A stretch of 64,000 nt of DNA, from IMG/VR virus record IMGVR_UViG_3300009514_000888, positions 122,299 through 186,298 of that record. One strand, written 5' to 3'. How positions within the stretch are numbered: position 1 is the stretch's first letter; every line of letters starts with the position of its first letter. The notes beneath the pieces were generated by a model. The model searched no databases. It saw only the letters and a list, made by a program, of their open reading frames with translations, and was not told the DNA's origin. The translations under genes and the position numbers were made by a program. Shown here one piece after another: positions 1-64,000 of the stretch. Origin of the DNA: a virus.

Positions 1-636
1 CTCGAAGCACAGCCCTACCTGACGCAAGTATCTCATTACAATAAGCTCACTGGATATGCACAGTTCGGAGATCAGCCCTTTTTCGACTTTGATAGATATA
101 GGGAACATCCCAGGGTCAAGAGGTTTTATGACCATCCAGAAGAGGCGATTAATATCGCCAAAGCCCATCTGGAAACCGCCAATGTTCATTTTGATCTTGC
201 CCAACAATGGCTATTCAATATAGAACCAAAAACGGAGGCAGATATCGTCATCCATAAGACCGAGAAGTATCGTAACTTTGAAGGCAAGAACTATATTCCT
301 ACAATCGACTGGACGCTTTTGGAGGCATATGCAGATCGGTGCGTGTTTGTGGGATATGAGAAGGAACAAAAGATATTTAATCGCTGGTATACAGACCGCA
401 AATTCGAAGTCCCCTGGTATGGCTGCCAAGATATCTACGAAATGGCTCAGATCATTGCTGGGTCGAAGATGTTCATAGGCAATCAGTCCATCGGATTTGC
501 TGCGGCAGAAGGCATGAAACACCCCAGGGTTCAGGAAACATGCCTGCGCATACCGAACTGTTTGCCGCATGGCAAGGACGGCCATACAGAATTGAGCATA
601 GAGCTGATTGAGAAATACCTGAATAGGACAGCATGA
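1..636 (+). CDS. GT-B/GT9-like glycosyltransferase, 5' partial
   Basis: Frame 1 is open from base 1 (LEAQPYLTQV...) through the 319..636 ORF; C-terminal MAQIIAGSKMFIGNQSIGFAAAEG resembles the GT9 (heptosyltransferase-like) nucleotide-binding segment. Confidence 0.6.
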   Translation, partial: LEAQPYLTQVSHYNKLTGYAQFGDQPFFDFDRYREHPRVKRFYDHPEEAINIAKAHLETANVHFDLAQQWLFNIEPKTEADIVIHKTEKYRNFEGKNYIPTIDWTLLEAYADRCVFVGYEKEQKIFNRWYTDRKFEVPWYGCQDIYEMAQIIAGSKMFIGNQSIGFAAAEGMKHPRVQETCLRIPNCLPHGKDGHTELSIELIEKYLNRTA

Positions 637-1238
637 TGCATAACTTGGAAATCCAGAAATTAGCGCAAGATACGGTTGTCGGTAGATATGATATCTACAA
701 ACTCGTTAAAAAGATTGGGCTTAATAACAATGTTGCCGAGATAGGGGTGGCAAAAGGTAAGAACTTCGCCAAAATCGTCTGGTATGCTCTGCCCAAGTAT
801 GCGGTGGGCATTGATCTTTGGGAATGGACAGAAGACAATTTGTGGTGGACACAGGAGTTCTTTGATAGTTACCGACGTAAAATAATAGAAGCAAAACCCG
901 CTCTGGAAGAAAAGACCGGGGCTAAAATTGACTACATCAAGGGCGACTGCCACAAAATAGTTCATCAGTTTGAGGATGAATTTTTTGACTTCATATACAT
1001 CGACTGCGACCATAGATACGAATATGTCAAAAGAGACCTGAATGACTGGTGGCCCAAGCTGCGATCTGGAGGGATCATGGCAGGGCATGACTATCTAGAG
1101 AAATCTTGCTGGAAAGGCGCGTGGACCTACGGAGTCGTGACTGCCGTGAATGAGTTTGTGAAGGAACATGAACTTTCCTGGATGCATTTAACTACTAAAG
1201 ATAGCGATCCTAGCTATATGTTCCTGAAACCAGAGTGA
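633..1238 (+). CDS. Class I SAM-dependent methyltransferase (Methyltransf_24-like)
   Basis: VAEIGVAKG motif I, FDFIYIDCDHRYE, WWPKLRSGGIMAGHDY. Confidence 0.85.
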   Translation: MMHNLEIQKLAQDTVVGRYDIYKLVKKIGLNNNVAEIGVAKGKNFAKIVWYALPKYAVGIDLWEWTEDNLWWTQEFFDSYRRKIIEAKPALEEKTGAKIDYIKGDCHKIVHQFEDEFFDFIYIDCDHRYEYVKRDLNDWWPKLRSGGIMAGHDYLEKSCWKGAWTYGVVTAVNEFVKEHELSWMHLTTKDSDPSYMFLKPE

Positions 1239-1259
1239 GTGTAAGCAACGGGGGACAAA

Positions 1260-1946
1260 CTGAGCCATATCGAATTTGCCAATGCATTTCGCGGTTTCAG
1301 CCCCCAACAACTGACGAGCGTTAAGCACCTTTCTAACTTCATTTGCTGCCAGGCTGGTTTGGCTCTCAATCGAAAATCAATCGATATGGACCTTTCCCGT
1401 TTGATAGAATGTTGGGGCGGCGTCAAATGCAAACAGTATCCCGATGAGCTGGCTCGATTACTGGTTTATATCTATAATAATAAGCATAAAATCAATAGTT
1501 ACCTGGAAGTGGGTATAGAAAATGGGGGAACGTTTTTTGTGATAGACAGCTTCTTGAGAGCAGTCAATCCGAAATACGAAGGGGGGTACGGGGTGGATGT
1601 GCGATATCGTCGCGGTAGCCTCAATATGATCTTGGACTACCAGATGGCGTACCCTGATAGCTATATCAAGATAGTTCATGCCAACCATGTTTATGAATGG
1701 ACGGTTCCCAAAACCTTTGACCTGTGTTTCATCGATGCAGAACATCGCTATCATGCAGTTCTTAGGGATTACACGAAGTATAAGCCGTTCTCAAAGATTA
1801 TGGCTTTTCATGATATTGCGTTGCCTATGCGAGAGAAGTCCACATCGGATTTGTGGGAAGAAATTAAAACAGAAGATTCGATAGAAATATTGAATGAGGA
1901 CGATAGATTTCGTACTCCGGTTGGAATCGGAATACTGAATCCGTGA
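1260..1946 (+). CDS. Class I SAM-dependent methyltransferase; start uncertain (CTG 1260 or TTG 1359)
   Basis: YLEVGIENGG, FDLCFIDAEHRY, MAFHDI; frame open from 1245 with GGGGA just upstream of CTG at 1260. Confidence 0.7.
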   Translation: MSHIEFANAFRGFSPQQLTSVKHLSNFICCQAGLALNRKSIDMDLSRLIECWGGVKCKQYPDELARLLVYIYNNKHKINSYLEVGIENGGTFFVIDSFLRAVNPKYEGGYGVDVRYRRGSLNMILDYQMAYPDSYIKIVHANHVYEWTVPKTFDLCFIDAEHRYHAVLRDYTKYKPFSKIMAFHDIALPMREKSTSDLWEEIKTEDSIEILNEDDRFRTPVGIGILNP

Positions 1947-2686
1947 AACCAACTCAGAAATCAGCAGATATCTACCGATGCTTCGGCACTGGACTCGGGG
2001 ACATTCTTATATCCCTGAGTGTTTATTATGACTACAGTCAGAACCGCAATGAGATCATGCAACTGTCCTCGTGGTATCCTAAATATATAGGAGAATCCTG
2101 CAAACATCGAAACTGCGATCTTAAATTAAGAGAGATATATTCCCTGATTGAGGAACCCGAAAATGCCGCGATAGAAATTGTCAAAGATGAGCCTACGCAT
2201 ATATTTAATGTGGATGCCATGAATCAAACAGTATTTAAGAGATCAAGGCCATGTTGGCTACCGCGTCAGCATAAGACTATATCTTATCAATTGAATGCAT
2301 CCTCCAAAAGGCGTTACAATATGTCTCAGGAACAGCAGGGAGAGTTGATATGCCAATGGCAGAAAAAGGGATATGAGACAGTGGGTTTGGGGACTCGCTT
2401 CTCTTTGGAAGAATGCGCCAAAGTGTTGTCGAACAGCTGGGCGTTCGTGGGGGCTGCAAGCGGAATGGCTTCTCTCGGATATGCGGTAGGCGTGCCTGTG
2501 TTTTTGATACGTAATGGATTCTGCTTGGACTATCTGATGCAAATCAGGCATGGTCATTTTGTTATTGTCGAGGATTATGACGAGTTCCAGGAGACGTTCC
2601 CTCAATATCTGTCGCATGGCATGGATTATTATAGACAGATCGCTTGTAATGCAGACCTCCTGAATCATCCGATACAAACGTCATGA
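1943..2686 (+). CDS. Putative GT-B/GT9-like glycosyltransferase
   Basis: N-terminal GTGLGDIL and C-terminal SLEECAKVLSNSWAFVGAASGMASLGYAVGVP, typical of GT9-like folds. Confidence 0.55.
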   Translation: MKPTQKSADIYRCFGTGLGDILISLSVYYDYSQNRNEIMQLSSWYPKYIGESCKHRNCDLKLREIYSLIEEPENAAIEIVKDEPTHIFNVDAMNQTVFKRSRPCWLPRQHKTISYQLNASSKRRYNMSQEQQGELICQWQKKGYETVGLGTRFSLEECAKVLSNSWAFVGAASGMASLGYAVGVPVFLIRNGFCLDYLMQIRHGHFVIVEDYDEFQETFPQYLSHGMDYYRQIACNADLLNHPIQTS

Positions 2687-3450
2687 ATGTATTAGTCACA
2701 GGCCATAGCGGATTCATTGGCTCGCATCTCTATCGTGCTCTTTTGGCTGACGGCCATTATGTTCTGGGATGGGATGATGTCCGGAACCCATCTTCCATTA
2801 CCATGGCCGTCAGTCAAGCAGATGTCATTTTTCATCTAGGCGCTCGCGTCAATACATTGGAACAGGATGTGAATCGCATTATGTTCGAGAACTACCATAT
2901 CACAAAGATATTGGTTGATGAGGCAGAAGAAAATGGAGCAAAGGTTGTATTCGCATCTTCTGCGGCGACTTATGGCGTCTCTGGTACACCAGCAAATGCC
3001 TATGGATGGAGCAAGTATTGCGCCGAGCAATATGGACTTAAAGCTTGCTCTAGATTTGTCTCCTTACGCTACTTTAATGTCTATGGACCAGGAGAGGGGC
3101 ACAAGGGAGCGATGGCGTCCGTGGCTACACAGTCGATGCAGAAAGGAAGTTTTACACTATTTCCAGGTAAACCATCAAGAGATTTCGTTTATGTCTTTGA
3201 TGTTGTTAACGCGAATATCTGGGCCATGGAAAATATTGAGCATGGAGTTTATGAGGTAGGTAGCGGAGAATCCAGAACCTTTGAGGATGTATTAAGCATA
3301 TTGGGCATTCCATTCGATTACCATGACGCATCATCCATTCCGCATGGATATCAGATGCGAACACAGTCTGATTGCGAACAATGGATGCCTGGCTGGAGTC
3401 CACGCTATACGCTAGAATCCGGGTTAACGGAATATTTGAGATCGCCATGA
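2683..3450 (+). CDS. rfaD: NAD-dependent epimerase, ADP-L-glycero-D-manno-heptose 6-epimerase (RfaD/HldD)-like
   Basis: TGHSGFIG Rossmann motif, ASSAATYG, YGWSK (YxxxK), and LRYFNVYGPGEGHKGAMASV matching the RfaD signature. Confidence 0.65.
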   Translation: MNVLVTGHSGFIGSHLYRALLADGHYVLGWDDVRNPSSITMAVSQADVIFHLGARVNTLEQDVNRIMFENYHITKILVDEAEENGAKVVFASSAATYGVSGTPANAYGWSKYCAEQYGLKACSRFVSLRYFNVYGPGEGHKGAMASVATQSMQKGSFTLFPGKPSRDFVYVFDVVNANIWAMENIEHGVYEVGSGESRTFEDVLSILGIPFDYHDASSIPHGYQMRTQSDCEQWMPGWSPRYTLESGLTEYLRSP

Positions 3451-4427
3451 AGAAAGCATATATCATTGGTATATCTGGCCAGGACGGTTCTTTGATGGCG
3501 GATTTGTTGCATCGAAAGGGATACCAGGTGGCGGGCTGCTGCCGAAACGAACGGCAAGCATCCGCCTATCTCAGGGAGAAAGCAAAAGTCAATCGCGTTG
3601 ACTTGAATGTAGATATCAAGAAGATTGTCCATCGTATCGCTAGATTCTGTCCAAACGAAATATATAATTTTGCAGGCGTAACAGAACTGGAAACATCTCT
3701 TGATTTCCCTGCCTATACTATGAACGTGAATGCATATGTCATTATGGAGATGATCGAAAAACTGAGCCAGATTCGCAAGTTTGCAAGACACCAGATCAAG
3801 TTCTGCTTGGCGAATTCATGCGAAATCTTTGGCGATCATCCAGGCCCGCATACAGAATTGACGCCGCTTAGCCCGCAATCCCCCTATGCTACAGCCAAGG
3901 CTGCTCTTTTGGAGATGTCCAGGCATTACCGTCGAAAGGGTATCTTTGTCTCAAATGCTATTTTACACAATCACGAGAGTCATGCGAGGCGAAAGGGGGT
4001 CGTTTACAGGGTTACATCTTTTGCCAAAGCATACGCAGCTTCGTCGCTGACGCTTGGCAATGTCGATACCTGCCGAGACTGGGGGTATGCCCAGGATTAC
4101 ATGGATGCCATGTGGCTCATGAACCAGCATGACTCGCCTGACGACTATGTTGTTGCTTCTGGGGTATCTCATTCTGTGAAAGAGATGTGTACGATGGCGA
4201 TGAGGCAGAGGGATATAGAGATGGAATGGACGACCGGCCCGGAGATATTCGCTTATGACAAGCGAACTGGATATAAGGTGTTTGTGTCTGATCCTGGAAG
4301 AAGTCGTCCAGGAGATGTCCCCAAACGATCTGGGAACATCTCTAAGATTCAGAAGGCTCTTGGCTGGAGCCCGCAGATGACATTTTCTGAGATGATTCGA
4401 CTTCTTGTTTCTGGCGAATCTGCTTGA
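3447..4427 (+). CDS. gmd: GDP-mannose 4,6-dehydratase (divergent)
   Basis: MKKAYIIGISGQDGS, SPYATAK, NAILHNHES, LGNVDTCRDWGYAQDYMDAMWLMNQHDSPDDYVVASG; ATG at 3447 overlaps the upstream TGA. Confidence 0.85.
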   Translation: MKKAYIIGISGQDGSLMADLLHRKGYQVAGCCRNERQASAYLREKAKVNRVDLNVDIKKIVHRIARFCPNEIYNFAGVTELETSLDFPAYTMNVNAYVIMEMIEKLSQIRKFARHQIKFCLANSCEIFGDHPGPHTELTPLSPQSPYATAKAALLEMSRHYRRKGIFVSNAILHNHESHARRKGVVYRVTSFAKAYAASSLTLGNVDTCRDWGYAQDYMDAMWLMNQHDSPDDYVVASGVSHSVKEMCTMAMRQRDIEMEWTTGPEIFAYDKRTGYKVFVSDPGRSRPGDVPKRSGNISKIQKALGWSPQMTFSEMIRLLVSGESA

Positions 4428-5406
4428 TTTTTTCAGCATCGCTGCCGTAATGGAGAGCGCCGCCCTCGTAATACCATTCGATTGCCCGAATCACATCCAT
4501 CGGCTTGATCATGTCCATGCACCTTGGGATGACCAGGTGATCGCTGATTCTCACGGGATATTCGCATAAATCCTTGCGATCTTTAATATCTCCATCGCCT
4601 ATTTTTTGGCAGCGAGATTTCCAGCATCCGCCATTATCGCAACAGTCCAGGCTACCATTGACCGCCAAGAAGCGATGGTGCGGATAGGCTTCCCACTGGG
4701 GCGGTTCACGGCCTCCGGCTATGACAACTGCGGCCCTGTTTAGGGGGCGGCCTGGCTTGACTGGAGCGGCTGCGGCAAGATGCATCGCCCATGTTACAGG
4801 GCATAACACTCCCACTGAATGATAAACCAGGCGAATGAATTGACGGGCATCTGTTTTTCCAATGAGATCAATCACATTTTCTAGCTTAGGATGAAAATGA
4901 CCCTTTTCTCCAACCTGTACAAATGTGATTCTGCCTAAAAAATGGTTGACGACCTGCTGATACCAGTCAGGATTCCACCACTTGCTTGAGAAGTCCGTCT
5001 TCCCACCAGCCACAATGACCCAAAAGTCGTCGTCCAAACCTATCTCCTGAACTTGACTCATCCAAGACTGCTCGTCCTCCGAAAGATGAATATCTCCCTT
5101 GAAATCGATGGGCCTGAGGTTGATCTCTAATTGATCAGATAGAAAGTCATGAAAACCATGAATGAAGTGATAAGGAGAGGTATTGCTGCGATGGATCAAT
5201 GGATATTCGCATTCCAGGACTTTAACATCATCATCATTTTCGTCTAACTTTATAATGTAGGGATTGTTTTCCCAGATTGCGTCGCATGGTGTGCGAACAT
5301 CCGTTTGATATTGGTCAGGAAATGTAATATGCAGATCGCGTATCGCCGCTGTCAGCATCATGATGTCGCCAGGACAAAGGCTGTGCTTAAGAACATATTT
5401 CTTCAT
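4342..5406 (-). CDS. GT9-family (heptosyltransferase-like) glycosyltransferase
   Basis: CPGDIMMLTAAIRDLH, VVNHF...FVQVGEKGH, DLIGKTDARQFIRLVYHSVGVLCPVTWAMHLAAA; Cys-rich C-terminus. Confidence 0.7.
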   Translation of the reverse strand: MKKYVLKHSLCPGDIMMLTAAIRDLHITFPDQYQTDVRTPCDAIWENNPYIIKLDENDDDVKVLECEYPLIHRSNTSPYHFIHGFHDFLSDQLEINLRPIDFKGDIHLSEDEQSWMSQVQEIGLDDDFWVIVAGGKTDFSSKWWNPDWYQQVVNHFLGRITFVQVGEKGHFHPKLENVIDLIGKTDARQFIRLVYHSVGVLCPVTWAMHLAAAAPVKPGRPLNRAAVVIAGGREPPQWEAYPHHRFLAVNGSLDCCDNGGCWKSRCQKIGDGDIKDRKDLCEYPVRISDHLVIPRCMDMIKPMDVIRAIEWYYEGGALHYGSDAEKIKQIRQKQEVESSQKMSSAGSSQEPSES

Positions 5407-5807
5407 GCATCATATTTCGGTTTTTCTGCTTTGTCGCTTTTGCCTCGTCCGCTGCGAGACAGTTCTTCCTCCGTCCATTCATCGCGGAAGCCTGCCCCGA
5501 GACGCCCATAGTCTTTGACAATAGGCAGTAGCTTGGTGGAAGAGAACGCCCCTATCACCGTCTGAATGTCCTCAATATCTTCCTCGGTTTTCAACTTTTT
5601 CGCAAAATCTGAAATACCCAATGCGAGAGCCATGCTCCCCAGCATGCCGTCTTCCGTGCCGGATAGCTTGTCGCTGATATCAAAATGATCCAAAAGCCTC
5701 CGACGAAAATCTTGCCTGAGATTACCAATGTTGCGAATTAGAAAGATTGCTCTGTCCCTCTCTACAAAAGTGTCCAGAGAAACGTTGTATTGACCATGAG
5801 GCATCAC
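5403..5807 (-). CDS. Hypothetical protein
   Basis: 134-aa ORF coupled (ATGA overlap) to the GT9 gene. Confidence 0.6.
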   Translation of the reverse strand: MMPHGQYNVSLDTFVERDRAIFLIRNIGNLRQDFRRRLLDHFDISDKLSGTEDGMLGSMALALGISDFAKKLKTEEDIEDIQTVIGAFSSTKLLPIVKDYGRLGAGFRDEWTEEELSRSGRGKSDKAEKPKYDA

Positions 5808-5887
5808 CGAACCCTCGAAAAGGAAAATGACGATAATATTACTAACACTACAGATTATCGACGCGGCAATCCTTGGAGATATAATTT

Positions 5888-6613
5888 ATGCCCTATGACT
5901 TTGGCGATCTACCCTACCAGAAATTCGTAATTGTTAGCGATCATCGATCTGGATCATATATGGTTCGATCCGCGCTGGAGTCCCATCCGCATATCCTGTG
6001 TCATAACGAAGTCTTTCATGAAACCAGACAAGCCGCGTATCGCACAATGGCAATGGAAGAGGTTCTTAAGAATATGGTTTGGCAGCATATGGAACTGCCT
6101 ATGCAGGCGGTGGGCTTCCTTTTGATGAGATATCAATGCCAAATCAGCAGCCCATTTGCTCCCGTTTGGGATATCCTGGCCCATATGACTGGCCTTAAAG
6201 TCATTATGTTATCCCGCAAAAATATCGTGGATCGAGCCGTGTCCCTTGCCATCGCACAAAAATTCAACTCTTACAACGATCAGCACCGACTGGCAATGAG
6301 AGACGATCCCGTTATTGAACTGTCAGTAGATGATTTCTTGAAATCAGTCAATGCCTATACGAAACATATGGTGTATGCTAATCTGAAACTGGGCAGACAG
6401 AAACTTCAACGCTATTGGTATGAAGATATCCTCGATGATCCTATTAAGACTTATCGCAGCATGCAGCAATTCCTTGGCGTCAAGGAAGTCCTGGACCTGG
6501 CAGCCACAACCCGACGAGTTGAAAAACGATCCCTCCAAGACGTTGTGATCAATTATGCAGAACTAAAGGAGGCAAGCGAACAGACCATCTTTGAAGATCA
6601 TTTCAAGGCATAA
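5888..6613 (+). CDS. Sulfotransferase, Stf0-like
   Basis: 5'-PSB loop DHRSGSYMV, ESHPHILCHNEVF, and LSRKNIVDRAVSLAIA 3'-PB motif. Confidence 0.75.
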   Translation: MPYDFGDLPYQKFVIVSDHRSGSYMVRSALESHPHILCHNEVFHETRQAAYRTMAMEEVLKNMVWQHMELPMQAVGFLLMRYQCQISSPFAPVWDILAHMTGLKVIMLSRKNIVDRAVSLAIAQKFNSYNDQHRLAMRDDPVIELSVDDFLKSVNAYTKHMVYANLKLGRQKLQRYWYEDILDDPIKTYRSMQQFLGVKEVLDLAATTRRVEKRSLQDVVINYAELKEASEQTIFEDHFKA

Positions 6614-7263
6614 CCATAGCGATTGGACATCTCTCGAATAGCCTCCCCTAATTCAGGGTTCGTGCTCTTCATCTTCCCCCATGTAAGAACGGCATAGTCC
6701 TGACGTTTGGTATGAAAAAACTCTTTTGGGTCAGGATGAGACTGATAATCTAATCCCAGCCTACGTAATACCTCATGACATATATGTGGTAACTCTGTAA
6801 ATGACTCTACTCTGTACGTGTATTCCGCAATCTCGTCGGCTCTCTTGTGTAGATGGTACCAATATCTCATGGTCCTGAATAACTTGATGGGACAAAAGTA
6901 TCCCGACTCTAGCCCACCGCAAGCCCGGTGAGCGGGTATGCCAACCTCCCTGCATTGGTCACATAACTGAGGGAACTGATAGGATAGTCTTAAATGCTTC
7001 TCCACTTTGACCAGCAAGGCATCTCCTTTATGGTAGACACAGGCAGAAGCAATAGAGTTTAGAGGATGACGAACCTGATGAAGGATGCAATCGAATTGAT
7101 CAGGGTCATGGAAAATGAAACTGTAGCCCACCACCCCGCCCTTGCTCTTGAAATTTTCATGCTCGACATCTGCCGAACAGGCACGGAGATATTTGGTGAT
7201 GAATCCTGTGCCGCTGCGGGTTGGTGAGGCAATCATGATCCTATTGGGGATAGCCGTATTCAT
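6598..7263 (-). CDS. Sulfotransferase-like P-loop protein with Cys-rich insert
   Basis: IASPTRSGTGF (5'-PSB-like), HQVRHPLNSIAS (3'-PB-like), YTYRVE; CxxC-x10-C-x8-C insert. Confidence 0.6.
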   Translation of the reverse strand: MNTAIPNRIMIASPTRSGTGFITKYLRACSADVEHENFKSKGGVVGYSFIFHDPDQFDCILHQVRHPLNSIASACVYHKGDALLVKVEKHLRLSYQFPQLCDQCREVGIPAHRACGGLESGYFCPIKLFRTMRYWYHLHKRADEIAEYTYRVESFTELPHICHEVLRRLGLDYQSHPDPKEFFHTKRQDYAVLTWGKMKSTNPELGEAIREMSNRYGYALK

Positions 7264-7903
7264 GACATTTGTCCCAAATTTTGCTCGCCAATTCCTCGTC
7301 TAACTCGCGCAGCAAATCCCAGGTTAACATCGTATATCGTTCGGGATTCTCTCCTCCCCATAAATGGTCAGGTGATGGCTGCTGTTCTGGAATCCCCAGC
7401 CTTCGATACATCTCTTTGCGAGTCCCTTCATCATTGTGGAAATCTTCTACGTGATACCGCCAACTTGATATCTTTTCTGCCGCCAGATTCATGTAATACC
7501 AGTATCGCATGGTCCGCAGGACGCGAATATGGCACAAATATCTTGCGCCGGACCTGTGTCCGCAGCCGTCGTTGACGCCATGACCATGATCCAGACATTG
7601 GTCACAAATCTTCGGGTATTGATACTTGATGGGGAAAAACCCTTCAGGGTCTTCAAAGAAATATACGGGATAGCCGCTACAGGACGACATGACTTTTAAG
7701 GGATCGCGAACTTGGTGGAAAATAATGTCGAAATCCCCAGGATTCATTTTAATGAAAGTCCAGCCAGTTATCCCATAATATCCTGGCTTGCGATTCTCGT
7801 GACGAACCGCCACGCGAGGGCGCAGATGATTTAAGGCTTTGAAGATGTACTTGCTGCCCGATCTCATTGTGCCGCAGATCAACACTTGTTGCTTAAATTT
7901 CAT
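7241..7903 (-). CDS. Sulfotransferase-like P-loop protein with Cys-rich insert (paralogue of 6598..7263)
   Basis: ICGTMRSGSKY, HQVRDPLKVMSS, RTMRYWY shared with neighbour; CxxC-x10-C-x9-C; likely start ATG at 7903. Confidence 0.6.
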   Translation of the reverse strand: MKFKQQVLICGTMRSGSKYIFKALNHLRPRVAVRHENRKPGYYGITGWTFIKMNPGDFDIIFHQVRDPLKVMSSCSGYPVYFFEDPEGFFPIKYQYPKICDQCLDHGHGVNDGCGHRSGARYLCHIRVLRTMRYWYYMNLAAEKISSWRYHVEDFHNDEGTRKEMYRRLGIPEQQPSPDHLWGGENPERYTMLTWDLLRELDEELASKIWDKCHEYGYPQ

Positions 7904-7908
7904 AGTGT

Positions 7909-8085
7909 GCGGGCAGGAAACCCCTACCCTCGTGGTAGGGGAGGAATGCCGCCTCCTTAACATTAAGCATAACTTTGAAGCCAGTCTCGCTACAAGTTTG
8001 ACTGGTAGGGCGCATTCAACCGTCCATACGTCTCAACCTTCGGGTTAGGGACAATCCCCCTCCCCTTGCGTGAGGGGTAGTTGAA
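7909..8085. mobile_element. Non-autonomous IS200/IS605-family mini-element (IscB/TnpB-type ends, omega-RNA-like)
   Basis: Subterminal hairpins CCCCTACC-CTCGT-GGTAGGGG (7921-7941) and CCCCT...GAGGGG near 8058-8077; minus strand begins TTCAACTACCCC and ends GGCGGCATTCCTCCCC...GGGGTTTCCTGCCCGC; internal hairpins; no transposase or nuclease ORF; ends uncertain by a few nt. Confidence 0.65.
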
Positions 8086-8167
8086 GATTATTTTATCGTC
8101 CACAAAGGGACCAAAACCTTTTTAGGGGAACGTGATATCAGAGTTCATTTGTTATCGGAGTATATAT

Positions 8168-8413
8168 ATGCAGATCAAGTACGGACTAATGGAAGTGCCG
8201 TTTGGGGGAAAAGAACCCCAGAAATGCGCAGATGATAAGTGTATTCGCTATATCAAGCCCGTCGAGGAATGCATGATTGATGTGGCGAACTCTAATGTTT
8301 ATTGCCCAGAGTGCGGGGTCTGCGAGCGGTATGCCCGCAAAAAAGCAGAACAGTGCAAGAGGCAGGGACGAGAGGATTGGGCGAAACGAAACGCTACCAT
8401 TCCCCTCGATTAG
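8168..8413 (+). CDS. Small Cys-rich (zinc-finger-like) hypothetical protein
   Basis: CADDKC and CPECGVC motifs; ATG at 8168 within ORF 8132..8413. Confidence 0.55.
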   Translation: MQIKYGLMEVPFGGKEPQKCADDKCIRYIKPVEECMIDVANSNVYCPECGVCERYARKKAEQCKRQGREDWAKRNATIPLD

Positions 8414-8535
8414 CTCCCTCCACCTCGATTAGCAGGAAGGATATTTGTCGAGCCAGATGAAATAATATCTTTAGGAGGGAATTCTCCAAAGATGTCGCAA
8501 CTATTTTAGAGCAACGCAATATAGGGGGCTAGTAC

Positions 8536-11500
8536 ATGGCCATTGTCACTGATCCCGATGATCTGAATCGCTTTGCAGTAGCGGTTAATCCGGGAATAGA
8601 ACGTATATCAATTCGAGGTCTTGGTACGGCTCGCGTTGCGAAGCAAACAGACGGAGCTGTGACTTTCGGCTCAGGCGACACATGGGACGCTTTTACTGAA
8701 TTTACGGGCACTGCGGACTTCGCCTCTGTTGTGGCTGGTGATATACTGACTATCGTGAAGGGCAATAATATCGGGCATTATATCGTATCGTCCGCCCCAA
8801 CTACTTCTCGAATCATTATCGACTCAGCCATTTCAACTTTTAATGGCTTTGACAATCTGGTGACCAATGGTAATTTTGCCTCTGGCGCAAACTGGACTGT
8901 TGATACAAACTGGGCCATCGGTAGCGGCACGCTGAACTCTACTGCCGCCACAACCGCGCAGAGGGCTTACCAGACTTTGACCGATAACCCCCTGGCTAAC
9001 TCCACGGTCTATGAAACAACCTTTGAAATTACCGCCTATACCGGAGGAACAGTCAATATAGACTTGGGAGGCGCTGGCGGCGCAGGTGGTGGCACGGACG
9101 GTGCTGGACGCACTGGCACTGGCGTGTTCACTGAAAGACTTACCTCTCCTGGATCGACTGGGCAACAGGTGACGTTCGAAAATAGCGTTGCTTCAACTCT
9201 CAGTATTGACCATGTTCATGTTTCTGAGTTGGTGACTTACCGCGTTGACCAGGCAACCGGCGAAGCCGCCGGTCCCTCTGGCGGCACGGTCGGCGATGGC
9301 GTTACTCTCCAGGCGGTCTATTCGTTTCTTAAAGAAGAATGGCGAACCTTCGATACGTCCCTGTTCGGAACAACAGGTGCAGATGAAGCTCCTGACTTGA
9401 TCAAGTTTACGTTCCCAATCGAATCTATCACGCGCGAACAGTTCGAAATCGGTGGACCTACCCACTCGAATTGGGACTTCGCAGATAATACGACACGAAA
9501 CCTGATCCGAACCGGAGGATGGTCATCCATTAATGTCAATAACGTCATTGTGGATGTCTACCCTGGCGTTATTACCCTCGGTAGTCTCGACTCCGATACT
9601 GTTGTTTACTTCATCCAAGCCAATAACTTCACGACGACGCCGACTGACTTCGTTTTGACAGGTGCCGTCAACCAGTCAGTTAACGCCTTGACGGTTACTG
9701 GCGGATTCGCCACAACCAATGTTAGCACCACAAATAAAGTTCCCACAGGACAGGTGACTGGCAATATCGTCTTTACAGCCACCGACACCATCGACGGCGG
9801 CGCTTCTGTCAACTTCGTAACCCTGGGTTATGCCGTAGGTGATAAGGTTCAAATCGTTGCCGCAGAAGATGCTGGTAATATCGGAATATTTACCATTGTG
9901 ACCATTGTCGATAATGCTGGCACCAACGACAGAATGACCGTATCTGGCGTAAGCATTACTTCCAATACCGACGATGACACTGCCCTTCTGAGTCCTGTTA
10001 CCGATAACCGCGACTTCCTGAAACTTTTCGCGAGGAAGAAGGCCAGAACGTATGTTGACGCTGACCTGACGGATATCGGTGTTACGCAGCTCGAATCAAT
10101 CGTTAACCGATTCCCGCTATCTCACGTTACTGACCCTGCGATTACGCTCGATGACGGGCAACTCGCCGGTGACCCCAGTAACTCCGTTTTCGCGTCCGTT
10201 GAAGTCGTCGATTCGTCAGGCACGAACGGCGATATGACTGCTTCAGTTCCCGCTGACGGAACATTCGCTTTTACTGCCGCTGCCCAGAACTTTAATACAG
10301 ACCTGAACGTCGGCGATACGGTTTCGGTCGAAACTGAAGGCACTGGTGGTTCAACCGCAGATATTGGCTTCTATGAAATTTTGTCTGTTGACGGCGCAAC
10401 CAGCTTGACATGCTTTAACGAACCGCTGGTCGGGTCGGTGACTGATCCGTCCTCTGCTGATGTTACTTTCTCAACCTATACAAGATATCGCAAACAACAG
10501 GCAACAGATGGCGTTCTTTCAGACCCAACGGGAGCAGATAATGAAGGACGATTGACCTCCGCTGGCGGAACCTTTACCACAGATGGCGGCATCGGCGACC
10601 GCATTGTTGTCGCTGGCGACATGGTCGTCATGACAGATGGATTTCTGATTGGTCCGTTTACTGGAGCTAACGGGTTAATTTTCTCGGGTGCCACAATCGA
10701 GGAAATTGGTAATAACGATTTTACCGCAGATGGGCTGATCGTCGGCGACCGTATTACAATCGCTTCTGCCGAAGATGCTGCAAACAATGGAACTTATGAT
10801 ATCATAGCTATCGCAACCACCTCCTTCGACATCCTGACTGTTCGAAATACGGATGGCACAGCGGTATCGTTTACCGGCAATACCGATGATGAAACCGCGA
10901 CCATTCGAAGCGATAACTGGGAAGGCGTTTACAAGGTCGCAACAGGCGGCGTCGCCGCTACCACGCTGGACGTTGAACTGAATGATCCAGATGACCACTT
11001 CCCGACTTCTGGCACAGCCACGTCGATTACGTTCCACGTTTTGCGACCGACCATGATTCTGCAATATCGAAGTAAATTTGCCGCTCCAAGAGGACCAACC
11101 CTTAGCTTAGCCTATTCAGGCGCAACGATTCGAAGAACGGCGGACATCCCGTTTGCTTGGTCGGAAGATAACTATGTTGTTGGCGGAACAGTTGTGACGG
11201 CTAGCTCCGAAGATGGCGGCGTTAATAATGGTACATTTATTATTACTGCCCTGTCGAACGGCGGACAACCTGATGATACCGTTACCTTGATTAACACAGA
11301 CGGTACGACTCCATCGTTTACTGCAAATACTGACGATGATAGCGTTACCATTACTGGTAACAGCGGTCACGTTCGAGCCATGAACGGCGTCAACTATTCG
11401 TTCAACTGGCGTTTGTTTGGTAATAGCGGAACGCTTGCTCAATGCTTCCAATGGATTCAGAGACAGCTGCGTCGCGGTCGAGCCTCGGAAACTCTGGCTC

Positions 11501-12066
11501 AGTCAGACATCGATACCAGCCAGTTGCAGTTCAGGGGCGATATCTCTGACCTTCTGATGACGTTCTCCTCGCCTACAGGCACGACAATCAATATGTTCAT
11601 TGATGACCTTGCCGCTGCTGACTTTAACAACGTTACCAAGTCTGACATCACTGGCACAGGCCGTAACTTTGCGTTCATCGCTGGTATTACCATCAACTTG
11701 AACACGAATATTACGGACGGCGCAACTAACAAAATCGTTGTATTCTTTACGGACCCAGATGGAAATGCCACGACGCCTGTTGGGGGTAATGAATTCGGAA
11801 CAGTTGGCGCAATTATCGTCCAAGACGATACCCCGGCCAATATGGAGGCAAGCGACCAGGCAACCACACCTCTGACTTTCAACTTCGACTATGATAACAA
11901 TGTTCAGGGCGGACGCGATTCCACCGAATCTGCAACGCCAATTACTATCGTTGCTATTACGACAGATACAGGGCAGTATGTCCAGACAACAGGCAATATC
12001 CTGCGACAATCATCTAATATTTTCTCACTAGTAGCTGCGCTGGAGCGCAACTATCAGAACAATTGA
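8536..12066 (+). CDS. Large virion structural/fibre-like protein (1176 aa)
   Basis: T/G/D/S-rich beta-type composition; MAIVTDPDDLN start and GVTLQAVYSFLKEEW...LIRTGGW block that I recall from uncultured-phage structural proteins; CBM-like NLVTNGNF segment; repeated xGDxxxIxxAEDxxNNGxF/YxI modules. Confidence 0.7.
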   Translation: MAIVTDPDDLNRFAVAVNPGIERISIRGLGTARVAKQTDGAVTFGSGDTWDAFTEFTGTADFASVVAGDILTIVKGNNIGHYIVSSAPTTSRIIIDSAISTFNGFDNLVTNGNFASGANWTVDTNWAIGSGTLNSTAATTAQRAYQTLTDNPLANSTVYETTFEITAYTGGTVNIDLGGAGGAGGGTDGAGRTGTGVFTERLTSPGSTGQQVTFENSVASTLSIDHVHVSELVTYRVDQATGEAAGPSGGTVGDGVTLQAVYSFLKEEWRTFDTSLFGTTGADEAPDLIKFTFPIESITREQFEIGGPTHSNWDFADNTTRNLIRTGGWSSINVNNVIVDVYPGVITLGSLDSDTVVYFIQANNFTTTPTDFVLTGAVNQSVNALTVTGGFATTNVSTTNKVPTGQVTGNIVFTATDTIDGGASVNFVTLGYAVGDKVQIVAAEDAGNIGIFTIVTIVDNAGTNDRMTVSGVSITSNTDDDTALLSPVTDNRDFLKLFARKKARTYVDADLTDIGVTQLESIVNRFPLSHVTDPAITLDDGQLAGDPSNSVFASVEVVDSSGTNGDMTASVPADGTFAFTAAAQNFNTDLNVGDTVSVETEGTGGSTADIGFYEILSVDGATSLTCFNEPLVGSVTDPSSADVTFSTYTRYRKQQATDGVLSDPTGADNEGRLTSAGGTFTTDGGIGDRIVVAGDMVVMTDGFLIGPFTGANGLIFSGATIEEIGNNDFTADGLIVGDRITIASAEDAANNGTYDIIAIATTSFDILTVRNTDGTAVSFTGNTDDETATIRSDNWEGVYKVATGGVAATTLDVELNDPDDHFPTSGTATSITFHVLRPTMILQYRSKFAAPRGPTLSLAYSGATIRRTADIPFAWSEDNYVVGGTVVTASSEDGGVNNGTFIITALSNGGQPDDTVTLINTDGTTPSFTANTDDDSVTITGNSGHVRAMNGVNYSFNWRLFGNSGTLAQCFQWIQRQLRRGRASETLAQSDIDTSQLQFRGDISDLLMTFSSPTGTTINMFIDDLAAADFNNVTKSDITGTGRNFAFIAGITINLNTNITDGATNKIVVFFTDPDGNATTPVGGNEFGTVGAIIVQDDTPANMEASDQATTPLTFNFDYDNNVQGGRDSTESATPITIVAITTDTGQYVQTTGNILRQSSNIFSLVAALERNYQNN

Positions 12067-12072
12067 TACAAT

Positions 12073-12104
12073 AAGGACTTACGTATATTTATTACTTTCG
12101 TCCT
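12073..12104 (+). repeat. AAGGACTTACGT motif with AGGAC/GTCCT stem, copy 1
   Basis: 12-nt identity with 23628-23639; both lie just after a structural gene stop and can form a stem. Confidence 0.45.
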
Positions 12105-12114
12105 CAAAAATAAT

Positions 12115-12157
12115 AAAAAAGAACTCCGATACATGCGTATTGGAGTTCTTTTTTTTT
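12115..12157 (+). terminator. Intrinsic (probably bidirectional) terminator
   Basis: AAAAAAGAACTCC-GATAC-ATGC-GTATT-GGAGTTCTTTTTTTTT: long stem followed by a T-run and preceded by an A-run. Confidence 0.85.
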
Positions 12158-12224
12158 CCTTAGGCAGCATCGTGGACTACGTTGAAGATCACAAAATCTC
12201 TTGAAAGCATGTGAAGGCCTTAGC

Positions 12225-13484
12225 ATGACAGACGTTATTCAGTCAGAAATCAAAAAGCTAGAGACAGCGATAGAGTCCCTGGAGACTGACTGGGAGGCCC
12301 ATAGCAATCTGGGGGTTTTGCGGTATATGACTGGCGACCACAATGCCGCCTTGAAGCATTTTCTTCGCGCGACAGAGATAAACCCCCAGAGTGCCTTCGT
12401 GTGGCATAATCTGGCGAAATGGCACGATGGACGGAACGAGATGAACGAAGCCATCACGTGCTATTCTAAGGCTCTGGAGGCGGACCCTGCGTACCATTCT
12501 TCCCGTTTCAATCTGGCTTGCGATTATCTCAAGGCTGGGCGACTCAAGAAGGGTTGGGAGTGTTACGAGTCACGTTGGGCATTGTTCCCTGATGCTCATA
12601 CGATTCGTAATTTATTCAAGCATATTCCCGAATGGGCCAATCAGGACTTGCATGGCAAAACTATTGTGTTGTATTGTGAGCAGGGCATCGGGGACATGAT
12701 CATGTATGTTCGGTTTGCGAAGCATCTAAAAGAGATGGGTGCCACAGTTGTCGTTGATATTAAGGGCATTAATGATGTATCCCCCAAGGGCAGTATGAAG
12801 CATTTGTTGGAGGCGATGGAATTTATCGACCATGTGACGCCATTTGAAGATGATGACGAGGGAACGATTGGATGTCATTACCAGCAATCGGTTTGCAGTT
12901 TGCCTTATATTTTGGGGTTAGAAAAGATTGATTGGGATGGGGCTTACATAGAGCCTGTTGAGCTTATTGAGTTGTATGTGGATATTATGGAAGCTCAACA
13001 TAAGGACTTTTACAATATTGGCATTGTTTGGTCTGGCAATATGACATGTGGCAAGAACCCAGATCGTTCGGCATTGTTGAGGTTCTTTAATCCTGTTGGG
13101 GCATTGCCGAATGTGAGGATGCACAGCTTTCAGGATATGTTCCAGTATCCGAAGGATCACCCATTTCGCTCTGATATGAAGGTGGGAACTCATTTTCCGT
13201 TGGTTCATTGGGATAGTTTGATTGCTACGCTTAATGATACTGCCAATTTAATGCATAAGATGGATGCGATAGTAACTGTTGATACAGCATTGGCTAATTT
13301 GGCTGGGGCGATGGATCATCCTAATGCTTATGTAGCCCTGGGATATAACGCGGATTGGCGATGGGAGACGGGGGATAGCACTCAGTGGTATCCTAATTTG
13401 AAGCTGTATAGGCAGGATGCGGATAAGGATTGGACCCCTGTTTTTGAGAGGATTGCTGCGGATTTAGGGGCTAGTATGACTTAA
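12225..13484 (+). CDS. TPR-repeat GT9-like glycosyltransferase
   Basis: N-terminal TPRs (AHSNLGVLRY...; VWHNLAKW...A ITCYSKALEADP), then LYCEQGIGDMIMYVRF, IGIVWSGN, MDAIVTVDTALANLAGAM, DWRW; probable start ATG 12225. Confidence 0.85.
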   Translation: MTDVIQSEIKKLETAIESLETDWEAHSNLGVLRYMTGDHNAALKHFLRATEINPQSAFVWHNLAKWHDGRNEMNEAITCYSKALEADPAYHSSRFNLACDYLKAGRLKKGWECYESRWALFPDAHTIRNLFKHIPEWANQDLHGKTIVLYCEQGIGDMIMYVRFAKHLKEMGATVVVDIKGINDVSPKGSMKHLLEAMEFIDHVTPFEDDDEGTIGCHYQQSVCSLPYILGLEKIDWDGAYIEPVELIELYVDIMEAQHKDFYNIGIVWSGNMTCGKNPDRSALLRFFNPVGALPNVRMHSFQDMFQYPKDHPFRSDMKVGTHFPLVHWDSLIATLNDTANLMHKMDAIVTVDTALANLAGAMDHPNAYVALGYNADWRWETGDSTQWYPNLKLYRQDADKDWTPVFERIAADLGASMT

Positions 13485-14026
13485 TGTATGTCAGCGAATA
13501 CTTCATAGCTTTGGCTATCCCCAAATGTGCATCGAGGACTATGCGGGAGTGGAATGAGCTATATGGGGGAAGTATTGATTTTGGCATGCATGGTATGTCA
13601 TCTGATGCAGGGGATTATGAGGGGAAGATAGTATTTTCGCCTGTCAGGAATCCATATTCGAGGGCGATATCCCTTTGGAAGCATGTCAAGAAGTTGTATC
13701 GATATTCTGATTCCATTGATGTTTTGATGGAGGAATTTATGGGCGTAAAGGACATGGTACTTAAGGATGTCTTTCGTTATTCTCAGATTGGATTTCTGAG
13801 AAGTTTTAATTTTCCATTTGATAAAGTTGAGGTCACATACATTCACATGGAAAATTTCGAAGAGGAGCTAAAGGCATTGCCCTTTTTCTTTCATCCTTTA
13901 TCAAAAGAGGGAGCGTCTCATTCTAATTCCTGGGAAGAGGTTAAGAGCTTAAGCAGAGGTTCTCTCGATTTGATCAATGAATGGGCTAGCAAGGACTTTG
14001 ATGTTCTCTCTTATGACAGATTGTAA
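13484..14026 (+). CDS. Sulfotransferase family 2-like protein
   Basis: AIPKCASRTM (5'-PSB), VRNPYSRAISLW (3'-PB), YIHMENFEEEL, WASKDFDVLSY. Confidence 0.75.
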   Translation: MYVSEYFIALAIPKCASRTMREWNELYGGSIDFGMHGMSSDAGDYEGKIVFSPVRNPYSRAISLWKHVKKLYRYSDSIDVLMEEFMGVKDMVLKDVFRYSQIGFLRSFNFPFDKVEVTYIHMENFEEELKALPFFFHPLSKEGASHSNSWEEVKSLSRGSLDLINEWASKDFDVLSYDRL

Positions 14027-14029
14027 ACT

Positions 14030-14446
14030 ATGAGTATAGCCATTATTGTACATGACCCCTTGGATGATTCTGTATCTATGCATGGAGATATGTGGGCTGA
14101 TATCATTGCTGCTTTTGATATTCCACATGTTTATAAGGTCGGAGGGGATCGGGTCAGTCCGTTTGTCCCATATGGACCAGAGCACATCATCCCGTCTAAG
14201 ACGGTTTGTGTCATGACTCCTGCTGAGGCTTTGGCAGCAAATGTTGAATCTGTCAAACTGCAAGCATATATACATCCTGATGAATGTACTTATGTATTTG
14301 GTCCAGATACCGATCAACGCGGCTGGCAGCATGGTTTTGCTGGACCAGATGTTGATTATGTTTCGGTGATTACGCCGAGTGCGACAGAGTTGTATGCATT
14401 TAATGCTGCCGCTTTTATTCTTGGAAATCGTTTTAGGATTTGGTAA
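14030..14446 (+). CDS. Possible SPOUT-fold methyltransferase-like protein
   Basis: YVFGPD followed by VSVITP...LYAFNAAAFILGNR resembles SPOUT knot motifs 2 and 3 (FGPE; IP...LN...A..LYDR). Confidence 0.4.
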   Translation: MSIAIIVHDPLDDSVSMHGDMWADIIAAFDIPHVYKVGGDRVSPFVPYGPEHIIPSKTVCVMTPAEALAANVESVKLQAYIHPDECTYVFGPDTDQRGWQHGFAGPDVDYVSVITPSATELYAFNAAAFILGNRFRIW

Positions 14447-17131
14447 ATGGCTGTAACTGACCTTAGAACTTTGATTGATGATGGTACTGACAACACCAAC
14501 TGGACCGATGTGGCCGGGTCTGCTTCTGGCACCAACAATAGTGAGGTGTTCCCTCCGGGTGCCTCAGCTTCTGTAACAGACAAAGTATCAAAAACTGTTG
14601 ATGGTCTTTTGTATGATACTGGAGGAACAGGTAACTTCGCTGCTGGTGATCACCTTTACCTTTGGTATTCATACCTGTTTGGTGCTCTTGACACAATTGC
14701 GGGTGGAGGAATTCGCATTAGAGTGGCTGGTGCCACAATCACAAACTGGGCTGAAGTCTATGTTGATGGCAATGACTCTGGCAAGTCTGGCTGGCAGCTT
14801 GCGGTTGTTTCTCTGGATGCCATTTTGGCTAACCCTGATGGAACAAATGGTACGCCGCCAACGGCTGCAACTGTACAACGTGTTGGGGTTGTGTTTGATA
14901 TTACTGCTACTGTTGGTGGTAACAATGACAATGTTGCTGTTCAAGGTGTTTGGCGTTCGCCGTCATCGCTAACTGCTGCTTACCGTATTGACGCTGGTAC
15001 TGATGCTACACCAAATACGTGGCAAGATTTGATTGATGACTCTCTGACAAACGCTTACGGTCTGGTAGTCGAGGAGCCTAATGGCGCTATTACTTTGCGC
15101 GCGCCAATTGTTTTTGGACCTGACCCTGGGGGCGGCAGCCCTAATGCAGTATCGACATTTGTGGATACTGGCAAAGTTTTGGCTTGGGACTTGTCAACAG
15201 GTCTTATTGAACCTGATTTTTACAAATTAACTGTAGAAGCTGGCACGGGGGATGTTCGGGTGACTGCGGGGACAAAACTGGGTTCTGGCGAAACTGCTGT
15301 TGGTGTTAGCGGCTGGACCATCATTAGTGGCGGCCCGAGATGGCGTCTGGACTTTGAGGATGCCGATCAAGATGACATTCAATTCTATGGATGTTCATTC
15401 TTTGGATCAGGTCCATTGTCTATTAATGATGCTGCCGTTGAAATTATATCATGCGTATTTTCTGATTGTGACTTTATTACCATGACTGGCGGTGCTACTG
15501 GACCCACATTGCTATCCAACTTCTTTTCTGGTGCGCCAGGGCCAAATGCTCAGGTAGTATTTACTAGCGGCGTTACTCCATCGGACGGGCAGTTTGACTT
15601 TAATACGTTTGTCAATATGAGTTGGTTTGCTATAGAGATTCCATCAGCTACTACTCAATTTGATTTGCGAGGCATAATCTTCTCTGGTAACGGAACTAAT
15701 CGAGATGTGCTGTTATCGCATACTACAGGCGATATCCAGCTTAATGTTCTCGAAGATGGCGATACTCCTGGGGTCACAAACGGCGCAACTATTACTGTCA
15801 CAATGACTGGTGCTTGTGACGTTATTGCCGTTGCTGCTGGGACCTGGTATGAAGCATTGGGGACGGAGACGAATGACTTAGGAAGTGCGACTGGAACGCT
15901 AGTTACTCAAACAACTGCTTCTCTTGCGGCAGATGATGATACGTTTGCATTGGCTGCTGTAAGCCCTCCGACTAAGAGCGGTGGAAATGTCTCTACTCTC
16001 GCCTATACTGGAACAGCGGACGATTATAGCGATAGTCATTTTCTTGAGATTCCATCGCACGGCGGCGGCATGAGCTTGAGGCAAGGTGCTGATGAAATAA
16101 CATTCGCTGCCGATACTCGTACTGGGTTTCCCGTAGCATCTCATACTGAGTCGGAATCTGTTCAAGGTATTGTGCATGTAGATGCTGCGGTTGGTTCAAC
16201 GCCTGTAGTTTCTTTGGACGCTACAAATGACGCGCTTGGTGTTCGAGAAATGCGTCCGTGGCAAACCGTACAAGACTCGTCAACGTTGACGTTTAGCTAT
16301 GGCGCTGGCACTTCTACTAATAATGCAAGATTTCTTTATGTAGCTGTTGTGGCTTTGGACGGAGTAGCTGCTAATACTTTGGTATCTGGTATTGTTTTGA
16401 ACAGAAGCGGCGGAACAACCGCTTTGTCAGCACGAACTACGACGTTCCCTGTTCAAGATGATAATGTCGGCTCTACTGGCAAGTCATTAGAATTGCATGT
16501 CTTTGACTATGATGTGGATACTGCTGGTCAAGATTTGGATCAAGGCACATATGACGTTAACAATAATGTCAACGTAACGATTACTGTTTTTGATTCCAAT
16601 GGCGACGCTGCTCCTGGGGTATTGGTTGCTGTTTATCAAGATAATACTGCTCGCACGACGGTTATATCTTCTACGAGTTCCGATGAGAATGGACAGGTTG
16701 CCGGGTCTGCGGCATCTGGTTTGGGCGCGATTATTATCAGGGTCAGGCAGAATACAAACATAGCTAGTTTTAATACCACGTCTGGTGTCAATGATACCAC
16801 CGAAACGATTACGACGGCTGCGAATCATCATTTCCAGGATGGAGATGCCATTACCTATGACAAAGACGGAGGGACCGCGGCCATCGGATTGACGGATGGG
16901 ACGGTTTACTTTGCTGGCAATGTCACAGCTGGTACCCTGCAAGTATATGATACGGCGGCTAATGCCATCGCAGGCGGCGCAGGCGGTAGGCAGGACTTAA
17001 CGGGAGCTGGTAGCGAGACTCACCTGTTCGATCCCAAGAGGTTTATTAATTCAAGCTCGAAGGGAACAATCGGAGCAGGTAATTTCGAGGCTCAGATTTC
17101 ATTGGTTGAGGACATTATCGCTACAGGATAA
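14447..17131 (+). CDS. Virion fibre/adhesin-like protein (894 aa)
   Basis: T/G/A/D/S-rich; beta-helix-like segment (CSFFGSG...CVFSDC); ~89-aa module shared with next gene. Confidence 0.65.
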   Translation: MAVTDLRTLIDDGTDNTNWTDVAGSASGTNNSEVFPPGASASVTDKVSKTVDGLLYDTGGTGNFAAGDHLYLWYSYLFGALDTIAGGGIRIRVAGATITNWAEVYVDGNDSGKSGWQLAVVSLDAILANPDGTNGTPPTAATVQRVGVVFDITATVGGNNDNVAVQGVWRSPSSLTAAYRIDAGTDATPNTWQDLIDDSLTNAYGLVVEEPNGAITLRAPIVFGPDPGGGSPNAVSTFVDTGKVLAWDLSTGLIEPDFYKLTVEAGTGDVRVTAGTKLGSGETAVGVSGWTIISGGPRWRLDFEDADQDDIQFYGCSFFGSGPLSINDAAVEIISCVFSDCDFITMTGGATGPTLLSNFFSGAPGPNAQVVFTSGVTPSDGQFDFNTFVNMSWFAIEIPSATTQFDLRGIIFSGNGTNRDVLLSHTTGDIQLNVLEDGDTPGVTNGATITVTMTGACDVIAVAAGTWYEALGTETNDLGSATGTLVTQTTASLAADDDTFALAAVSPPTKSGGNVSTLAYTGTADDYSDSHFLEIPSHGGGMSLRQGADEITFAADTRTGFPVASHTESESVQGIVHVDAAVGSTPVVSLDATNDALGVREMRPWQTVQDSSTLTFSYGAGTSTNNARFLYVAVVALDGVAANTLVSGIVLNRSGGTTALSARTTTFPVQDDNVGSTGKSLELHVFDYDVDTAGQDLDQGTYDVNNNVNVTITVFDSNGDAAPGVLVAVYQDNTARTTVISSTSSDENGQVAGSAASGLGAIIIRVRQNTNIASFNTTSGVNDTTETITTAANHHFQDGDAITYDKDGGTAAIGLTDGTVYFAGNVTAGTLQVYDTAANAIAGGAGGRQDLTGAGSETHLFDPKRFINSSSKGTIGAGNFEAQISLVEDIIATG

Positions 17132-17134
17132 TCA

Positions 17135-19396
17135 ATGTCTCAGGTCATTCTTACAAACTGGACCATCTTTTTCGCGGACGATGCTCCGGCTGCTTCGTCT
17201 GGCATGAAGCAGATTACATGGACTGGGGGAGGCGGACCGGAGGATAACACGAATACTGTCAATGACCTTTATTCCGAGATTATGCATTATTTTTCCATAC
17301 CTGGAAATAATGACGCCGATGACACCACTCCCATGAAAGCCGTTACTCCTGTGAGATATGAGATAGGGAGGTTCGATTCAGGCGATTTGGAGGCTTGGTT
17401 TATTGACCCCGTGAGCGCCCAGCACTTAACTGGCGGATCGATTCAAACAGTTGGTTGGACGAGAGTTGCTGACTCTTTCTCAGGGATTGTCAAGGTGGCA
17501 TATACTCCGACAACCAACCAGTTTGTGGCTTCTGACATTGGCCGAACGGTGACGCACGATGATGGCGATACTGGTATTTTACTTTGGTTTGATTCGACGA
17601 ATAATGAGGCTTGGATTCGCCCGACAGATGCGACTTCAACTAATAACTGGGATTCTGGAGCCAATGACTTCGTCGCCACTCTCGGAACTGGAGATGTTAC
17701 TCAAACGGCGACAGCTGTTACCGGAGAGCGTCTTTGGTCGAATGAGAGAACGATTGGCACGCTTGAAGATAATACCCGTATATTTGTTGCACAAGCAAAT
17801 ACAGAAATCAGCAACTTTTGGGGAGATGGAGATGCGATCCAGCAGATTAATAGGCTATTTCTTGTTAATGATGGCTTTGATGCGGGCTTGATCAACAAGG
17901 GCTTGCTAACGACGTATGCCCGTCAATATAGCAAATTATATGATCACTTTATTGCGGACTTGAGCGGCGGCGGACAGGTTCCAGTTCCCCTGTCTACTTC
18001 TGACGACAAGAACAATACTTCTGGCAACAGGACCGTTACGGTCACTGGCGCATCTTCTGCATTTTCTATAGACGAAGTTGTCACTGGCGGAACCAGCGGC
18101 GCTAAGGGCGTGGTGACCGTCAATATCGGCAATCCAACAACATCTTTCGATTACTACTTAATAGACGATCTGACGGATTTTAATGCGTCCGAGACTCTGT
18201 CTGGTAGCATTGTTGGCGCAAATGGCTCGACAAACGGCGCACCAGCCGACGACGGACCGGCGCTCAATACGGGCGTCACTATAACCTTCGGGGAAGAGGA
18301 CGCATCTTTTAATACTGGCACGGGCGTCAATGGAACAACAGAGGTGATTACGACGGCCGCGGCTCATGGTTTTTCGACTGAAGATGAAGTAGACTATACA
18401 AAGGATGGCGGCACAGCAGTCATTGGGCTAACAGAGGGAACGCTGTACTATGCTAGATCATTGTCAGCTACAACTTTGTCTTTGCATGCATCGGCTGCGG
18501 ATGCTGCATCAGATACAGCCAGAATTGACTTGACCGCTGCGGGGGCAGAGACGCATCGATTGGTTAGGTCTTATGACTTTGACGAGAATGGAACTGGGGA
18601 AAGTTATTCAATCATCATTAATTGCGATAGCCTTGATTTGCCTGATCTTTATGAACGGTTGAAGCATATTACGAGGAGAGGGGAGACGGCGACGCTGAAC
18701 GGCATTGAGGGTCAGCAGTATATCGGCACCAATTATCGCATTGATTACAATGCTTTAACTGGCACGATTGATACAGGCAATACATTGACGCAGCTATTGG
18801 CAGATGGCACGACCACGACCACAGTGGTCCAGAAGCATCATACGATAGATGGCTTTCTGATGCTTCGTGATACGGATGGTGATTTAGAAGTTGGGGCCGG
18901 GGCTGCAAACTTGCAGATTGATGGATCGAATTTTGTGACGATGACTGGCGGCGCAACAGCGGAGATTATCCAGCCGGTAAGATTATCCCCCTTCGGCACC
19001 CTGGCAGGCGGACGATTTTTTGGCGCTCGGGGCGTCTATTTGGAGAATTTCGATTCATCGGAATTGAATAATATTGAATTGATAGACGACGGAGGACCAA
19101 CTCGTACCTCGCCTATTGTGGTCACGTTTCAGCTGACTGGTTTGCAGTCAAATTCGGAAGTCAGACTTTGCGATTCAGATGTGGCCGATGGCGATCCATC
19201 TCAGGAGATAGCTGGAACGGAGAGTTCCGGCACCACCTTCTCTTATCAATATACCTATGTCGGGGATGTGAATGCCCATGTTATTATTCATCATTTGAAT
19301 TACCAATGGCAGCGGATTAGCGGTTTGGTTTTAAGCACTTCAGATCAATCGATCCCTGTTCAGCAGCAGCGTGATCGCAATTTCAGCAATCCATAA
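17135..19396 (+). CDS. Virion fibre/structural protein (753 aa)
   Basis: T/G/D-rich; shared module at 18302-18562; C-terminal TGLQSNSEVR...IPVQQQRDRNFSNP tail recalled from phage structural proteins. Confidence 0.65.
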   Translation: MSQVILTNWTIFFADDAPAASSGMKQITWTGGGGPEDNTNTVNDLYSEIMHYFSIPGNNDADDTTPMKAVTPVRYEIGRFDSGDLEAWFIDPVSAQHLTGGSIQTVGWTRVADSFSGIVKVAYTPTTNQFVASDIGRTVTHDDGDTGILLWFDSTNNEAWIRPTDATSTNNWDSGANDFVATLGTGDVTQTATAVTGERLWSNERTIGTLEDNTRIFVAQANTEISNFWGDGDAIQQINRLFLVNDGFDAGLINKGLLTTYARQYSKLYDHFIADLSGGGQVPVPLSTSDDKNNTSGNRTVTVTGASSAFSIDEVVTGGTSGAKGVVTVNIGNPTTSFDYYLIDDLTDFNASETLSGSIVGANGSTNGAPADDGPALNTGVTITFGEEDASFNTGTGVNGTTEVITTAAAHGFSTEDEVDYTKDGGTAVIGLTEGTLYYARSLSATTLSLHASAADAASDTARIDLTAAGAETHRLVRSYDFDENGTGESYSIIINCDSLDLPDLYERLKHITRRGETATLNGIEGQQYIGTNYRIDYNALTGTIDTGNTLTQLLADGTTTTTVVQKHHTIDGFLMLRDTDGDLEVGAGAANLQIDGSNFVTMTGGATAEIIQPVRLSPFGTLAGGRFFGARGVYLENFDSSELNNIELIDDGGPTRTSPIVVTFQLTGLQSNSEVRLCDSDVADGDPSQEIAGTESSGTTFSYQYTYVGDVNAHVIIHHLNYQWQRISGLVLSTSDQSIPVQQQRDRNFSNP

Positions 19397-19492
19397 TGTG
19401 GTTGTGCCTGAAAGGTCTTTTCTTGCGAACATAGAAATAGAATATCAGCCAATGGCTGCGATGTCTCACCCCCATATAGAGGAAATGCGAGC

Positions 19493-21115
19493 ATGAGTAA
19501 TACTAATTTTGGACGTTGGTCAAGCTATCAGATTCCTCCAGACTCTACTGGCAAGGAAATCGCCACAACCGCTGTTCTAAAGGTCACTTACGCTTCTGGA
19601 ACGATTGACTTTACCAGAGGCGATGCGGTTACCGGCGCGGCTTCTGGACTGACGGGAAAGGTTTCGGCAGTAGACGGCACCACAACGGCGGGCGACATAT
19701 ATGTTGTTGTCAATTTCTCTAGTCCTGCTGATGATTTTGATGTTGCCGAAGATATCCAGGTCAATGCGGTTACGAATGCGGTTGTTTCTTCTACGGTTCG
19801 CATGCATGCTCCGACCGGAACTGTAGTTGGGGCAAATAATCCGCTCAATGCTCAATTCGTTGGTCCCAAAGGTTCGGCGTATATTCGATTTGCTGATGGC
19901 GATCAGCAGATTGATGCAGCAGGCATATCCAGGGTTTCTCAGGCAACTCAAATTGCTCAGTACTGGAATCGTTATGATAAGAATGAGGATTTCCAGGAAA
20001 CGGTAACGGGCGGCGGTTCGACGACCCACTTGCCTAATGAGTCGGCTGTCGCGATGGACGTTGGAACCCCAAGCGGAGATGAAGTTATTTGGCAAAGCCA
20101 TCTCTATCACATCTATCAGATGGGATATTCACAGAACGTGGAGATGACTATTGCAGTTGGGGACACTGGCAAGTCCAATGTTCGCAGGCGATGGGGATAT
20201 TTTGACGCTGACAATGGAGCATTTTTCGAGCTAAACGGAACAACTTTGTCTGTGGTCCGCAGAAGCCGAGCGACTGGTAGCGTGGTAGATACAGCCGTGA
20301 ATCAGTCGTTATGGAATGGCGACCGCTTGGACGGCGGAGGCGGTATTGATAACTTATCATTAATGAATATAGATGTTAGCACGATGCTGATCTATTGGAT
20401 TGACTATCAGTGGATGGGCGCGGGGCAGCTAAGATTTGGTGTTTACGATGACCAGGGAGACAGGATCACTGTTCACAGTGTACAAAATACCAACATCCGT
20501 GCCGAACCCTGGATGACGCATCCAGCGCTGCCTGTTAGGTTTGAAATTACCAATACGAGTACAGCGGCATCTCCCAGCCGCCTAAAGGCAGTATGCTGTT
20601 CTGTTAAGACAGATGGCAACTTAGTGGAAGCTCGATCAAGAAAGACGGTTAAGTGGTCGATTGAGTCCGCTACTAATTCGAGCGTAGCCGATACGGCATT
20701 TGAGCCTATTATTTCATTTAGAAGCAAGACTACTTTGAATAGTATTGTGAACCGAAAAATCTCTATTCCTGAACTGATTTCCGTGTATGTTACTAATAAT
20801 CCCATTTTGTTTGCAATTATCAGGAATCCGACAACCTTGACTGGCGCGAGCTGGGGGTCGGTATCCACGCGATCAGCGGCAGAATTTGACGACTCGGCTA
20901 CAGTCATCTCTGGCGGAGACCAGCTGGTCACCTGGGCGCTCGACATTGGAACGCATAATCTATCGTTGCCGTCGAATTTCGGCCTTTTTTCTGAGAATCT
21001 CCACGTCCTGGGCGATGGTACGGTGGGAGACGTATTTAGTTTTGCGACGAAGTGCTTGGTATCGGCATCGACTTCAGGAGTGACGATGTTTCCGACATGG
21101 ATTGATGTGGAGTGA
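19493..21115 (+). CDS. Virion structural protein (540 aa), lectin/jelly-roll-like central region
   Basis: QIPPDSTGK start; RRRWGYFDADNGAFFELNG and YWIDYQWMGAGQLRFG blocks recalled from phage structural proteins. Confidence 0.6.
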   Translation: MSNTNFGRWSSYQIPPDSTGKEIATTAVLKVTYASGTIDFTRGDAVTGAASGLTGKVSAVDGTTTAGDIYVVVNFSSPADDFDVAEDIQVNAVTNAVVSSTVRMHAPTGTVVGANNPLNAQFVGPKGSAYIRFADGDQQIDAAGISRVSQATQIAQYWNRYDKNEDFQETVTGGGSTTHLPNESAVAMDVGTPSGDEVIWQSHLYHIYQMGYSQNVEMTIAVGDTGKSNVRRRWGYFDADNGAFFELNGTTLSVVRRSRATGSVVDTAVNQSLWNGDRLDGGGGIDNLSLMNIDVSTMLIYWIDYQWMGAGQLRFGVYDDQGDRITVHSVQNTNIRAEPWMTHPALPVRFEITNTSTAASPSRLKAVCCSVKTDGNLVEARSRKTVKWSIESATNSSVADTAFEPIISFRSKTTLNSIVNRKISIPELISVYVTNNPILFAIIRNPTTLTGASWGSVSTRSAAEFDDSATVISGGDQLVTWALDIGTHNLSLPSNFGLFSENLHVLGDGTVGDVFSFATKCLVSASTSGVTMFPTWIDVE

Positions 21116-21116
21116 T

Positions 21117-22094
21117 ATGTTTAGTAACATATACGCAACCTATGGAGAAGATTATTGGGAGTTACGCGATAAGGTAACGTTTGATGGAGAAAACAGCCTC
21201 ATCATTGTCAATGAAGGCGAGACGGAGATTAACATCCAGGCAGATATCTATAGCGCCTGGAAAGACTGGGCGCTTCTTCGCGACTACCTAAAATTCCGAG
21301 CTGCCCTCCGAACAACGGGCGGCGACCCCTTGCCCAGTGGCGACGCTCTTGGCGCTACTTTCTTCCTCATTAACGGTTGGCAAATCTTTCTCGATCATGC
21401 CGCTAATTTTACAGGTAACATTTTTAATGACCTGGGAGGAGATGTCTTTGTCACAGCTGCCGATCTGAAAGTTGCCACGACGACTGTATCGAACTTGATT
21501 GATAAGGTGAACCTCTCCGGCGGCGACGGTTTCTTGGCTAGCGACCGAACGACGTTGGATACGATTTTGTCCCAGACCACCGCCGACGCGATAGCGGATG
21601 CTGTTTGGGATGCCTTGGCTGTTGACTATACGGCTACGGGCGCTACTGGAGAGTTGCTGAACAACATACCTGGCGATGTGGCGGATACGGTATGGGACGA
21701 GACGGCATCCGATCATAATGCGCCTGGATCGATGGGAGAGAAACAGAATACATCCACAGTCGATCAGGATGGCATAGCGGATGCCGTTTGGGATGCTCAG
21801 AGATCAGATCATAATACGGCTGGGACATTTGGCGAAGGCGTAGCCACAAGCGGCGGTGGCGCAGGCGGCGGGTCGGTCGTGATCAATGTGGGACATGCTG
21901 ATGACAACTTTAGGATGTTAAGCCAAGATACGAATGCTGGTCCTGCCATAATCGTAGAAATGGGAGTCACGACGCCTACAAATACCTTCAAGGTTATTAA
22001 GGGCAAAACGCAGAACACTACAACTGATGAGGTAGAAACCGGAACGTCCTCTGCCAAATCAGTCAATATAGAAACTGGAACTGGAAATTCTTGA
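21117..22094 (+). CDS. Virion structural protein with ADAVWD repeats
   Basis: KVTFDG...DIYSAWKDW...GGDPL...FFLINGW block; three IADAVWD/VADTVWD repeats; ATG at 21117 just after upstream TGA. Confidence 0.6.
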   Translation: MFSNIYATYGEDYWELRDKVTFDGENSLIIVNEGETEINIQADIYSAWKDWALLRDYLKFRAALRTTGGDPLPSGDALGATFFLINGWQIFLDHAANFTGNIFNDLGGDVFVTAADLKVATTTVSNLIDKVNLSGGDGFLASDRTTLDTILSQTTADAIADAVWDALAVDYTATGATGELLNNIPGDVADTVWDETASDHNAPGSMGEKQNTSTVDQDGIADAVWDAQRSDHNTAGTFGEGVATSGGGAGGGSVVINVGHADDNFRMLSQDTNAGPAIIVEMGVTTPTNTFKVIKGKTQNTTTDEVETGTSSAKSVNIETGTGNS

Positions 22095-22111
22095 TAGAAG
22101 GAGGCAAGCAA

Positions 22112-22321
22112 ATGCCATCACCAATCTGGGATGCTCTAAAAAAGCACTATGAGGCTCAGTCATCGGATGCGGAAGCCAATCTGAGCATGATTCTCAGTGG
22201 TCAGGTGACCATTGGAGAGGGGACAGACTATCGCAGGGAATTGCGGAGATGGATTCTACAGCTAAGTGAAGCAGAACAAGTCTTGGAGACAATGCAAAAG
22301 CACAAGAATCTCGCGAACTGA
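22112..22321 (+). CDS. Small helical hypothetical protein (paralogue of 26680..26898)
   Basis: GGAGG SD then ATG 22112; KHYEAQ...AEANL..IL.....IG..TD...E.R.W..QL..AE.VL shared with 26680. Confidence 0.7.
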   Translation: MPSPIWDALKKHYEAQSSDAEANLSMILSGQVTIGEGTDYRRELRRWILQLSEAEQVLETMQKHKNLAN

Positions 22322-22335
22322 ATAGGGTTGGATTC

Positions 22336-23628
22336 ATGGCTCAAAAAGTATTCATTAAATACCGCGAAACCGGCGATCTTAAGAATGCGTATTCTGTAAC
22401 GCTGGCGTCCGAAGATGGCGCATTCGGCATCAAGGTGACCACAACAGGGGAGGTTATTTTCCCTTCTGGCACGTCGGTGAGCAATCCGTCCGTTGGCGTC
22501 TATGAGAAATCTTTTGATCCATCTCTCAATACTGTTTACACAGTATCTTGGAAAATTGTTGGCAGTGCTGGTGCGGAGGCCAGGTTTGTTGTTCAGCAGA
22601 TTGGTCCTTTTGAAGACGATGATGGCGTCAGCGCGGTTGTCAAGAAAGTCAGGGGTCCATTTATTCAGGGGACAACCGGGTCCATACTTATTACCATTAT
22701 TGACGAGATGGGGTCTCCGATTGATGCAGACCTGATTACTTACAGCATCGTGGATTCTGATTCGGAGGAAGTTGTGTCTGGCGTTCCTCTTAAGGTCAAA
22801 ACCGGATGTTATGTTTTCGACTGGGAGATAGATGAAGATCAGGACGTAGGTCGTTATACGGTAACTTGGAGTTACGCTGTTCGAGGCGTATCTCATATCG
22901 AGATTACGGATATTGTTGTCAGCGATGTTGGCGATGATGACGGCAGTTTTCATTATAGCGGCATTATTCTTTTGTTCCGTGAATCTTTGGAGCTGATGCT
23001 GGATTGCGCTCAGAATGTTCCTATTTATTTTGAGCAAGCTCAGCCTACTCGCGATCGCAAGACTTATCGTTTTACCAAACAGATGTGGAATCCTACTACA
23101 GGAACGCATATCTACCGTAACAAAGAGATGGTCAATGCGGGATTTGATATCGACTATCTCAAGGGATTAGTAACCTTTACGAATCCACTGACTGAGTTTG
23201 ACTCTGTTTATGCCGACTATAACTTTCGATGGTTCTCGGATGAGCAGTTGGACAGATATCTCTCCAATGGCTTGCATGCGGTGAATATTTTTCCTCCCGA
23301 AACCAATCATACGCTTGCGGATGTGCCCCAGAAGTTTATCCCCATTATCCTGTATGGTGCAGCCAAGGATGCTCTGCGATCCATGATGTTATGGTTGCAA
23401 TATCCAGAACCAGCGGAACTGTTCGGCGGACCAGAGCGGGCAAGCCAGGTCTTTGGCAATCTCGAGACATTGAAGAAGAACTATCATGAAGATTGGCTCA
23501 AGCTACTTGAGCAAAAGAAACTCGGCAGGTATCCAAGAGGTAGAAATATAGTGGTTCCCGAATATACGCTTCCCGGTGGAAGGAGTCGTTGGTTCAGATT
23601 TTTGTTTGGCACAGGTTCAGCATCATAA
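22336..23628 (+). CDS. Neck/head-closure-like virion protein with N-terminal Ig-like domains
   Basis: Two Ig-like segments (one shared with 57918 gene); C-terminal FSDEQLDRYL...IILYGAAKDAL helical region resembling head-tail connectors. Confidence 0.5.
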   Translation: MAQKVFIKYRETGDLKNAYSVTLASEDGAFGIKVTTTGEVIFPSGTSVSNPSVGVYEKSFDPSLNTVYTVSWKIVGSAGAEARFVVQQIGPFEDDDGVSAVVKKVRGPFIQGTTGSILITIIDEMGSPIDADLITYSIVDSDSEEVVSGVPLKVKTGCYVFDWEIDEDQDVGRYTVTWSYAVRGVSHIEITDIVVSDVGDDDGSFHYSGIILLFRESLELMLDCAQNVPIYFEQAQPTRDRKTYRFTKQMWNPTTGTHIYRNKEMVNAGFDIDYLKGLVTFTNPLTEFDSVYADYNFRWFSDEQLDRYLSNGLHAVNIFPPETNHTLADVPQKFIPIILYGAAKDALRSMMLWLQYPEPAELFGGPERASQVFGNLETLKKNYHEDWLKLLEQKKLGRYPRGRNIVVPEYTLPGGRSRWFRFLFGTGSAS

Positions 23629-23654
23629 AGGACTTACGTCATTTTTTGTCCTTT
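23627..23654 (+). repeat. AAGGACTTACGT motif with AAAGGAC/GTCCTTT stem, copy 2
   Basis: Perfect 7-bp stem overlapping the stop codon of 22336..23628. Confidence 0.45.
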
Positions 23655-23695
23655 ATTTCTATTGTTGTTCCAAATTAGGGTATATTCTGGAAAAA

Positions 23696-23709
23696 TGTCG
23701 ATAAATAAG
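23696..23709 (+). promoter_or_regulatory. Candidate phage promoter motif TGTCGATAAATAAG
   Basis: Intergenic; similar to 38313 and 61429; upstream of an SD (AGGAG) and ATG. Confidence 0.3.
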
Positions 23710-23729
23710 TATATTCTTATTTAGGAGAC

Positions 23730-25823
23730 ATGGATATGCCCTGGAAAGGATCGCAATTATCAGAAACATCTGTGCAGCGCATGAAGCAGTCCAAGCAGCG
23801 ACGAATGCAATCCAAGTTTGATTGGTCTATTGCTGAACCATATTTAGACACCATATTAGACAATGGTAGTCGAAATCGAAAAGCAAAGTTCATTACACTT
23901 CGAGAGTTTAGGGAGCTAATTGAGAGCGGTAGAAGTTTGAAAGATATTAGGCTGGATGGAATTTCCAAACACATAGTTAATTTTTACAGTTTGTTTTGCC
24001 AGGGAAAAATCAATCTTTCCAAAGCACACTTTCTTATTGAATACGAATCAGGATTAGGTCTTGATGAGATTGCTGAAAAGTATAGTATTTCGCGAGACAA
24101 CATGACGTTCTTGCGTCAGCTATATGATGTCAAAGCCAGGGGCGCAACTTTTCAACATAGAAAGGCGACCGAAACCCCTTTGACACAGAGACAAAAAGAG
24201 ATTTTATATGGTTCGATGCTTGGAGATGCTAAACAAGCATCTCTTTCGTCGGTGGCTTTTAAGCAGGGAGAAAAACAAAAAGATTATTTGTTATGGAAAT
24301 ATAGAGAGTTTGAAAATGTGGCATCCAAGAATTCTCTAAAATCATTTACTGTACTCGACCCCAGAAGTGGGCAGGAACATACTTCATGGCAGTTTTACAC
24401 TCATGCCAATACCGATGTCGAAGCTTGTGTGGACATCTTTTATCAAAACGGCAAGAAAGATATATCACAACCTATCTTGGATCAATTAACAGCCCTATCA
24501 GTTGCCGTATGGTTCATGGATGACGGAAAAACCGATTTTCATCATCGTCACATCAAAGGGAAAATGCATCAAATCAATCCAGAATGTATGTTTTGTACGG
24601 AATCTTTTTCAAAAGAAGGATGCGAATTAGCATGTCGGTGGTTCAGGGAAACATGGGGATTATCAGCTTACCTGAGGACAAGAAAGCTTTCGAATGGCAC
24701 TGGATATCGTATATGTATTAGAAGTCCTGATACAGATAAGTTTTTCGATGTTATCAGGCCATATGTGCTTCCTCTGTTTATGTACAAAATTAGTTATCGT
24801 AAATATATAGAAGAAAAGACAAATTCAGATATAGCATTAGCGGATATCATTGGCTGTCCGGTGGGCGAAGAATTTGTGTCTCTGTCTATACCAGAACAAG
24901 AAGGTCGCATTAACCAAATTGTATCCTATTGGCATCGAAGGGGTGTAAGCCGACTCTTGCCGTATCCAAAATATTTTAAGAAAGACATGAAAAGGGTTCT
25001 TCAATACGATGCGGACAGATTGTTGCATGATGATTACATTGCTTTCTGTACGCTTGGAAATAATTTCCTAATGTCTCATTTTCCAAATTTCTATGAGGCC
25101 AAAGCAAAAGGAGGGAAGTCGGCAGCCGAAATCTTCAATAATGAGAGATATTTGAGCGAAATAGTCAGGGGTATTTTGCAGGATGGCCATTTCCCACGCG
25201 GAAATAGAATTAGAAGCAAACTGAGCGACTATAGAGGCAATCGCATGGTTTCTGGCTTCATGCCATGTGTAGCCAAATCTATATATCACAGGTATTGCGA
25301 TACTGGGTTTAAGGTCTTGGATTTTTGCGCAGGTTATGGAGGCAGGCTTTTCGGGGCGATGGCGTGCGAGAAGATTGTGTCTTATACGGGCATAGAAGTT
25401 AATTACACAAGTTATGATAACTTGTGCGAGCTGCGACGATCACTTAAATTATACGGGAATGTTTGCAAGCCAGCTAACCTGATTAATGCCGATGCTATTG
25501 AAGGTATGCGACAGTTTAGTGATAAATATTTTGACTTTGCCTTTACCTCAGTTCCCTACTTTGATTGTGAAGAATATAGCGACCAATATAGCCAAAGTTT
25601 TCGTCGATATGCCAATTATGCAGAGTGGTTTGAGAAATTCCTTTTGGCATCTATAAGCGAAGCAAAAAGAGTGAGTAAAGTGGTATTATTAAATGTTGCT
25701 AACACTGGAGCGTATCAGATCGCAGAAGATTTGGCTTCTGCTCAAAGTGTTAGTCCGGTCGATAACATACGTATGTCACGCAGGGGAGGCGGAACGAAAT
25801 TTGAACCGTTGTTTTTGCTATAA
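23730..25823 (+). CDS. LAGLIDADG homing endonuclease fused to an amino-DNA methyltransferase
   Basis: HTH-like GLDEIAEKYSISR; LTQRQKEILYGSMLGDA and LTALSVAVWFMDDG (I-SceI/LAGLIDADG_2 type); C-terminal VLDFCAGYGGRLFGA (motif I) and FAFTSVPYF (SPPY-like motif IV). Confidence 0.8.
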   Translation: MDMPWKGSQLSETSVQRMKQSKQRRMQSKFDWSIAEPYLDTILDNGSRNRKAKFITLREFRELIESGRSLKDIRLDGISKHIVNFYSLFCQGKINLSKAHFLIEYESGLGLDEIAEKYSISRDNMTFLRQLYDVKARGATFQHRKATETPLTQRQKEILYGSMLGDAKQASLSSVAFKQGEKQKDYLLWKYREFENVASKNSLKSFTVLDPRSGQEHTSWQFYTHANTDVEACVDIFYQNGKKDISQPILDQLTALSVAVWFMDDGKTDFHHRHIKGKMHQINPECMFCTESFSKEGCELACRWFRETWGLSAYLRTRKLSNGTGYRICIRSPDTDKFFDVIRPYVLPLFMYKISYRKYIEEKTNSDIALADIIGCPVGEEFVSLSIPEQEGRINQIVSYWHRRGVSRLLPYPKYFKKDMKRVLQYDADRLLHDDYIAFCTLGNNFLMSHFPNFYEAKAKGGKSAAEIFNNERYLSEIVRGILQDGHFPRGNRIRSKLSDYRGNRMVSGFMPCVAKSIYHRYCDTGFKVLDFCAGYGGRLFGAMACEKIVSYTGIEVNYTSYDNLCELRRSLKLYGNVCKPANLINADAIEGMRQFSDKYFDFAFTSVPYFDCEEYSDQYSQSFRRYANYAEWFEKFLLASISEAKRVSKVVLLNVANTGAYQIAEDLASAQSVSPVDNIRMSRRGGGTKFEPLFLL

Positions 25824-25833
25824 GGATCATTCC

Positions 25834-26046
25834 ATGCCAGCCAATTCCACCAAAAAGACTCGTAAGCGATCTCGTCTCTCTGGTGTCCCCCAGGACATTG
25901 ATGATCGCACGTGGTATTACGAAGAGCCGAAAGGTATCTGTCTTGTCCGTCAGGTCTACGACAATAGCGATCACTATTTGAGGACTGATCAGATTTGGCT
26001 ACCCTGGCGAAAAATACGTGCCAGTTTGAAGCGTAAGGACGATTAG
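25834..26046 (+). CDS. Hypothetical protein
   Basis: AAGGA then ATG 25834; basic 70-aa product. Confidence 0.5.
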   Translation: MPANSTKKTRKRSRLSGVPQDIDDRTWYYEEPKGICLVRQVYDNSDHYLRTDQIWLPWRKIRASLKRKDD

Positions 26047-26111
26047 ACATAATTAATGCCCAAGCACTATAGGCACAAGTGAAAAATTGCCGGGTATGTT
26101 ATGCTGTCCTC

Positions 26112-26336
26112 ATGCCTAGAGAGTATGCTTTTTTCTTTCACTACAACAAACCGGCATCTGCGCGCGCGGGAAAGCCGCAAATATCGGTGCATTATAAAAA
26201 CGCCTGTCACATCGTGGATAATGTTGTCGTCAACGTCAAAACATGGGGGCATCTTAACAAGCGCCAACCGAGATTTGTGGTTAAGGGGCGATGCAGCCAG
26301 ATGCGCGTCAGGGGAGGCGTAGCCTACTTCGATTGA
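26112..26336 (+). CDS. Hypothetical phage protein
   Basis: FFFHYNKPAS...ISVHYKNACHIVDN block recalled from phage hypotheticals; start uncertain (26079 or 26112). Confidence 0.55.
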   Translation: MPREYAFFFHYNKPASARAGKPQISVHYKNACHIVDNVVVNVKTWGHLNKRQPRFVVKGRCSQMRVRGGVAYFD

Positions 26337-26404
26337 AGGATAATTCACTTCTTTTGCTGGAATTAATCTAACGGTATTGCCTGCTTCACCAAAGGGGGAG
26401 AGAT

Positions 26405-26644
26405 ATGGGTGATTATCGTTTTTATAGTCATGGCTGGTGGGACGATAGTGACCTGGAGCATTTCATGCAGTTTGCCATTGCGGATGACAATACTGGCGAA
26501 ACAGTTTGGAATAGTGCATGGTTCGACCTCAAATGTGCGGATGCATCGGTTACGAAAATGATGCGTAATCAGATCAATGCTTTAGCCGAAAAATACGATA
26601 TGGAGATAGATACCGAGCCTGATGACTTATGTCGATGGCGCTAG
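26405..26644 (+). CDS. Hypothetical protein
   Basis: GGGGAG SD then ATG; 79 aa. Confidence 0.55.
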   Translation: MGDYRFYSHGWWDDSDLEHFMQFAIADDNTGETVWNSAWFDLKCADASVTKMMRNQINALAEKYDMEIDTEPDDLCRWR

Positions 26645-26679
26645 GACGACCATGCCAATGATCCTACAAGGAAAAATAA

Positions 26680-26898
26680 ATGTCTAAATTACTCAAAGCG
26701 ACCCGCAAGCATTACGAAGCCCAGATAGCCGAAGCCGAAGCTAACTTAGAAATTATCCTGCACAACAACGCCGGGATTGGGGATCATACAGATTTCCAGG
26801 CAGAAGTTCGCAAATGGCTGGAGCAACTTGATCATGCCGAAAGCGTGTTGGGAACGCTAGGAAAGCATTCAAATCAATTGATTTATCAACCGGAATAA
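26680..26898 (+). CDS. Small helical hypothetical protein (paralogue of 22112..22321)
   Basis: KHYEAQIAEAEANLEIILHNNAGIGDHTDFQAEVRKWLEQL. Confidence 0.7.
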   Translation: MSKLLKATRKHYEAQIAEAEANLEIILHNNAGIGDHTDFQAEVRKWLEQLDHAESVLGTLGKHSNQLIYQPE

Positions 26899-26899
26899 A

Positions 26900-27874
26900 G
26901 TGACTATCGTAGATGAATCCTTGGACTATCCTTTCCGGGACAAGATGATTCTTGTGGCCGGCTGTCATGGCATGGTCGGCTCTGCTGTGATGCGCAAGTT
27001 AGAGGAGCGGGGGCATCCGTCTCATTTGCTGCCCAAGATAACGAGACAAGGGTTTGACCTGTGCAATGCCCAGGATGTGGAGCGGCTATTCCAATGGCAT
27101 CGCCCGGACTATGTGGTTTTGGCGGCGGCGGTCGTCGGCGGCATTTATGCTAATCATACGAAACAGGTTCAATTCATTCGCGATAATCTCCAGATACAGA
27201 ATAACGTCATTGATGCGTGCTGTAGGCATGGCGTGCGAAAGTTGATTTTCTTGGGATCATCATGCGCGTATCCGAGGGAGTGTCCGCAGCCTATTAAGGA
27301 AGAATATTTGCTTACTGGTCCCTTGGAGGAAACTAATCAATGGTATGCCGTTGCAAAGATCGCAGGCATTAAATACGTGCATGCTTGTTTGAATGAAAAG
27401 CTATTGAACGCTTCTTGCTTGATGCCAACGAATCTCTTCGGGCCGAACGACAATTACAATTACAATACATCCCATGTTTTTCCTGCATTAATTAGGCGGA
27501 TACATGAGGCCAAGGAGTGGAAGTCTCCTATTGTTTTGTGGGGTGATGGAACTCCCAAAAGAGAATTCATGCATGTTGACGACATGGCTGACGCTATTCT
27601 CTATTTTATGGCAATGGACGAGAATATACCATTGGTTAACGTAGGTTGGGGGAAGGATATTTCTATTTGGGATTTAGCGAAATTAATGGCCAAGATTATC
27701 GGTTTTGAAGAAGAAATACTGATTAATCCCAGTTTGCCTAATGGCACGCCCCGAAAGCTTCTGGATACATCGTTTCTAAATAGCAAGGGATGGGAACCCT
27801 CGATATCGCTAAGAGAGGGGATCGCTAGCACATATGAGGATTTTGTAAAGAATTATGATACCCTGAGGAAATGA
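26900..27874 (+). CDS. fcl: GDP-L-fucose synthase
   Basis: AGCHGMVGSA, LAAAVVGGIYAN, FLGSSCAYPRECPQPIKEEYLLTGPLEETNQWYAVAKIAG, MPTNLFGPNDNY...SHVFPALIRRIHEAK, GTPKREFMHVDD, GTPRKLLD. Confidence 0.95.
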   Translation: MTIVDESLDYPFRDKMILVAGCHGMVGSAVMRKLEERGHPSHLLPKITRQGFDLCNAQDVERLFQWHRPDYVVLAAAVVGGIYANHTKQVQFIRDNLQIQNNVIDACCRHGVRKLIFLGSSCAYPRECPQPIKEEYLLTGPLEETNQWYAVAKIAGIKYVHACLNEKLLNASCLMPTNLFGPNDNYNYNTSHVFPALIRRIHEAKEWKSPIVLWGDGTPKREFMHVDDMADAILYFMAMDENIPLVNVGWGKDISIWDLAKLMAKIIGFEEEILINPSLPNGTPRKLLDTSFLNSKGWEPSISLREGIASTYEDFVKNYDTLRK

Positions 27875-28629
27875 GTATAAAGAAAGCTATTTATTTTGTG
27901 GCTTATGATTATCCTTTCACCCAAATGGCATCTCTTGCCTTGAGGTCTTTGAGAACGCGAGGCAAATTTCAGGGAACAGTTGTTATTTTTACGAATGCCA
28001 ACGGAGACAATCGTCGTCAAATGGAGCCGTATGCCGAAGTTGTTTATCACAGCAAATCCAAAATTATTCCCAAGGCCATGAAGTTCAAAAGTCCGAAGTA
28101 TTTCAACTTCAAGCCCTATGATTGTATCATGTATTTGGACTGCGACATGCTTGTGTTGCGCAGTTTGAATTCGTTGTTTCGATTGGTGACAGATCGCAAT
28201 GTAGTCTGTCGCAGCGCTTCAGATGGAGGAAGCATGCTGGACAACAAGACTTGTTGTTGGCGGTTTAGGGATGACAATGAGAAGCAGAAAGCCAGAAGTC
28301 GGCCATGCGTAAATTCAGGTTTTTTCTGCGTTGGTAATTGGACTTTTCACGAGATTTGCAGGCGGTGGGACAAGAGGATCAATATTCGATCTTGTATGCC
28401 TCCCAAAGGCATTTATGATCAGCCAGCATTCAATTGTGTGTTGACCAGGTACAACTATGATATTGAATACGTTAGCCCGCGCAAGATTGTTTATGCCGGG
28501 GACAAGATGGGGTCATCTGCTATTCTTTGTCATTTTGAGCATGGACAAAAACTGAAAAGAATGAACGAGTTCCTTAAGTCCTTATCCGATTTTGAGAGTC
28601 CCGAAGCGGCTTTCCAGCAGGCGCATTAG
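27871..28629 (+). CDS. GT-A glycosyltransferase (GT8-like)
   Basis: IMYLDCDMLV (DxD), VNSGFF, DQPAFN, ILCHF. Confidence 0.7.
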   Translation: MSIKKAIYFVAYDYPFTQMASLALRSLRTRGKFQGTVVIFTNANGDNRRQMEPYAEVVYHSKSKIIPKAMKFKSPKYFNFKPYDCIMYLDCDMLVLRSLNSLFRLVTDRNVVCRSASDGGSMLDNKTCCWRFRDDNEKQKARSRPCVNSGFFCVGNWTFHEICRRWDKRINIRSCMPPKGIYDQPAFNCVLTRYNYDIEYVSPRKIVYAGDKMGSSAILCHFEHGQKLKRMNEFLKSLSDFESPEAAFQQAH

Positions 28630-28917
28630 CGTTTGTTTGACGACCCGATCTTTGAGTCGCTTTTGCCCTGCTTCGTCTTGCGGGATCATGCTGTCTGAGG
28701 TTGGTTCGTCGTGGACCAGAATTTGCCCGTCACCTGTTTCTGATCCCCATCGACCCTCGTCGGTTTGATAGACCAGGAAGGTCGGCGGCAGCAGGCTGGC
28801 GTCAATCCCGTCTTCCTCTAATTCTGTCTTGAGAGATTGATATTCGGTATCTAGAAGATGCTTGAGAGTATCGTAGTATTTATAGCTTGAAAATTTGGCT
28901 CTGACATACCAGTTCAT
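28582..28917 (-). CDS. Hypothetical protein
   Basis: ATG at 28917 (MNWYVRAK...) within ORF 28582..28935. Confidence 0.5.
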   Translation of the reverse strand: MNWYVRAKFSSYKYYDTLKHLLDTEYQSLKTELEEDGIDASLLPPTFLVYQTDEGRWGSETGDGQILVHDEPTSDSMIPQDEAGQKRLKDRVVKQTLMRLLESRFGTLKIG

Positions 28918-28988
28918 ACCTGTTATTCGTAACAAAATGCCCCATCCCTTTGTTAATCTGAGAGCGGGAAGAAGTCGATGGAGGAAGT

Positions 28989-29366
28989 ATGATTGTCAAA
29001 AGGGATGATGATGGCAAGAAAAAACAGGCTGCATCCTCTGATCAACCAGATGCGGCGGGGAAACCTCAACTGACGGCTGGCCAGCTGAATGTCTTAAAGC
29101 AGAGGTGCGAACATGACAATATTGAGTTCTATTACAGGGCGACAGATCGGCTGAAGCATTACATTATCCAAGGGCATCCTATTACCGATCAGCTGCCCGA
29201 TCTTATCAAATCTGCCTTACTAGCAGGCAAGGGCATCGCTGTGACGAGAGAGATGATCTATCGATGGATATCTGGCAGCCTTGATCGACGAAATGCTTTC
29301 ATCTTAGAGCATGCAGAGATTCGGGTTGAGAATGATCCCATGACCGTCATTAGGAAATTTTCATGA
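28989..29366 (+). CDS. Hypothetical protein
   Basis: GGAGG SD; ATGA overlap with next gene. Confidence 0.6.
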   Translation: MIVKRDDDGKKKQAASSDQPDAAGKPQLTAGQLNVLKQRCEHDNIEFYYRATDRLKHYIIQGHPITDQLPDLIKSALLAGKGIAVTREMIYRWISGSLDRRNAFILEHAEIRVENDPMTVIRKFS

Positions 29367-31282
29367 CTAGATGTCTGGTAACAGGGGGAGCTGGGTTTAT
29401 AGGATCGAACCTGGTGGATAGACTCGTGTCTCTCGATGAGCAGGTCGTGGTTATTGACAATCTTTCGAGCGGTCATCTAGAGAACATTCAGTCCAGCATG
29501 AGGGAGGGCAATGTGCAGTTTGTGGAGATAGACATTGCTAACAGGGAAGAGTTGGAAACCTATATGATGGGAGAGGAGTTTGACGCCATCTTCCATCTGG
29601 CGGCTGTTCCGCGCGTTCAGTTTTCCATCGCCAATCCGCACCTGACCAATGAAACCAATATTACAGGGACGCTTAATATGTTATTGGCGGCTAAACGGCA
29701 AGGCATTCAAAGGTTTGTCTATTCCGCCAGCTCATCGGCCTATGGTAATCAGGACGATCTTCCCTTGACTGAGGACATGAAGCCCAACCCCATGTCCCCA
29801 TATGCGTTACAGAAGTTGGCAGGCGAACAGTATGCGAAGATGTTTCATGATTTGTATGGCATGGAGACGGTATCGTTACGGTATTTCAACGTCTATGGAA
29901 AGAAGCAAGACCCAGAAGGCGCATATGCGACTTTGGTTCCCAAATTCATCAATCGCTTGATGGACGGAAAGACGGCGGTGATCAATGGTGACGGCGAACA
30001 AACTCGTGACTTCTGCATGGGAGCTGGCAGTAGAGTTTTGATGGGAGATTTGACCTGGAAGCCTATAGAGGACATTAGGCAAGGTGACCGTGTTGTTTCA
30101 TTTGATGAAAAGCCTACTAATAGAAAGAGAAATTTTAGGGTTGAAACAGTAGAGCATACTACTTCATATATATCCACAAATGTGGTTAAGATAAAAACAG
30201 AAAACCGGGATATTGTTTGCACGAATAATCATCCCTGGTTGACTAATAAGTCTGTTTTTAGAGATGCAAGATGGCTGTCAGAGGCATTAAAGAGGGGAAG
30301 TCCAGGCATTAAGTCTTTTAGCACTCCTGTGTCTTATGAAGAATCCCAATGTTTTAGAGACGGGTATCATAGTTACAGGGATCATGGATCATCTCATTAT
30401 TCGACAGGATTAGCAGTTACAGATATGTCTTTTGTGGACAGGTTTGTATCGCATGAAAATGGCGAACACTGGAATCGGTATGAAAGATCGCATTCGTATT
30501 CAGGAAGTCGAACATTACAACCAGGTAAAAAAGAAGTTTTGGATTATCATTTGAGTTTGATTGATAATGCCGATTGGAGTAACGAAGAATTTTGCAGAGG
30601 TTGGTTGAGTGGGGTTTTCGATTCAGAAGGAGCGGTTTCCAAATGGAGTCTTAGACTAAGTAATAAAGACGAGAGAGTATGTGATCGTATTCGTTATGTA
30701 TTGAATATGTTTGATTTTGATTGGTCAGAGATGATGAGGAAGGATACTTTGGTTATCTTTTCAATATTAGGAGGTTTGCCAGAGCAGGTTAGATTTTTTG
30801 CCTCCTTTAAGCCAGCTGTAGCTCGCAAACCTGACATGGATGGTCTAGAAGTGAAAGGACATATTGAAAACATAGTTGATATACATCCAACATTATGTCA
30901 AAGAGTTTATAATTTACAGATATCTAATCATAAGACATTCATAGTTGATGGCTTGTTGTGTCACAATACATCTGTCGAAGATGTAGTAGAAGCGAATATT
31001 CTGGCTGCTTGGCCAGATAACGAGTTAGCGTTTGGCAAGACTTTCAATATAGGAGCAGGTCACAATCGTTCGGTCAATGAAGTAGCCCAGGTGATTTGCG
31101 CTGCTGTCGGCGCGGACACGAGTTTGGTCGAGCATGGCCCGGCAGTAATTGAGCCGAAAGATACGTTGGCGAGTATTGAACAAGCCAGTCGATTATTGAG
31201 CTGGGAGCCGATGGTGGATTTCTCGGAAGGTTTAAGCAGGACAGTAGAATACTATATGGAGCAGAAGGAGCAGAGGGCATGA
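29363..31282 (+). CDS. NAD-dependent NDP-sugar epimerase/dehydratase (GalE/WbpP-like) interrupted by an intein
   Basis: VTGGAGFIGS, HLAAVPRVQFSI, SASSSAYG, SPYALQK, LRYFNVYG, GDGEQTRDF|T.VEDVVEAN restored after intein removal (321-aa extein). Confidence 0.9.
   Translation: MTRCLVTGGAGFIGSNLVDRLVSLDEQVVVIDNLSSGHLENIQSSMREGNVQFVEIDIANREELETYMMGEEFDAIFHLAAVPRVQFSIANPHLTNETNITGTLNMLLAAKRQGIQRFVYSASSSAYGNQDDLPLTEDMKPNPMSPYALQKLAGEQYAKMFHDLYGMETVSLRYFNVYGKKQDPEGAYATLVPKFINRLMDGKTAVINGDGEQTRDFCMGAGSRVLMGDLTWKPIEDIRQGDRVVSFDEKPTNRKRNFRVETVEHTTSYISTNVVKIKTENRDIVCTNNHPWLTNKSVFRDARWLSEALKRGSPGIKSFSTPVSYEESQCFRDGYHSYRDHGSSHYSTGLAVTDMSFVDRFVSHENGEHWNRYERSHSYSGSRTLQPGKKEVLDYHLSLIDNADWSNEEFCRGWLSGVFDSEGAVSKWSLRLSNKDERVCDRIRYVLNMFDFDWSEMMRKDTLVIFSILGGLPEQVRFFASFKPAVARKPDMDGLEVKGHIENIVDIHPTLCQRVYNLQISNHKTFIVDGLLCHNTSVEDVVEANILAAWPDNELAFGKTFNIGAGHNRSVNEVAQVICAAVGADTSLVEHGPAVIEPKDTLASIEQASRLLSWEPMVDFSEGLSRTVEYYMEQKEQRA
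30014..30967 (+). mobile_element. Intein (318 aa) with LAGLIDADG-type endonuclease domain
   Basis: Starts C (CMGAGSRVLMGDLTWKPIEDI), block B CTNNHPW, block E GWLSGVFDSEG, ends VYNLQI...FIVDGLLCHN followed by extein Thr. Confidence 0.92.
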
Positions 31283-31608
31283 ACAAAAAACGTCCAAGAC
31301 GCAATGAGCAAACGAATGTTCTGGGGGAGCAGACCGAGATGTTGCCACAGCAGACGCCCGAGAAGGTTGAGTCGCAGCGGCCGGTCCAGGATCGAGAAGC
31401 AGTGTTGACTCAATTTCTTGACTTGGAGGGGAAGCTCCTTTTGGTTCGTGTCAATACAGAAGGGTTGGATATCAACCAGGCGGATCAGGAGATTAACAAA
31501 GTTGCTACGCAGCTAGAGGAGTTATTGGAGAGACATGGTGTTCAATGTATGGCTCTGGTTACTCATCATCTAGTTGATATGCATCTGGTGGAAAGCTCAA
31601 AGGGTTGA
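31279..31608 (+). CDS. Hypothetical protein
   Basis: ATGA overlap with epimerase gene; 109 aa. Confidence 0.6.
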   Translation: MNKKRPRRNEQTNVLGEQTEMLPQQTPEKVESQRPVQDREAVLTQFLDLEGKLLLVRVNTEGLDINQADQEINKVATQLEELLERHGVQCMALVTHHLVDMHLVESSKG

Positions 31609-31663
31609 TGAAGGGGTTGATGAAAATATAGGATATGAATATATGTTAAAACGAGACGAGGTT

Positions 31664-32092
31664 ATGCCGCGTAAGTCTGAGCATCTTAGGATATTCAGTG
31701 GGTTCGAGGAGTATTGGCATTACATTCGTTGTCTTTCATCCAACCAGAAGAAAATCTTGTTTGAAAGCCTTTCCTCCAAAGAACGCGAACTACTCTCTCG
31801 ATCCGTAACCACCGGCGGATGGGAGCAGGTTTGCTATCGCGATATATTGAATCAAATCCTGGATGACATTAAGGAAGAATATGGTATTGATTTACTCGAA
31901 GCCCGTTTTAGAGTTTTGAGCGGCAAGTCTTCTTATTTGCCAAGGGAAGTTTGGGAAGAGGCTGTTTTGAGAATCCATGAGCATGATCCAGACGAAGAGC
32001 ATACGCGATTCATTTTTGGAGGATTGGTGGCCAAGGTTTGCGATGCTAATCCTGATATGGTATGCTTATTGAGACTAGGGGACGAGGAATAG
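31664..32092 (+). CDS. Hypothetical protein
   Basis: Within ORF 31574..32092; GAGG SD before ATG 31664; start uncertain. Confidence 0.55.
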   Translation: MPRKSEHLRIFSGFEEYWHYIRCLSSNQKKILFESLSSKERELLSRSVTTGGWEQVCYRDILNQILDDIKEEYGIDLLEARFRVLSGKSSYLPREVWEEAVLRIHEHDPDEEHTRFIFGGLVAKVCDANPDMVCLLRLGDEE

Positions 32093-32094
32093 GA

Positions 32095-32778
32095 TTGAAC
32101 AAAAGTTCACGAGCCAGGCCTCCATCGCCGCGCTCTGACCCTACGCTTCGGGCGTTGAATGCTGTCCAGAAGGAAGCGATCAAGGCGATCATGGGTAATG
32201 ACGTTACGATCCTGCATGGTTGTGCCGGAACTGGAAAGACGTACATCGCTGTCAAGTTTGGACTGCAACAGTTTTTGCGAGGCTACTACGACAAACTTAT
32301 TTTTACGCGGCCATGTGTGGAGGCATACGGCGAATCATTGGGTTTCCTGCCTGGAACGTTTAACGATAAGATTTTTCCTTACCTTGCGCCCATGTTGGAC
32401 ATTTTGAGGGCATCTCTCCCGACGAAAGACCTAAATGCATCAATAGAAGAAGGCAAAATCGTTACATTGCCTTTGGCGTTCCAGCGGGGCGTCACGTTCC
32501 ATCGGTCATATGTTGTTGCGGATGAGATGCAGAATTCGGTTCCCCCACAAATGAGGTTACTGTTGACGCGGTTAGGCGAAGGGTCTAAAATAGTGGTAAC
32601 TGGAGACCCTTTTCAGTCCGATATCCCTGGCAGGACCAACGGTTTGACGGATGCGATCAGACGACTTGACAAACTCCGGCAAGTTGCTACCCTTGAAATG
32701 GGTAGGGATGCCATCGTTCGTCATCCGCTCATTGCAGACATAGAAGATCGATATTCACGAAAATTGGAGAAGCATTGA
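32095..32778 (+). CDS. phoH: PhoH-family ATPase
   Basis: GCAGTGKT Walker A, TRPCVEAYGESLGFLPG, LAFQRGVTF, ADEMQN, LLTRLGEGSKIVVTGD..QSD, IVRHPLI; start uncertain (32062 or TTG 32095). Confidence 0.93.
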   Translation: MNKSSRARPPSPRSDPTLRALNAVQKEAIKAIMGNDVTILHGCAGTGKTYIAVKFGLQQFLRGYYDKLIFTRPCVEAYGESLGFLPGTFNDKIFPYLAPMLDILRASLPTKDLNASIEEGKIVTLPLAFQRGVTFHRSYVVADEMQNSVPPQMRLLLTRLGEGSKIVVTGDPFQSDIPGRTNGLTDAIRRLDKLRQVATLEMGRDAIVRHPLIADIEDRYSRKLEKH

Positions 32779-32808
32779 CAACCGATTCGCCGTAGCAAGG
32801 GGTAACAG

Positions 32809-34722
32809 ATGTTGAACACGGAAGTTGCTGGTGCAACAGAGTCAGTCGCCTATCAGAGTCCGTTCGCCTCGAAGATGCTCAAGTACATTGAGCAGAACGA
32901 AGCGATCCTCGATGATCCTGATTTGCAGGTCGAGTCCTATCTAGATAAATGGATGGGGGAAGATGACCGGCTGTATTTCGCCCGTCTTTGCGAAGCAAGA
33001 CTAGGCGGTTCCCGCGCGGACAAGTTTTTGACGACCGTCTTTTCGGCGTTCGGGTCGGATTACAACCCTGGGCGTCCAGAGCTGGAATTTTCAAAGCATG
33101 CCGAGCGGTTCTTGCGGCATTATGAGGAATTGATCCTCGAACGCATCAAAACATTCAGCAACTACAGGCAGTTCCGTAACTACCCAGAGCACGTTTACAA
33201 CGGCGTCATGGATGGTATTGCTTATGGTCTTGGCGAACCCAGGGAGCTGAAAGGCAATCGTAAGTCGGTGGACCAGCGACTGCATTTCTTCATCGTCTAC
33301 CCCGAGCATTTGACTGGTCGCGCCGTTCTCTCGTTGCGACGCGGCAAGGTTTTGGTCAAGAGTCGCGAAGAGATTACGGCTCGCGAACACAAAAACGGAT
33401 ATCGATCCATCGATGAAGCCAAGAGCGCCAAGACGAAGATCATCGGCCCGGATGGCCTCGAGCGAGGCGTGGCTCGCCATGTCAAGGCGGATCGTTCGTT
33501 GCGCGATCTCTGTCTTGAGATTTTGACGACAGTTTCGGAGAGCACCAAGGGGCGTTCGGATGGTTTGCTCGTGCGCCTGATGTCTTTGATCGAATCGAAG
33601 CATGAGGATATCCAGAATTGGGTTAGTTTCCATATCTGGATGCGCATACGTCATTCTCTGTCCAGAGAGATAGACCGCAAGCAAGGCGAGGGTTCCATTC
33701 ACGGATCGTTGACCAAATATGTCAGCGCTTCTGGGGCGCGTCGTCACCCGCTGGAGGATGATGCGATGTTTGACTCCATTGCGCTGGGCATGGATGAATG
33801 CGATGACGCTATGGGCGGCGGCCAAGAATATATGCCGGTTCCCTTACGCATTCGATTTCGCGAAGATACCGAGGAAGAGCGCAAGGAGACGGCGGATACT
33901 GCGCGCTCTATTATGCTGGATTCCCTATCGGACACGAAATCTCTGAGCGATTACATTATCGAGCAGTTGCGTACCAGTGGCAAGGCCAAGAGCGCAGAGA
34001 GAGCGGACAAACTGGAGGCGGTCATGGAATTGGCGCTGCGCCAGATTCATGAGCTTTTCCAGCCAGAGCATGAGCGATCCAGGCGGTTCTTCAATGCGAC
34101 CGACAAGGGTCTCCGCTACCATCAGAAGGGATCGCGGATCATTATCCATTACGACGGCGAACGCGAACTGGACAAGTTGATTTCGCCCTCGCTGTTGGTG
34201 CAGGAAGTGCGCGATACAGCCCAGATTAAGCTGAAGATTCATAATCTTAAGCGATCTGGTATGCATATGGCGAGCATTCCGAAGCGAATGAGGGATGACC
34301 GCAAATTGGGAGAGATTGCCGAGAGGCTGACAGTAGACTTGGCATTTGTCAAGCGGACACTGAACCAGCCGCGAAAAACGGTTAAGATGCTGGCGAGTAT
34401 GAAGTTTTCTGCCAAGACACGGAAAGAGATCAAGAACTACTTTGGGCATTGGTGGGTCGAGATGCTGCCCATTATGCTTGAGGTTTACGAGGACTATCCT
34501 GTTCGTGCTCGGCGAGACCTGTTTGCGATCCTGGGCGTTCACAACTACATTGCCCAGGGGCACGGATGGGGCTGGAATGTTAACCGCGTAAGCGGTATCT
34601 CCAATACTCGCATGTATTACATGGCGCTGGGAATCGATCTGGACCTATCGGATGATCCAGAGCATTGCGACATTGTGCAAAGAGAAAAGCTGCACCAGGA
34701 AACCTTGCGGCGCAAGAAATAA
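32809..34722 (+). CDS. Hypothetical protein (637 aa) with HTH-like segment; weakly sigma-factor-like
   Basis: Long ORF; RKLGEIAERLTVDLAFVKRTL resembles an HTH. Confidence 0.6.
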   Translation: MLNTEVAGATESVAYQSPFASKMLKYIEQNEAILDDPDLQVESYLDKWMGEDDRLYFARLCEARLGGSRADKFLTTVFSAFGSDYNPGRPELEFSKHAERFLRHYEELILERIKTFSNYRQFRNYPEHVYNGVMDGIAYGLGEPRELKGNRKSVDQRLHFFIVYPEHLTGRAVLSLRRGKVLVKSREEITAREHKNGYRSIDEAKSAKTKIIGPDGLERGVARHVKADRSLRDLCLEILTTVSESTKGRSDGLLVRLMSLIESKHEDIQNWVSFHIWMRIRHSLSREIDRKQGEGSIHGSLTKYVSASGARRHPLEDDAMFDSIALGMDECDDAMGGGQEYMPVPLRIRFREDTEEERKETADTARSIMLDSLSDTKSLSDYIIEQLRTSGKAKSAERADKLEAVMELALRQIHELFQPEHERSRRFFNATDKGLRYHQKGSRIIIHYDGERELDKLISPSLLVQEVRDTAQIKLKIHNLKRSGMHMASIPKRMRDDRKLGEIAERLTVDLAFVKRTLNQPRKTVKMLASMKFSAKTRKEIKNYFGHWWVEMLPIMLEVYEDYPVRARRDLFAILGVHNYIAQGHGWGWNVNRVSGISNTRMYYMALGIDLDLSDDPEHCDIVQREKLHQETLRRKK

Positions 34723-34810
34723 TCCGCCTCGTCATCCAAAGGGACAGCCATGATTCCTGTCGAAGCATATGTGAGACAGATGTCATTGCGACTTTGGAGG
34801 ACGAACGGAT

Positions 34811-37558
34811 ATGAATATAAGGTCATATCTACAGGGTCTTTCCCATTCCAAGATTCTACGTTTTTCCTATGATGAGGAAGATGAGGGCTATGATCCTTTC
34901 GCTCCTTTGAAGGAAGACGATGATGATTATTTGGGACAATTAAGCGAGCAGGATAAGGTGTGGTTGCAGCAGAATATGCCAGGTGCCCAGCCTGCGCCTC
35001 CTGCGCCAGAGACTATGCCTGCGCCCGCTCCGGCACCTGTTGCTGATCAGGTCCAAGAGCCTGTCGAGCAGGAGCCAGCGCCGGACTATACGGGAGCGCA
35101 ACCTGGGACGCCAGAGCATCGCGAGGCCGTTTTTACGATGCAGGATGCGACATGGTCGCATGCTACGCATGATCCAAGCCCACAGCTCATGGCTTTTGAT
35201 CGCCTCCCAGGCAATCAAGAAGTATTTGACGACTGGGCTAGCCGTATTGCTGCCAAAGATCAATCAGGAGTGATGACTCCTGAAGTGGCCGCGATGAAAA
35301 TTCAAAAGTCCATGATTAAGCAATTGGGAACTCCCAAAGCCAGACAGCATCAGAGCGGACAACAGGGAAAAGGATTTGTAGATCAAAGGATGAGATTTTT
35401 TCGGGGGCTAGGAAATGAGATTCTGATACCGGGGGATGTTCGGACGGCCTTATATCAAAGGGGGATTGCCGCCAAGAACAGGGCAGACATGACGGAGGAG
35501 GAGATCGCCAGCGGGTTGCGCCCTATCTCAGATGCTAACGAAACAGGCAGGCTAGAGCCGGTTGAAGAAATCGATCCAGAAACCAACGAGTCGTTGTCAG
35601 TCCTGAGACTGTATTACCGGGATAAAGGCGGAACGTTGCGAAAATTGACACCAGATGATAAGTTGACTGATCGTAAACTTGGGAAACATCCTGATAATAA
35701 AAATCAAAAAGTATGGCTTGCCAGCGATCCTTCCATTGGAGATATTGGAGAGCTAGGATCAGAATGGCGATTATGGACGACGAGGGGCGCTAGAGACCCG
35801 GAAGTTAAGAATATTGTAGATGATGTTTTCACAGAGAATCAGGATGCGCTTCTCGCAGTTATGAGCGATCTGATTTATGGCTCATATCCTGATCCAGACC
35901 CATCCAGGGCTAACGACAAAAGCCAGCCAGGCGTTAGAAGTAGTAAGCGTATTTTTGATTGGATTGCCAGCGAAGTCCGTAGGACCAAGCTGGACAAGGC
36001 AGATATTGCTCATCGCGGTTTGGAATATGGAACAGGGGAGGGTAGGTCGCAAGAGATTGGAGAAGCAGGCGGGTTGCATGGAGCAGACATTCTTATTCGA
36101 GAAGAGGAGATGAATGCGGCCCTGGATACGTTGTCTAATCCAGATTCGTCTTTGGGGCAGGTAGCGTCAGCCGCGAAAGTTATGGATCAACTGGGCGAGC
36201 AGATACCGGATGATGTTATTGGTTCTCTAGAAGGGAACTTTGGCAAAGGACAGGTGGAAAAGCTTCTTCTTGGATTGACTAAGATTTCAGATAAAGATTC
36301 GGGAAAAAGCACTATTGAAGTAATGCAGCAACCCGTCTATCAGATGCTTGGCAATATCAGCGCATTGGCTCAAGAAGTTTCTGATATGATGAGAGTCATA
36401 GCTCCTCGCAAGATGCAATATGATCAAGCCCTGGGGCGTCCCAAGGCAGAGGACGGGTTCTTTCGGCTTCATGCTCGCGCCGACTTGATGGAGGCAGCCA
36501 ATGACTTCTCTATCAATATGGCTGAGCAATTGCTGGGTTCCGATCCCGCCAGAGTCAAGCACATCCTGGATATCATTGAGAAGGCAAGAAAAAAGAAGAG
36601 CGATGCTTTTAAGGTGACGCATCCAGATATGCCCAGGCTCTCATTGGAGTTTACGGGATTCAAGCCTGGAGAGGGATTTGACCCACAAGACTTAACGGTT
36701 GGCAACTATTCCACGCTATTGTCATACGGCCCTGGACTTACGGAGTTTATCAGAAACTATATTGATAGCAAAGATCAGTCTATTCGGCTCATGCGACAGG
36801 GATCGCCTGTCTCAGACGTTGCTGCACAAACAGGTCTGAGCATACCGGAGGTTGAGAGAACCGCAGAGATGGGGCCGCAGTTAATTCGCCAGTTACAAAG
36901 CCAGGCGTTCGCCCAGGGCGATATGGGCAAGCCCACATCGTTGTCAACCAATATGTCTTTCTGGACGCCAGATATTGTACCGTCCGTGGTATCGGTTATG
37001 GTCAAAGACGCTATCGATAATGGAGACAATCGCAAATATCCGCCCGAAACCAGGCGGGCAATGATGAATATGTTTGGAACCTTGGGAGGGTATAAAGACC
37101 CGGCTACAGCCAATTTCTATGGACAAGGATTTTCGGAAAATGCTATTTGGGGAGAGGGGGCAGGTGTTCGCAATTATCAGCTGTATCTCAAGGTTATGGC
37201 TGAGATCATGGGTGATTTGCCGGACCAGTCCGGTAAGCCCAGAAAAAAACAGATTGACCCAGAAGGATGGGATCGCATGCTTCAATCGCCTGCCCCCAGC
37301 CGACAGCTGGGAGACTGGGGCGCGATGCCTAGTTGGGGAGACGACCCAGAGAAGTTCTGGCGTGAATTGTCTACCAATATAATGAACATTCGCAAGCATG
37401 CTGGTCGGCAGATTCAGAAGATTTCCCAGGTTCGTGATCGCATGAAGTCGCTGCATCATTCTCAGAGTAGCGTTAGTTATTTGAACTACATGATAAAGAA
37501 TGTAGCGGATCAAGCGTCGGCTGAGATACGGTCGATCATTCAAATATATGCCAATTGA
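34811..37558 (+). CDS. Hypothetical protein (915 aa)
   Basis: Long ORF; acidic and Pro/Ala-rich N-terminal linker; HTH-like SPVSDVAAQTGLSIPEVER. Confidence 0.65.
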   Translation: MNIRSYLQGLSHSKILRFSYDEEDEGYDPFAPLKEDDDDYLGQLSEQDKVWLQQNMPGAQPAPPAPETMPAPAPAPVADQVQEPVEQEPAPDYTGAQPGTPEHREAVFTMQDATWSHATHDPSPQLMAFDRLPGNQEVFDDWASRIAAKDQSGVMTPEVAAMKIQKSMIKQLGTPKARQHQSGQQGKGFVDQRMRFFRGLGNEILIPGDVRTALYQRGIAAKNRADMTEEEIASGLRPISDANETGRLEPVEEIDPETNESLSVLRLYYRDKGGTLRKLTPDDKLTDRKLGKHPDNKNQKVWLASDPSIGDIGELGSEWRLWTTRGARDPEVKNIVDDVFTENQDALLAVMSDLIYGSYPDPDPSRANDKSQPGVRSSKRIFDWIASEVRRTKLDKADIAHRGLEYGTGEGRSQEIGEAGGLHGADILIREEEMNAALDTLSNPDSSLGQVASAAKVMDQLGEQIPDDVIGSLEGNFGKGQVEKLLLGLTKISDKDSGKSTIEVMQQPVYQMLGNISALAQEVSDMMRVIAPRKMQYDQALGRPKAEDGFFRLHARADLMEAANDFSINMAEQLLGSDPARVKHILDIIEKARKKKSDAFKVTHPDMPRLSLEFTGFKPGEGFDPQDLTVGNYSTLLSYGPGLTEFIRNYIDSKDQSIRLMRQGSPVSDVAAQTGLSIPEVERTAEMGPQLIRQLQSQAFAQGDMGKPTSLSTNMSFWTPDIVPSVVSVMVKDAIDNGDNRKYPPETRRAMMNMFGTLGGYKDPATANFYGQGFSENAIWGEGAGVRNYQLYLKVMAEIMGDLPDQSGKPRKKQIDPEGWDRMLQSPAPSRQLGDWGAMPSWGDDPEKFWRELSTNIMNIRKHAGRQIQKISQVRDRMKSLHHSQSSVSYLNYMIKNVADQASAEIRSIIQIYAN

Positions 37559-37739
37559 TGTTCCGAAAATACTGGTCACATGTTGTAATCGCAAATGTCG
37601 GTATACAACAAAAGAACCGGCTCTGGAAATTAATTTCTTGGAACACAAGATTTTGTTCATTTGCCCAGAATGTTCGATGGAATGCGAATTGTATTTGCAG
37701 GCTCCTGCGCCTCGTCTTCCCAGAACGCGGACTCAGTAA
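37548..37739 (+). CDS. Small zinc-ribbon-like protein
   Basis: CCNRKC and CPECS motifs; stop abuts next ATG. Confidence 0.55.
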   Translation: MPIDVPKILVTCCNRKCRYTTKEPALEINFLEHKILFICPECSMECELYLQAPAPRLPRTRTQ

Positions 37740-38312
37740 ATGTATTTCGTTGTCAATAGAACCAAGAAAGCAGTTGAAATAGCTGACATGAATCTCGTTA
37801 TTGCTCCCAGGCGCGGCGTTGATCTGGAAACGTTGCGTTCCAAGGACAAAGTCGCTAAATCCCAAGACCTTCGCAGGCTGCTCAGGTGCGGTATGCTTGA
37901 ATTGCGCAGCCCATCCAAGGGGAAAAAGAAGAAAACCGAAGCCGCATCTGCATCGAGCGTAGAGCTCAAAGAAATCAAAGATGAGATGAAGGAGCTGAAG
38001 GAGGCCATCAAGTCCCTAGGCTCTGGTAACAGCAGCCCAGAATTAACAGCTGTCTTGGCTCAGTTAGTATCAACCATGCAAAACCCGCCTGCACAAACCA
38101 TCATTAAGGAGATTCATCATGCGGCCGGGTCCGCTGGTCCTGATATGGTTGATGACACGCCTGATTTGGATGAGGAAACATTGACAAACATTCACGCCAG
38201 GGCGGTTGAAAAGATGGTTCGGAATACAGAGGGTAAGGTCAATTACAAAGAGCAGAAAATCCAAGATTCTGCGTCCGCCAGAGCCGATGAGCTGGATGGA
38301 CTTCTCGACTGA
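37740..38312 (+). CDS. Hypothetical protein with coiled coil, upstream of the actin gene
   Basis: 190-aa ORF; ELKEIKDEMKELKEAIKSL heptads. Confidence 0.65.
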   Translation: MYFVVNRTKKAVEIADMNLVIAPRRGVDLETLRSKDKVAKSQDLRRLLRCGMLELRSPSKGKKKKTEAASASSVELKEIKDEMKELKEAIKSLGSGNSSPELTAVLAQLVSTMQNPPAQTIIKEIHHAAGSAGPDMVDDTPDLDEETLTNIHARAVEKMVRNTEGKVNYKEQKIQDSASARADELDGLLD

Positions 38313-38326
38313 TGTCGATAATATAG
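38313..38326 (+). promoter_or_regulatory. Candidate phage promoter motif TGTCGATAATATAG
   Basis: Intergenic; similar to 23696 and 61429. Confidence 0.3.
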
Positions 38327-38389
38327 TGTTCAATAATTTATCTGAGAATCCCACACCCTTGCGGTGGGGTACTTCAAGAGGATAGCGTT

Positions 38390-39463
38390 ATGTCTAGAGT
38401 GATTTCGCTCGACCCTGGGACAATGTTTTTTCAAGTTGCGGAAGAAGACGCTTCTGGTAACATCAATATCAAGGTAACTCGCAATGCATTTGTTGAGCTA
38501 CCAGACTCGGAAGATGTTGAGGATATTTTGAAGCAGAATGATTGGCAATACGTAAAAGATGGAAAGCATTATTATGTGATCGGAGAGGACAGCCTGCGCG
38601 TTGCCAATATGTTTCCAGGTAAGGTGGAGCTGCGTCGTCCCATGCAGGACGGAGTTCTGAATAAGAATGAAGATATGAAAATGTTGATCCTTGCAGAAAT
38701 GATCAAAAGCTCTATTGGGCAGGCTCCCGACAAATCATCTATTGTTTGCACATGCGTATCATCTCCGTCCGTAGACGATTCTCAGGATAGCACATTTCAC
38801 AAGAGCCGTCTCAGCGGCATGATCAAGCAGCTGGGATATAATGTTAAGGTCATTGAAGAGGGGCACGCTGTTATCCTGTCAGAGCGCCCTTCTATGATAG
38901 AGGTTGTAGATGGAAAAACAGTAGAGTCCCCGTATAGCGGACTTGGCCTCAGCTACGGGGCTGGGAGGACGAATTGCGTATTAGCATACAAGGGGCTCCA
39001 GGTTGTGGGAGCCTCTTGCGCTCGTGGAGGGGACTGGCTAGATCAAAAGGTATCAGAAGCAACAGGCGTTCCCCAGTCCCAGGTTACTCGCAAAAAAGAG
39101 ACAGAGTTGGACTTCAATAATATCGATTGGAATGATGATGTCATTTATGCGCTGAATGCCTATTATTCTTCTTTGTTAGAGTTCGTATTCTCGAAGTTCG
39201 CCCAGCAATTTTCAAAGGTTAAGAGCCAATTTGAATCGCCTTTGCCGGTCGTGGTGGCTGGCGGAACCTCAATGCCCAAAGGGTTCTGCGATAAACTTTC
39301 GGAAGTAGTAAGTGGACTCGAACTGCCCTTCGAGATCAGAGATGTGACTCATGCGAGCGATCCTCGCAATGCGGTGGTCAAGGGCTGCCTGACCTGGGCG
39401 CTTATGGCGCACCGCAAGATGAAGAAAGAGAAAGGCGATGATATTACTCAGGCATTGGAGTGA
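38390..39463 (+). CDS. Actin-fold ATPase, volactin/MamK-like
   Basis: Phosphate-1 SLDPGT, RNAFVE, VIGEDSL..AN, RRPMQDGVL, connect-1 IEEGHAVI, phosphate-2 GLSYGAGRTN, ARGGDWLD, adenosine VVVAGGTSMPKGF. Confidence 0.88.
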   Translation: MSRVISLDPGTMFFQVAEEDASGNINIKVTRNAFVELPDSEDVEDILKQNDWQYVKDGKHYYVIGEDSLRVANMFPGKVELRRPMQDGVLNKNEDMKMLILAEMIKSSIGQAPDKSSIVCTCVSSPSVDDSQDSTFHKSRLSGMIKQLGYNVKVIEEGHAVILSERPSMIEVVDGKTVESPYSGLGLSYGAGRTNCVLAYKGLQVVGASCARGGDWLDQKVSEATGVPQSQVTRKKETELDFNNIDWNDDVIYALNAYYSSLLEFVFSKFAQQFSKVKSQFESPLPVVVAGGTSMPKGFCDKLSEVVSGLELPFEIRDVTHASDPRNAVVKGCLTWALMAHRKMKKEKGDDITQALE

Positions 39464-39471
39464 TAATTTAG

Positions 39472-40188
39472 ATGGGATATTGCACGTCCACGGAGGTTGA
39501 GGCGATCCTGGCCCAGGCGTTAACGAGCGCAACAACGGCTACTCTGGAGAGCAGGGGCAATCTTCTCCAAGTAGGCAAGGTGTTGGACAAGAACCTCGTT
39601 CCAACGAGCTTACTCGATCAATACATTCAGTTTTCGGGGCAGGTTATTGATGCGACGCTGAGTCATCAATACAAGACTCCCCTGTGCGAGCTAGCGGACT
39701 TTGAGGGTATTCTACAAACCGATATTGCGGACTATAATGCATTCATCATTTTGGAGAAGAACTGTCCGCTGACACCTGGGGATCATATTATCCTCACGGA
39801 CGGCGTCAATGAAGAGCGTCATGTGATTGAAGAGATTGTTGCCGAGGGCATTTATAGCACGGTAGACCCGATCTCTATGATCTTTGATGCAGGGACGCGG
39901 GTGCTGAGAGTTAAGTTCCCCGACCCGATTCCTTTGATTTGCGCGAGGATGTCTGCCGGGGATATCTATGACAAGTTTTTAATGTCTCAGCAGTCGCCTG
40001 ATAAGTCAGAATATGGAAAGCATCTGAGAAAATTGGCGCATCGAGATTTGAACAATGTTCTCAGGGGGATCACGGTTCTGCATGGACATCATCGTATTGG
40101 TCGTCGCCTTTATGACTCGAATATTCCTGCGCAGTATGACATTGAGAAGGGCGCGGATGTCAGCAAAGAAGTCGATGATGTCACATAA
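39472..40188 (+). CDS. Head-tail adaptor (Mu gp36/SPP1 gp15-like) with inserted domain
   Basis: MGYCTSTEVE, VIDATLSHQYKTPL, PIPLICARMSAGDIY pattern; position before tail genes. Confidence 0.6.
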   Translation: MGYCTSTEVEAILAQALTSATTATLESRGNLLQVGKVLDKNLVPTSLLDQYIQFSGQVIDATLSHQYKTPLCELADFEGILQTDIADYNAFIILEKNCPLTPGDHIILTDGVNEERHVIEEIVAEGIYSTVDPISMIFDAGTRVLRVKFPDPIPLICARMSAGDIYDKFLMSQQSPDKSEYGKHLRKLAHRDLNNVLRGITVLHGHHRIGRRLYDSNIPAQYDIEKGADVSKEVDDVT

Positions 40189-40199
40189 GGAGTCCTGTC

Positions 40200-40493
40200 A
40201 TGCCTGAAATGGAAGGGTTTGATGCTATCCATAAGTTTATTGAACAGCTCAATCGCCTCTCTCGCACTTCGAATATCACGATGGAAGAAGGCAAGATCAG
40301 GGGACAGGGTGTTGGGACGAAAGAGAACTTAGTCCAGAAGAGAGTCTCGGAAACAGCAGAGGAAGCAGATTTTGAGAATCGTTACACCGAGTCAAGGCTT
40401 GAAGGCGAGGGCAAGATGAGAATGTCAGAAGATGAAGTCAATAGGGTTATTAACAGAGCATTCGAAGATGTCTTGGAGCAGTTTTTCAAGTAA
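40200..40493 (+). CDS. Hypothetical protein (neck region)
   Basis: AAGGAG SD; 97 aa; coupled to next gene. Confidence 0.6.
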   Translation: MPEMEGFDAIHKFIEQLNRLSRTSNITMEEGKIRGQGVGTKENLVQKRVSETAEEADFENRYTESRLEGEGKMRMSEDEVNRVINRAFEDVLEQFFK

Positions 40494-41422
40494 TGGAAGA
40501 GATTCTAGACAGCGTGAGGCGAATTGTTCGCCGTTGGACGACAACAGCAACTACGCTGACATCGGATGCTGCTCCAGGGGATAGTATTCTCTCGGTTGCC
40601 TCCAGCAACCGCTTCCAGGTTGGCGATGAAGTACTGATCCACGATCCTCTACAATATGAAGTAGGGTTTTTTGTAGACGAAATTGTGGACGATACACATA
40701 TCAGATTATCGAATCCTATCTTGTATGATTGGACAGTGGATCAGAACTCCGTCTTAGAAAAGGCGATCAATCAGATGATCGTCAACGGCATCTACATTGG
40801 CGATCCTGAAGTCATTCCCATGTACCCTGCGATCACGGTCAACGGGATCAGCAAATCCTCGGAATGGTTGACGCTAGAAAGCGTGACCGAGCGATATGAG
40901 TTGGAAATCAACGTTTTTGTGTTGGAGTCGACGCATGAGGACGGTTATCGTTTTCTGCTCAAGATGGTGGACTCCATTCAGCATGGATTGAAGCGCAATA
41001 TCTATCCTTTGGTCAATGATTTTAGCACCACGACCTTGATTGCGGATGCCAGGGCGGGAGATACATTTATTAAGGTTAAGGATTCCAGTATTTTTGTGGA
41101 CAAAACAAGAGACGAAGGCACTTTTCCCAAAGATAGCTTCTTGCGTCTCTTTATTGAAGATCAGTTCAAGAATCAGGAATTGATCGTTAGAAGCGTCATC
41201 GACGAGACAACGATTGAGGTAGGCGATTTTATTTGTCAGGATTATGATGATAACGATACGATTTTGATTCAGCCCAAGCGTTTCATTTATAATTCATGGC
41301 CAGAGAGCATCACATACGGCAAGATTCACAAGGGAAGCCTCTTGCAGGCGGCTACAATCAGGTGGTTTGCCCAGGAAGAGGAATTGCAGGAGTTCAGGTT
41401 CCAAGACACACATTTGCGATGA
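40493..41422 (+). CDS. Tail terminator/completion-like protein with inserted beta domains
   Basis: YIGDP...YPAITVNG...YELEINVFV; two LTSDAAPGD/LIADARAGD repeats; position upstream of tail tube. Confidence 0.5.
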   Translation: MEEILDSVRRIVRRWTTTATTLTSDAAPGDSILSVASSNRFQVGDEVLIHDPLQYEVGFFVDEIVDDTHIRLSNPILYDWTVDQNSVLEKAINQMIVNGIYIGDPEVIPMYPAITVNGISKSSEWLTLESVTERYELEINVFVLESTHEDGYRFLLKMVDSIQHGLKRNIYPLVNDFSTTTLIADARAGDTFIKVKDSSIFVDKTRDEGTFPKDSFLRLFIEDQFKNQELIVRSVIDETTIEVGDFICQDYDDNDTILIQPKRFIYNSWPESITYGKIHKGSLLQAATIRWFAQEEELQEFRFQDTHLR

Positions 41423-41429
41423 AAACACT

Positions 41430-42593
41430 ATGAAGATTCTCACTATTGGTTCTTGTCCATATCTTCTCACCAACTTGGGCCGCCTTAACGCTAATATTCT
41501 AGAGCATTTGACAGTGGCTCATGAGGTTGCTTCTGCTGTTTGGCACCACGATGATGCCTACTTTATGCCTGGCGAGGATGGGCGATATATTCACGACCAT
41601 ACTGGGGTTGAGCTGTTCCCCTTCCAAAATGCACCTGAGATTGGCACAGCTCAGGTCTACGATATCATCCAGAAGTATGAGCCGGAAGTTGTCATAACGA
41701 TAGGAGATTATCATGAAGTCGCCTTCCTCCACCTGATCAAAGAGTTCCTACCAGATGCTTTCAAATGGGTGGCTGTTGTGGTATCTGCGGCAACTCCTGT
41801 TAACGAACAGTATTACAAGTTTCTGTCATCTATTGATGTGGCAATTTTGACCAATCATCAGAATATTAACACTTTTCAAATGCTGGGAATTGAATCATCC
41901 GTTCATTCGGTTGGTATAGAGAGGCTATATTCCCGTCCCTCTCAGGAAGCGGAGGATTTTCGAGTTCTTTGCGTGGGCAAGAACGCACATATCAGCAATA
42001 TTGCGATGTTCATGGCGGCTTTATCTGGTGTCAAAGATGAAATTCACGGCTATTTGCATACCAATCTGCATGACCCTGGGGATTATGACATTGATCTGTT
42101 ATGTCGTCGGTATGTCCTGGAGGGGCGGCTAGAGTTGCCTCAAACATATTCATCTATCAAACAAGGACTGTCACCGGAGGAATTGAATAGATTGTATGGA
42201 CGTTTTCAAGTTGTTGTGGACTGCTCGTTACGGTCGGCAACGGCAATGAGTGTTTTGGAGGCGATGGCAACTGGTTGCGTGCCTATCGTCAACCGCTGCG
42301 GGGCGTTGGCTGAGGTAGCTGACGCTTTTGAGATGAGCCGTTTGGAAAGCGAGCCTTTTATTTCCGAACGAGAAGAAGAACTGTGGATACCTTCTCTGCA
42401 TGGGTTGGTTCGCGAGCTAGAATGGCTTTATTTTTTGTGGAAGGAGAATAGAGGCTTATTCCAGAAACGAAAGGAGTTGGCAGAGAATATTGCTAAAAGA
42501 TTTGATAGGAAGGACTTTGTAAGAGAAGTAGAACAAGTAATAAATCAGGTGACCAAAAGAAATAACCCTATTTTGAGTGTTGAGAAAATCTAG
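41430..42593 (+). CDS. GT4-family (GT-B) glycosyltransferase
   Basis: MKILTIG start, IQKYEPEVVITIGD, LCVGKN, EELNRLYGRFQVVV...SVLEAMATGCVPIVNRCGALAE (EAMAxG motif). Confidence 0.85.
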   Translation: MKILTIGSCPYLLTNLGRLNANILEHLTVAHEVASAVWHHDDAYFMPGEDGRYIHDHTGVELFPFQNAPEIGTAQVYDIIQKYEPEVVITIGDYHEVAFLHLIKEFLPDAFKWVAVVVSAATPVNEQYYKFLSSIDVAILTNHQNINTFQMLGIESSVHSVGIERLYSRPSQEAEDFRVLCVGKNAHISNIAMFMAALSGVKDEIHGYLHTNLHDPGDYDIDLLCRRYVLEGRLELPQTYSSIKQGLSPEELNRLYGRFQVVVDCSLRSATAMSVLEAMATGCVPIVNRCGALAEVADAFEMSRLESEPFISEREEELWIPSLHGLVRELEWLYFLWKENRGLFQKRKELAENIAKRFDRKDFVREVEQVINQVTKRNNPILSVEKI

Positions 42594-42673
42594 GGTTTCC
42601 AAGGTCGAAAAAAGGAGGAGTCGTACTCCTTCGGAATAAGAAAGAAAGACACTCCAGTTAAGGAGACAGTGAA

Positions 42674-43045
42674 ATGGCGGTTATTTCTGGCTCTGACTAT
42701 TTGACCATAACGGTCCAGTACGGCGAAGCTCGCAAAAAGAGGCTGTCAGGCAAAAACGATCTTTTTGATGCGGTCTACACCGTAGTTACCCTTCAGGCGA
42801 TTGTTCCAGAGGTTGATCTGCTGCAAGAGTTTTGGCAGTCATACCTTGTGAATACAGACCTTCTGGAAAGTTCCACTCTGCTCTTGGGCGCTATTCGAGC
42901 ATTGCAGGAACACGTTCTGAGAGAGGGGGATTTTTCAAAAGTAGACAACTACCTCGATGATCAGGGTCTCACGGTCAACAATGACTTTGCGGCATTGTCA
43001 GCGGATGCAGGGTTCCCCATCGATTCGTCTAACATTGATAGCTAA
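42674..43045 (+). CDS. Hypothetical protein (tail region)
   Basis: AAGGAG SD; 123 aa. Confidence 0.6.
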   Translation: MAVISGSDYLTITVQYGEARKKRLSGKNDLFDAVYTVVTLQAIVPEVDLLQEFWQSYLVNTDLLESSTLLLGAIRALQEHVLREGDFSKVDNYLDDQGLTVNNDFAALSADAGFPIDSSNIDS

Positions 43046-43112
43046 TAATTCCCATAGTTTGAACTGGCTGTGGTAAAGAATAAATAGATAAGAAAAATGG
43101 AGTAAGATACAA

Positions 43113-44012
43113 ATGGCGACCCCTCCTGCATTTATGGGATACGTGGGCTTCGTAAAGATTGCGGGCGCGGTTGTTCGCGCCAGGTCCGCCGACCTCCGTT
43201 TGAGCCAAGAAGTTACCAAGCCAGATGTTGTTGACGGCAGCTTCGACCGAACCGTCTATCAGCTGGGTCCGAAGATCGTTGGCGGCTCGGTCGAATTTCC
43301 GGCGGTTATGGCTGACGTTGCGAACGACCCTACATCCACGCTTGCTGACTTGGCGATTACGCGACAAGGTCTTGAGGCCCGTCTCAAGAAAACCAGTATT
43401 CAGGTTAAGTATACTACCAGTAATGCGCAATTTCTTTACACCAACTGCATCATTAATACCTTCCGCTTCGCCGTAGCCCAGTCAGATGTGGTGAGCATTA
43501 CGGCAGAAGTTCTTGGCGAGGATCGTATTCCGGCCTCGCTGACTACGCCCAATTTGATTAACTCTCGTATCGTTACCTGGAATGACGCCGTTGTCACCCT
43601 AACCACCGAGGGCGGCGTTGTTAAGGGCGAATACGTCCGATCCTTCGATGCAACAATTAACAACAATGCTGAGCGTTACTACACTTTGAATGGCAAACTG
43701 GCTCCGCAAGATATCCAGGCGCGTAAGCGCGATGTGGATGGAACCGTCGTTATACTAGGCCGTCACCCCACGCTCGGCGAAGACGCCCTGGACAACGAAC
43801 AGCGTTGCCGCAATACAGGCCAGATTGTCTTTGGTTATGATCTCATTCGAGAGAACTGCGCAGGCGTTTTTAAGGTCACGCTGCCTAATATCGTATTCGA
43901 GATTGAAGAAATCTCTCTAACGAACGATATTTTTGAAACAACTGTCACCTGGCATGCCTTCCCAAATAGCAATATCAACCTTGAAAACATTGTGGTTGAT
44001 ACTGGCACCTAA
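43113..44012 (+). CDS. Major tail tube protein (probable)
   Basis: Beta-rich 299 aa with tube-like pattern (DLRLSQEV...GGSVEF; SFDATINNN...RDVDGTV); upstream of chaperone and tape measure genes; followed by hairpin. Confidence 0.7.
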   Translation: MATPPAFMGYVGFVKIAGAVVRARSADLRLSQEVTKPDVVDGSFDRTVYQLGPKIVGGSVEFPAVMADVANDPTSTLADLAITRQGLEARLKKTSIQVKYTTSNAQFLYTNCIINTFRFAVAQSDVVSITAEVLGEDRIPASLTTPNLINSRIVTWNDAVVTLTTEGGVVKGEYVRSFDATINNNAERYYTLNGKLAPQDIQARKRDVDGTVVILGRHPTLGEDALDNEQRCRNTGQIVFGYDLIRENCAGVFKVTLPNIVFEIEEISLTNDIFETTVTWHAFPNSNINLENIVVDTGT

Positions 44013-44042
44013 TTCGTCTAGCCCTCCTAAATTCTCTATAGA

Positions 44043-44070
44043 ATAACACAGCCCTCAGGGGCTGTGTTAT
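44043..44070 (+). terminator. Perfect 12-bp hairpin, probable terminator/attenuator after tail tube gene
   Basis: ATAACACAGCCC-TCAG-GGGCTGTGTTAT; weak U-tract. Confidence 0.55.
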
Positions 44071-44146
44071 ATCTTCCTTAATCCGTTGCAGGGTGTCTCT
44101 CCAATATGTCGATTCACATTATGGGCTTTTTGATAAGGAGAAAAGC

Positions 44147-44602
44147 ATGTCAGACGAACTAGGGCTAGCTCTTTTCAGCGAGAAAGAGGACGTTGTAGGC
44201 GTTCCGCTTTACTATCAGATCAAGAAAAACAAGCACGGTATATCTCGTATTGTAATCTTGGATAATAATAAGGCGGAAGAGTTGATGTCCAAGAATGACA
44301 ACGAGGCGGATGTCAAGGTATTAAACACCAAGTGGCGGCAAGCACGCTGGGGAGACCAGAATACGTTAGTGAAGCAATGCCAGAAGATCAATGCAGCTAC
44401 GGGGGCGACAGAGGTTGATTGGACTAAATTCAGAGATATGCGGATCAAGCAACTACTGGTAGATTGGGATATTACGATGCATGGCAAGAAGGTGGATGTC
44501 ACGGTTGATGCTATCGATAAGCTGCCTGCGGAACTGGTTTTGGGGCTGTATGAGAGATATGATGCGGCGACATCATTCGATGAAGCTGAAATGGAAAAAT
44601 AA
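44147..44602 (+). CDS. Tail assembly chaperone (G-like)
   Basis: AAGGAG SD then ATG 44147; between tube and tape measure genes; ends ATG GAA AAA TAA at a slippery run. Confidence 0.7.
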   Translation: MSDELGLALFSEKEDVVGVPLYYQIKKNKHGISRIVILDNNKAEELMSKNDNEADVKVLNTKWRQARWGDQNTLVKQCQKINAATGATEVDWTKFRDMRIKQLLVDWDITMHGKKVDVTVDAIDKLPAELVLGLYERYDAATSFDEAEMEK

Positions 44603-44802
44603 TCAGGGCGGTATCGGATGTCGCGCGAGGAAGAAGTCCAATCAAGCCTGTGCCGCCCGAAGTCATAGAGTTCTATTTAGCGCGAGAGTTTCGCTGGACA
44701 CTAGACCATATACGGAGCATGAAACAGAAGGATGTGGATATTTTGCTGACCATGATAGGTATCTACAACAAGACCTCTAAACAAAGTATACCAGATCAAT
44801 AG
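44593..44802 (+). other. Programmed -1 frameshift site and T-domain extension of the tail chaperone
   Basis: GGAAAAAT at 44593-44600; -1 frame open for 67 codons (IIRAVSD...EVIEFYLAREFRWTLDHIRSMKQKDVDILL...) with no own start. Confidence 0.75.
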
Positions 44803-44809
44803 GAGATGA

Positions 44810-45217
44810 ATGATGGAAGGTTTGTTTATCAATCCAGAAGACGAAGTATCGGTAGAGGTGTTTGTGTCCCATGATAACACAGGCAATCTGCTGACGCATT
44901 ATACGAGAGAAGCATTGGTCGAAGAGCATGACGTTGACCCGGCATTGGTGGAGATGCATACGTTCGTATTCAGGCGTCCCTCTTTCAAAGATGCTGTCAA
45001 TGCTGTGGGAGATATGGCGACGAAGGATGGCATTAGCTTGTCTTTTAATCCTCTGGCCATAAGGTTTGCAAGAATCAAGAGCTTACTTAAGGATTGGTCC
45101 CTAAAAGACGGAGAAGGAAACAAGGTTCCCGTCACTGAACAGAATATAGAAAAACTCAATCCTGTGCTTGCTGATATGGTTGGAACACGACTGGACGATA
45201 TGATCGGGCAGTTCTAG
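44810..45217 (+). CDS. Second tail assembly chaperone-like paralogue
   Basis: RIKSLLKDWSL...KVPVTEQNIEKL parallels RIKQLLVDWDI...KVDVTVDAIDKL in 44147 gene. Confidence 0.6.
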   Translation: MMEGLFINPEDEVSVEVFVSHDNTGNLLTHYTREALVEEHDVDPALVEMHTFVFRRPSFKDAVNAVGDMATKDGISLSFNPLAIRFARIKSLLKDWSLKDGEGNKVPVTEQNIEKLNPVLADMVGTRLDDMIGQF

Positions 45218-45264
45218 GATATAGCATACATATCGAAGGCGAATCTGTCTATTGAGAAATATCC

Positions 45265-48200
45265 GTGGCTGATCCCATTACCTTACCCGACAATTTAGAG
45301 TCTAGAATTAAAATGGTCTTCGAGACTCAGGGTCTCGAAGCTGCTACTTCTCAGGTCAATAAAGTTAACGCTATGGTGCGCGAGCAATGGAAGTTGCTCG
45401 ATGATGATGAGAAGAAGTGGGAAAAGCTACAGAATGTCGTCAATGCATCCGTAAGCAGGATAAAGGGCAATATTGATCAGCTCAATGCGAGCTGGCAGAA
45501 TACGCAGAAGAAATTCCTGGATGGACTCAATAAGATCAACTCCCAGACAGGCGCTCTGACCAAAAGCTTCTTGGGCCTGGTCGCTGGCGGAGCTGGTTTT
45601 ACGAATATCATGAAAACCTCTCTGACGACGCTAGGCAAATATAACGATGCCCTGTCAGCCGCCTCCGGTCATTTTCGCAAGTATGGTATGGGGATGGCGG
45701 AAGTCGAGGCTCGCGCCAAGGGATTGAGCCGCGCTCTGCACTTGACAAGAATGGAAGTTTTGGAGTTCTTCCAGGCTTATGAACAGGGTTTCCGCGCTTT
45801 CTCTGGCAAAGAATTCGAGAATTTGATGACAAACATTCAGCGAGCGATTGGGCTGAATGTCAAAGAACAAGGGGCTATGCTCAAACAGCTCGGCTCCCTG
45901 GTTCAGAAAGTCCCTGAATTAGAACAAGCCATCACCAGTCTCGATACGGCTAGTCGCAAGCGAGTGGATGGCATGGTCCGCATGATGTTCACAATGGGCG
46001 AAATTAATGCGTCTGAATATAAGGCATATCAAACTTACATTCGAAACAATCGCGTTATTACAGCGGAAGAAAAGGCCAGGAATGCCGAGATCAAGAATCA
46101 GCAAAGATCATTCCAAGAGATGCGTCAGCACTTGGAACGCTTTGCTTTGGCGTTTGGGCGGTCCCTGATGCCAGTTGTTCAGAAGTTTACTGCTTGGCTC
46201 GATGATAATTCAGACAAGGTAGCTAGATTCTTCGGCAAGATGTCGAGCCTGATACAGTCCGCAATATCAGGATGGGATAAATGGAAAAATGTCATCTTGG
46301 CTGTTGGCACAGCGCTATTGGCGTTGAAAGCTGGCGCGATGATTATACGGCCCATTATGGGCGCAATGGCGTTTATCGGGGCTTCTGGCGCTATCGCTCG
46401 CGCAGGCGGACTGGCGGCAGGGGCGGCCGGGGCCGCCGGTGGTGGCGCTGGTTGGATGAATCTCGGCGCAGTAGGCATGATGGGAAAGAAAGGCACCAGA
46501 TGGAGTGGAACTAAGCTTGCTGGCGGCGCGTTGGCCAGAGGCGGGGGACTGGCAGTTGGCTCTTTGCTCGCTGGCAGCGTAGCTTCATCTATGAAAGAAT
46601 CTGGCATGACACGATCTGGGTCGGCTGTCGGATTGGGCGGCAATCTTCTGGGGGTAGGTAGCGGCATGATGATGGGATCAATGTTTGGTCCTATTGGCAC
46701 GGCAATTGGAGGAATCGTCGGCGGACTCGTTCAGATTCCGTCGATCATCGATAACATCTCTGGATTGCTGGGAAATTCTACTGATGAAATGCGCAAGCAG
46801 GTGGAGGCCCAGAAAAAAGTATCCAGAGAAATACAAACCATGATGGATGACTTCCGTCAGTCTGAGTCTGTCAATGACCTGGTAGAAGCTGATATTGACA
46901 AGCGACAACAAATGCAGCGCATTGAGCAAGGGCGTCAAGCCGGACTCAAGACAGCTTTCGACCCACAGGCATTCTCGGATGTTAGGAAAAAAGCCTTAAG
47001 CAGCGATGCTGGACTGTCTAAGGCGATTGAGCAGCAAGAAGAGTACCTCAAGAACCAGGAGCTGTTATCTTATAGCTTTGCGGGTCGAGAACTGACATTT
47101 GGGTTTGATGAACGCAGTATATCTGAGTTGGGAAAAGAAGCTATAAGAGTCAAGAATCTTAGGGATAGCATATCTGCTAAGCTCAGCGAGCTGGGCGACG
47201 GTGGAGACCAGAAGGCTATATCTCAGCACAAAGCAGACCTTAATGCGTTGGACAAGATTCTCGGCAAGATGACAACTGCCATCTCCAGTTACAAAGATAA
47301 TCACAAGAAGGTGCAGCAGGACTTCGAGAGAGCTTCCGGTATCAGTATCGAAGCCATGAAAGAAGAAAACGATGTCTTGACCTCACAGTTCCAGACAGCG
47401 GTTATGGCGCGCCAGCAGAGGGCAAAATATGCCCAGGCCGAAGCCTCTTTGACCCAGGCGCAGATTGGGTTGTTCAAAGAGCGGCTAGAGTTACTTAGCA
47501 TGACTGGTAATGTTAGTCAAGACAACTTGGTTCAATCGTATGAGAAAATTACTGCTGACCTTGACCGGCAGGTTTCATTTGAGAAAGAACGCTTGGATAT
47601 ACTGAGGCAGGATTTGGCTATTTTCCAGGATTCTTCCAAATGGACAGAAGAAGAAAGGAAAATGCAAAAGGAGACTAACTTTATGACAATTCAAGAACGC
47701 AAGGTTCTTGAAGATATCAATAACATAGAAGCAAGCATTGTGTCTAAAACAAAGATTAAAGCGCAACTGGCCATAGAGGTAGGCAATGCATATAAGCATC
47801 AGCTGGGCTTGTTATCTCAACAGTCATCTCTGGTTAAAGGGCTGATTGACCTGATGGATAATTTTGCCATCGGAGTAGGCGCTAGTGCAGAGATGAGAGT
47901 CCAAGCGGTCGGCGCTATTGAACGAGAAGTGCAGACCATGCAACAGCAGAGTGAGTTGCAGAAGCGCATGATTGCGACAGCCGAGAAAGACTTCAATAAT
48001 CTCGTTAAGCGCAATGATGTAAGTGCCAAGGGTATTAAGGACAGAGAGAACGCAGAGCATCGTTTGCTTAACCTGCGTGAGCAACAGGTCAAAACGGAAG
48101 TTGATATCATCAATAAGAAGAAAGAACAGGCTCAGCTGACTAGACAACTTAGGGATGGATGGATCAGCGCAATGGGCGCGATGAATACTGGCGCTGGCAT

Positions 48201-50628
48201 GTTCACCAAGATTGTTATTGATCAACAGAAGAATCTTGAATCGGCCCTTCAGATGGGCGCTGTCGTGTCTAGCGTCAGCGGCTCTCTGAAGGGGGGTTAT
48301 ACCAAGGGCGATCAATTCTCGGCGCAAGCTCCCGGCGTTATTGATAAAGCGCAGGGCGGAGTTCGTGGGGGTACTTATGCCTACGAAACAACTCTGGGGA
48401 ACGATCCGTATGATGTAGAGGATACGATGAGACAGGGCTTGTACGGAGATGCCGCATCAGCCATGAATCTGCAACTTGACCGTTGGAGGGGCAGAGGCAG
48501 GGGTAGCAGCATGGCCGGTTTGGCAGTGGCTCAGAATCCATATTATCAGGGGTCTTTTCTTGCTCAGAGAGGAAACTTCGTTGTCGGCTCTCATCGCGCT
48601 GTTGACGGTTTGGTGCCTGGTATGGGGATAAATGTTCAGACAGGTCGTTACGAGAAGCGAGACAACGAAGGCGGGACTAGCGCTGGCGCAGAGAGGCAGA
48701 CGGTTGACATTCTTGATTCTGAAACAGTTATGAAAAAGAAGAGCATGGCAACCATGTTCCAGGATATTAGAAGAAAAGCTGGCGACGGCGAAGGATTCGA
48801 TAGAGTTATTCGAGAGATCAAAAAGTCTAATGAATTCCTGGAGGACTTACTCCAGTGTTGCAAGACAGGTGGACAAGGGTCTGTCGCTACTACTAGCGCA
48901 GAGCATGTGAAGGCGTTGGCGACGGCAATGGCGGTGATACCGGCGCTGACGGAGGATGAGAAATCCGCTATTGATAGCACCAATCGAATTGAAGCAACAA
49001 TAATAGAAAAAGTCAAGCAGGCATCATCCGATCAGTCCGTGGCTCCGGGGACTGGGATGGCAGGTAGAGATATTTCTGTTCCTGTCAGGCATAGTGCTTT
49101 GTCTGAAACTCTTGAGGCATTTAAGGAGCTTGGCAGAGAGTATGCAGGCAAAGAAACATTTAAGGATATTGGGGAAATTAAGAAATCTTTATCCGAAATG
49201 TCGGTTATAAAAGAGCATTTCTCATGGAGACTAGATAGAAGATCAGATGTCAAGGAAGATATTAAGGGGTTAGAGCCTGTCGCTGCCAAATTCAAATCTC
49301 AGGCAGACTTGTATGCTCTTAGAGAAAGAGATACGCAAAGAAGACTAGATGATGTGGAATCTTTCTCTGGGAAATTAAAATACGGCATTCTTGGATCGCA
49401 GCGTAGTGCCGCTGTGCTTAGGGAAGGCAGGGATGTTGAAAGAAGTCAGAAAGAATTACATCAAAAACATTTAGAAAAAGTTAATGATAGCTTGGGCATA
49501 TTGTACAGAGAACTAGACTCATTATCTGGATCGGCAGGAGCATTAGTAGAAATAGAGGCCAGAGAGAAAGACCTCCGCAGAGCTTTGTCGAGAGAGCTGA
49601 ATAAGGAAAGAGCGCAAGGTGTCAAGGACTTTGTATCGGATATGGTAGTCGCAGGCAATGGATTGATCAATGCATATAATCAGCAAAAAGATATTCTCAG
49701 TAGAAGAGCGCAAGCCGAAGATGACTTGGTTAGTGATTTAATGCAGTCCAGAAGAGATATGGAAATGTTTAGATCGCCAGGCACGATGAGTAGAGATGCT
49801 TTCAGGGTGGAGCAGGAGATGTCTCAAACGTTATCTGAATCTTCTCCTGCTGTTCAGCACAAATACGAAGCCGCCTTGGCTGCCAGAGAAGAGCGCAAAA
49901 CCAAGGCTATGATCGAGCAAATGCATAAGCTTGATGAAATGATAGGAATGCATGCCAGGGGTAGCCAGGGAGGGCTGGACGCTGCTAATCTCGATCAGGC
50001 AGAGATCAATAATGCCAAGGTGAAAGAGTTGCTTGGAGAACGAGGGGCTATCAAGGCGGCTCTGGAGAAACGCGGAGCGCTTACGCCCTATCTCCGAGAA
50101 AAAGGCGTTCGTAGTTCAGAAAGAGCAGCATCGTCCGCTGGTCATCGCGCAGAACAAGACTTGGCCCTACGGGCATCTCAAGGGGACTTGGATGCCAGGA
50201 ATACGCTATATGATCGTTGGGCCGCAAAAATATCTGACCCGACAGCGGAGATGTCCAATGTGCGGGAGCAACAGAAAATGTTGCGAGGAATGGCTGGTGG
50301 AACTCCTGAGCAAAGGGAAAGAGCGAATCGTCAGCTGGATATCCTGATGCACAAAGAAGGCGCTTTGTCCACCATGACTGTGCCGTCATCTCCAACGATT
50401 GTGCCAGGAGGGTTGTCCTCCACCGGCGGCGGAACAGTCGTTAATGTGCAAGTCGCTAGCCTTGATATTAGCCAACTCTCCAAGATTCCTAGTATGGTTA
50501 TTAATGCAGTTGGACGCCAACGGAATGCTCTTCCATCCGGTAAGGAAATTTTACATGGCGGAACCGATGTAAACGGTATGTCCAATGGCATAGGCGGAAC
50601 ATTCTCAGGCGTCCACGCCAATGTATAG
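45265..50628 (+). CDS. Tape measure protein (1787 aa)
   Basis: Long helical/coiled-coil ORF after the chaperone; Gly/Ala-rich hydrophobic segment GSMFGPIGTAIGGIVGGL. Confidence 0.88.
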   Translation: MADPITLPDNLESRIKMVFETQGLEAATSQVNKVNAMVREQWKLLDDDEKKWEKLQNVVNASVSRIKGNIDQLNASWQNTQKKFLDGLNKINSQTGALTKSFLGLVAGGAGFTNIMKTSLTTLGKYNDALSAASGHFRKYGMGMAEVEARAKGLSRALHLTRMEVLEFFQAYEQGFRAFSGKEFENLMTNIQRAIGLNVKEQGAMLKQLGSLVQKVPELEQAITSLDTASRKRVDGMVRMMFTMGEINASEYKAYQTYIRNNRVITAEEKARNAEIKNQQRSFQEMRQHLERFALAFGRSLMPVVQKFTAWLDDNSDKVARFFGKMSSLIQSAISGWDKWKNVILAVGTALLALKAGAMIIRPIMGAMAFIGASGAIARAGGLAAGAAGAAGGGAGWMNLGAVGMMGKKGTRWSGTKLAGGALARGGGLAVGSLLAGSVASSMKESGMTRSGSAVGLGGNLLGVGSGMMMGSMFGPIGTAIGGIVGGLVQIPSIIDNISGLLGNSTDEMRKQVEAQKKVSREIQTMMDDFRQSESVNDLVEADIDKRQQMQRIEQGRQAGLKTAFDPQAFSDVRKKALSSDAGLSKAIEQQEEYLKNQELLSYSFAGRELTFGFDERSISELGKEAIRVKNLRDSISAKLSELGDGGDQKAISQHKADLNALDKILGKMTTAISSYKDNHKKVQQDFERASGISIEAMKEENDVLTSQFQTAVMARQQRAKYAQAEASLTQAQIGLFKERLELLSMTGNVSQDNLVQSYEKITADLDRQVSFEKERLDILRQDLAIFQDSSKWTEEERKMQKETNFMTIQERKVLEDINNIEASIVSKTKIKAQLAIEVGNAYKHQLGLLSQQSSLVKGLIDLMDNFAIGVGASAEMRVQAVGAIEREVQTMQQQSELQKRMIATAEKDFNNLVKRNDVSAKGIKDRENAEHRLLNLREQQVKTEVDIINKKKEQAQLTRQLRDGWISAMGAMNTGAGMFTKIVIDQQKNLESALQMGAVVSSVSGSLKGGYTKGDQFSAQAPGVIDKAQGGVRGGTYAYETTLGNDPYDVEDTMRQGLYGDAASAMNLQLDRWRGRGRGSSMAGLAVAQNPYYQGSFLAQRGNFVVGSHRAVDGLVPGMGINVQTGRYEKRDNEGGTSAGAERQTVDILDSETVMKKKSMATMFQDIRRKAGDGEGFDRVIREIKKSNEFLEDLLQCCKTGGQGSVATTSAEHVKALATAMAVIPALTEDEKSAIDSTNRIEATIIEKVKQASSDQSVAPGTGMAGRDISVPVRHSALSETLEAFKELGREYAGKETFKDIGEIKKSLSEMSVIKEHFSWRLDRRSDVKEDIKGLEPVAAKFKSQADLYALRERDTQRRLDDVESFSGKLKYGILGSQRSAAVLREGRDVERSQKELHQKHLEKVNDSLGILYRELDSLSGSAGALVEIEAREKDLRRALSRELNKERAQGVKDFVSDMVVAGNGLINAYNQQKDILSRRAQAEDDLVSDLMQSRRDMEMFRSPGTMSRDAFRVEQEMSQTLSESSPAVQHKYEAALAAREERKTKAMIEQMHKLDEMIGMHARGSQGGLDAANLDQAEINNAKVKELLGERGAIKAALEKRGALTPYLREKGVRSSERAASSAGHRAEQDLALRASQGDLDARNTLYDRWAAKISDPTAEMSNVREQQKMLRGMAGGTPEQRERANRQLDILMHKEGALSTMTVPSSPTIVPGGLSSTGGGTVVNVQVASLDISQLSKIPSMVINAVGRQRNALPSGKEILHGGTDVNGMSNGIGGTFSGVHANV

Positions 50629-50635
50629 GTAAATT

Positions 50636-53600
50636 ATGGCGACCTGCGATCCTGATGGATTCCCAGCGTTTAACCCATCCGATCTTGTCTCTCACGGCGT
50701 AATCTTCCCAAGTCTGATCCGGACACACCCCGCCGGGACTAGCGTTGCAGAGAGACCAGGACAAACTATCCTTACGCTCGATGACGGGACCATCCAAGAA
50801 ACGCGAAAACTCCTGCCAGCACGATCTGTCCAGGTCGAAATGCTATTTCGCAAACCGTTCTCTGGCAGTAATCTAAGCCTGACACAATTCGGCAGACAAA
50901 GCGGCCGCGATATCGGCGGGCTGGGAATTCTTGGGGGAGGCACAGGGGCGCTTGGACTAACTTTCGCAGCGACTACGCTCATCGGAGGAGTTACCAGAAG
51001 CGTGTCCTCTTTCGTCTTCCATCTGGTAGACGGGGAAACCCTGATCAATTTTCCGATTCAACTAACGGCAGGAATGCTGGCCGATGCGGAAATAGAGCTA
51101 ACAGGTTTCGTGATGACTGTCTTCGGGTTGTTCGATGATAAAGCAGACTTTACCGAGGAACAGCTGTCTCGGCTCGGGCTAAAAACCCCCTTTATAAGCG
51201 GCTTCCAGGGTCCAAGCGACCAGTTTGTGGGCGTTGTCACCCTTCCGCCAGGTAATCGTTTTGTCAGACTAGTCCGAGATACTCGCAAAGACCGCTATAG
51301 AGCAGATAGCGACGTAGCCGCTCCGCATGCCTTCTTCACGAATCCTGCTGCTTTCAATGATCTAACAGATAACAAGATATCATTTGACACATCAGGCTTG
51401 AAGGAAGGCGATACGCTGTATCTGACTGCGGCTCTTGTGTCAGAGCGGCATCTAAGACAAGCAGTAGATCACAGGGCGACGCTCTTTGAGGGCGCAAATC
51501 GAGTCGGCGTGACGCTGGAAACGGTTGCCCTGGGAGAGGTCCATAGCGGCGCTTGGAACTTCAGTATTCAGAAATGGCGCGTTCCCTGCGACCCCAGCAG
51601 CTCTGGGACTGTATCTATTTCGGATACTTTCGATACCAATGCGCCAGAGAATAACAATGATGCTTGTTCGACGGAAACGTGGGACTTCATCGAAGGCTGG
51701 AGGATTGCGGAGTCTGTGGCCAAGGAAGTCCCCGAGTTTTTTGCTGCTGATAGCAGGGGCATCGTCAAGGTCACGCCGTCAGGTTCGCAGATACTATTTC
51801 CCAGAGGGAGTATCAATGATCAGCCCTGGTTCGATGCTTTTTTGAATGATAGTGGATACGGCAACCGGACAATTGCCAACAGTAGTAATGAGATCGACTT
51901 TGCGGGTGCGCTGTTCGATGTTAGCGAGCATGTGAACTCTCTGCTGTTTGATCAGCAAAAGATTCCATACCAAAGAGATTTCGCATTGGCGCTCCAATCG
52001 GTCAGCAAATTCGATCCAGATATCACAGGCACGGGTATCGGTATCATCAGCCTAGACCTGGTAAATAATGGCGTCACTGTAGAGGTTGACAAGGCAGACC
52101 TATCAACCTCCGCGTTTCAGCCATCGGGGCAGAAGTCCATCTTCCCATCTGGATATTCAACGACACAATGCGGAGGATTTAATGCTGCCGAAGTTGTCGA
52201 TCCACGGAGTCAGGTAGGATCAAATATCATCAACATTCTTGGGTATGGAGAGCCTCCCGACTTGTTCTCTGATTGGATATTCCGGACTCCGTTTATAGAT
52301 GGAACATATGGGCGCAAAACTAGGGTATATTTCGAACGGCACACAGAAGACGTTGCGATTATATCCAAAGAGACTGATCGCGTATTCGTCAGCACCATTC
52401 CCTCTATTGACTCCAGCATCTCAGTCGATACGAACCTGAAACATAGAAAAGCATTCGCATCGTTCGATGATCCAGGTTTCGCATCTCTGGCTTTTCATCA
52501 CCTGGACGAAGGCTCTACCAATAAGAAATTGGATGAACTCGAGATTGATACCACCAAGAATCATAATCGTGGGCAATTCGACCATAACGAGTTTCGATAC
52601 GTAGGATATGGCCCGCTGCTGGCCGGAGACCCGTCCACCTATTCAAATGGCATTGCGATATCCAGAGAGTGGCTGGAAATATGCGAAGAACGTATCAGTC
52701 CCGCTGATTTGTTCAAGGATGTGAACTTATCTTTCAGCGTTGAAACCGAGGGAAATATCACCGTCAACCTGGACAGAGACAAAGCTTATAGGCAGATCGT
52801 CGTTGAATATAACTCTGGTTTTGGTTTTGCAAATCTGACAGATGTAGGGCATTTGATATCCTTTGAGTTCGAAGGAAGCGGTCAGGTGATCTCAAACATT
52901 GCCATTCCACTCCGACGAGGCACCGTCCCCGCCCCTGTCGTGTCGGGCAATATTGCTGAGGTTGCGGCGTCTGCCGTGTCTGCCGCGACTCAGGTCGTTG
53001 GCGTATTGGCGAAAAATGTGACTGGAGAATTCGCGATCTCGGTGGATGCCAGATATTACTCAGGGACAAGGTTAAGGATCAGGGGGGATGCTCTGTCTCA
53101 TGTGCAGGTTCTTCGCATATCGGCTACGGAGTCTCCCAAGACGGCTATTGAACCCTTGCTGGTGGCTGGCAGGCAGACATCGACGATCATCGATGATTTG
53201 ATGCAGATATTCGTGTTCTATACAGATGATAACTCAAATAACATTTCCTGCGCCATGTCTCCGGACTTGGGTCATAGTTGGATCAGGCATACAGATATTA
53301 TTCGACTCAAGAAAGGGGAGAGAGCAGACACGCCATATATAATCAAGAACAAGGACAGGACCAGATTCCATCTTCTTTACCGTCTCAATGATACATTTTT
53401 GATGATGAAGAAACTGAATCCCCATTGGTTCGTCTGCCAAGACTCTGATGTCGAGTACGAGTCTCCAACTGAGCTGAATGATACCACAGATGATTTGCTG
53501 GGATTAGAAAAATATGAACCAGGGGGACAGCAGATTCGACTGGAACCCAGTTATTTTGTGTGCGGTGACAAAAACGATACGTTTTTTGAGAAAGAGTCCG

Positions 53601-54373
53601 AGATTACTGCAAAGAGAATTAAAAACGATCTGGCTCCTAGGTTTGTTATGTCTGGCGATCCTGATACGCTGACAGATTCTTTTGTGGACGCCAGTTATGC
53701 GGCATTTACAGATGGCATCGGCAATTTTCGTCTTTTCTATGTGCTGAATGATGGCAAGTTTTACATGAAGGTCAGCCCCGATGGGTTGGAATGGATTCCC
53801 CAGGTATCGGGCGTGACGTTGCATCGGAACTTCACAGACGAGGTAGATGAAGATACCTCTACTGAAATTAAAAACATACAAGTTATCTTTGACGAGAAGG
53901 GAGACAAGGTATATACATTGTACTTTAATCAAGGCAGCCTCTTCCTTCGCGTATTTGATGGACTAAAACTATATAGCCGCAATGGATCGCCTGATGCTTC
54001 TAGCAATATTGGGCCTATTGCCCAGAACGTCGTCGATCACCTGTCCATAGATGCACAATCCGCAAATAAGCCGATCTTTTTAGTGGGGCAGATGGAATCG
54101 AAGCTGGCCGAGAGAATCAAACAAGAGCGCACCGGAAATCTGACTACCCCCGATCCTAATAATCCCCTGGAAGTGCTTGTCTCTTATCAGTATCCCATAG
54201 ACATCATTGATACATTTGACGCTAATTTTGCTGTTGAAGAAGCCGTCAAACCAGCGGGGTGGTTTACGGCCAAAGGCTTTGCCAGAGTTCTCTATAAATC
54301 CACCGATGATGTCTTGTTTGGACTGACGATCAATGGGGACGCTCCAAAATTGGATGCGCATTTAAGAATCTAG
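50636..54373 (+). CDS. Tail tip/baseplate-associated protein (1245 aa) with Asp-box motifs
   Basis: Immediately after tape measure gene; SPDLGHSW and SPDGLEW BNR/Asp-box-like motifs. Confidence 0.55.
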   Translation: MATCDPDGFPAFNPSDLVSHGVIFPSLIRTHPAGTSVAERPGQTILTLDDGTIQETRKLLPARSVQVEMLFRKPFSGSNLSLTQFGRQSGRDIGGLGILGGGTGALGLTFAATTLIGGVTRSVSSFVFHLVDGETLINFPIQLTAGMLADAEIELTGFVMTVFGLFDDKADFTEEQLSRLGLKTPFISGFQGPSDQFVGVVTLPPGNRFVRLVRDTRKDRYRADSDVAAPHAFFTNPAAFNDLTDNKISFDTSGLKEGDTLYLTAALVSERHLRQAVDHRATLFEGANRVGVTLETVALGEVHSGAWNFSIQKWRVPCDPSSSGTVSISDTFDTNAPENNNDACSTETWDFIEGWRIAESVAKEVPEFFAADSRGIVKVTPSGSQILFPRGSINDQPWFDAFLNDSGYGNRTIANSSNEIDFAGALFDVSEHVNSLLFDQQKIPYQRDFALALQSVSKFDPDITGTGIGIISLDLVNNGVTVEVDKADLSTSAFQPSGQKSIFPSGYSTTQCGGFNAAEVVDPRSQVGSNIINILGYGEPPDLFSDWIFRTPFIDGTYGRKTRVYFERHTEDVAIISKETDRVFVSTIPSIDSSISVDTNLKHRKAFASFDDPGFASLAFHHLDEGSTNKKLDELEIDTTKNHNRGQFDHNEFRYVGYGPLLAGDPSTYSNGIAISREWLEICEERISPADLFKDVNLSFSVETEGNITVNLDRDKAYRQIVVEYNSGFGFANLTDVGHLISFEFEGSGQVISNIAIPLRRGTVPAPVVSGNIAEVAASAVSAATQVVGVLAKNVTGEFAISVDARYYSGTRLRIRGDALSHVQVLRISATESPKTAIEPLLVAGRQTSTIIDDLMQIFVFYTDDNSNNISCAMSPDLGHSWIRHTDIIRLKKGERADTPYIIKNKDRTRFHLLYRLNDTFLMMKKLNPHWFVCQDSDVEYESPTELNDTTDDLLGLEKYEPGGQQIRLEPSYFVCGDKNDTFFEKESEITAKRIKNDLAPRFVMSGDPDTLTDSFVDASYAAFTDGIGNFRLFYVLNDGKFYMKVSPDGLEWIPQVSGVTLHRNFTDEVDEDTSTEIKNIQVIFDEKGDKVYTLYFNQGSLFLRVFDGLKLYSRNGSPDASSNIGPIAQNVVDHLSIDAQSANKPIFLVGQMESKLAERIKQERTGNLTTPDPNNPLEVLVSYQYPIDIIDTFDANFAVEEAVKPAGWFTAKGFARVLYKSTDDVLFGLTINGDAPKLDAHLRI

Positions 54374-54374
54374 A

Positions 54375-57300
54375 ATGGCCAATCAGAATATTAACAACAT
54401 CCCAAAAGATAAGCCAAAAACTGGAGCAGTCCAGAGCGGTGTGGTTGATCTCGTTTGTTGGATCAATAGGCGGTCTCCATTTACAGAACAACAAAGCATT
54501 GACGACGCCATCATTCTGAACACAGAAACGACCAAGCACTATAAAGATAGCGTTCGTAATCATTTTGATACCGTTCCAACAGATGAGGGCATCTTTATTA
54601 AGCCGCGCATCAATTACCGCCACGTATTCATCAAGGGATTTGACCAAAGCGAATTGCGGCCAGATAAGAGCGCATTCCTGAACGGACAAGAGCCAGTCTA
54701 TAAAGATGAACAAACATTTATGATTGTCCCTAATCAGTTCCTCGACAAGGTTCTGAATCCTTCGGAATATAACACAACCAGCCCAGAATCGATCAAGGAT
54801 TGTCGCACTTCTGCGAGATGGACTTACGACTCTGTGGCTAAGAGCCAAAGCGAACGCGATATCACTGATACGCCAGAATCCGATATTCAGATGCCTTCTC
54901 AACTCGCCGGTCGTGCCTGCAATGGAGCTGGCGTGCATTGGCGATTGTTCAAGGAAAAGCCGCTGTTTCGCGGGGAGGACTTCTTTGTAGAGTTCAGGAG
55001 ACAGGCGTTCTCTCAGGACATTCCACAGCCCTCGGCAGGGGATAACATTGAGTTCAAAGATATCGCCCTGGGCAATGCCTCCCTGGATGTTCGCAGCAAG
55101 GCTCGTCGAAATATTGAGACGCCGCTCCAGATCAAGAATTTTCCTCTGAATTATGGCGTTGTTGACTACGATACGGACGGAAATGCGCAGAACCGATTAG
55201 CTTTCGATCTTGTGACTCAGCCATATTACTTGATACAGTTCGGTTATGGCTCTCCTGATCATCATTACGTGTTGATGCTAGTTGGCAATCAGCCTCCCAA
55301 AATTGTGAGGATTGAGAACGATATATCATGGCCGATATCCACCTTTAACATTCAGAATCAATTTACGGGACAATCTGGGGGACAATCATTGACTGCGGCA
55401 TCTATGATGGCCAGCGACTGGATGAGGATTACGGTTCGTAATCACCTTGGTCGTCTGGTGATCGGTTTCGAGGGGCCAGGCTACAAGACGAATCCCTGGA
55501 TCGTAGAGCGCAAGGACTTGATCGAAAAGAATGGCGTGCTGGGAAATGAGGCGAAGATCATGCTGGTAGATAATGCCTACTTACAGATTTGGGGAGGGAA
55601 TCTCAAGTCGTCGTTCTTGTTTGGACCTTTGCAATACGGAGATCAGGAGGTTGATGGGACGCACAAGGATAGCTTGACGCTGATCTTGCCAGAAAAGAAG
55701 CCAGACCCCAAGGTTGCGTCTCAGGTGGCGGGAATATCAACGGATATTTCGGCTGGTGTTTTGGCCGCGTTTGGAGGCGCAGGAGGGGCAATCGCCAGCA
55801 AAGCCCTGCAAACATCTAAATCATCTATCCAGAAGGCCGTAACCCAAAGCCCCGACCCTGACAAGTATTGTCTTTGGGAAAATGGTTCTCAATTTATACG
55901 CTTACGAGCCTCGGAATTCAAAGCAGACTCATTTGTCGAGTCGCTAACCAGGAATGCCAGAGTTCGCGGATTGCCAGGCGAGCCTTCTATCAGCAAGATC
56001 GGGGATAAAGGGCCATTTTCTGGTGATGCACAGATCATTCGAGAAGCATCTTTGGCCGGTAAACTACCAGAAGAACGCGCAGACTTTTTGTACGGGTTGC
56101 CCATCAAGCAGACGACTTCTGGCAAAGAGTCCAGGATAGAAGTGGACTTCGTAGATGTCGAAAATGACACTTCTGGCCAGTCAGTGATGTTCCGCACGAA
56201 AATATTTATGAAGGCTGGGGATCATAATTTTGAGGGTTGGACGCTCAAGAGTTGCAAAACTCCTGTTTTGCCCCTGTTTCGACTGGTGAATCGTCTGACT
56301 GAGCAGAAACCGAGATGGGAGGTAGGAGGCTTCGAGTGCAGCGAACATGTGATGCATTTCTCGGAATCTTGGTCAGCTGATGCTTATCGGAATATTGAAC
56401 ATACAGGTAATATCAAGTTCCTGTTGCATCTGGGTGCAGAATATGACAACAATAGAACTATCGATCTTTTGAGGATCAAAAACAAGGCTTTCTATATCGA
56501 AGTTTTTGCAGGGTATAGGCAGGGCGGTAATCCTGGATTGTTTGTTTCTCAGCAGACTTGCAACTATTCAGGGATACCAGGGTTCTACAAGCTGTTCACT
56601 GGCGTATGTTATGGAGGCACGTTGGAGGTGGAGGCAGGGCAAAGGTTTTTGTCCTGTCAGATACAGGACTATTCTCAGGTTCTTAAGGATCAGAGACTGT
56701 TCAATAGTCCCTTCTTCGATGGCGTTCGAGACTTTAATGCTGTTCACCATCTTCTTGAGTTGGCAGGGTTTCGATCCGTAGAAGCGGAAGACCCTGGATT
56801 TATTCTGAGGAAATGGGCACTGGATGAATCAAATACAGAAACGCACACGATAGCTGGCATTGATGGCCGAGTTAGTCGTTCGCAATTGTATGTATTGCCT
56901 GCGTCCTACGCGCGACTGTTGCAGCCGTTCTTCAAATTTGAAGATGGATCGACATTGTGGGACGGCTTGATGCAAATAGCGGAACGCGCAGGTAAGGCTT
57001 TCTATTTTGATGCGCATGGCGTGGCTCATTTGGATAGCTATTTCGACTTGGAGGTCAGGTCAATTCTTTTGGGCAAAAAAGACCCGGACCCGTTGTTTTG
57101 GTTTACAACCAATCCCGCTTTTTACAAGGGGCAGCAGGTTTTTAACAGCGTAACTGTCCAAAGAGCAGTTGGCGAGGTTCATAACCATATCAAAGTGCAA
57201 ACCAATACGCCAAACCAAGAACTGATTTTCTTGGACGATGTGAATTGGCCATCGGTGTTTAACCCTGAGGCAGAGGGCTTCCTGGGTTACCCGAAATTAT

Positions 57301-57617
57301 TCTATCAAAGGGAGGGCGTCTTTGGCGACATCGAGATGGCCAGGAAGCTGATGTTGTTTTATGCGTCGATGTATAGACCGCCGATTGCTGCCCGTTTTGA
57401 GACATATGGGCAACCGCTCCGCCCATTAGATATTATTTCGTTAGATGGTCAGCCGCTTCGTGTTTTGAAGGTGGATTCGAACATTGATCCGTCTGTTAAT
57501 GCCTGGTGGCAGCAGATTGAATGCGAATGGCTCAAGCCTGTCTCTACAGAGATTCTGGATGCGGTTGAGACAGATAAGGCGGTACAGGCAAACCCAAACA
57601 ATCAGAATAACAACTAA
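54375..57617 (+). CDS. Tail hub/Tal-like protein (1080 aa)
   Basis: C-terminal QIQDYSQVL..., AERAGKAFYFDAHGVAHL, PLRPLDIISLDGQPLRVLKVDSNI resemble gp27/Tal hub folds; position. Confidence 0.55.
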   Translation: MANQNINNIPKDKPKTGAVQSGVVDLVCWINRRSPFTEQQSIDDAIILNTETTKHYKDSVRNHFDTVPTDEGIFIKPRINYRHVFIKGFDQSELRPDKSAFLNGQEPVYKDEQTFMIVPNQFLDKVLNPSEYNTTSPESIKDCRTSARWTYDSVAKSQSERDITDTPESDIQMPSQLAGRACNGAGVHWRLFKEKPLFRGEDFFVEFRRQAFSQDIPQPSAGDNIEFKDIALGNASLDVRSKARRNIETPLQIKNFPLNYGVVDYDTDGNAQNRLAFDLVTQPYYLIQFGYGSPDHHYVLMLVGNQPPKIVRIENDISWPISTFNIQNQFTGQSGGQSLTAASMMASDWMRITVRNHLGRLVIGFEGPGYKTNPWIVERKDLIEKNGVLGNEAKIMLVDNAYLQIWGGNLKSSFLFGPLQYGDQEVDGTHKDSLTLILPEKKPDPKVASQVAGISTDISAGVLAAFGGAGGAIASKALQTSKSSIQKAVTQSPDPDKYCLWENGSQFIRLRASEFKADSFVESLTRNARVRGLPGEPSISKIGDKGPFSGDAQIIREASLAGKLPEERADFLYGLPIKQTTSGKESRIEVDFVDVENDTSGQSVMFRTKIFMKAGDHNFEGWTLKSCKTPVLPLFRLVNRLTEQKPRWEVGGFECSEHVMHFSESWSADAYRNIEHTGNIKFLLHLGAEYDNNRTIDLLRIKNKAFYIEVFAGYRQGGNPGLFVSQQTCNYSGIPGFYKLFTGVCYGGTLEVEAGQRFLSCQIQDYSQVLKDQRLFNSPFFDGVRDFNAVHHLLELAGFRSVEAEDPGFILRKWALDESNTETHTIAGIDGRVSRSQLYVLPASYARLLQPFFKFEDGSTLWDGLMQIAERAGKAFYFDAHGVAHLDSYFDLEVRSILLGKKDPDPLFWFTTNPAFYKGQQVFNSVTVQRAVGEVHNHIKVQTNTPNQELIFLDDVNWPSVFNPEAEGFLGYPKLFYQREGVFGDIEMARKLMLFYASMYRPPIAARFETYGQPLRPLDIISLDGQPLRVLKVDSNIDPSVNAWWQQIECEWLKPVSTEILDAVETDKAVQANPNNQNNN

Positions 57618-57628
57618 AGGAGAGGACG

Positions 57629-57880
57629 ATGGCAGATTATGGACAGGGAGGAGAGGCTAGGAGTTACGGCACAGTTTCAACTGTGTCGATCAATGCGGCT
57701 CGACTGGAGAGCGCAACCAAGCAAAAGATAGAGACCAGACTCTTGCGCACGAGAGACGAAGGGGCGAGTCGACGAGAAAGGAATGCAGGCGCAGGAACAC
57801 AAACTAGAAGAATGTGCGCTAACAACCTTAGCGCCTTAGCCGCCTTTGGTATAGCAGGCGGAAACAGAGTTGGTTTGTAA
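57629..57880 (+). CDS. Small hypothetical protein
   Basis: AAAGGAG SD; 83 aa. Confidence 0.55.
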   Translation: MADYGQGGEARSYGTVSTVSINAARLESATKQKIETRLLRTRDEGASRRERNAGAGTQTRRMCANNLSALAAFGIAGGNRVGL

Positions 57881-57917
57881 GGCATTTAATCCCCAATGGG
57901 GGAAGGAGGTGTAGGGA

Positions 57918-60900
57918 ATGGCCGGATCAACGCCATTCTATTAGCTAGGGGCTATCTTTCTTCGATTTCGGAGATGAGCTAGATGCCGCTCTCAATGTCC
58001 AGAGGGAAGTAGATCGATTCCTGGTCATTGATAAGCAGATATTTGGTATCTACAACATCTTCGGAAACGGCGTTATTAGCGGCTGGTCTATTTCAGATGG
58101 CGGTTTCAGCGCAGAAACCGGCATATCTATTACTATTGCCCCAGGAATAGGCATCATTCGCTTCCTGGCGGCAGAGTCGGAGTTTCCCTTCCGATTGACG
58201 GGCCTGCAACCAAACGCCACACTGAACGTCTACGCGGTCCTACAGGGGTCTACTGCCCAGGACCGTCGCGTAGACTTCACCGTCAGCGCCGTAGAGCTAA
58301 CAACGGATTCCGTGATTCGTATTGGGCAGGTGGTAACTGGCGCACAATCAGTAGCTCTTATAGATAATGAAATTAGGGACGAAATTGGCTTTAAGGAGAT
58401 CATTAAGGAAGAGATTGATAAGCATCGTCATAGGGGCACCCCCAGCAAGATCGATTTGAGGGACGAAACCAAGAACCAGTTGCCGGGGGCAAAAATTACA
58501 GATATTGATGCTTCCAAGGTCGTTTCTGGCGTCTTTGACATCGAGCAGATACCTATTTTGGATCACGATGATTTGGAATTCAACGGGCTCCTGGGGCATA
58601 TCGCCCTGGATTCATTTGTCAAGACGCTGAGCGAAAGCAACAAGCAATTGCTTGGCGAGATATCGACTGTTAACCTCTTGAAGCAACATCTATTTCTTAA
58701 AAGGAAGTTCCCTAATGTAGATCAGCACTTCATCAATGAGATTCTGTTGATTCCAGGCATCACGACAAACTCATTCATTGATTTTGAGAACTCAACAGCT
58801 CACATTGATTTGGTTAATCGTTGCATCAGCGGTATCCCCCCTAAAACCGGAGAGTTTGTATCCGTTGTCTGGGATGACCAAACTGCGTTGTTCCATGCAT
58901 TCAGCAAGACCAATGTTACTGTTGCCAATGGCAAAGTGTCTTTGAGTCGAGATACGAACGCGACAGATACGATTGAGAACTTCGAAGGCATTGCCCAGGC
59001 TGGCCAGAAAGTGCCTGGATTTGTCAAAACGACGGAGATTGTACTGGATAATGCCAAGGTGGTTGCCGAGGACGCAGACAGTCTCAAGACGGAAGGATTT
59101 TTTAGCGGCAAATTCAATTCTCAGCAGGACTTTAGGACGCTCTTTACCAAGACCTTCGATTCTGCGAGGGACTGGACTTCCTTTGACCGGCTGGAGGTAG
59201 CAGTGAAAACCTTGGCTCCCAGCCACGGATCGGTTCATGCTTATTTTGTCAATGGCACAGGCGACAGCGCTATCCAGTCGCCCAAGTTTTTACTTTTGTC
59301 GGAAAATGAAATCACTGATGATCCCGATGAGGAACTCGATGATTTCGAAGTCAAGGTCTTTGATATCTCTAATGCAGATAGAGAACAGGTGACTTCATTT
59401 GTCATTGAAACAGATGACTTGACGAGCGGTTTTGAATTCTTCATTGATAACGCTAATGTCAAGAACGTCTCCTTGTTCAGCCCGCAGGGCAGCATTAGGC
59501 TCAGGTATTCAGGCGGGTCGAATCTCACATTCCATTCGGTGTTCTTCGATGCGGACGTTTTTACTAATACGGATGTGCGAGTTCGCGTCCGCGTCGCTAA
59601 TTCCCCTGCCGGTTTATCTAGAGCTGCCTTTACGAGAGCCTTGCCATCGGGAACGATCTTTGCTCTGGATGGGACAGATGCAGAGGTTGAAGTGACTTTG
59701 CTGACTAATGAATTGACGATTACGCCTATTTTGGATTCGGTAGAGCTACGACTCCTGACGGCGACCGATGACAATGGCTTCAATATCACAGCGGCATCGG
59801 AATGGTCCAGAGGCTCCCTGAGCAATGTGACGATTGATAGCAATCCATCCCAGGATACGGCAGACCTGATAGTTACCACGCCTATCAATGTAGGCGGGAT
59901 TTACTATGCACATAAGGACAGCGTAAGCGAACTCGACAATGCCGGAGTCGGTGTTTTCGGCTTCAATGGCGCTAGGCTTCCTATCTCACCGATTCAGGCA
60001 TTGAGATGGGCAACTCGACCAGAGAAAAGATTTGATCGAGCTGTTTCTGCCATTCGTCGCAATGACAAGACTTATTTGGTTGCGGACTTGGAGAACAACC
60101 GGGTAGTTCACATGAGCAGTTCGGGAGACCTGATTAGAGGCTACGGTTCCGTGGACCTGGACGAAGATACCTTCTTCCCCATGACATCGGTGTATAGACC
60201 TGCGGATGGCATACTGTCATCCGTGTTTAGCCAGAAGGTGGAGAAAGATGATATTGACATTGAAAGGATATCGATCTTTATTGGGGCTACGGAGGTGCAG
60301 CTTAACGAGAATGATATCATTTTGACAGGCAACAAGAGCGGCAACATCGTGGACATTCAGTTGTCGGATGCCAAGATTGCTCAGCTAACAGGTTTGACCA
60401 AGAATGTCTTTGTAAATTTCAGAGTCGGCTCGTTGCCTTCCAAAATTGACTTATCAGATGATAATGCTGCGGCCCTGATGGGGCTGAGGGGCATTCAGGT
60501 GTTCATAGGAGCGTTCGAATATATAGACGGTATCAATCATCCTGTATTCGTTAGTATCCTGGATAATGGTAACTGGATCGTTTGCAACTCCAAGATTGTT
60601 CAGTCTGCAACTGGCTCAGGCATCAATGTGTCTTCCCTGTTTGAATTTGATCCTGATAGCCCCAGCACGGCGGTATTCAGTTCGGATGAAGTAACGTTCT
60701 CTGATTTCTCTTTGGGGTCTGTGTTCGAGATTACAGATGATCGCTTGGCGGTAGCTGGCGTATTCCCCACGGCTTCTGCTGTCAGCCAGGCAACCAGCGC
60801 AGATGGCGAGGAAGATGGGGGTATTGGAGAGAGGAAGATTTTTATCACTATCACGAATGACTCCGGTTCTCCCATCGATGTTGAATCGGTGACGCTGGCT

Positions 60901-61425
60901 TCTGAGGATGGCGCTTTTGGTATCAAGAGGAATGATACGAACGAATCTATTGTGGCTAGTGGCACAGAGGTGAGCCATCCTTCGACGGGGCGTTATGAGT
61001 TCGCTTTTAAGCCAGAAGAAGGGGTCACGTATACGGCTTCCTGGAGGGTGGTTGAAGTTACGGGTTCTCAGCCCACGTTCCAGGTTGAGACTGTGGGCCC
61101 ATTTTTCGCAGATGATACATCCAGCTTTAGCGATAGGGCAGCAATTGCTCTAAAGGGACATAGGGGCGTGGTTGTGGTTTTGGAAAAGAGCTCTGGAAAT
61201 GTTATTACTAGATATACGTCTCCCGATAATCTCTTCGCTTCGGACGTAGATTTGGATGCCAATGGCAACCTATTGATTGCTGAGTCCAATTTCAGAGAAA
61301 ATGGCGGGCGAGTGGTCAAGATTGATGACTTTGGCAACGTCATTTTCCAGTTCAGCAATGGCTTATTTGGCATTGTCAATGATGCCAAGGCGAGGTCTAA
61401 CGGGAACATGGTCCTAAGTCTCTAA
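57918..61425 (+). CDS. Tail fibre/baseplate-associated protein (1166 aa if repaired) with CBM-like, Ig-like and NHL-propeller segments; frame broken by a 7-nt insertion at 57942-57948
   Basis: GGAGGT SD and ATG 57918 (MAGSTPFY*); main frame open from 57949 (GLSFFDFGDELD...) with no ATG/GTG/TTG until 58195; NHL-like TYLVADLENNRVV and DLDANGNLLIAE. Confidence 0.7.
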
Positions 61426-61428
61426 TGT

Positions 61429-61441
61429 TGTCGAAGTATAG
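61429..61441 (+). promoter_or_regulatory. Candidate phage promoter motif TGTCGAAGTATAG
   Basis: Intergenic; similar to 23696 and 38313; upstream of AAGGAG SD. Confidence 0.3.
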
Positions 61442-61465
61442 AGAGGCCATACTAAGGAGATCGCT

Positions 61466-61882
61466 ATGGGCTGGATGAGGTATGTCGATGCAACTCAGCA
61501 TCTATTAGGCACAAGTATTCAGGTCAGCAATCCTTGGCCTGACGAGTCTGCCTGGGGAATTTCAACAGAGACAGTAGATAATGCTGTTTTGGCGTCGATG
61601 GTTAACGGTGTTAAATATATGAGAGATGGGGCTGGGTCCATCAGGCAAGCGACTGCCCAGGAAGTAACCGACTTTGGGGGAGCCGTTGCTGTTGTTGAGG
61701 ACGACAGGAAGAGAACAAGAGAGAAAGAAGTCATACAGAATAGCAAGACGGGGAGATTACTCAGGGCATTAGCTGAAGTTATGATGGATGAGATTAATGT
61801 TTTACGATCTCAACATGCACTTTCTGCGAGGACTTTGTCACAGGTTGTCTCAGCCATTGAAAGTAAACTGGATGCGAATTAG
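61466..61882 (+). CDS. Hypothetical protein (possible fibre assembly/chaperone)
   Basis: AAGGAG SD; 138 aa; abuts next gene. Confidence 0.6.
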   Translation: MGWMRYVDATQHLLGTSIQVSNPWPDESAWGISTETVDNAVLASMVNGVKYMRDGAGSIRQATAQEVTDFGGAVAVVEDDRKRTREKEVIQNSKTGRLLRALAEVMMDEINVLRSQHALSARTLSQVVSAIESKLDAN

Positions 61883-63184
61883 ATGGGGATGAAAGTAGGG
61901 AGATACGATACAGCTACCTCAACGGGATCGGACGCCGAGACAGGCGTAACCGATGGTTCTGCATATCCTAAATGCGTCATGATGCTGTCATCGGTTCAGC
62001 AGACAACAACAGCCTATGGGACTCTAGAGAGTTGGTTTGACTTTACTCGAGGTGTTCTGTATACGCGAAGCAATTCGCTCGTTATCAGCGAAATTGATGA
62101 GGATGGCGCAAGCGGATCAACAAACGCCGTTGGAGGCGGGGGCTTCTCTCTGAATACGGACGTTTTTAGCGCAGCATTTGATGGCGTTCCATGCCTCAAT
62201 TTGCGAGGGTTCTCGATCAATTTTTGGGATGCCAATCTAGATAGTTTTAATACTGATGGTTTTACGCTCAACGTTCAAGATGCAGATGCGACCAGCTATC
62301 GCATGCCTTGGCTGGCAATTTATGGCGATGGTGTTGTTGTGCATGTTGGCTGGTTTTCTGGCCCCACATCAGCTGCGGTTAATGTAGATGTCCCCCTGCC
62401 AGTGGTCACGACTGGCGGCATAGACGCTATTATCTTTCCAGCTACGCCGATAGCCGGTGCCAGTTTTTTCGATGATTACTTTGGTATTATTCCGATGTTT
62501 GGGGTTGCAACATCAACATCTGCAACAGATCAAGCTGTTGTTTCCCTCACCGTTGAGGATGCACAAGCTACTAGCGATACGGCTCATTTGGGAGCATCCG
62601 GCTCGGCGGTATCAGCTAGTTATCCAGTTGGGACATTGCTGCATGAGGGCGCAATAGATCAGATCAATGGCGGAGGCTTTCGTTATAACCCATCAACTGC
62701 AAATGCCACGCGCCGCATAATTCCGTTTATTGCCATAGAGGGAGTAGAGGCGCAGCTTGTTGAGTATTCATCCAATACTTCAACGGGCGATCAAGCGCTG
62801 ACAGGGGCGGGATTGTCCGGAGCGTCAGAAGCAGCTATCCTTTTTACTGCTTGCGATACCGCTGAGACTGTGGCTGCACATGCCACATATGGGCTTGGTA
62901 TGACAGACGGAACGACGCATTACGCAATTTATGCGGGAGCAGAGGACAACATATCAACCGCAACAACCAGTCGCAGCCGAGGATCGATTGAAAATGATGA
63001 ATGCTTGGTTATTTGCGACGTAGATGGAGATATGGTTAGCGAGGCATCATTTAGCAGTTTTGACTCAGACGGGATGACAATTAACTGGGGAACAAATGAC
63101 GGCAGCGCTTACAAGTTCTGGGTTCTGTATCTCAGAACTAAGTATGAAAAGAGAAAAAGACCAGGAGTCTCTTATGTTGATTAA
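61883..63184 (+). CDS. Virion fibre-like beta-rich protein with internal repeat
   Basis: Repeated LDSFNTDGFTLN / FSSFDSDGMTINW and STGSDAETGV / STGDQALTGA segments. Confidence 0.55.
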   Translation: MGMKVGRYDTATSTGSDAETGVTDGSAYPKCVMMLSSVQQTTTAYGTLESWFDFTRGVLYTRSNSLVISEIDEDGASGSTNAVGGGGFSLNTDVFSAAFDGVPCLNLRGFSINFWDANLDSFNTDGFTLNVQDADATSYRMPWLAIYGDGVVVHVGWFSGPTSAAVNVDVPLPVVTTGGIDAIIFPATPIAGASFFDDYFGIIPMFGVATSTSATDQAVVSLTVEDAQATSDTAHLGASGSAVSASYPVGTLLHEGAIDQINGGGFRYNPSTANATRRIIPFIAIEGVEAQLVEYSSNTSTGDQALTGAGLSGASEAAILFTACDTAETVAAHATYGLGMTDGTTHYAIYAGAEDNISTATTSRSRGSIENDECLVICDVDGDMVSEASFSSFDSDGMTINWGTNDGSAYKFWVLYLRTKYEKRKRPGVSYVD

Positions 63185-63195
63185 GGATATGAAGA

Positions 63196-63744
63196 ATGGC
63201 AATTTGGAAAAATGTTGCATCGCAGAAAATCGCAGTTTTTGCCTGGGATGCTTCCGCCCAATCTCCTAAAACTGGTGATGCTGCCAACATCACGGGCGAA
63301 ATCAGCAAGGACGGCGGGACTTCGGCAGCTACCAATGATGTCAACCCTACTGAATTGGAAGCCACCGATCATCCAGGCATCTATATATTCGATATGACTC
63401 AATCGGAAACAAATGCTAACTTGATAGTATTGACTGCCAATTCGTCTACAGCAAATATAGAATTTGATTCTGTTATCATTTATACGGAGATTAAGCCTTA
63501 TACAGAGGCAACAGTTAGTGATGCCGGGGCAACATCTACAGATTTTGATACCGATCTGACGGAAGCTAGCGATAATCATTATAATGGAACGGTCATGGTG
63601 TTTATAACTGGCAACTTAGCTGGGCAAGCGAGGTCCATTGGGACTTATACAGGGGCTTCCAAGAATTGCAATTTCACTGGCAATTTATGGTCAGAAGCCC
63701 CAGCAAACGGGGATGCATTTGTTCTTGTTGGACGGATCGAATAG
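63196..63744 (+). CDS. Virion structural protein (182 aa)
   Basis: ATNDVNPTELEATDHPGIYIFDMTQSETNA; DTDLTEASDNHYNG...FITGNLAGQAR...EAPANGDAF. Confidence 0.6.
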   Translation: MAIWKNVASQKIAVFAWDASAQSPKTGDAANITGEISKDGGTSAATNDVNPTELEATDHPGIYIFDMTQSETNANLIVLTANSSTANIEFDSVIIYTEIKPYTEATVSDAGATSTDFDTDLTEASDNHYNGTVMVFITGNLAGQARSIGTYTGASKNCNFTGNLWSEAPANGDAFVLVGRIE

Positions 63745-63760
63745 TAGATGTCCTGATCTC

Positions 63761-63814
63761 ATGGAAGCACCACTTAATGGAGACGCATTGGTGATAGCAG
63801 GAAGAATTACATAA
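63761..63814 (+). pseudogene. Degenerate duplicate of the 3' end of the preceding gene
   Basis: MEAPLNGDALVIAGRIT* versus SEAPANGDAFVLVGRIE*. Confidence 0.55.
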
Positions 63815-63834
63815 TCTTATAGCGCAATGAACCA

Positions 63835-64000
63835 ATGGCATTTGTACAATGGTATCAATTCTTCCTGGATTCGGCTACAGCATCCAGTAGTAGCTCATCG
63901 ATCAGCAGCTCTCGATCATCATCGAGCAGCAGCCGCTCATCGAGCAGTAGCTCTGTAAGCAGCTCCCGATCATCGAGCAGCTCTCGCTCATCGAGCAGCA
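63835..64000 (+). CDS. Poly-serine protein, 3' partial
   Basis: MAFVQWYQFFLDSATA then 33 Ser in the last 39 complete codons; runs off the window. Confidence 0.7.
   Translation, partial: MAFVQWYQFFLDSATASSSSSSISSSRSSSSSSRSSSSSSVSSSRSSSSSRSSSS
63883..64000 (+). repeat. Imperfect tandem repeat (TCATCGAGCAG units) encoding Ser-rich SSSRSSSSS units
   Basis: Direct reading of the sequence. Confidence 0.85.

Follow-up and report, generated by a model that had tools for sequence, protein, structure and literature searches.

A glycan toolkit at the end of a huge-phage fragment

The window, that is the whole stretch of 64,000 nt analyzed, comprises positions 122,299 to 186,298 of the IMG/VR record IMGVR_UViG_3300009514_000888 and constitutes the last 64 kb of this fragment. 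The record is about 39% complete and derives from an uncultured, siphovirus-like huge phage with a parent genome of about 480 kb. The phage carries a rich glycan toolkit, partly interleaved with tail genes, and the inventory of glycan genes given in an earlier note was found to be mostly real. Most of the glycan enzymes are located in an accessory island at 1–8 kb, which continues upstream beyond the window by about 11 kb (111–122 kb of the genome), shows mixed gene orientation and adjoins IS-type/mobile elements. The transferases of this island lack orthology between relatives. Further supply and tailoring genes are located at 26.9–31.3 kb, and the phage also carries DNA methylase genes and, elsewhere in the genome, an Stf0-type carbohydrate sulfotransferase. 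Four sugar-nucleotide enzymes were identified:

2683–3450, + strand: HldD/RfaD-like short SDR (ADP-heptose 6-epimerase-like); PDB 1eq2, 4e-31
3372–4427, + strand: Gmd (GDP-mannose 4,6-dehydratase); Pfam GDP_Man_Dehyd, 2e-72; PDB 2z1m, 6e-54
26900–27874, + strand: GDP-L-fucose synthase (Fcl); PDB 7ll6, 9e-87; E. coli 1e6u, 5e-83
29363–31282, + strand: WbpP/WbgU-like UDP-HexNAc 4-epimerase, split by a LAGLIDADG intein; PDB 1sb8, 1e-59

The set proposed earlier (Gmd, Fcl, RfaD-like and GalE/WbpP-like) was thus confirmed in full by Pfam and PDB matches, and the identities of Gmd, Fcl, the HldD-like epimerase and the WbpP-like epimerase are firm. The HldD-like SDR has kept the GxxGxxG motif and the catalytic S/YxxxK. 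The closest relative possesses an Fcl orthologue (53%) at the same position and a 60% orthologue of the WbpP-like gene lacking the intein. Sugar-nucleotide SDR genes are present in all three complete relatives.

The search for methyltransferases and further glycosyltransferases in the island and the 26.9–31.3 kb region yielded the following candidates:

1–636, + strand: possible GT9-like enzyme by motif only; C-terminal part of a 261-aa ORF (genome 122149–122934)
633–1238, + strand: SAM methyltransferase (Methyltransf_24); Pfam 7e-17, 62.6 bits
1359–1946, + strand: probable methyltransferase (Methyltransf_24); Pfam 26.2 bits, borderline to the cut-off of 26.3
1943–2686, + strand: weak GT9-like candidate; PF01075 E 0.03, 14 bits
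4342–5406, − strand: weak GT9-like candidate; PF01075 E 0.003, 17.2 bits, cut-off 22
27871–28629, + strand: GT8 glycosyltransferase (GT-A) with a DxD motif; Pfam 4e-6, 26.9 bits, cut-off 24.3

Of two SAM methyltransferases claimed, the first was verified and the second, a weak paralogue of it, is borderline. Likewise, about six glycosyltransferases had been counted: the GT8 enzyme and two enzymes encoded among tail genes (GT4 and TPR-GT9, see below) are firm, and the three GT9-like genes remain below the Pfam cut-off or are defined by motif only. The ORF at 1–636 had no match in the Pfam search; it carries a GT9-like nucleotide-binding motif recognized by eye and aligned with the TPR-GT9 family in hhalign at E 0.17. 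The product of 1943–2686 aligned with the same family across the donor-binding motif (hhalign E 0.018). In the closest relative, a DNA methylase gene stands where this phage has GT8.

Sulfotransferases and PAPS supply

Four sulfotransferases had been proposed, of which those at 5888 and 13484 are supported and those at 6598 and 7241 have motif evidence only:

5888–6613, + strand: sulfotransferase (Sulfotransfer_1/3 type); PF00685 25.7 bits, cut-off 22; PF13469 26.6 bits, cut-off 27
6598–7263, − strand: sulfotransferase-like by motif only; paralogue of 7241–7963, 34% identical
7241–7963, − strand: sulfotransferase-like by motif only; a single homologue outside
13484–14026, + strand: small Sulfotransfer_2-like enzyme (ST2); ESM Atlas 0.97, TM 0.81 to Sulfotransfer_2 clusters

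The product of 5888–6613 contains the PSB and 3'PB motifs, and its best PDB match was the LPS sulfotransferase NodH (9vki), a weak match with E 0.022. The two paralogues show PAPS-loop-like motifs with weak profile comparisons (hhalign); the AlphaFold pLDDT of 7241–7963 was 39, and 6598–7263 had neither a Pfam nor a PDB match, the ESM Atlas returning mostly unnamed viral clusters. In ST2 the motif F..RN......S is invariant among six phage relatives, and the Pfam score reached only 15 bits. One complete relative carries a Sulfotransfer_2 gene (34 bits) between its tail chaperone and tape-measure genes. Neither APS kinase nor ATP sulfurylase was found on the contig, nor APS kinase in the three complete relatives. 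With no PAPS synthesis gene found in either, the system is not self-contained, contrary to the earlier proposal.

A GT4 glycosyltransferase gene resides in the tail operon

40493–41422, + strand: conserved tail/neck-module protein of 309 aa (p309); present in all relatives, 41–68% identity
41430–42593, + strand: tail-operon GT4 glycosyltransferase; Pfam 27.9 bits, cut-off 27
42674–44012, + strand: 123-aa protein and tail tube protein; Phage_tube_2 5e-15; 74 representatives at E ≤ 1e-30

The GT4 gene had been placed between the tail terminator and the tube genes. The tube side of this assignment is correct; the upstream gene, encoding p309, could not be identified as a tail terminator, and a PDB profile search with p309 gave no significant match. 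By position, the 123-aa protein upstream of the tube is a candidate tail terminator. No transcriptional terminator lies between GT4 and the tube gene, and a strong hairpin follows the latter at 44043–44070. Of 27 related loci, 20 carry a GT4 gene in the identical slot just upstream of the tube gene; with this phage included, the count is 21 of 28. The tube proteins of this clade are only 37–71% identical. The GT4 tree is congruent with the tail-module trees, and the presence of GT4 on these trees requires one to two changes, compared with 4.5 expected under shuffling (0–6 of 500 shuffles were as low). The shared slot, the few changes and the mirrored trees argue that GT4 has been passed down vertically as part of the tail operon since ancient times and is not a recent insertion.

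A TPR-GT9/sulfotransferase cassette is coupled to fibre-like genes

8536–12066, + strand: fibre-like Thr/Gly-rich repeat protein of 1176 aa, separate transcription unit
12201–13484, + strand: TPR + GT9-fold GT-B glycosyltransferase (TPR-GT9); TPR at residues 9–130 (Pfam), GT9 fold at residues 147–427
14030–14446, + strand: protein of 138 aa without assigned family
14447–19396, + strand: two fibre- or tailspike-like proteins of 894 and 753 aa with a common module, 56% identical
19493–21115, + strand: virion structural protein domain (phrog_1645); PHROG 8.5e-81

The AlphaFold model of TPR-GT9 was confident (pLDDT 89.6). Fold comparison (VIA) revealed similarity to 3tov (Z 17.8), WaaF (1psw, 16.9), WaaC (2h1f, 15.6) and TibC (4rap, 15.6), so that the fold match to the protein heptosyltransferase TibC is as good as that to the LPS heptosyltransferases. 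In a whole-chain Foldseek search SPY/OGT were the top matches with TM-scores of only about 0.3, and the Pfam GT9 score (18 bits) was below the cut-off of 22. The family is also abundant in bacteria, where it occurs in at least 595 genomes.

A strong terminator at 12115–12154 separates the 8536–12066 gene from TPR-GT9. The stop codon of TPR-GT9 overlaps the start of ST2, and gaps of 0–3 nt follow through the 138-aa gene, which had no match in Pfam or PHROG, to the two fibre-like genes. TPR-GT9 and ST2 are translationally coupled to the fibre-like genes, in agreement with the position among fibre genes reported earlier. The protein encoded by 8536–12066 contains internal repeats, a Gly linker and a module of about 100 aa in common with the tail protein at 58195–61425; beta-helix-like repeats were seen by eye in the 14447–19396 pair (second gene at 17135), for which no homologue was found in phage records or 12 relatives. 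The proteins at 8536, 14447 and 17135 are hence called fibre-like from composition, repeats and one common module, and not from homology. The product of 19493–21115 is 34–36% identical to a "virion structural protein" of cyanophage and HMO-2011. The fibres had been described as Ser/Thr-rich; they are ordinary Thr/Gly-rich proteins with about 20% S+T and are not mucin-like.

The TPR-GT9/ST2 cassette was absent from all 12 relatives, three of them complete genomes, as were the neighbouring fibre-like genes searched (14447 and 19493). Moreover, no ST2-like gene was found near 81 other viral TPR-GT9 genes, so that the pairing is not recurrent.

Acceptor candidates and export machinery

63835–64000, + strand: start of a Ser/Arg-rich ORF, cut after 55 residues by the contig end

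The poly-Ser protein suggested as acceptor exists as an ORF; as an acceptor it is not supported, being a 55-residue stub for which a DNA-pattern search found no relatives. The Ser repeat also contains no stop in one frame of the minus strand. Ser/Thr-rich tails on the tube protein or p309 do not track GT4 presence. The lack of a Wzx/Wzy/ABC exporter was borne out, as a search of 186 kb found no multi-pass exporter, flippase, polymerase, priming transferase or other lipid-carrier machinery, and the tape measure was the only multi-pass membrane protein in the window. This absence is weak evidence, because transferases at the cytoplasmic face could use host flippases.

Proposed reading of the locus: possible glycosylation of virion proteins or of the host

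As two sugar-adding enzymes are located inside tail-gene operons, the phage probably coats its own tail parts with sugars. Our best reading, held tentatively, is a two-part glycan system in which the tail-embedded enzymes glycosylate virion proteins. The first part would provide supply and tailoring: GDP-L-fucose via Gmd and Fcl, a UDP-HexNAc 4-epimer via the WbpP-like enzyme and, probably, ADP-L,D-heptose via the HldD-like enzyme, all from host precursors, together with additional soluble transferases, methyltransferases and sulfotransferases. The second part would consist of the enzymes of the tail operons, GT4 between p309 and the 123-aa protein with the tube gene, and TPR-GT9, which with the coupled ST2 opens the operon of the two fibre- or tailspike-like proteins. 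These enzymes would be made late, alongside the tail parts, and tail or fibre proteins would be O-glycosylated in the cytoplasm prior to their assembly. Docking of the protein substrate may be the task of the TPR domain, by analogy with FlmG, OGT and SPY, and ST2 may next sulfate a sugar or hydroxyl with host PAPS. Enzyme identities, folds, gene order and the conservation of GT4 across the clade are observations; a virion protein as acceptor, the sugars used, sulfate transfer of any kind and a part played by the poly-Ser stub are inferred, as is a fucose/heptose-bearing, sulfated and methylated glycan on virions.

A serious rival, which we consider rather unlikely, is remodelling of the host envelope. 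While a Gram-negative or cyanobacterial host undergoes a long infection, most or all of the enzymes would alter intermediates of lipopolysaccharide, capsule or exopolysaccharide at the cytoplasmic face by adding fucose/heptose, methyl and sulfate groups, and host flippases and ligases would complete the process; the likely purposes would be to block superinfection, to keep progeny off debris or to change how the host is grazed or its immunity. GT9, HldD, Gmd/Fcl and WbpP belong to the canonical set of LPS/O-antigen enzymes, NodH-like enzymes, to which 5888–6613 is weakly matched, are of the LPS/polysaccharide type, and an Stf0-type gene lies elsewhere in the genome. The mixed orientation, IS-type neighbours and non-orthologous transferases are typical of host-directed accessory genes, and the replacement of GT8 by a DNA methylase points the same way. 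However, this rival leaves unexplained why GT4 has stayed in one tail-operon slot despite the divergence of the tube proteins, and why TPR-GT9/ST2, with a protein-docking TPR, is translationally coupled to fibre-like genes; it also has to account for the contig lacking a lipid-carrier priming enzyme.

It is improbable that the target is a non-virion one, namely a host protein (flagellin, pilin, S-layer; FlmG-like), a non-structural phage protein or a secondary metabolite, with the placement near fibre genes being incidental. Characterized TPR + GT-B enzymes do act on flagellins or nucleocytoplasmic proteins, the TPR-GT9 family is widespread in bacteria and the cassette is confined to this phage, but a strong terminator precedes TPR-GT9, which is tightly coupled to the two fibre-like genes, and genes for flagellin, pilin or peptide synthesis were not noted nearby. 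Finally, DNA hypermodification, in which sugars on hydroxymethylated phage DNA bases would evade restriction, is very improbable: phage glycosyltransferases are known to add diverse glycans to DNA (bioRxiv 10.1101/2023.12.21.572611) and this phage has DNA methylase genes, but the contig (about 39% of the genome) revealed no thymidylate-synthase-type hydroxymethylase or Tet/JBP dioxygenase (the Tet/JBP search having no positive control), and TPR-GT9, sulfotransferases and a GDP-fucose pathway are foreign to known DNA systems.

Comparison with known systems

Chloroviruses and mimiviruses possess Gmd/Fcl-type enzymes and viral transferases, and their capsid or fibril glycans are proven (PMC9614988). 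They have in common with our phage a viral GDP-fucose-type pathway, several soluble transferases and methyltransferases and independence from a cellular export route, but are giant viruses of eukaryotes and not tailed phages. In the predicted bacterial hydroxylase-sulfotransferase operons with tail-collar or collagen-like substrates (Iyer et al., 2010, PMC2938197), 2OG dioxygenases are present and a PAPS synthetase is frequent, whereas no PAPS synthesis gene was found in the phage contig; in both cases the genomic context ties a sulfotransferase to a proposed fibre-type substrate, and in both this is a prediction.

FlmG of Caulobacter crescentus is a cytoplasmic flagellin O-glycosyltransferase that binds its protein acceptor through the TPR domain (PMC7591256). 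FlmG and OGT/SPINDLY are cytoplasmic and, like TPR-GT9, combine an N-terminal TPR with a GT-B domain at the C-terminus; the catalytic domain of TPR-GT9, in contrast, is nearest to GT9 heptosyltransferases and not to GT41. The GT9 fold is common to TPR-GT9, WaaC/WaaF (LPS core) and TibC/Aah (autotransporter heptosylation), from which TPR-GT9 differs in its N-terminal TPR extension, the lack of an autotransporter neighbour and the sub-cut-off Pfam score; the HldD-like epimerase could supply ADP-L,D-heptose.

In mycobacteriophages, capsid and tail-tube glycosylation has been described (Freeman et al., 2023, Cell Host Microbe 31:1216, as summarized in PMC12619734). According to this summary, Che8, Corndog and Myrna resemble our phage in having soluble phage glycosyltransferases among or beside virion genes, with no exporter, and the tail tube is among the proposed acceptors. 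Compared with the systems as summarized there, our phage lacks a matching Ser/Thr-rich C-terminal acceptor tail; it belongs to a huge-phage lineage and has its own sugar-nucleotide pathway with added sulfotransferase and methyltransferase genes.

Source record and related genomes

The source record is a single linear IMG/VR entry of 186,298 bp, of which the window forms the final 64 kb. CheckV estimated its completeness at 39%, leaving 61% of the genome outside the record, which places the whole genome near 480 kb; the three complete genomes among the relatives found via the tail tube protein measure 461, 499 and 548 kb. The contig has no terminal repeat and ends within a Ser/Arg-rich repeat. 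From 8.5 kb on, nearly all genes of the window lie on the plus strand. Few of its large ORFs were recognised by PHROG or Pfam, and when 30 ORFs that were large or of unknown family were run against PHROG hardly any matched, so the structural labels of the earlier note were mostly guesses. Single-protein scans revealed one relative for the TPR-containing glycosyltransferase TPR-GT9 and none for the tube protein or the ORF starting at 14447; alignment queries were needed instead.

A glycosyltransferase gene is a conserved member of the tail operon

Three tail-module genes of the window are referred to below:
38390-39463, volactin-type actin-fold gene
40493-41422, gene for a 309-aa protein
41430-42593, glycosyltransferase gene GT4

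Gene order in the tail module was found to be conserved, first in 12 and then in 28 related loci: Zn-ribbon, actin-like protein, 238-aa protein, small protein, 309-aa protein, GT4 where present, 123-aa protein, tube, two chaperones, tape measure and large distal proteins. GT4 occupied the same slot in 20 of the 27 informative loci (21 of 28 counting this phage), and the loci without it cluster as a single group. Mapped on trees built from the tube, actin-like and 309-aa proteins, its presence requires one or two changes; shuffled GT4 labels required 4.5 changes on average, and 0-6 of 500 shuffles were as low as observed. The groupings in the GT4 tree repeat those of the module trees, and identities across loci are 37-71% for the tube and 31-43% for GT4. 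Slot retention, tree agreement and deep divergence together indicate that GT4 has long belonged to the tail operon and is inherited vertically. HNH endonucleases differ from GT4 in turning up at scattered sites of the module in some relatives. No terminator-like site lies between GT4 and the tube gene, and a 12-bp hairpin is found 3' of the latter.

The earlier note had placed GT4 between the tail terminator and the tube. Its location near the tube in the tail operon was borne out; the 309-aa protein upstream gave no identifying match (best E 0.04 in the PDB search, no family found) and the 123-aa protein, judged by its place in the module, is the better candidate for the terminator. The comparison of possible acceptor tails covered the tube and the 309-aa protein, the capsid gene lying outside the window. 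Variable tube C-termini do exist; Ser/Thr-rich ends of these two proteins did not track with GT4 presence.

Further features of the module were observed. The volactin-type gene (Pfam 2e-62) follows the Zn-ribbon gene in all related tail/neck modules without exception; its identity there is 57-73%, which makes it better conserved than the tube protein. HNH endonuclease genes are inserted at differing points of the module (L094:4873-5787, L094:11198-12103 and L097:3623-4345), and in one relative, L092, the tube gene is tandemly duplicated.

Sugar-nucleotide enzymes and further glycosyltransferases

The enzymes for sugar donors and the principal transferases outside the tail operon are as follows:
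3372-4427, GDP-mannose 4,6-dehydratase gene Gmd
26900-27874, GDP-L-fucose synthase gene Fcl
27871-28629, GT8 glycosyltransferase gene
29363-31282, WbpP/WbgU-like 4-epimerase gene with an internal LAGLIDADG intein

Gmd (Pfam 2e-72, PDB 6e-54) and Fcl (PDB 9e-87) provide both steps of the de novo GDP-L-fucose pathway, their genes lying 22 kb apart. The 4-epimerase (PDB 1e-59) was likewise firmly recognised, as was a short SDR of the HldD-like kind whose catalytic triad is intact (PDB 4e-31). The intein is absent from the 60%-identical epimerase orthologue in the closest relative (L122:17298-18248), which indicates a recent invasion. GT4 and GT8 each scored slightly above the Pfam cut-off. Against the Glyco_transf_9 cut-off of 22 bits, the ORFs 12201 (TPR-GT9), 4342 and 1943 reached 18.2, 17.2 and 14.1 bits, and 1-636 gave no match; the latter three GT9-like genes are thus sub-threshold or motif-only, and hhalign related them weakly to the TPR-GT9 family. 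The HldD-like epimerase, which lies in the accessory glycan-gene island at 1-8 kb, is the sole pointer, and an indirect one, to ADP-heptose as donor for the GT9-type enzymes. One methyltransferase in the window is firm and one borderline.

Additional glycan-related genes were found elsewhere on the same contig:
directly upstream of the window: two GT4, GT2, a GT9-like gene, three methyltransferase domains and a subtilase (genome 114001-114813, among the glycosyltransferases)
far upstream of the window: an Stf0-type gene and a further Sulfotransfer_2-type gene

Genes for haem-dependent N-demethylase-like, MotA/ExbB-like and ThiF-family proteins precede the upstream glycan genes (genome 104696-108997; L124:696-4997).

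Sugar-nucleotide SDR genes were present in 7 of 12 relatives, including all three complete genomes. One of these 12 encodes both Gmd and Fcl, another Gmd, and a third several Fcl-like genes. The closest relative keeps Fcl and the WbpP-like epimerase in the same positions, the latter without an intein, and its GT8 slot is filled by a DNA methylase. No orthology between relatives was found for the transferases, methyltransferases and sulfotransferases of the island. On this distribution, glycan supply is a trait of the clade and the tailoring set is fluid. GT4 is the sole transferase stably linked to tail genes in the clade.

The TPR-GT9 cassette and its fibre-like neighbours

The cassette and its surroundings comprise:
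8536 (start), gene for a 1176-aa protein
12115-12154, terminator-like hairpin
12201-13484, TPR-GT9
13484-14026, ST2, a small Sulfotransfer_2-like gene

TPR-GT9 combines a TPR domain (residues 9-130) with a GT-B domain (residues 147-427), predicted by AlphaFold with a pLDDT of 89.6. Its C-terminal 280 residues best match GT9 structures over about 250 residues (Z scores of 17.8 for 3tov, 16.9 for WaaF, 1psw, and 15.6 each for WaaC, 2h1f, and TibC, 4rap), and PDB profile matches to OGT/SPY span the TPR portion only. The perfect 18-bp-stem hairpin 5' of TPR-GT9, flanked by an A-run and a T-run, resembles a bidirectional terminator and closes the 1176-aa gene. After it the genes are tightly packed: the ST2 start overlaps the TPR-GT9 stop, a 138-aa ORF follows after 3 nt, an 894-aa protein with no gap and a 753-aa protein after another 3 nt.

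The large proteins contain about 20% Ser+Thr and about 11% Gly, are nearly Cys-free and show internal repeats and beta-helix-like motifs. Modules are shared between the 894-aa and 753-aa proteins, and modules of about 100 aa are common to the 1176-aa protein, a 430-aa protein (22336) and the conserved distal tail protein at 58195. The gene after the 753-aa protein carries a cyanophage "virion structural protein" domain (phrog_1645). In the PDB sequence search 8536 matched scFv Gly linkers only and 14447 nothing; composition, repeats and shared modules, not homology, make a fibre or tailspike role plausible.

The cassette is confined to this phage: none of the 12 relatives has TPR-GT9, the 894-aa protein or the phrog_1645 protein. 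The TPR-GT9 family itself is very large, with members on at least 563 viral contigs and in at least 595 genomes of bacteria from many phyla. When the downstream neighbours of 81 other viral TPR-GT9 genes were screened by regex and with a Sulfotransfer_2 HMM, no ST2-like ORF turned up within 10 kb. In at least nine viral loci (among L014-L030, e.g. L017:11251-12054 and L024:11220-12035), a family of 256-287 aa with a conserved YRISD-type N-terminal motif, which may be another transferase, is coupled downstream of a TPR-GT9 relative.

Sulfotransferase candidates and sulfate supply

Judged by eye, all four candidates (5888-6613, 13484-14026 and the paralogues 6598 and 7241) carry 5'-PSB and 3'-PB loop motifs. 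The first scored above the cut-off for PF00685. ST2 reached 15 bits in Pfam, 0.97 with ESM Atlas features and a structural TM of 0.81; its single known homologue lies on a contig of 600 bp, and its 3'-phosphate-binding motif is invariant across ST2 and five other Sulfotransfer_2-like phage proteins (n=6). For 6598 and 7241, every check beyond the loop-like motifs was weak or failed: HMM and PDB profile searches found no match, AlphaFold on a 3-row alignment of the 7241 family gave a pLDDT of 39, and hhalign of the 7241/6598 family aligned loop motifs only (E 0.011 against 5888, E 0.22 against the 13484 family). Among the relatives, a Sulfotransfer_2 gene (L100:12414-12986, 34 bits) lies between tail chaperone and tape measure in the complete 499-kb genome and was found there alone; the 190-207-aa membrane-like ORFs in this slot in other relatives are unrelated and not ST2-like.

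Neither APS kinase nor ATP sulfurylase was found on the contig, and APS kinase was not found in the 12 relatives, three complete genomes among them. Since the contig carries no gene for PAPS synthesis, sulfation, if any, would rely on host PAPS. The sugar pathways likewise begin from host GDP-mannose, UDP-HexNAc and ADP-heptose. The system is not self-contained, as the earlier note had proposed. The gene inventory of that note stands for Gmd, Fcl, the HldD-like and WbpP-like enzymes, GT4, GT8, TPR-GT9 and the sulfotransferases 5888 and 13484; three GT9-like genes and two sulfotransferases are of sub-threshold or motif-only rank.

The poly-Ser ORF

The proposed poly-Ser acceptor gained no support. 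The plus-strand ORF at 63835 (62% Ser) is a stub with 55 residues visible before the contig end; nothing connects it to the enzymes, and no relative came to light when metagenome DNA was scanned twice for the pattern of its start. The minus-strand frame, rich in Leu, Asp and Glu, is likewise open across the repeat. Wrapping the contig to its own start places an immediate stop in the ORF, which carries no meaning as the record is a fragment. The matching position in the closest relative holds a 1074-aa protein with 28% Ser+Thr and a lectin-like domain.

A short out-of-frame remnant (63745-63815) duplicates the C-terminal end of the gene before it (63196-63744) and looks like a scar of cassette exchange where the module ends in fibre genes. 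The contig has one further Ser-rich ORF and no more, within genome 9804-11417 (L123:5804-7417). There, the gene for an 8-TM double DUF350 protein precedes that for a membrane-anchored protein, in which a stretch of 40 residues rich in Ser, Arg and Thr is 55% S+T.

Glycosylation of tail or fibre proteins and alternative readings

The earlier claim that no exporter is present was upheld for the 186 kb of the record, about 39% of the genome: they yielded no candidate for a flippase, polymerase, ABC-2 permease or priming transferase. Multi-pass proteins of the record comprise only DUF350 and MotA/ExbB-like proteins, a glutamate-receptor-like channel and unknowns. This fits a cytoplasmic protein acceptor, with use of host export machinery also possible. 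In the channel (genome 13332-14522; L123:9332-10522) the solute-binding domain is split by an ion-channel pore (SBP_bac_3 4e-29, Ion_trans_2 1e-13, Lig_chan 2e-9).

The best reading, which we hold tentatively and at slightly less than even confidence, is that tail or fibre proteins are glycosylated by tail-operon enzymes with donors from the island. These enzymes, produced late, would act in the cytoplasm, the TPR domain might dock the acceptor protein by analogy with FlmG, the island would supply donors and further decoration, and ST2 could add sulfate. Remodelling of host LPS or EPS by the island, or by all the enzymes, would suit the LPS-type enzyme families and an island that looks accessory. 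It does not account for the conservation of GT4, and we consider it less likely than the best reading, though a serious rival. Modification of other proteins or of metabolites is improbable, and DNA hypermodification very improbable, as base hydroxymethylase and Tet/JBP were not found on the contig (the Tet/JBP search had no positive control, and 61% of the genome is outside the record). The observation of the earlier note is therefore partly confirmed and its interpretation partly supported.

Glycosylation of tail proteins can be extended to a clade-wide scenario that we regard as distinctly unlikely: phages of about 350-550 kb would have kept the tail-operon glycosyltransferase since their origin, coating tube/neck proteins by means of virus-made GDP-fucose, heptose or HexNAc donors, and here a TPR-guided GT9-fold enzyme and a sulfotransferase would add a sulfated sugar to fibres, the first sulfated glycoprotein of a tailed phage. 

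If GT4 truly modifies tail proteins, virion glycosylation would reach beyond the few known mycobacteriophage cases: a clade of huge phages from the environment, able to make sugar donors of its own, would have conserved the trait since ancient times. A sulfated fibre glycan would be new chemistry for tailed phages and would bear on how virions adsorb, on how they stick to mucus or to polysaccharides of the host, and on their protection against defences or grazers. If the host surface is remodelled instead, we are dealing with an auxiliary island of conventional kind, albeit a large one. A concrete test case is offered by the GT4 slot, where a single enzyme has three neighbours as candidate substrates.

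Comparison with known systems

TPR-GT9 shares with FlmG and OGT the layout of an N-terminal TPR array and a C-terminal GT-B domain; in FlmG the TPR domain binds the protein acceptor (PMC7591256). BAHT enzymes (TibC/Aah) are encoded beside their autotransporter acceptor, whereas TPR-GT9 lies beside fibre-like proteins and Pfam found no autotransporter domain next to it. Giant viruses are known to encode fucose pathways of their own (PMC9614988). A 2010 analysis predicted sulfation of tail-collar or collagen-like proteins in operons of bacteria (PMC2938197); no description of sulfated phage glycoproteins was found in the literature searched. Mycobacteriophages are known to glycosylate their virions with enzymes of their own (Freeman et al. 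2023, as summarised in PMC12619734), and a glycosyltransferase gene embedded in or beside a virion operon, as in mycobacteriophage-type systems, is present here as GT4 in 21 of 28 clade members. Virion glycosylation, if true, is accordingly a variant of a known phenomenon and no new category; what the window adds is a conserved GT4 slot in a huge-phage clade together with concrete candidate substrates.
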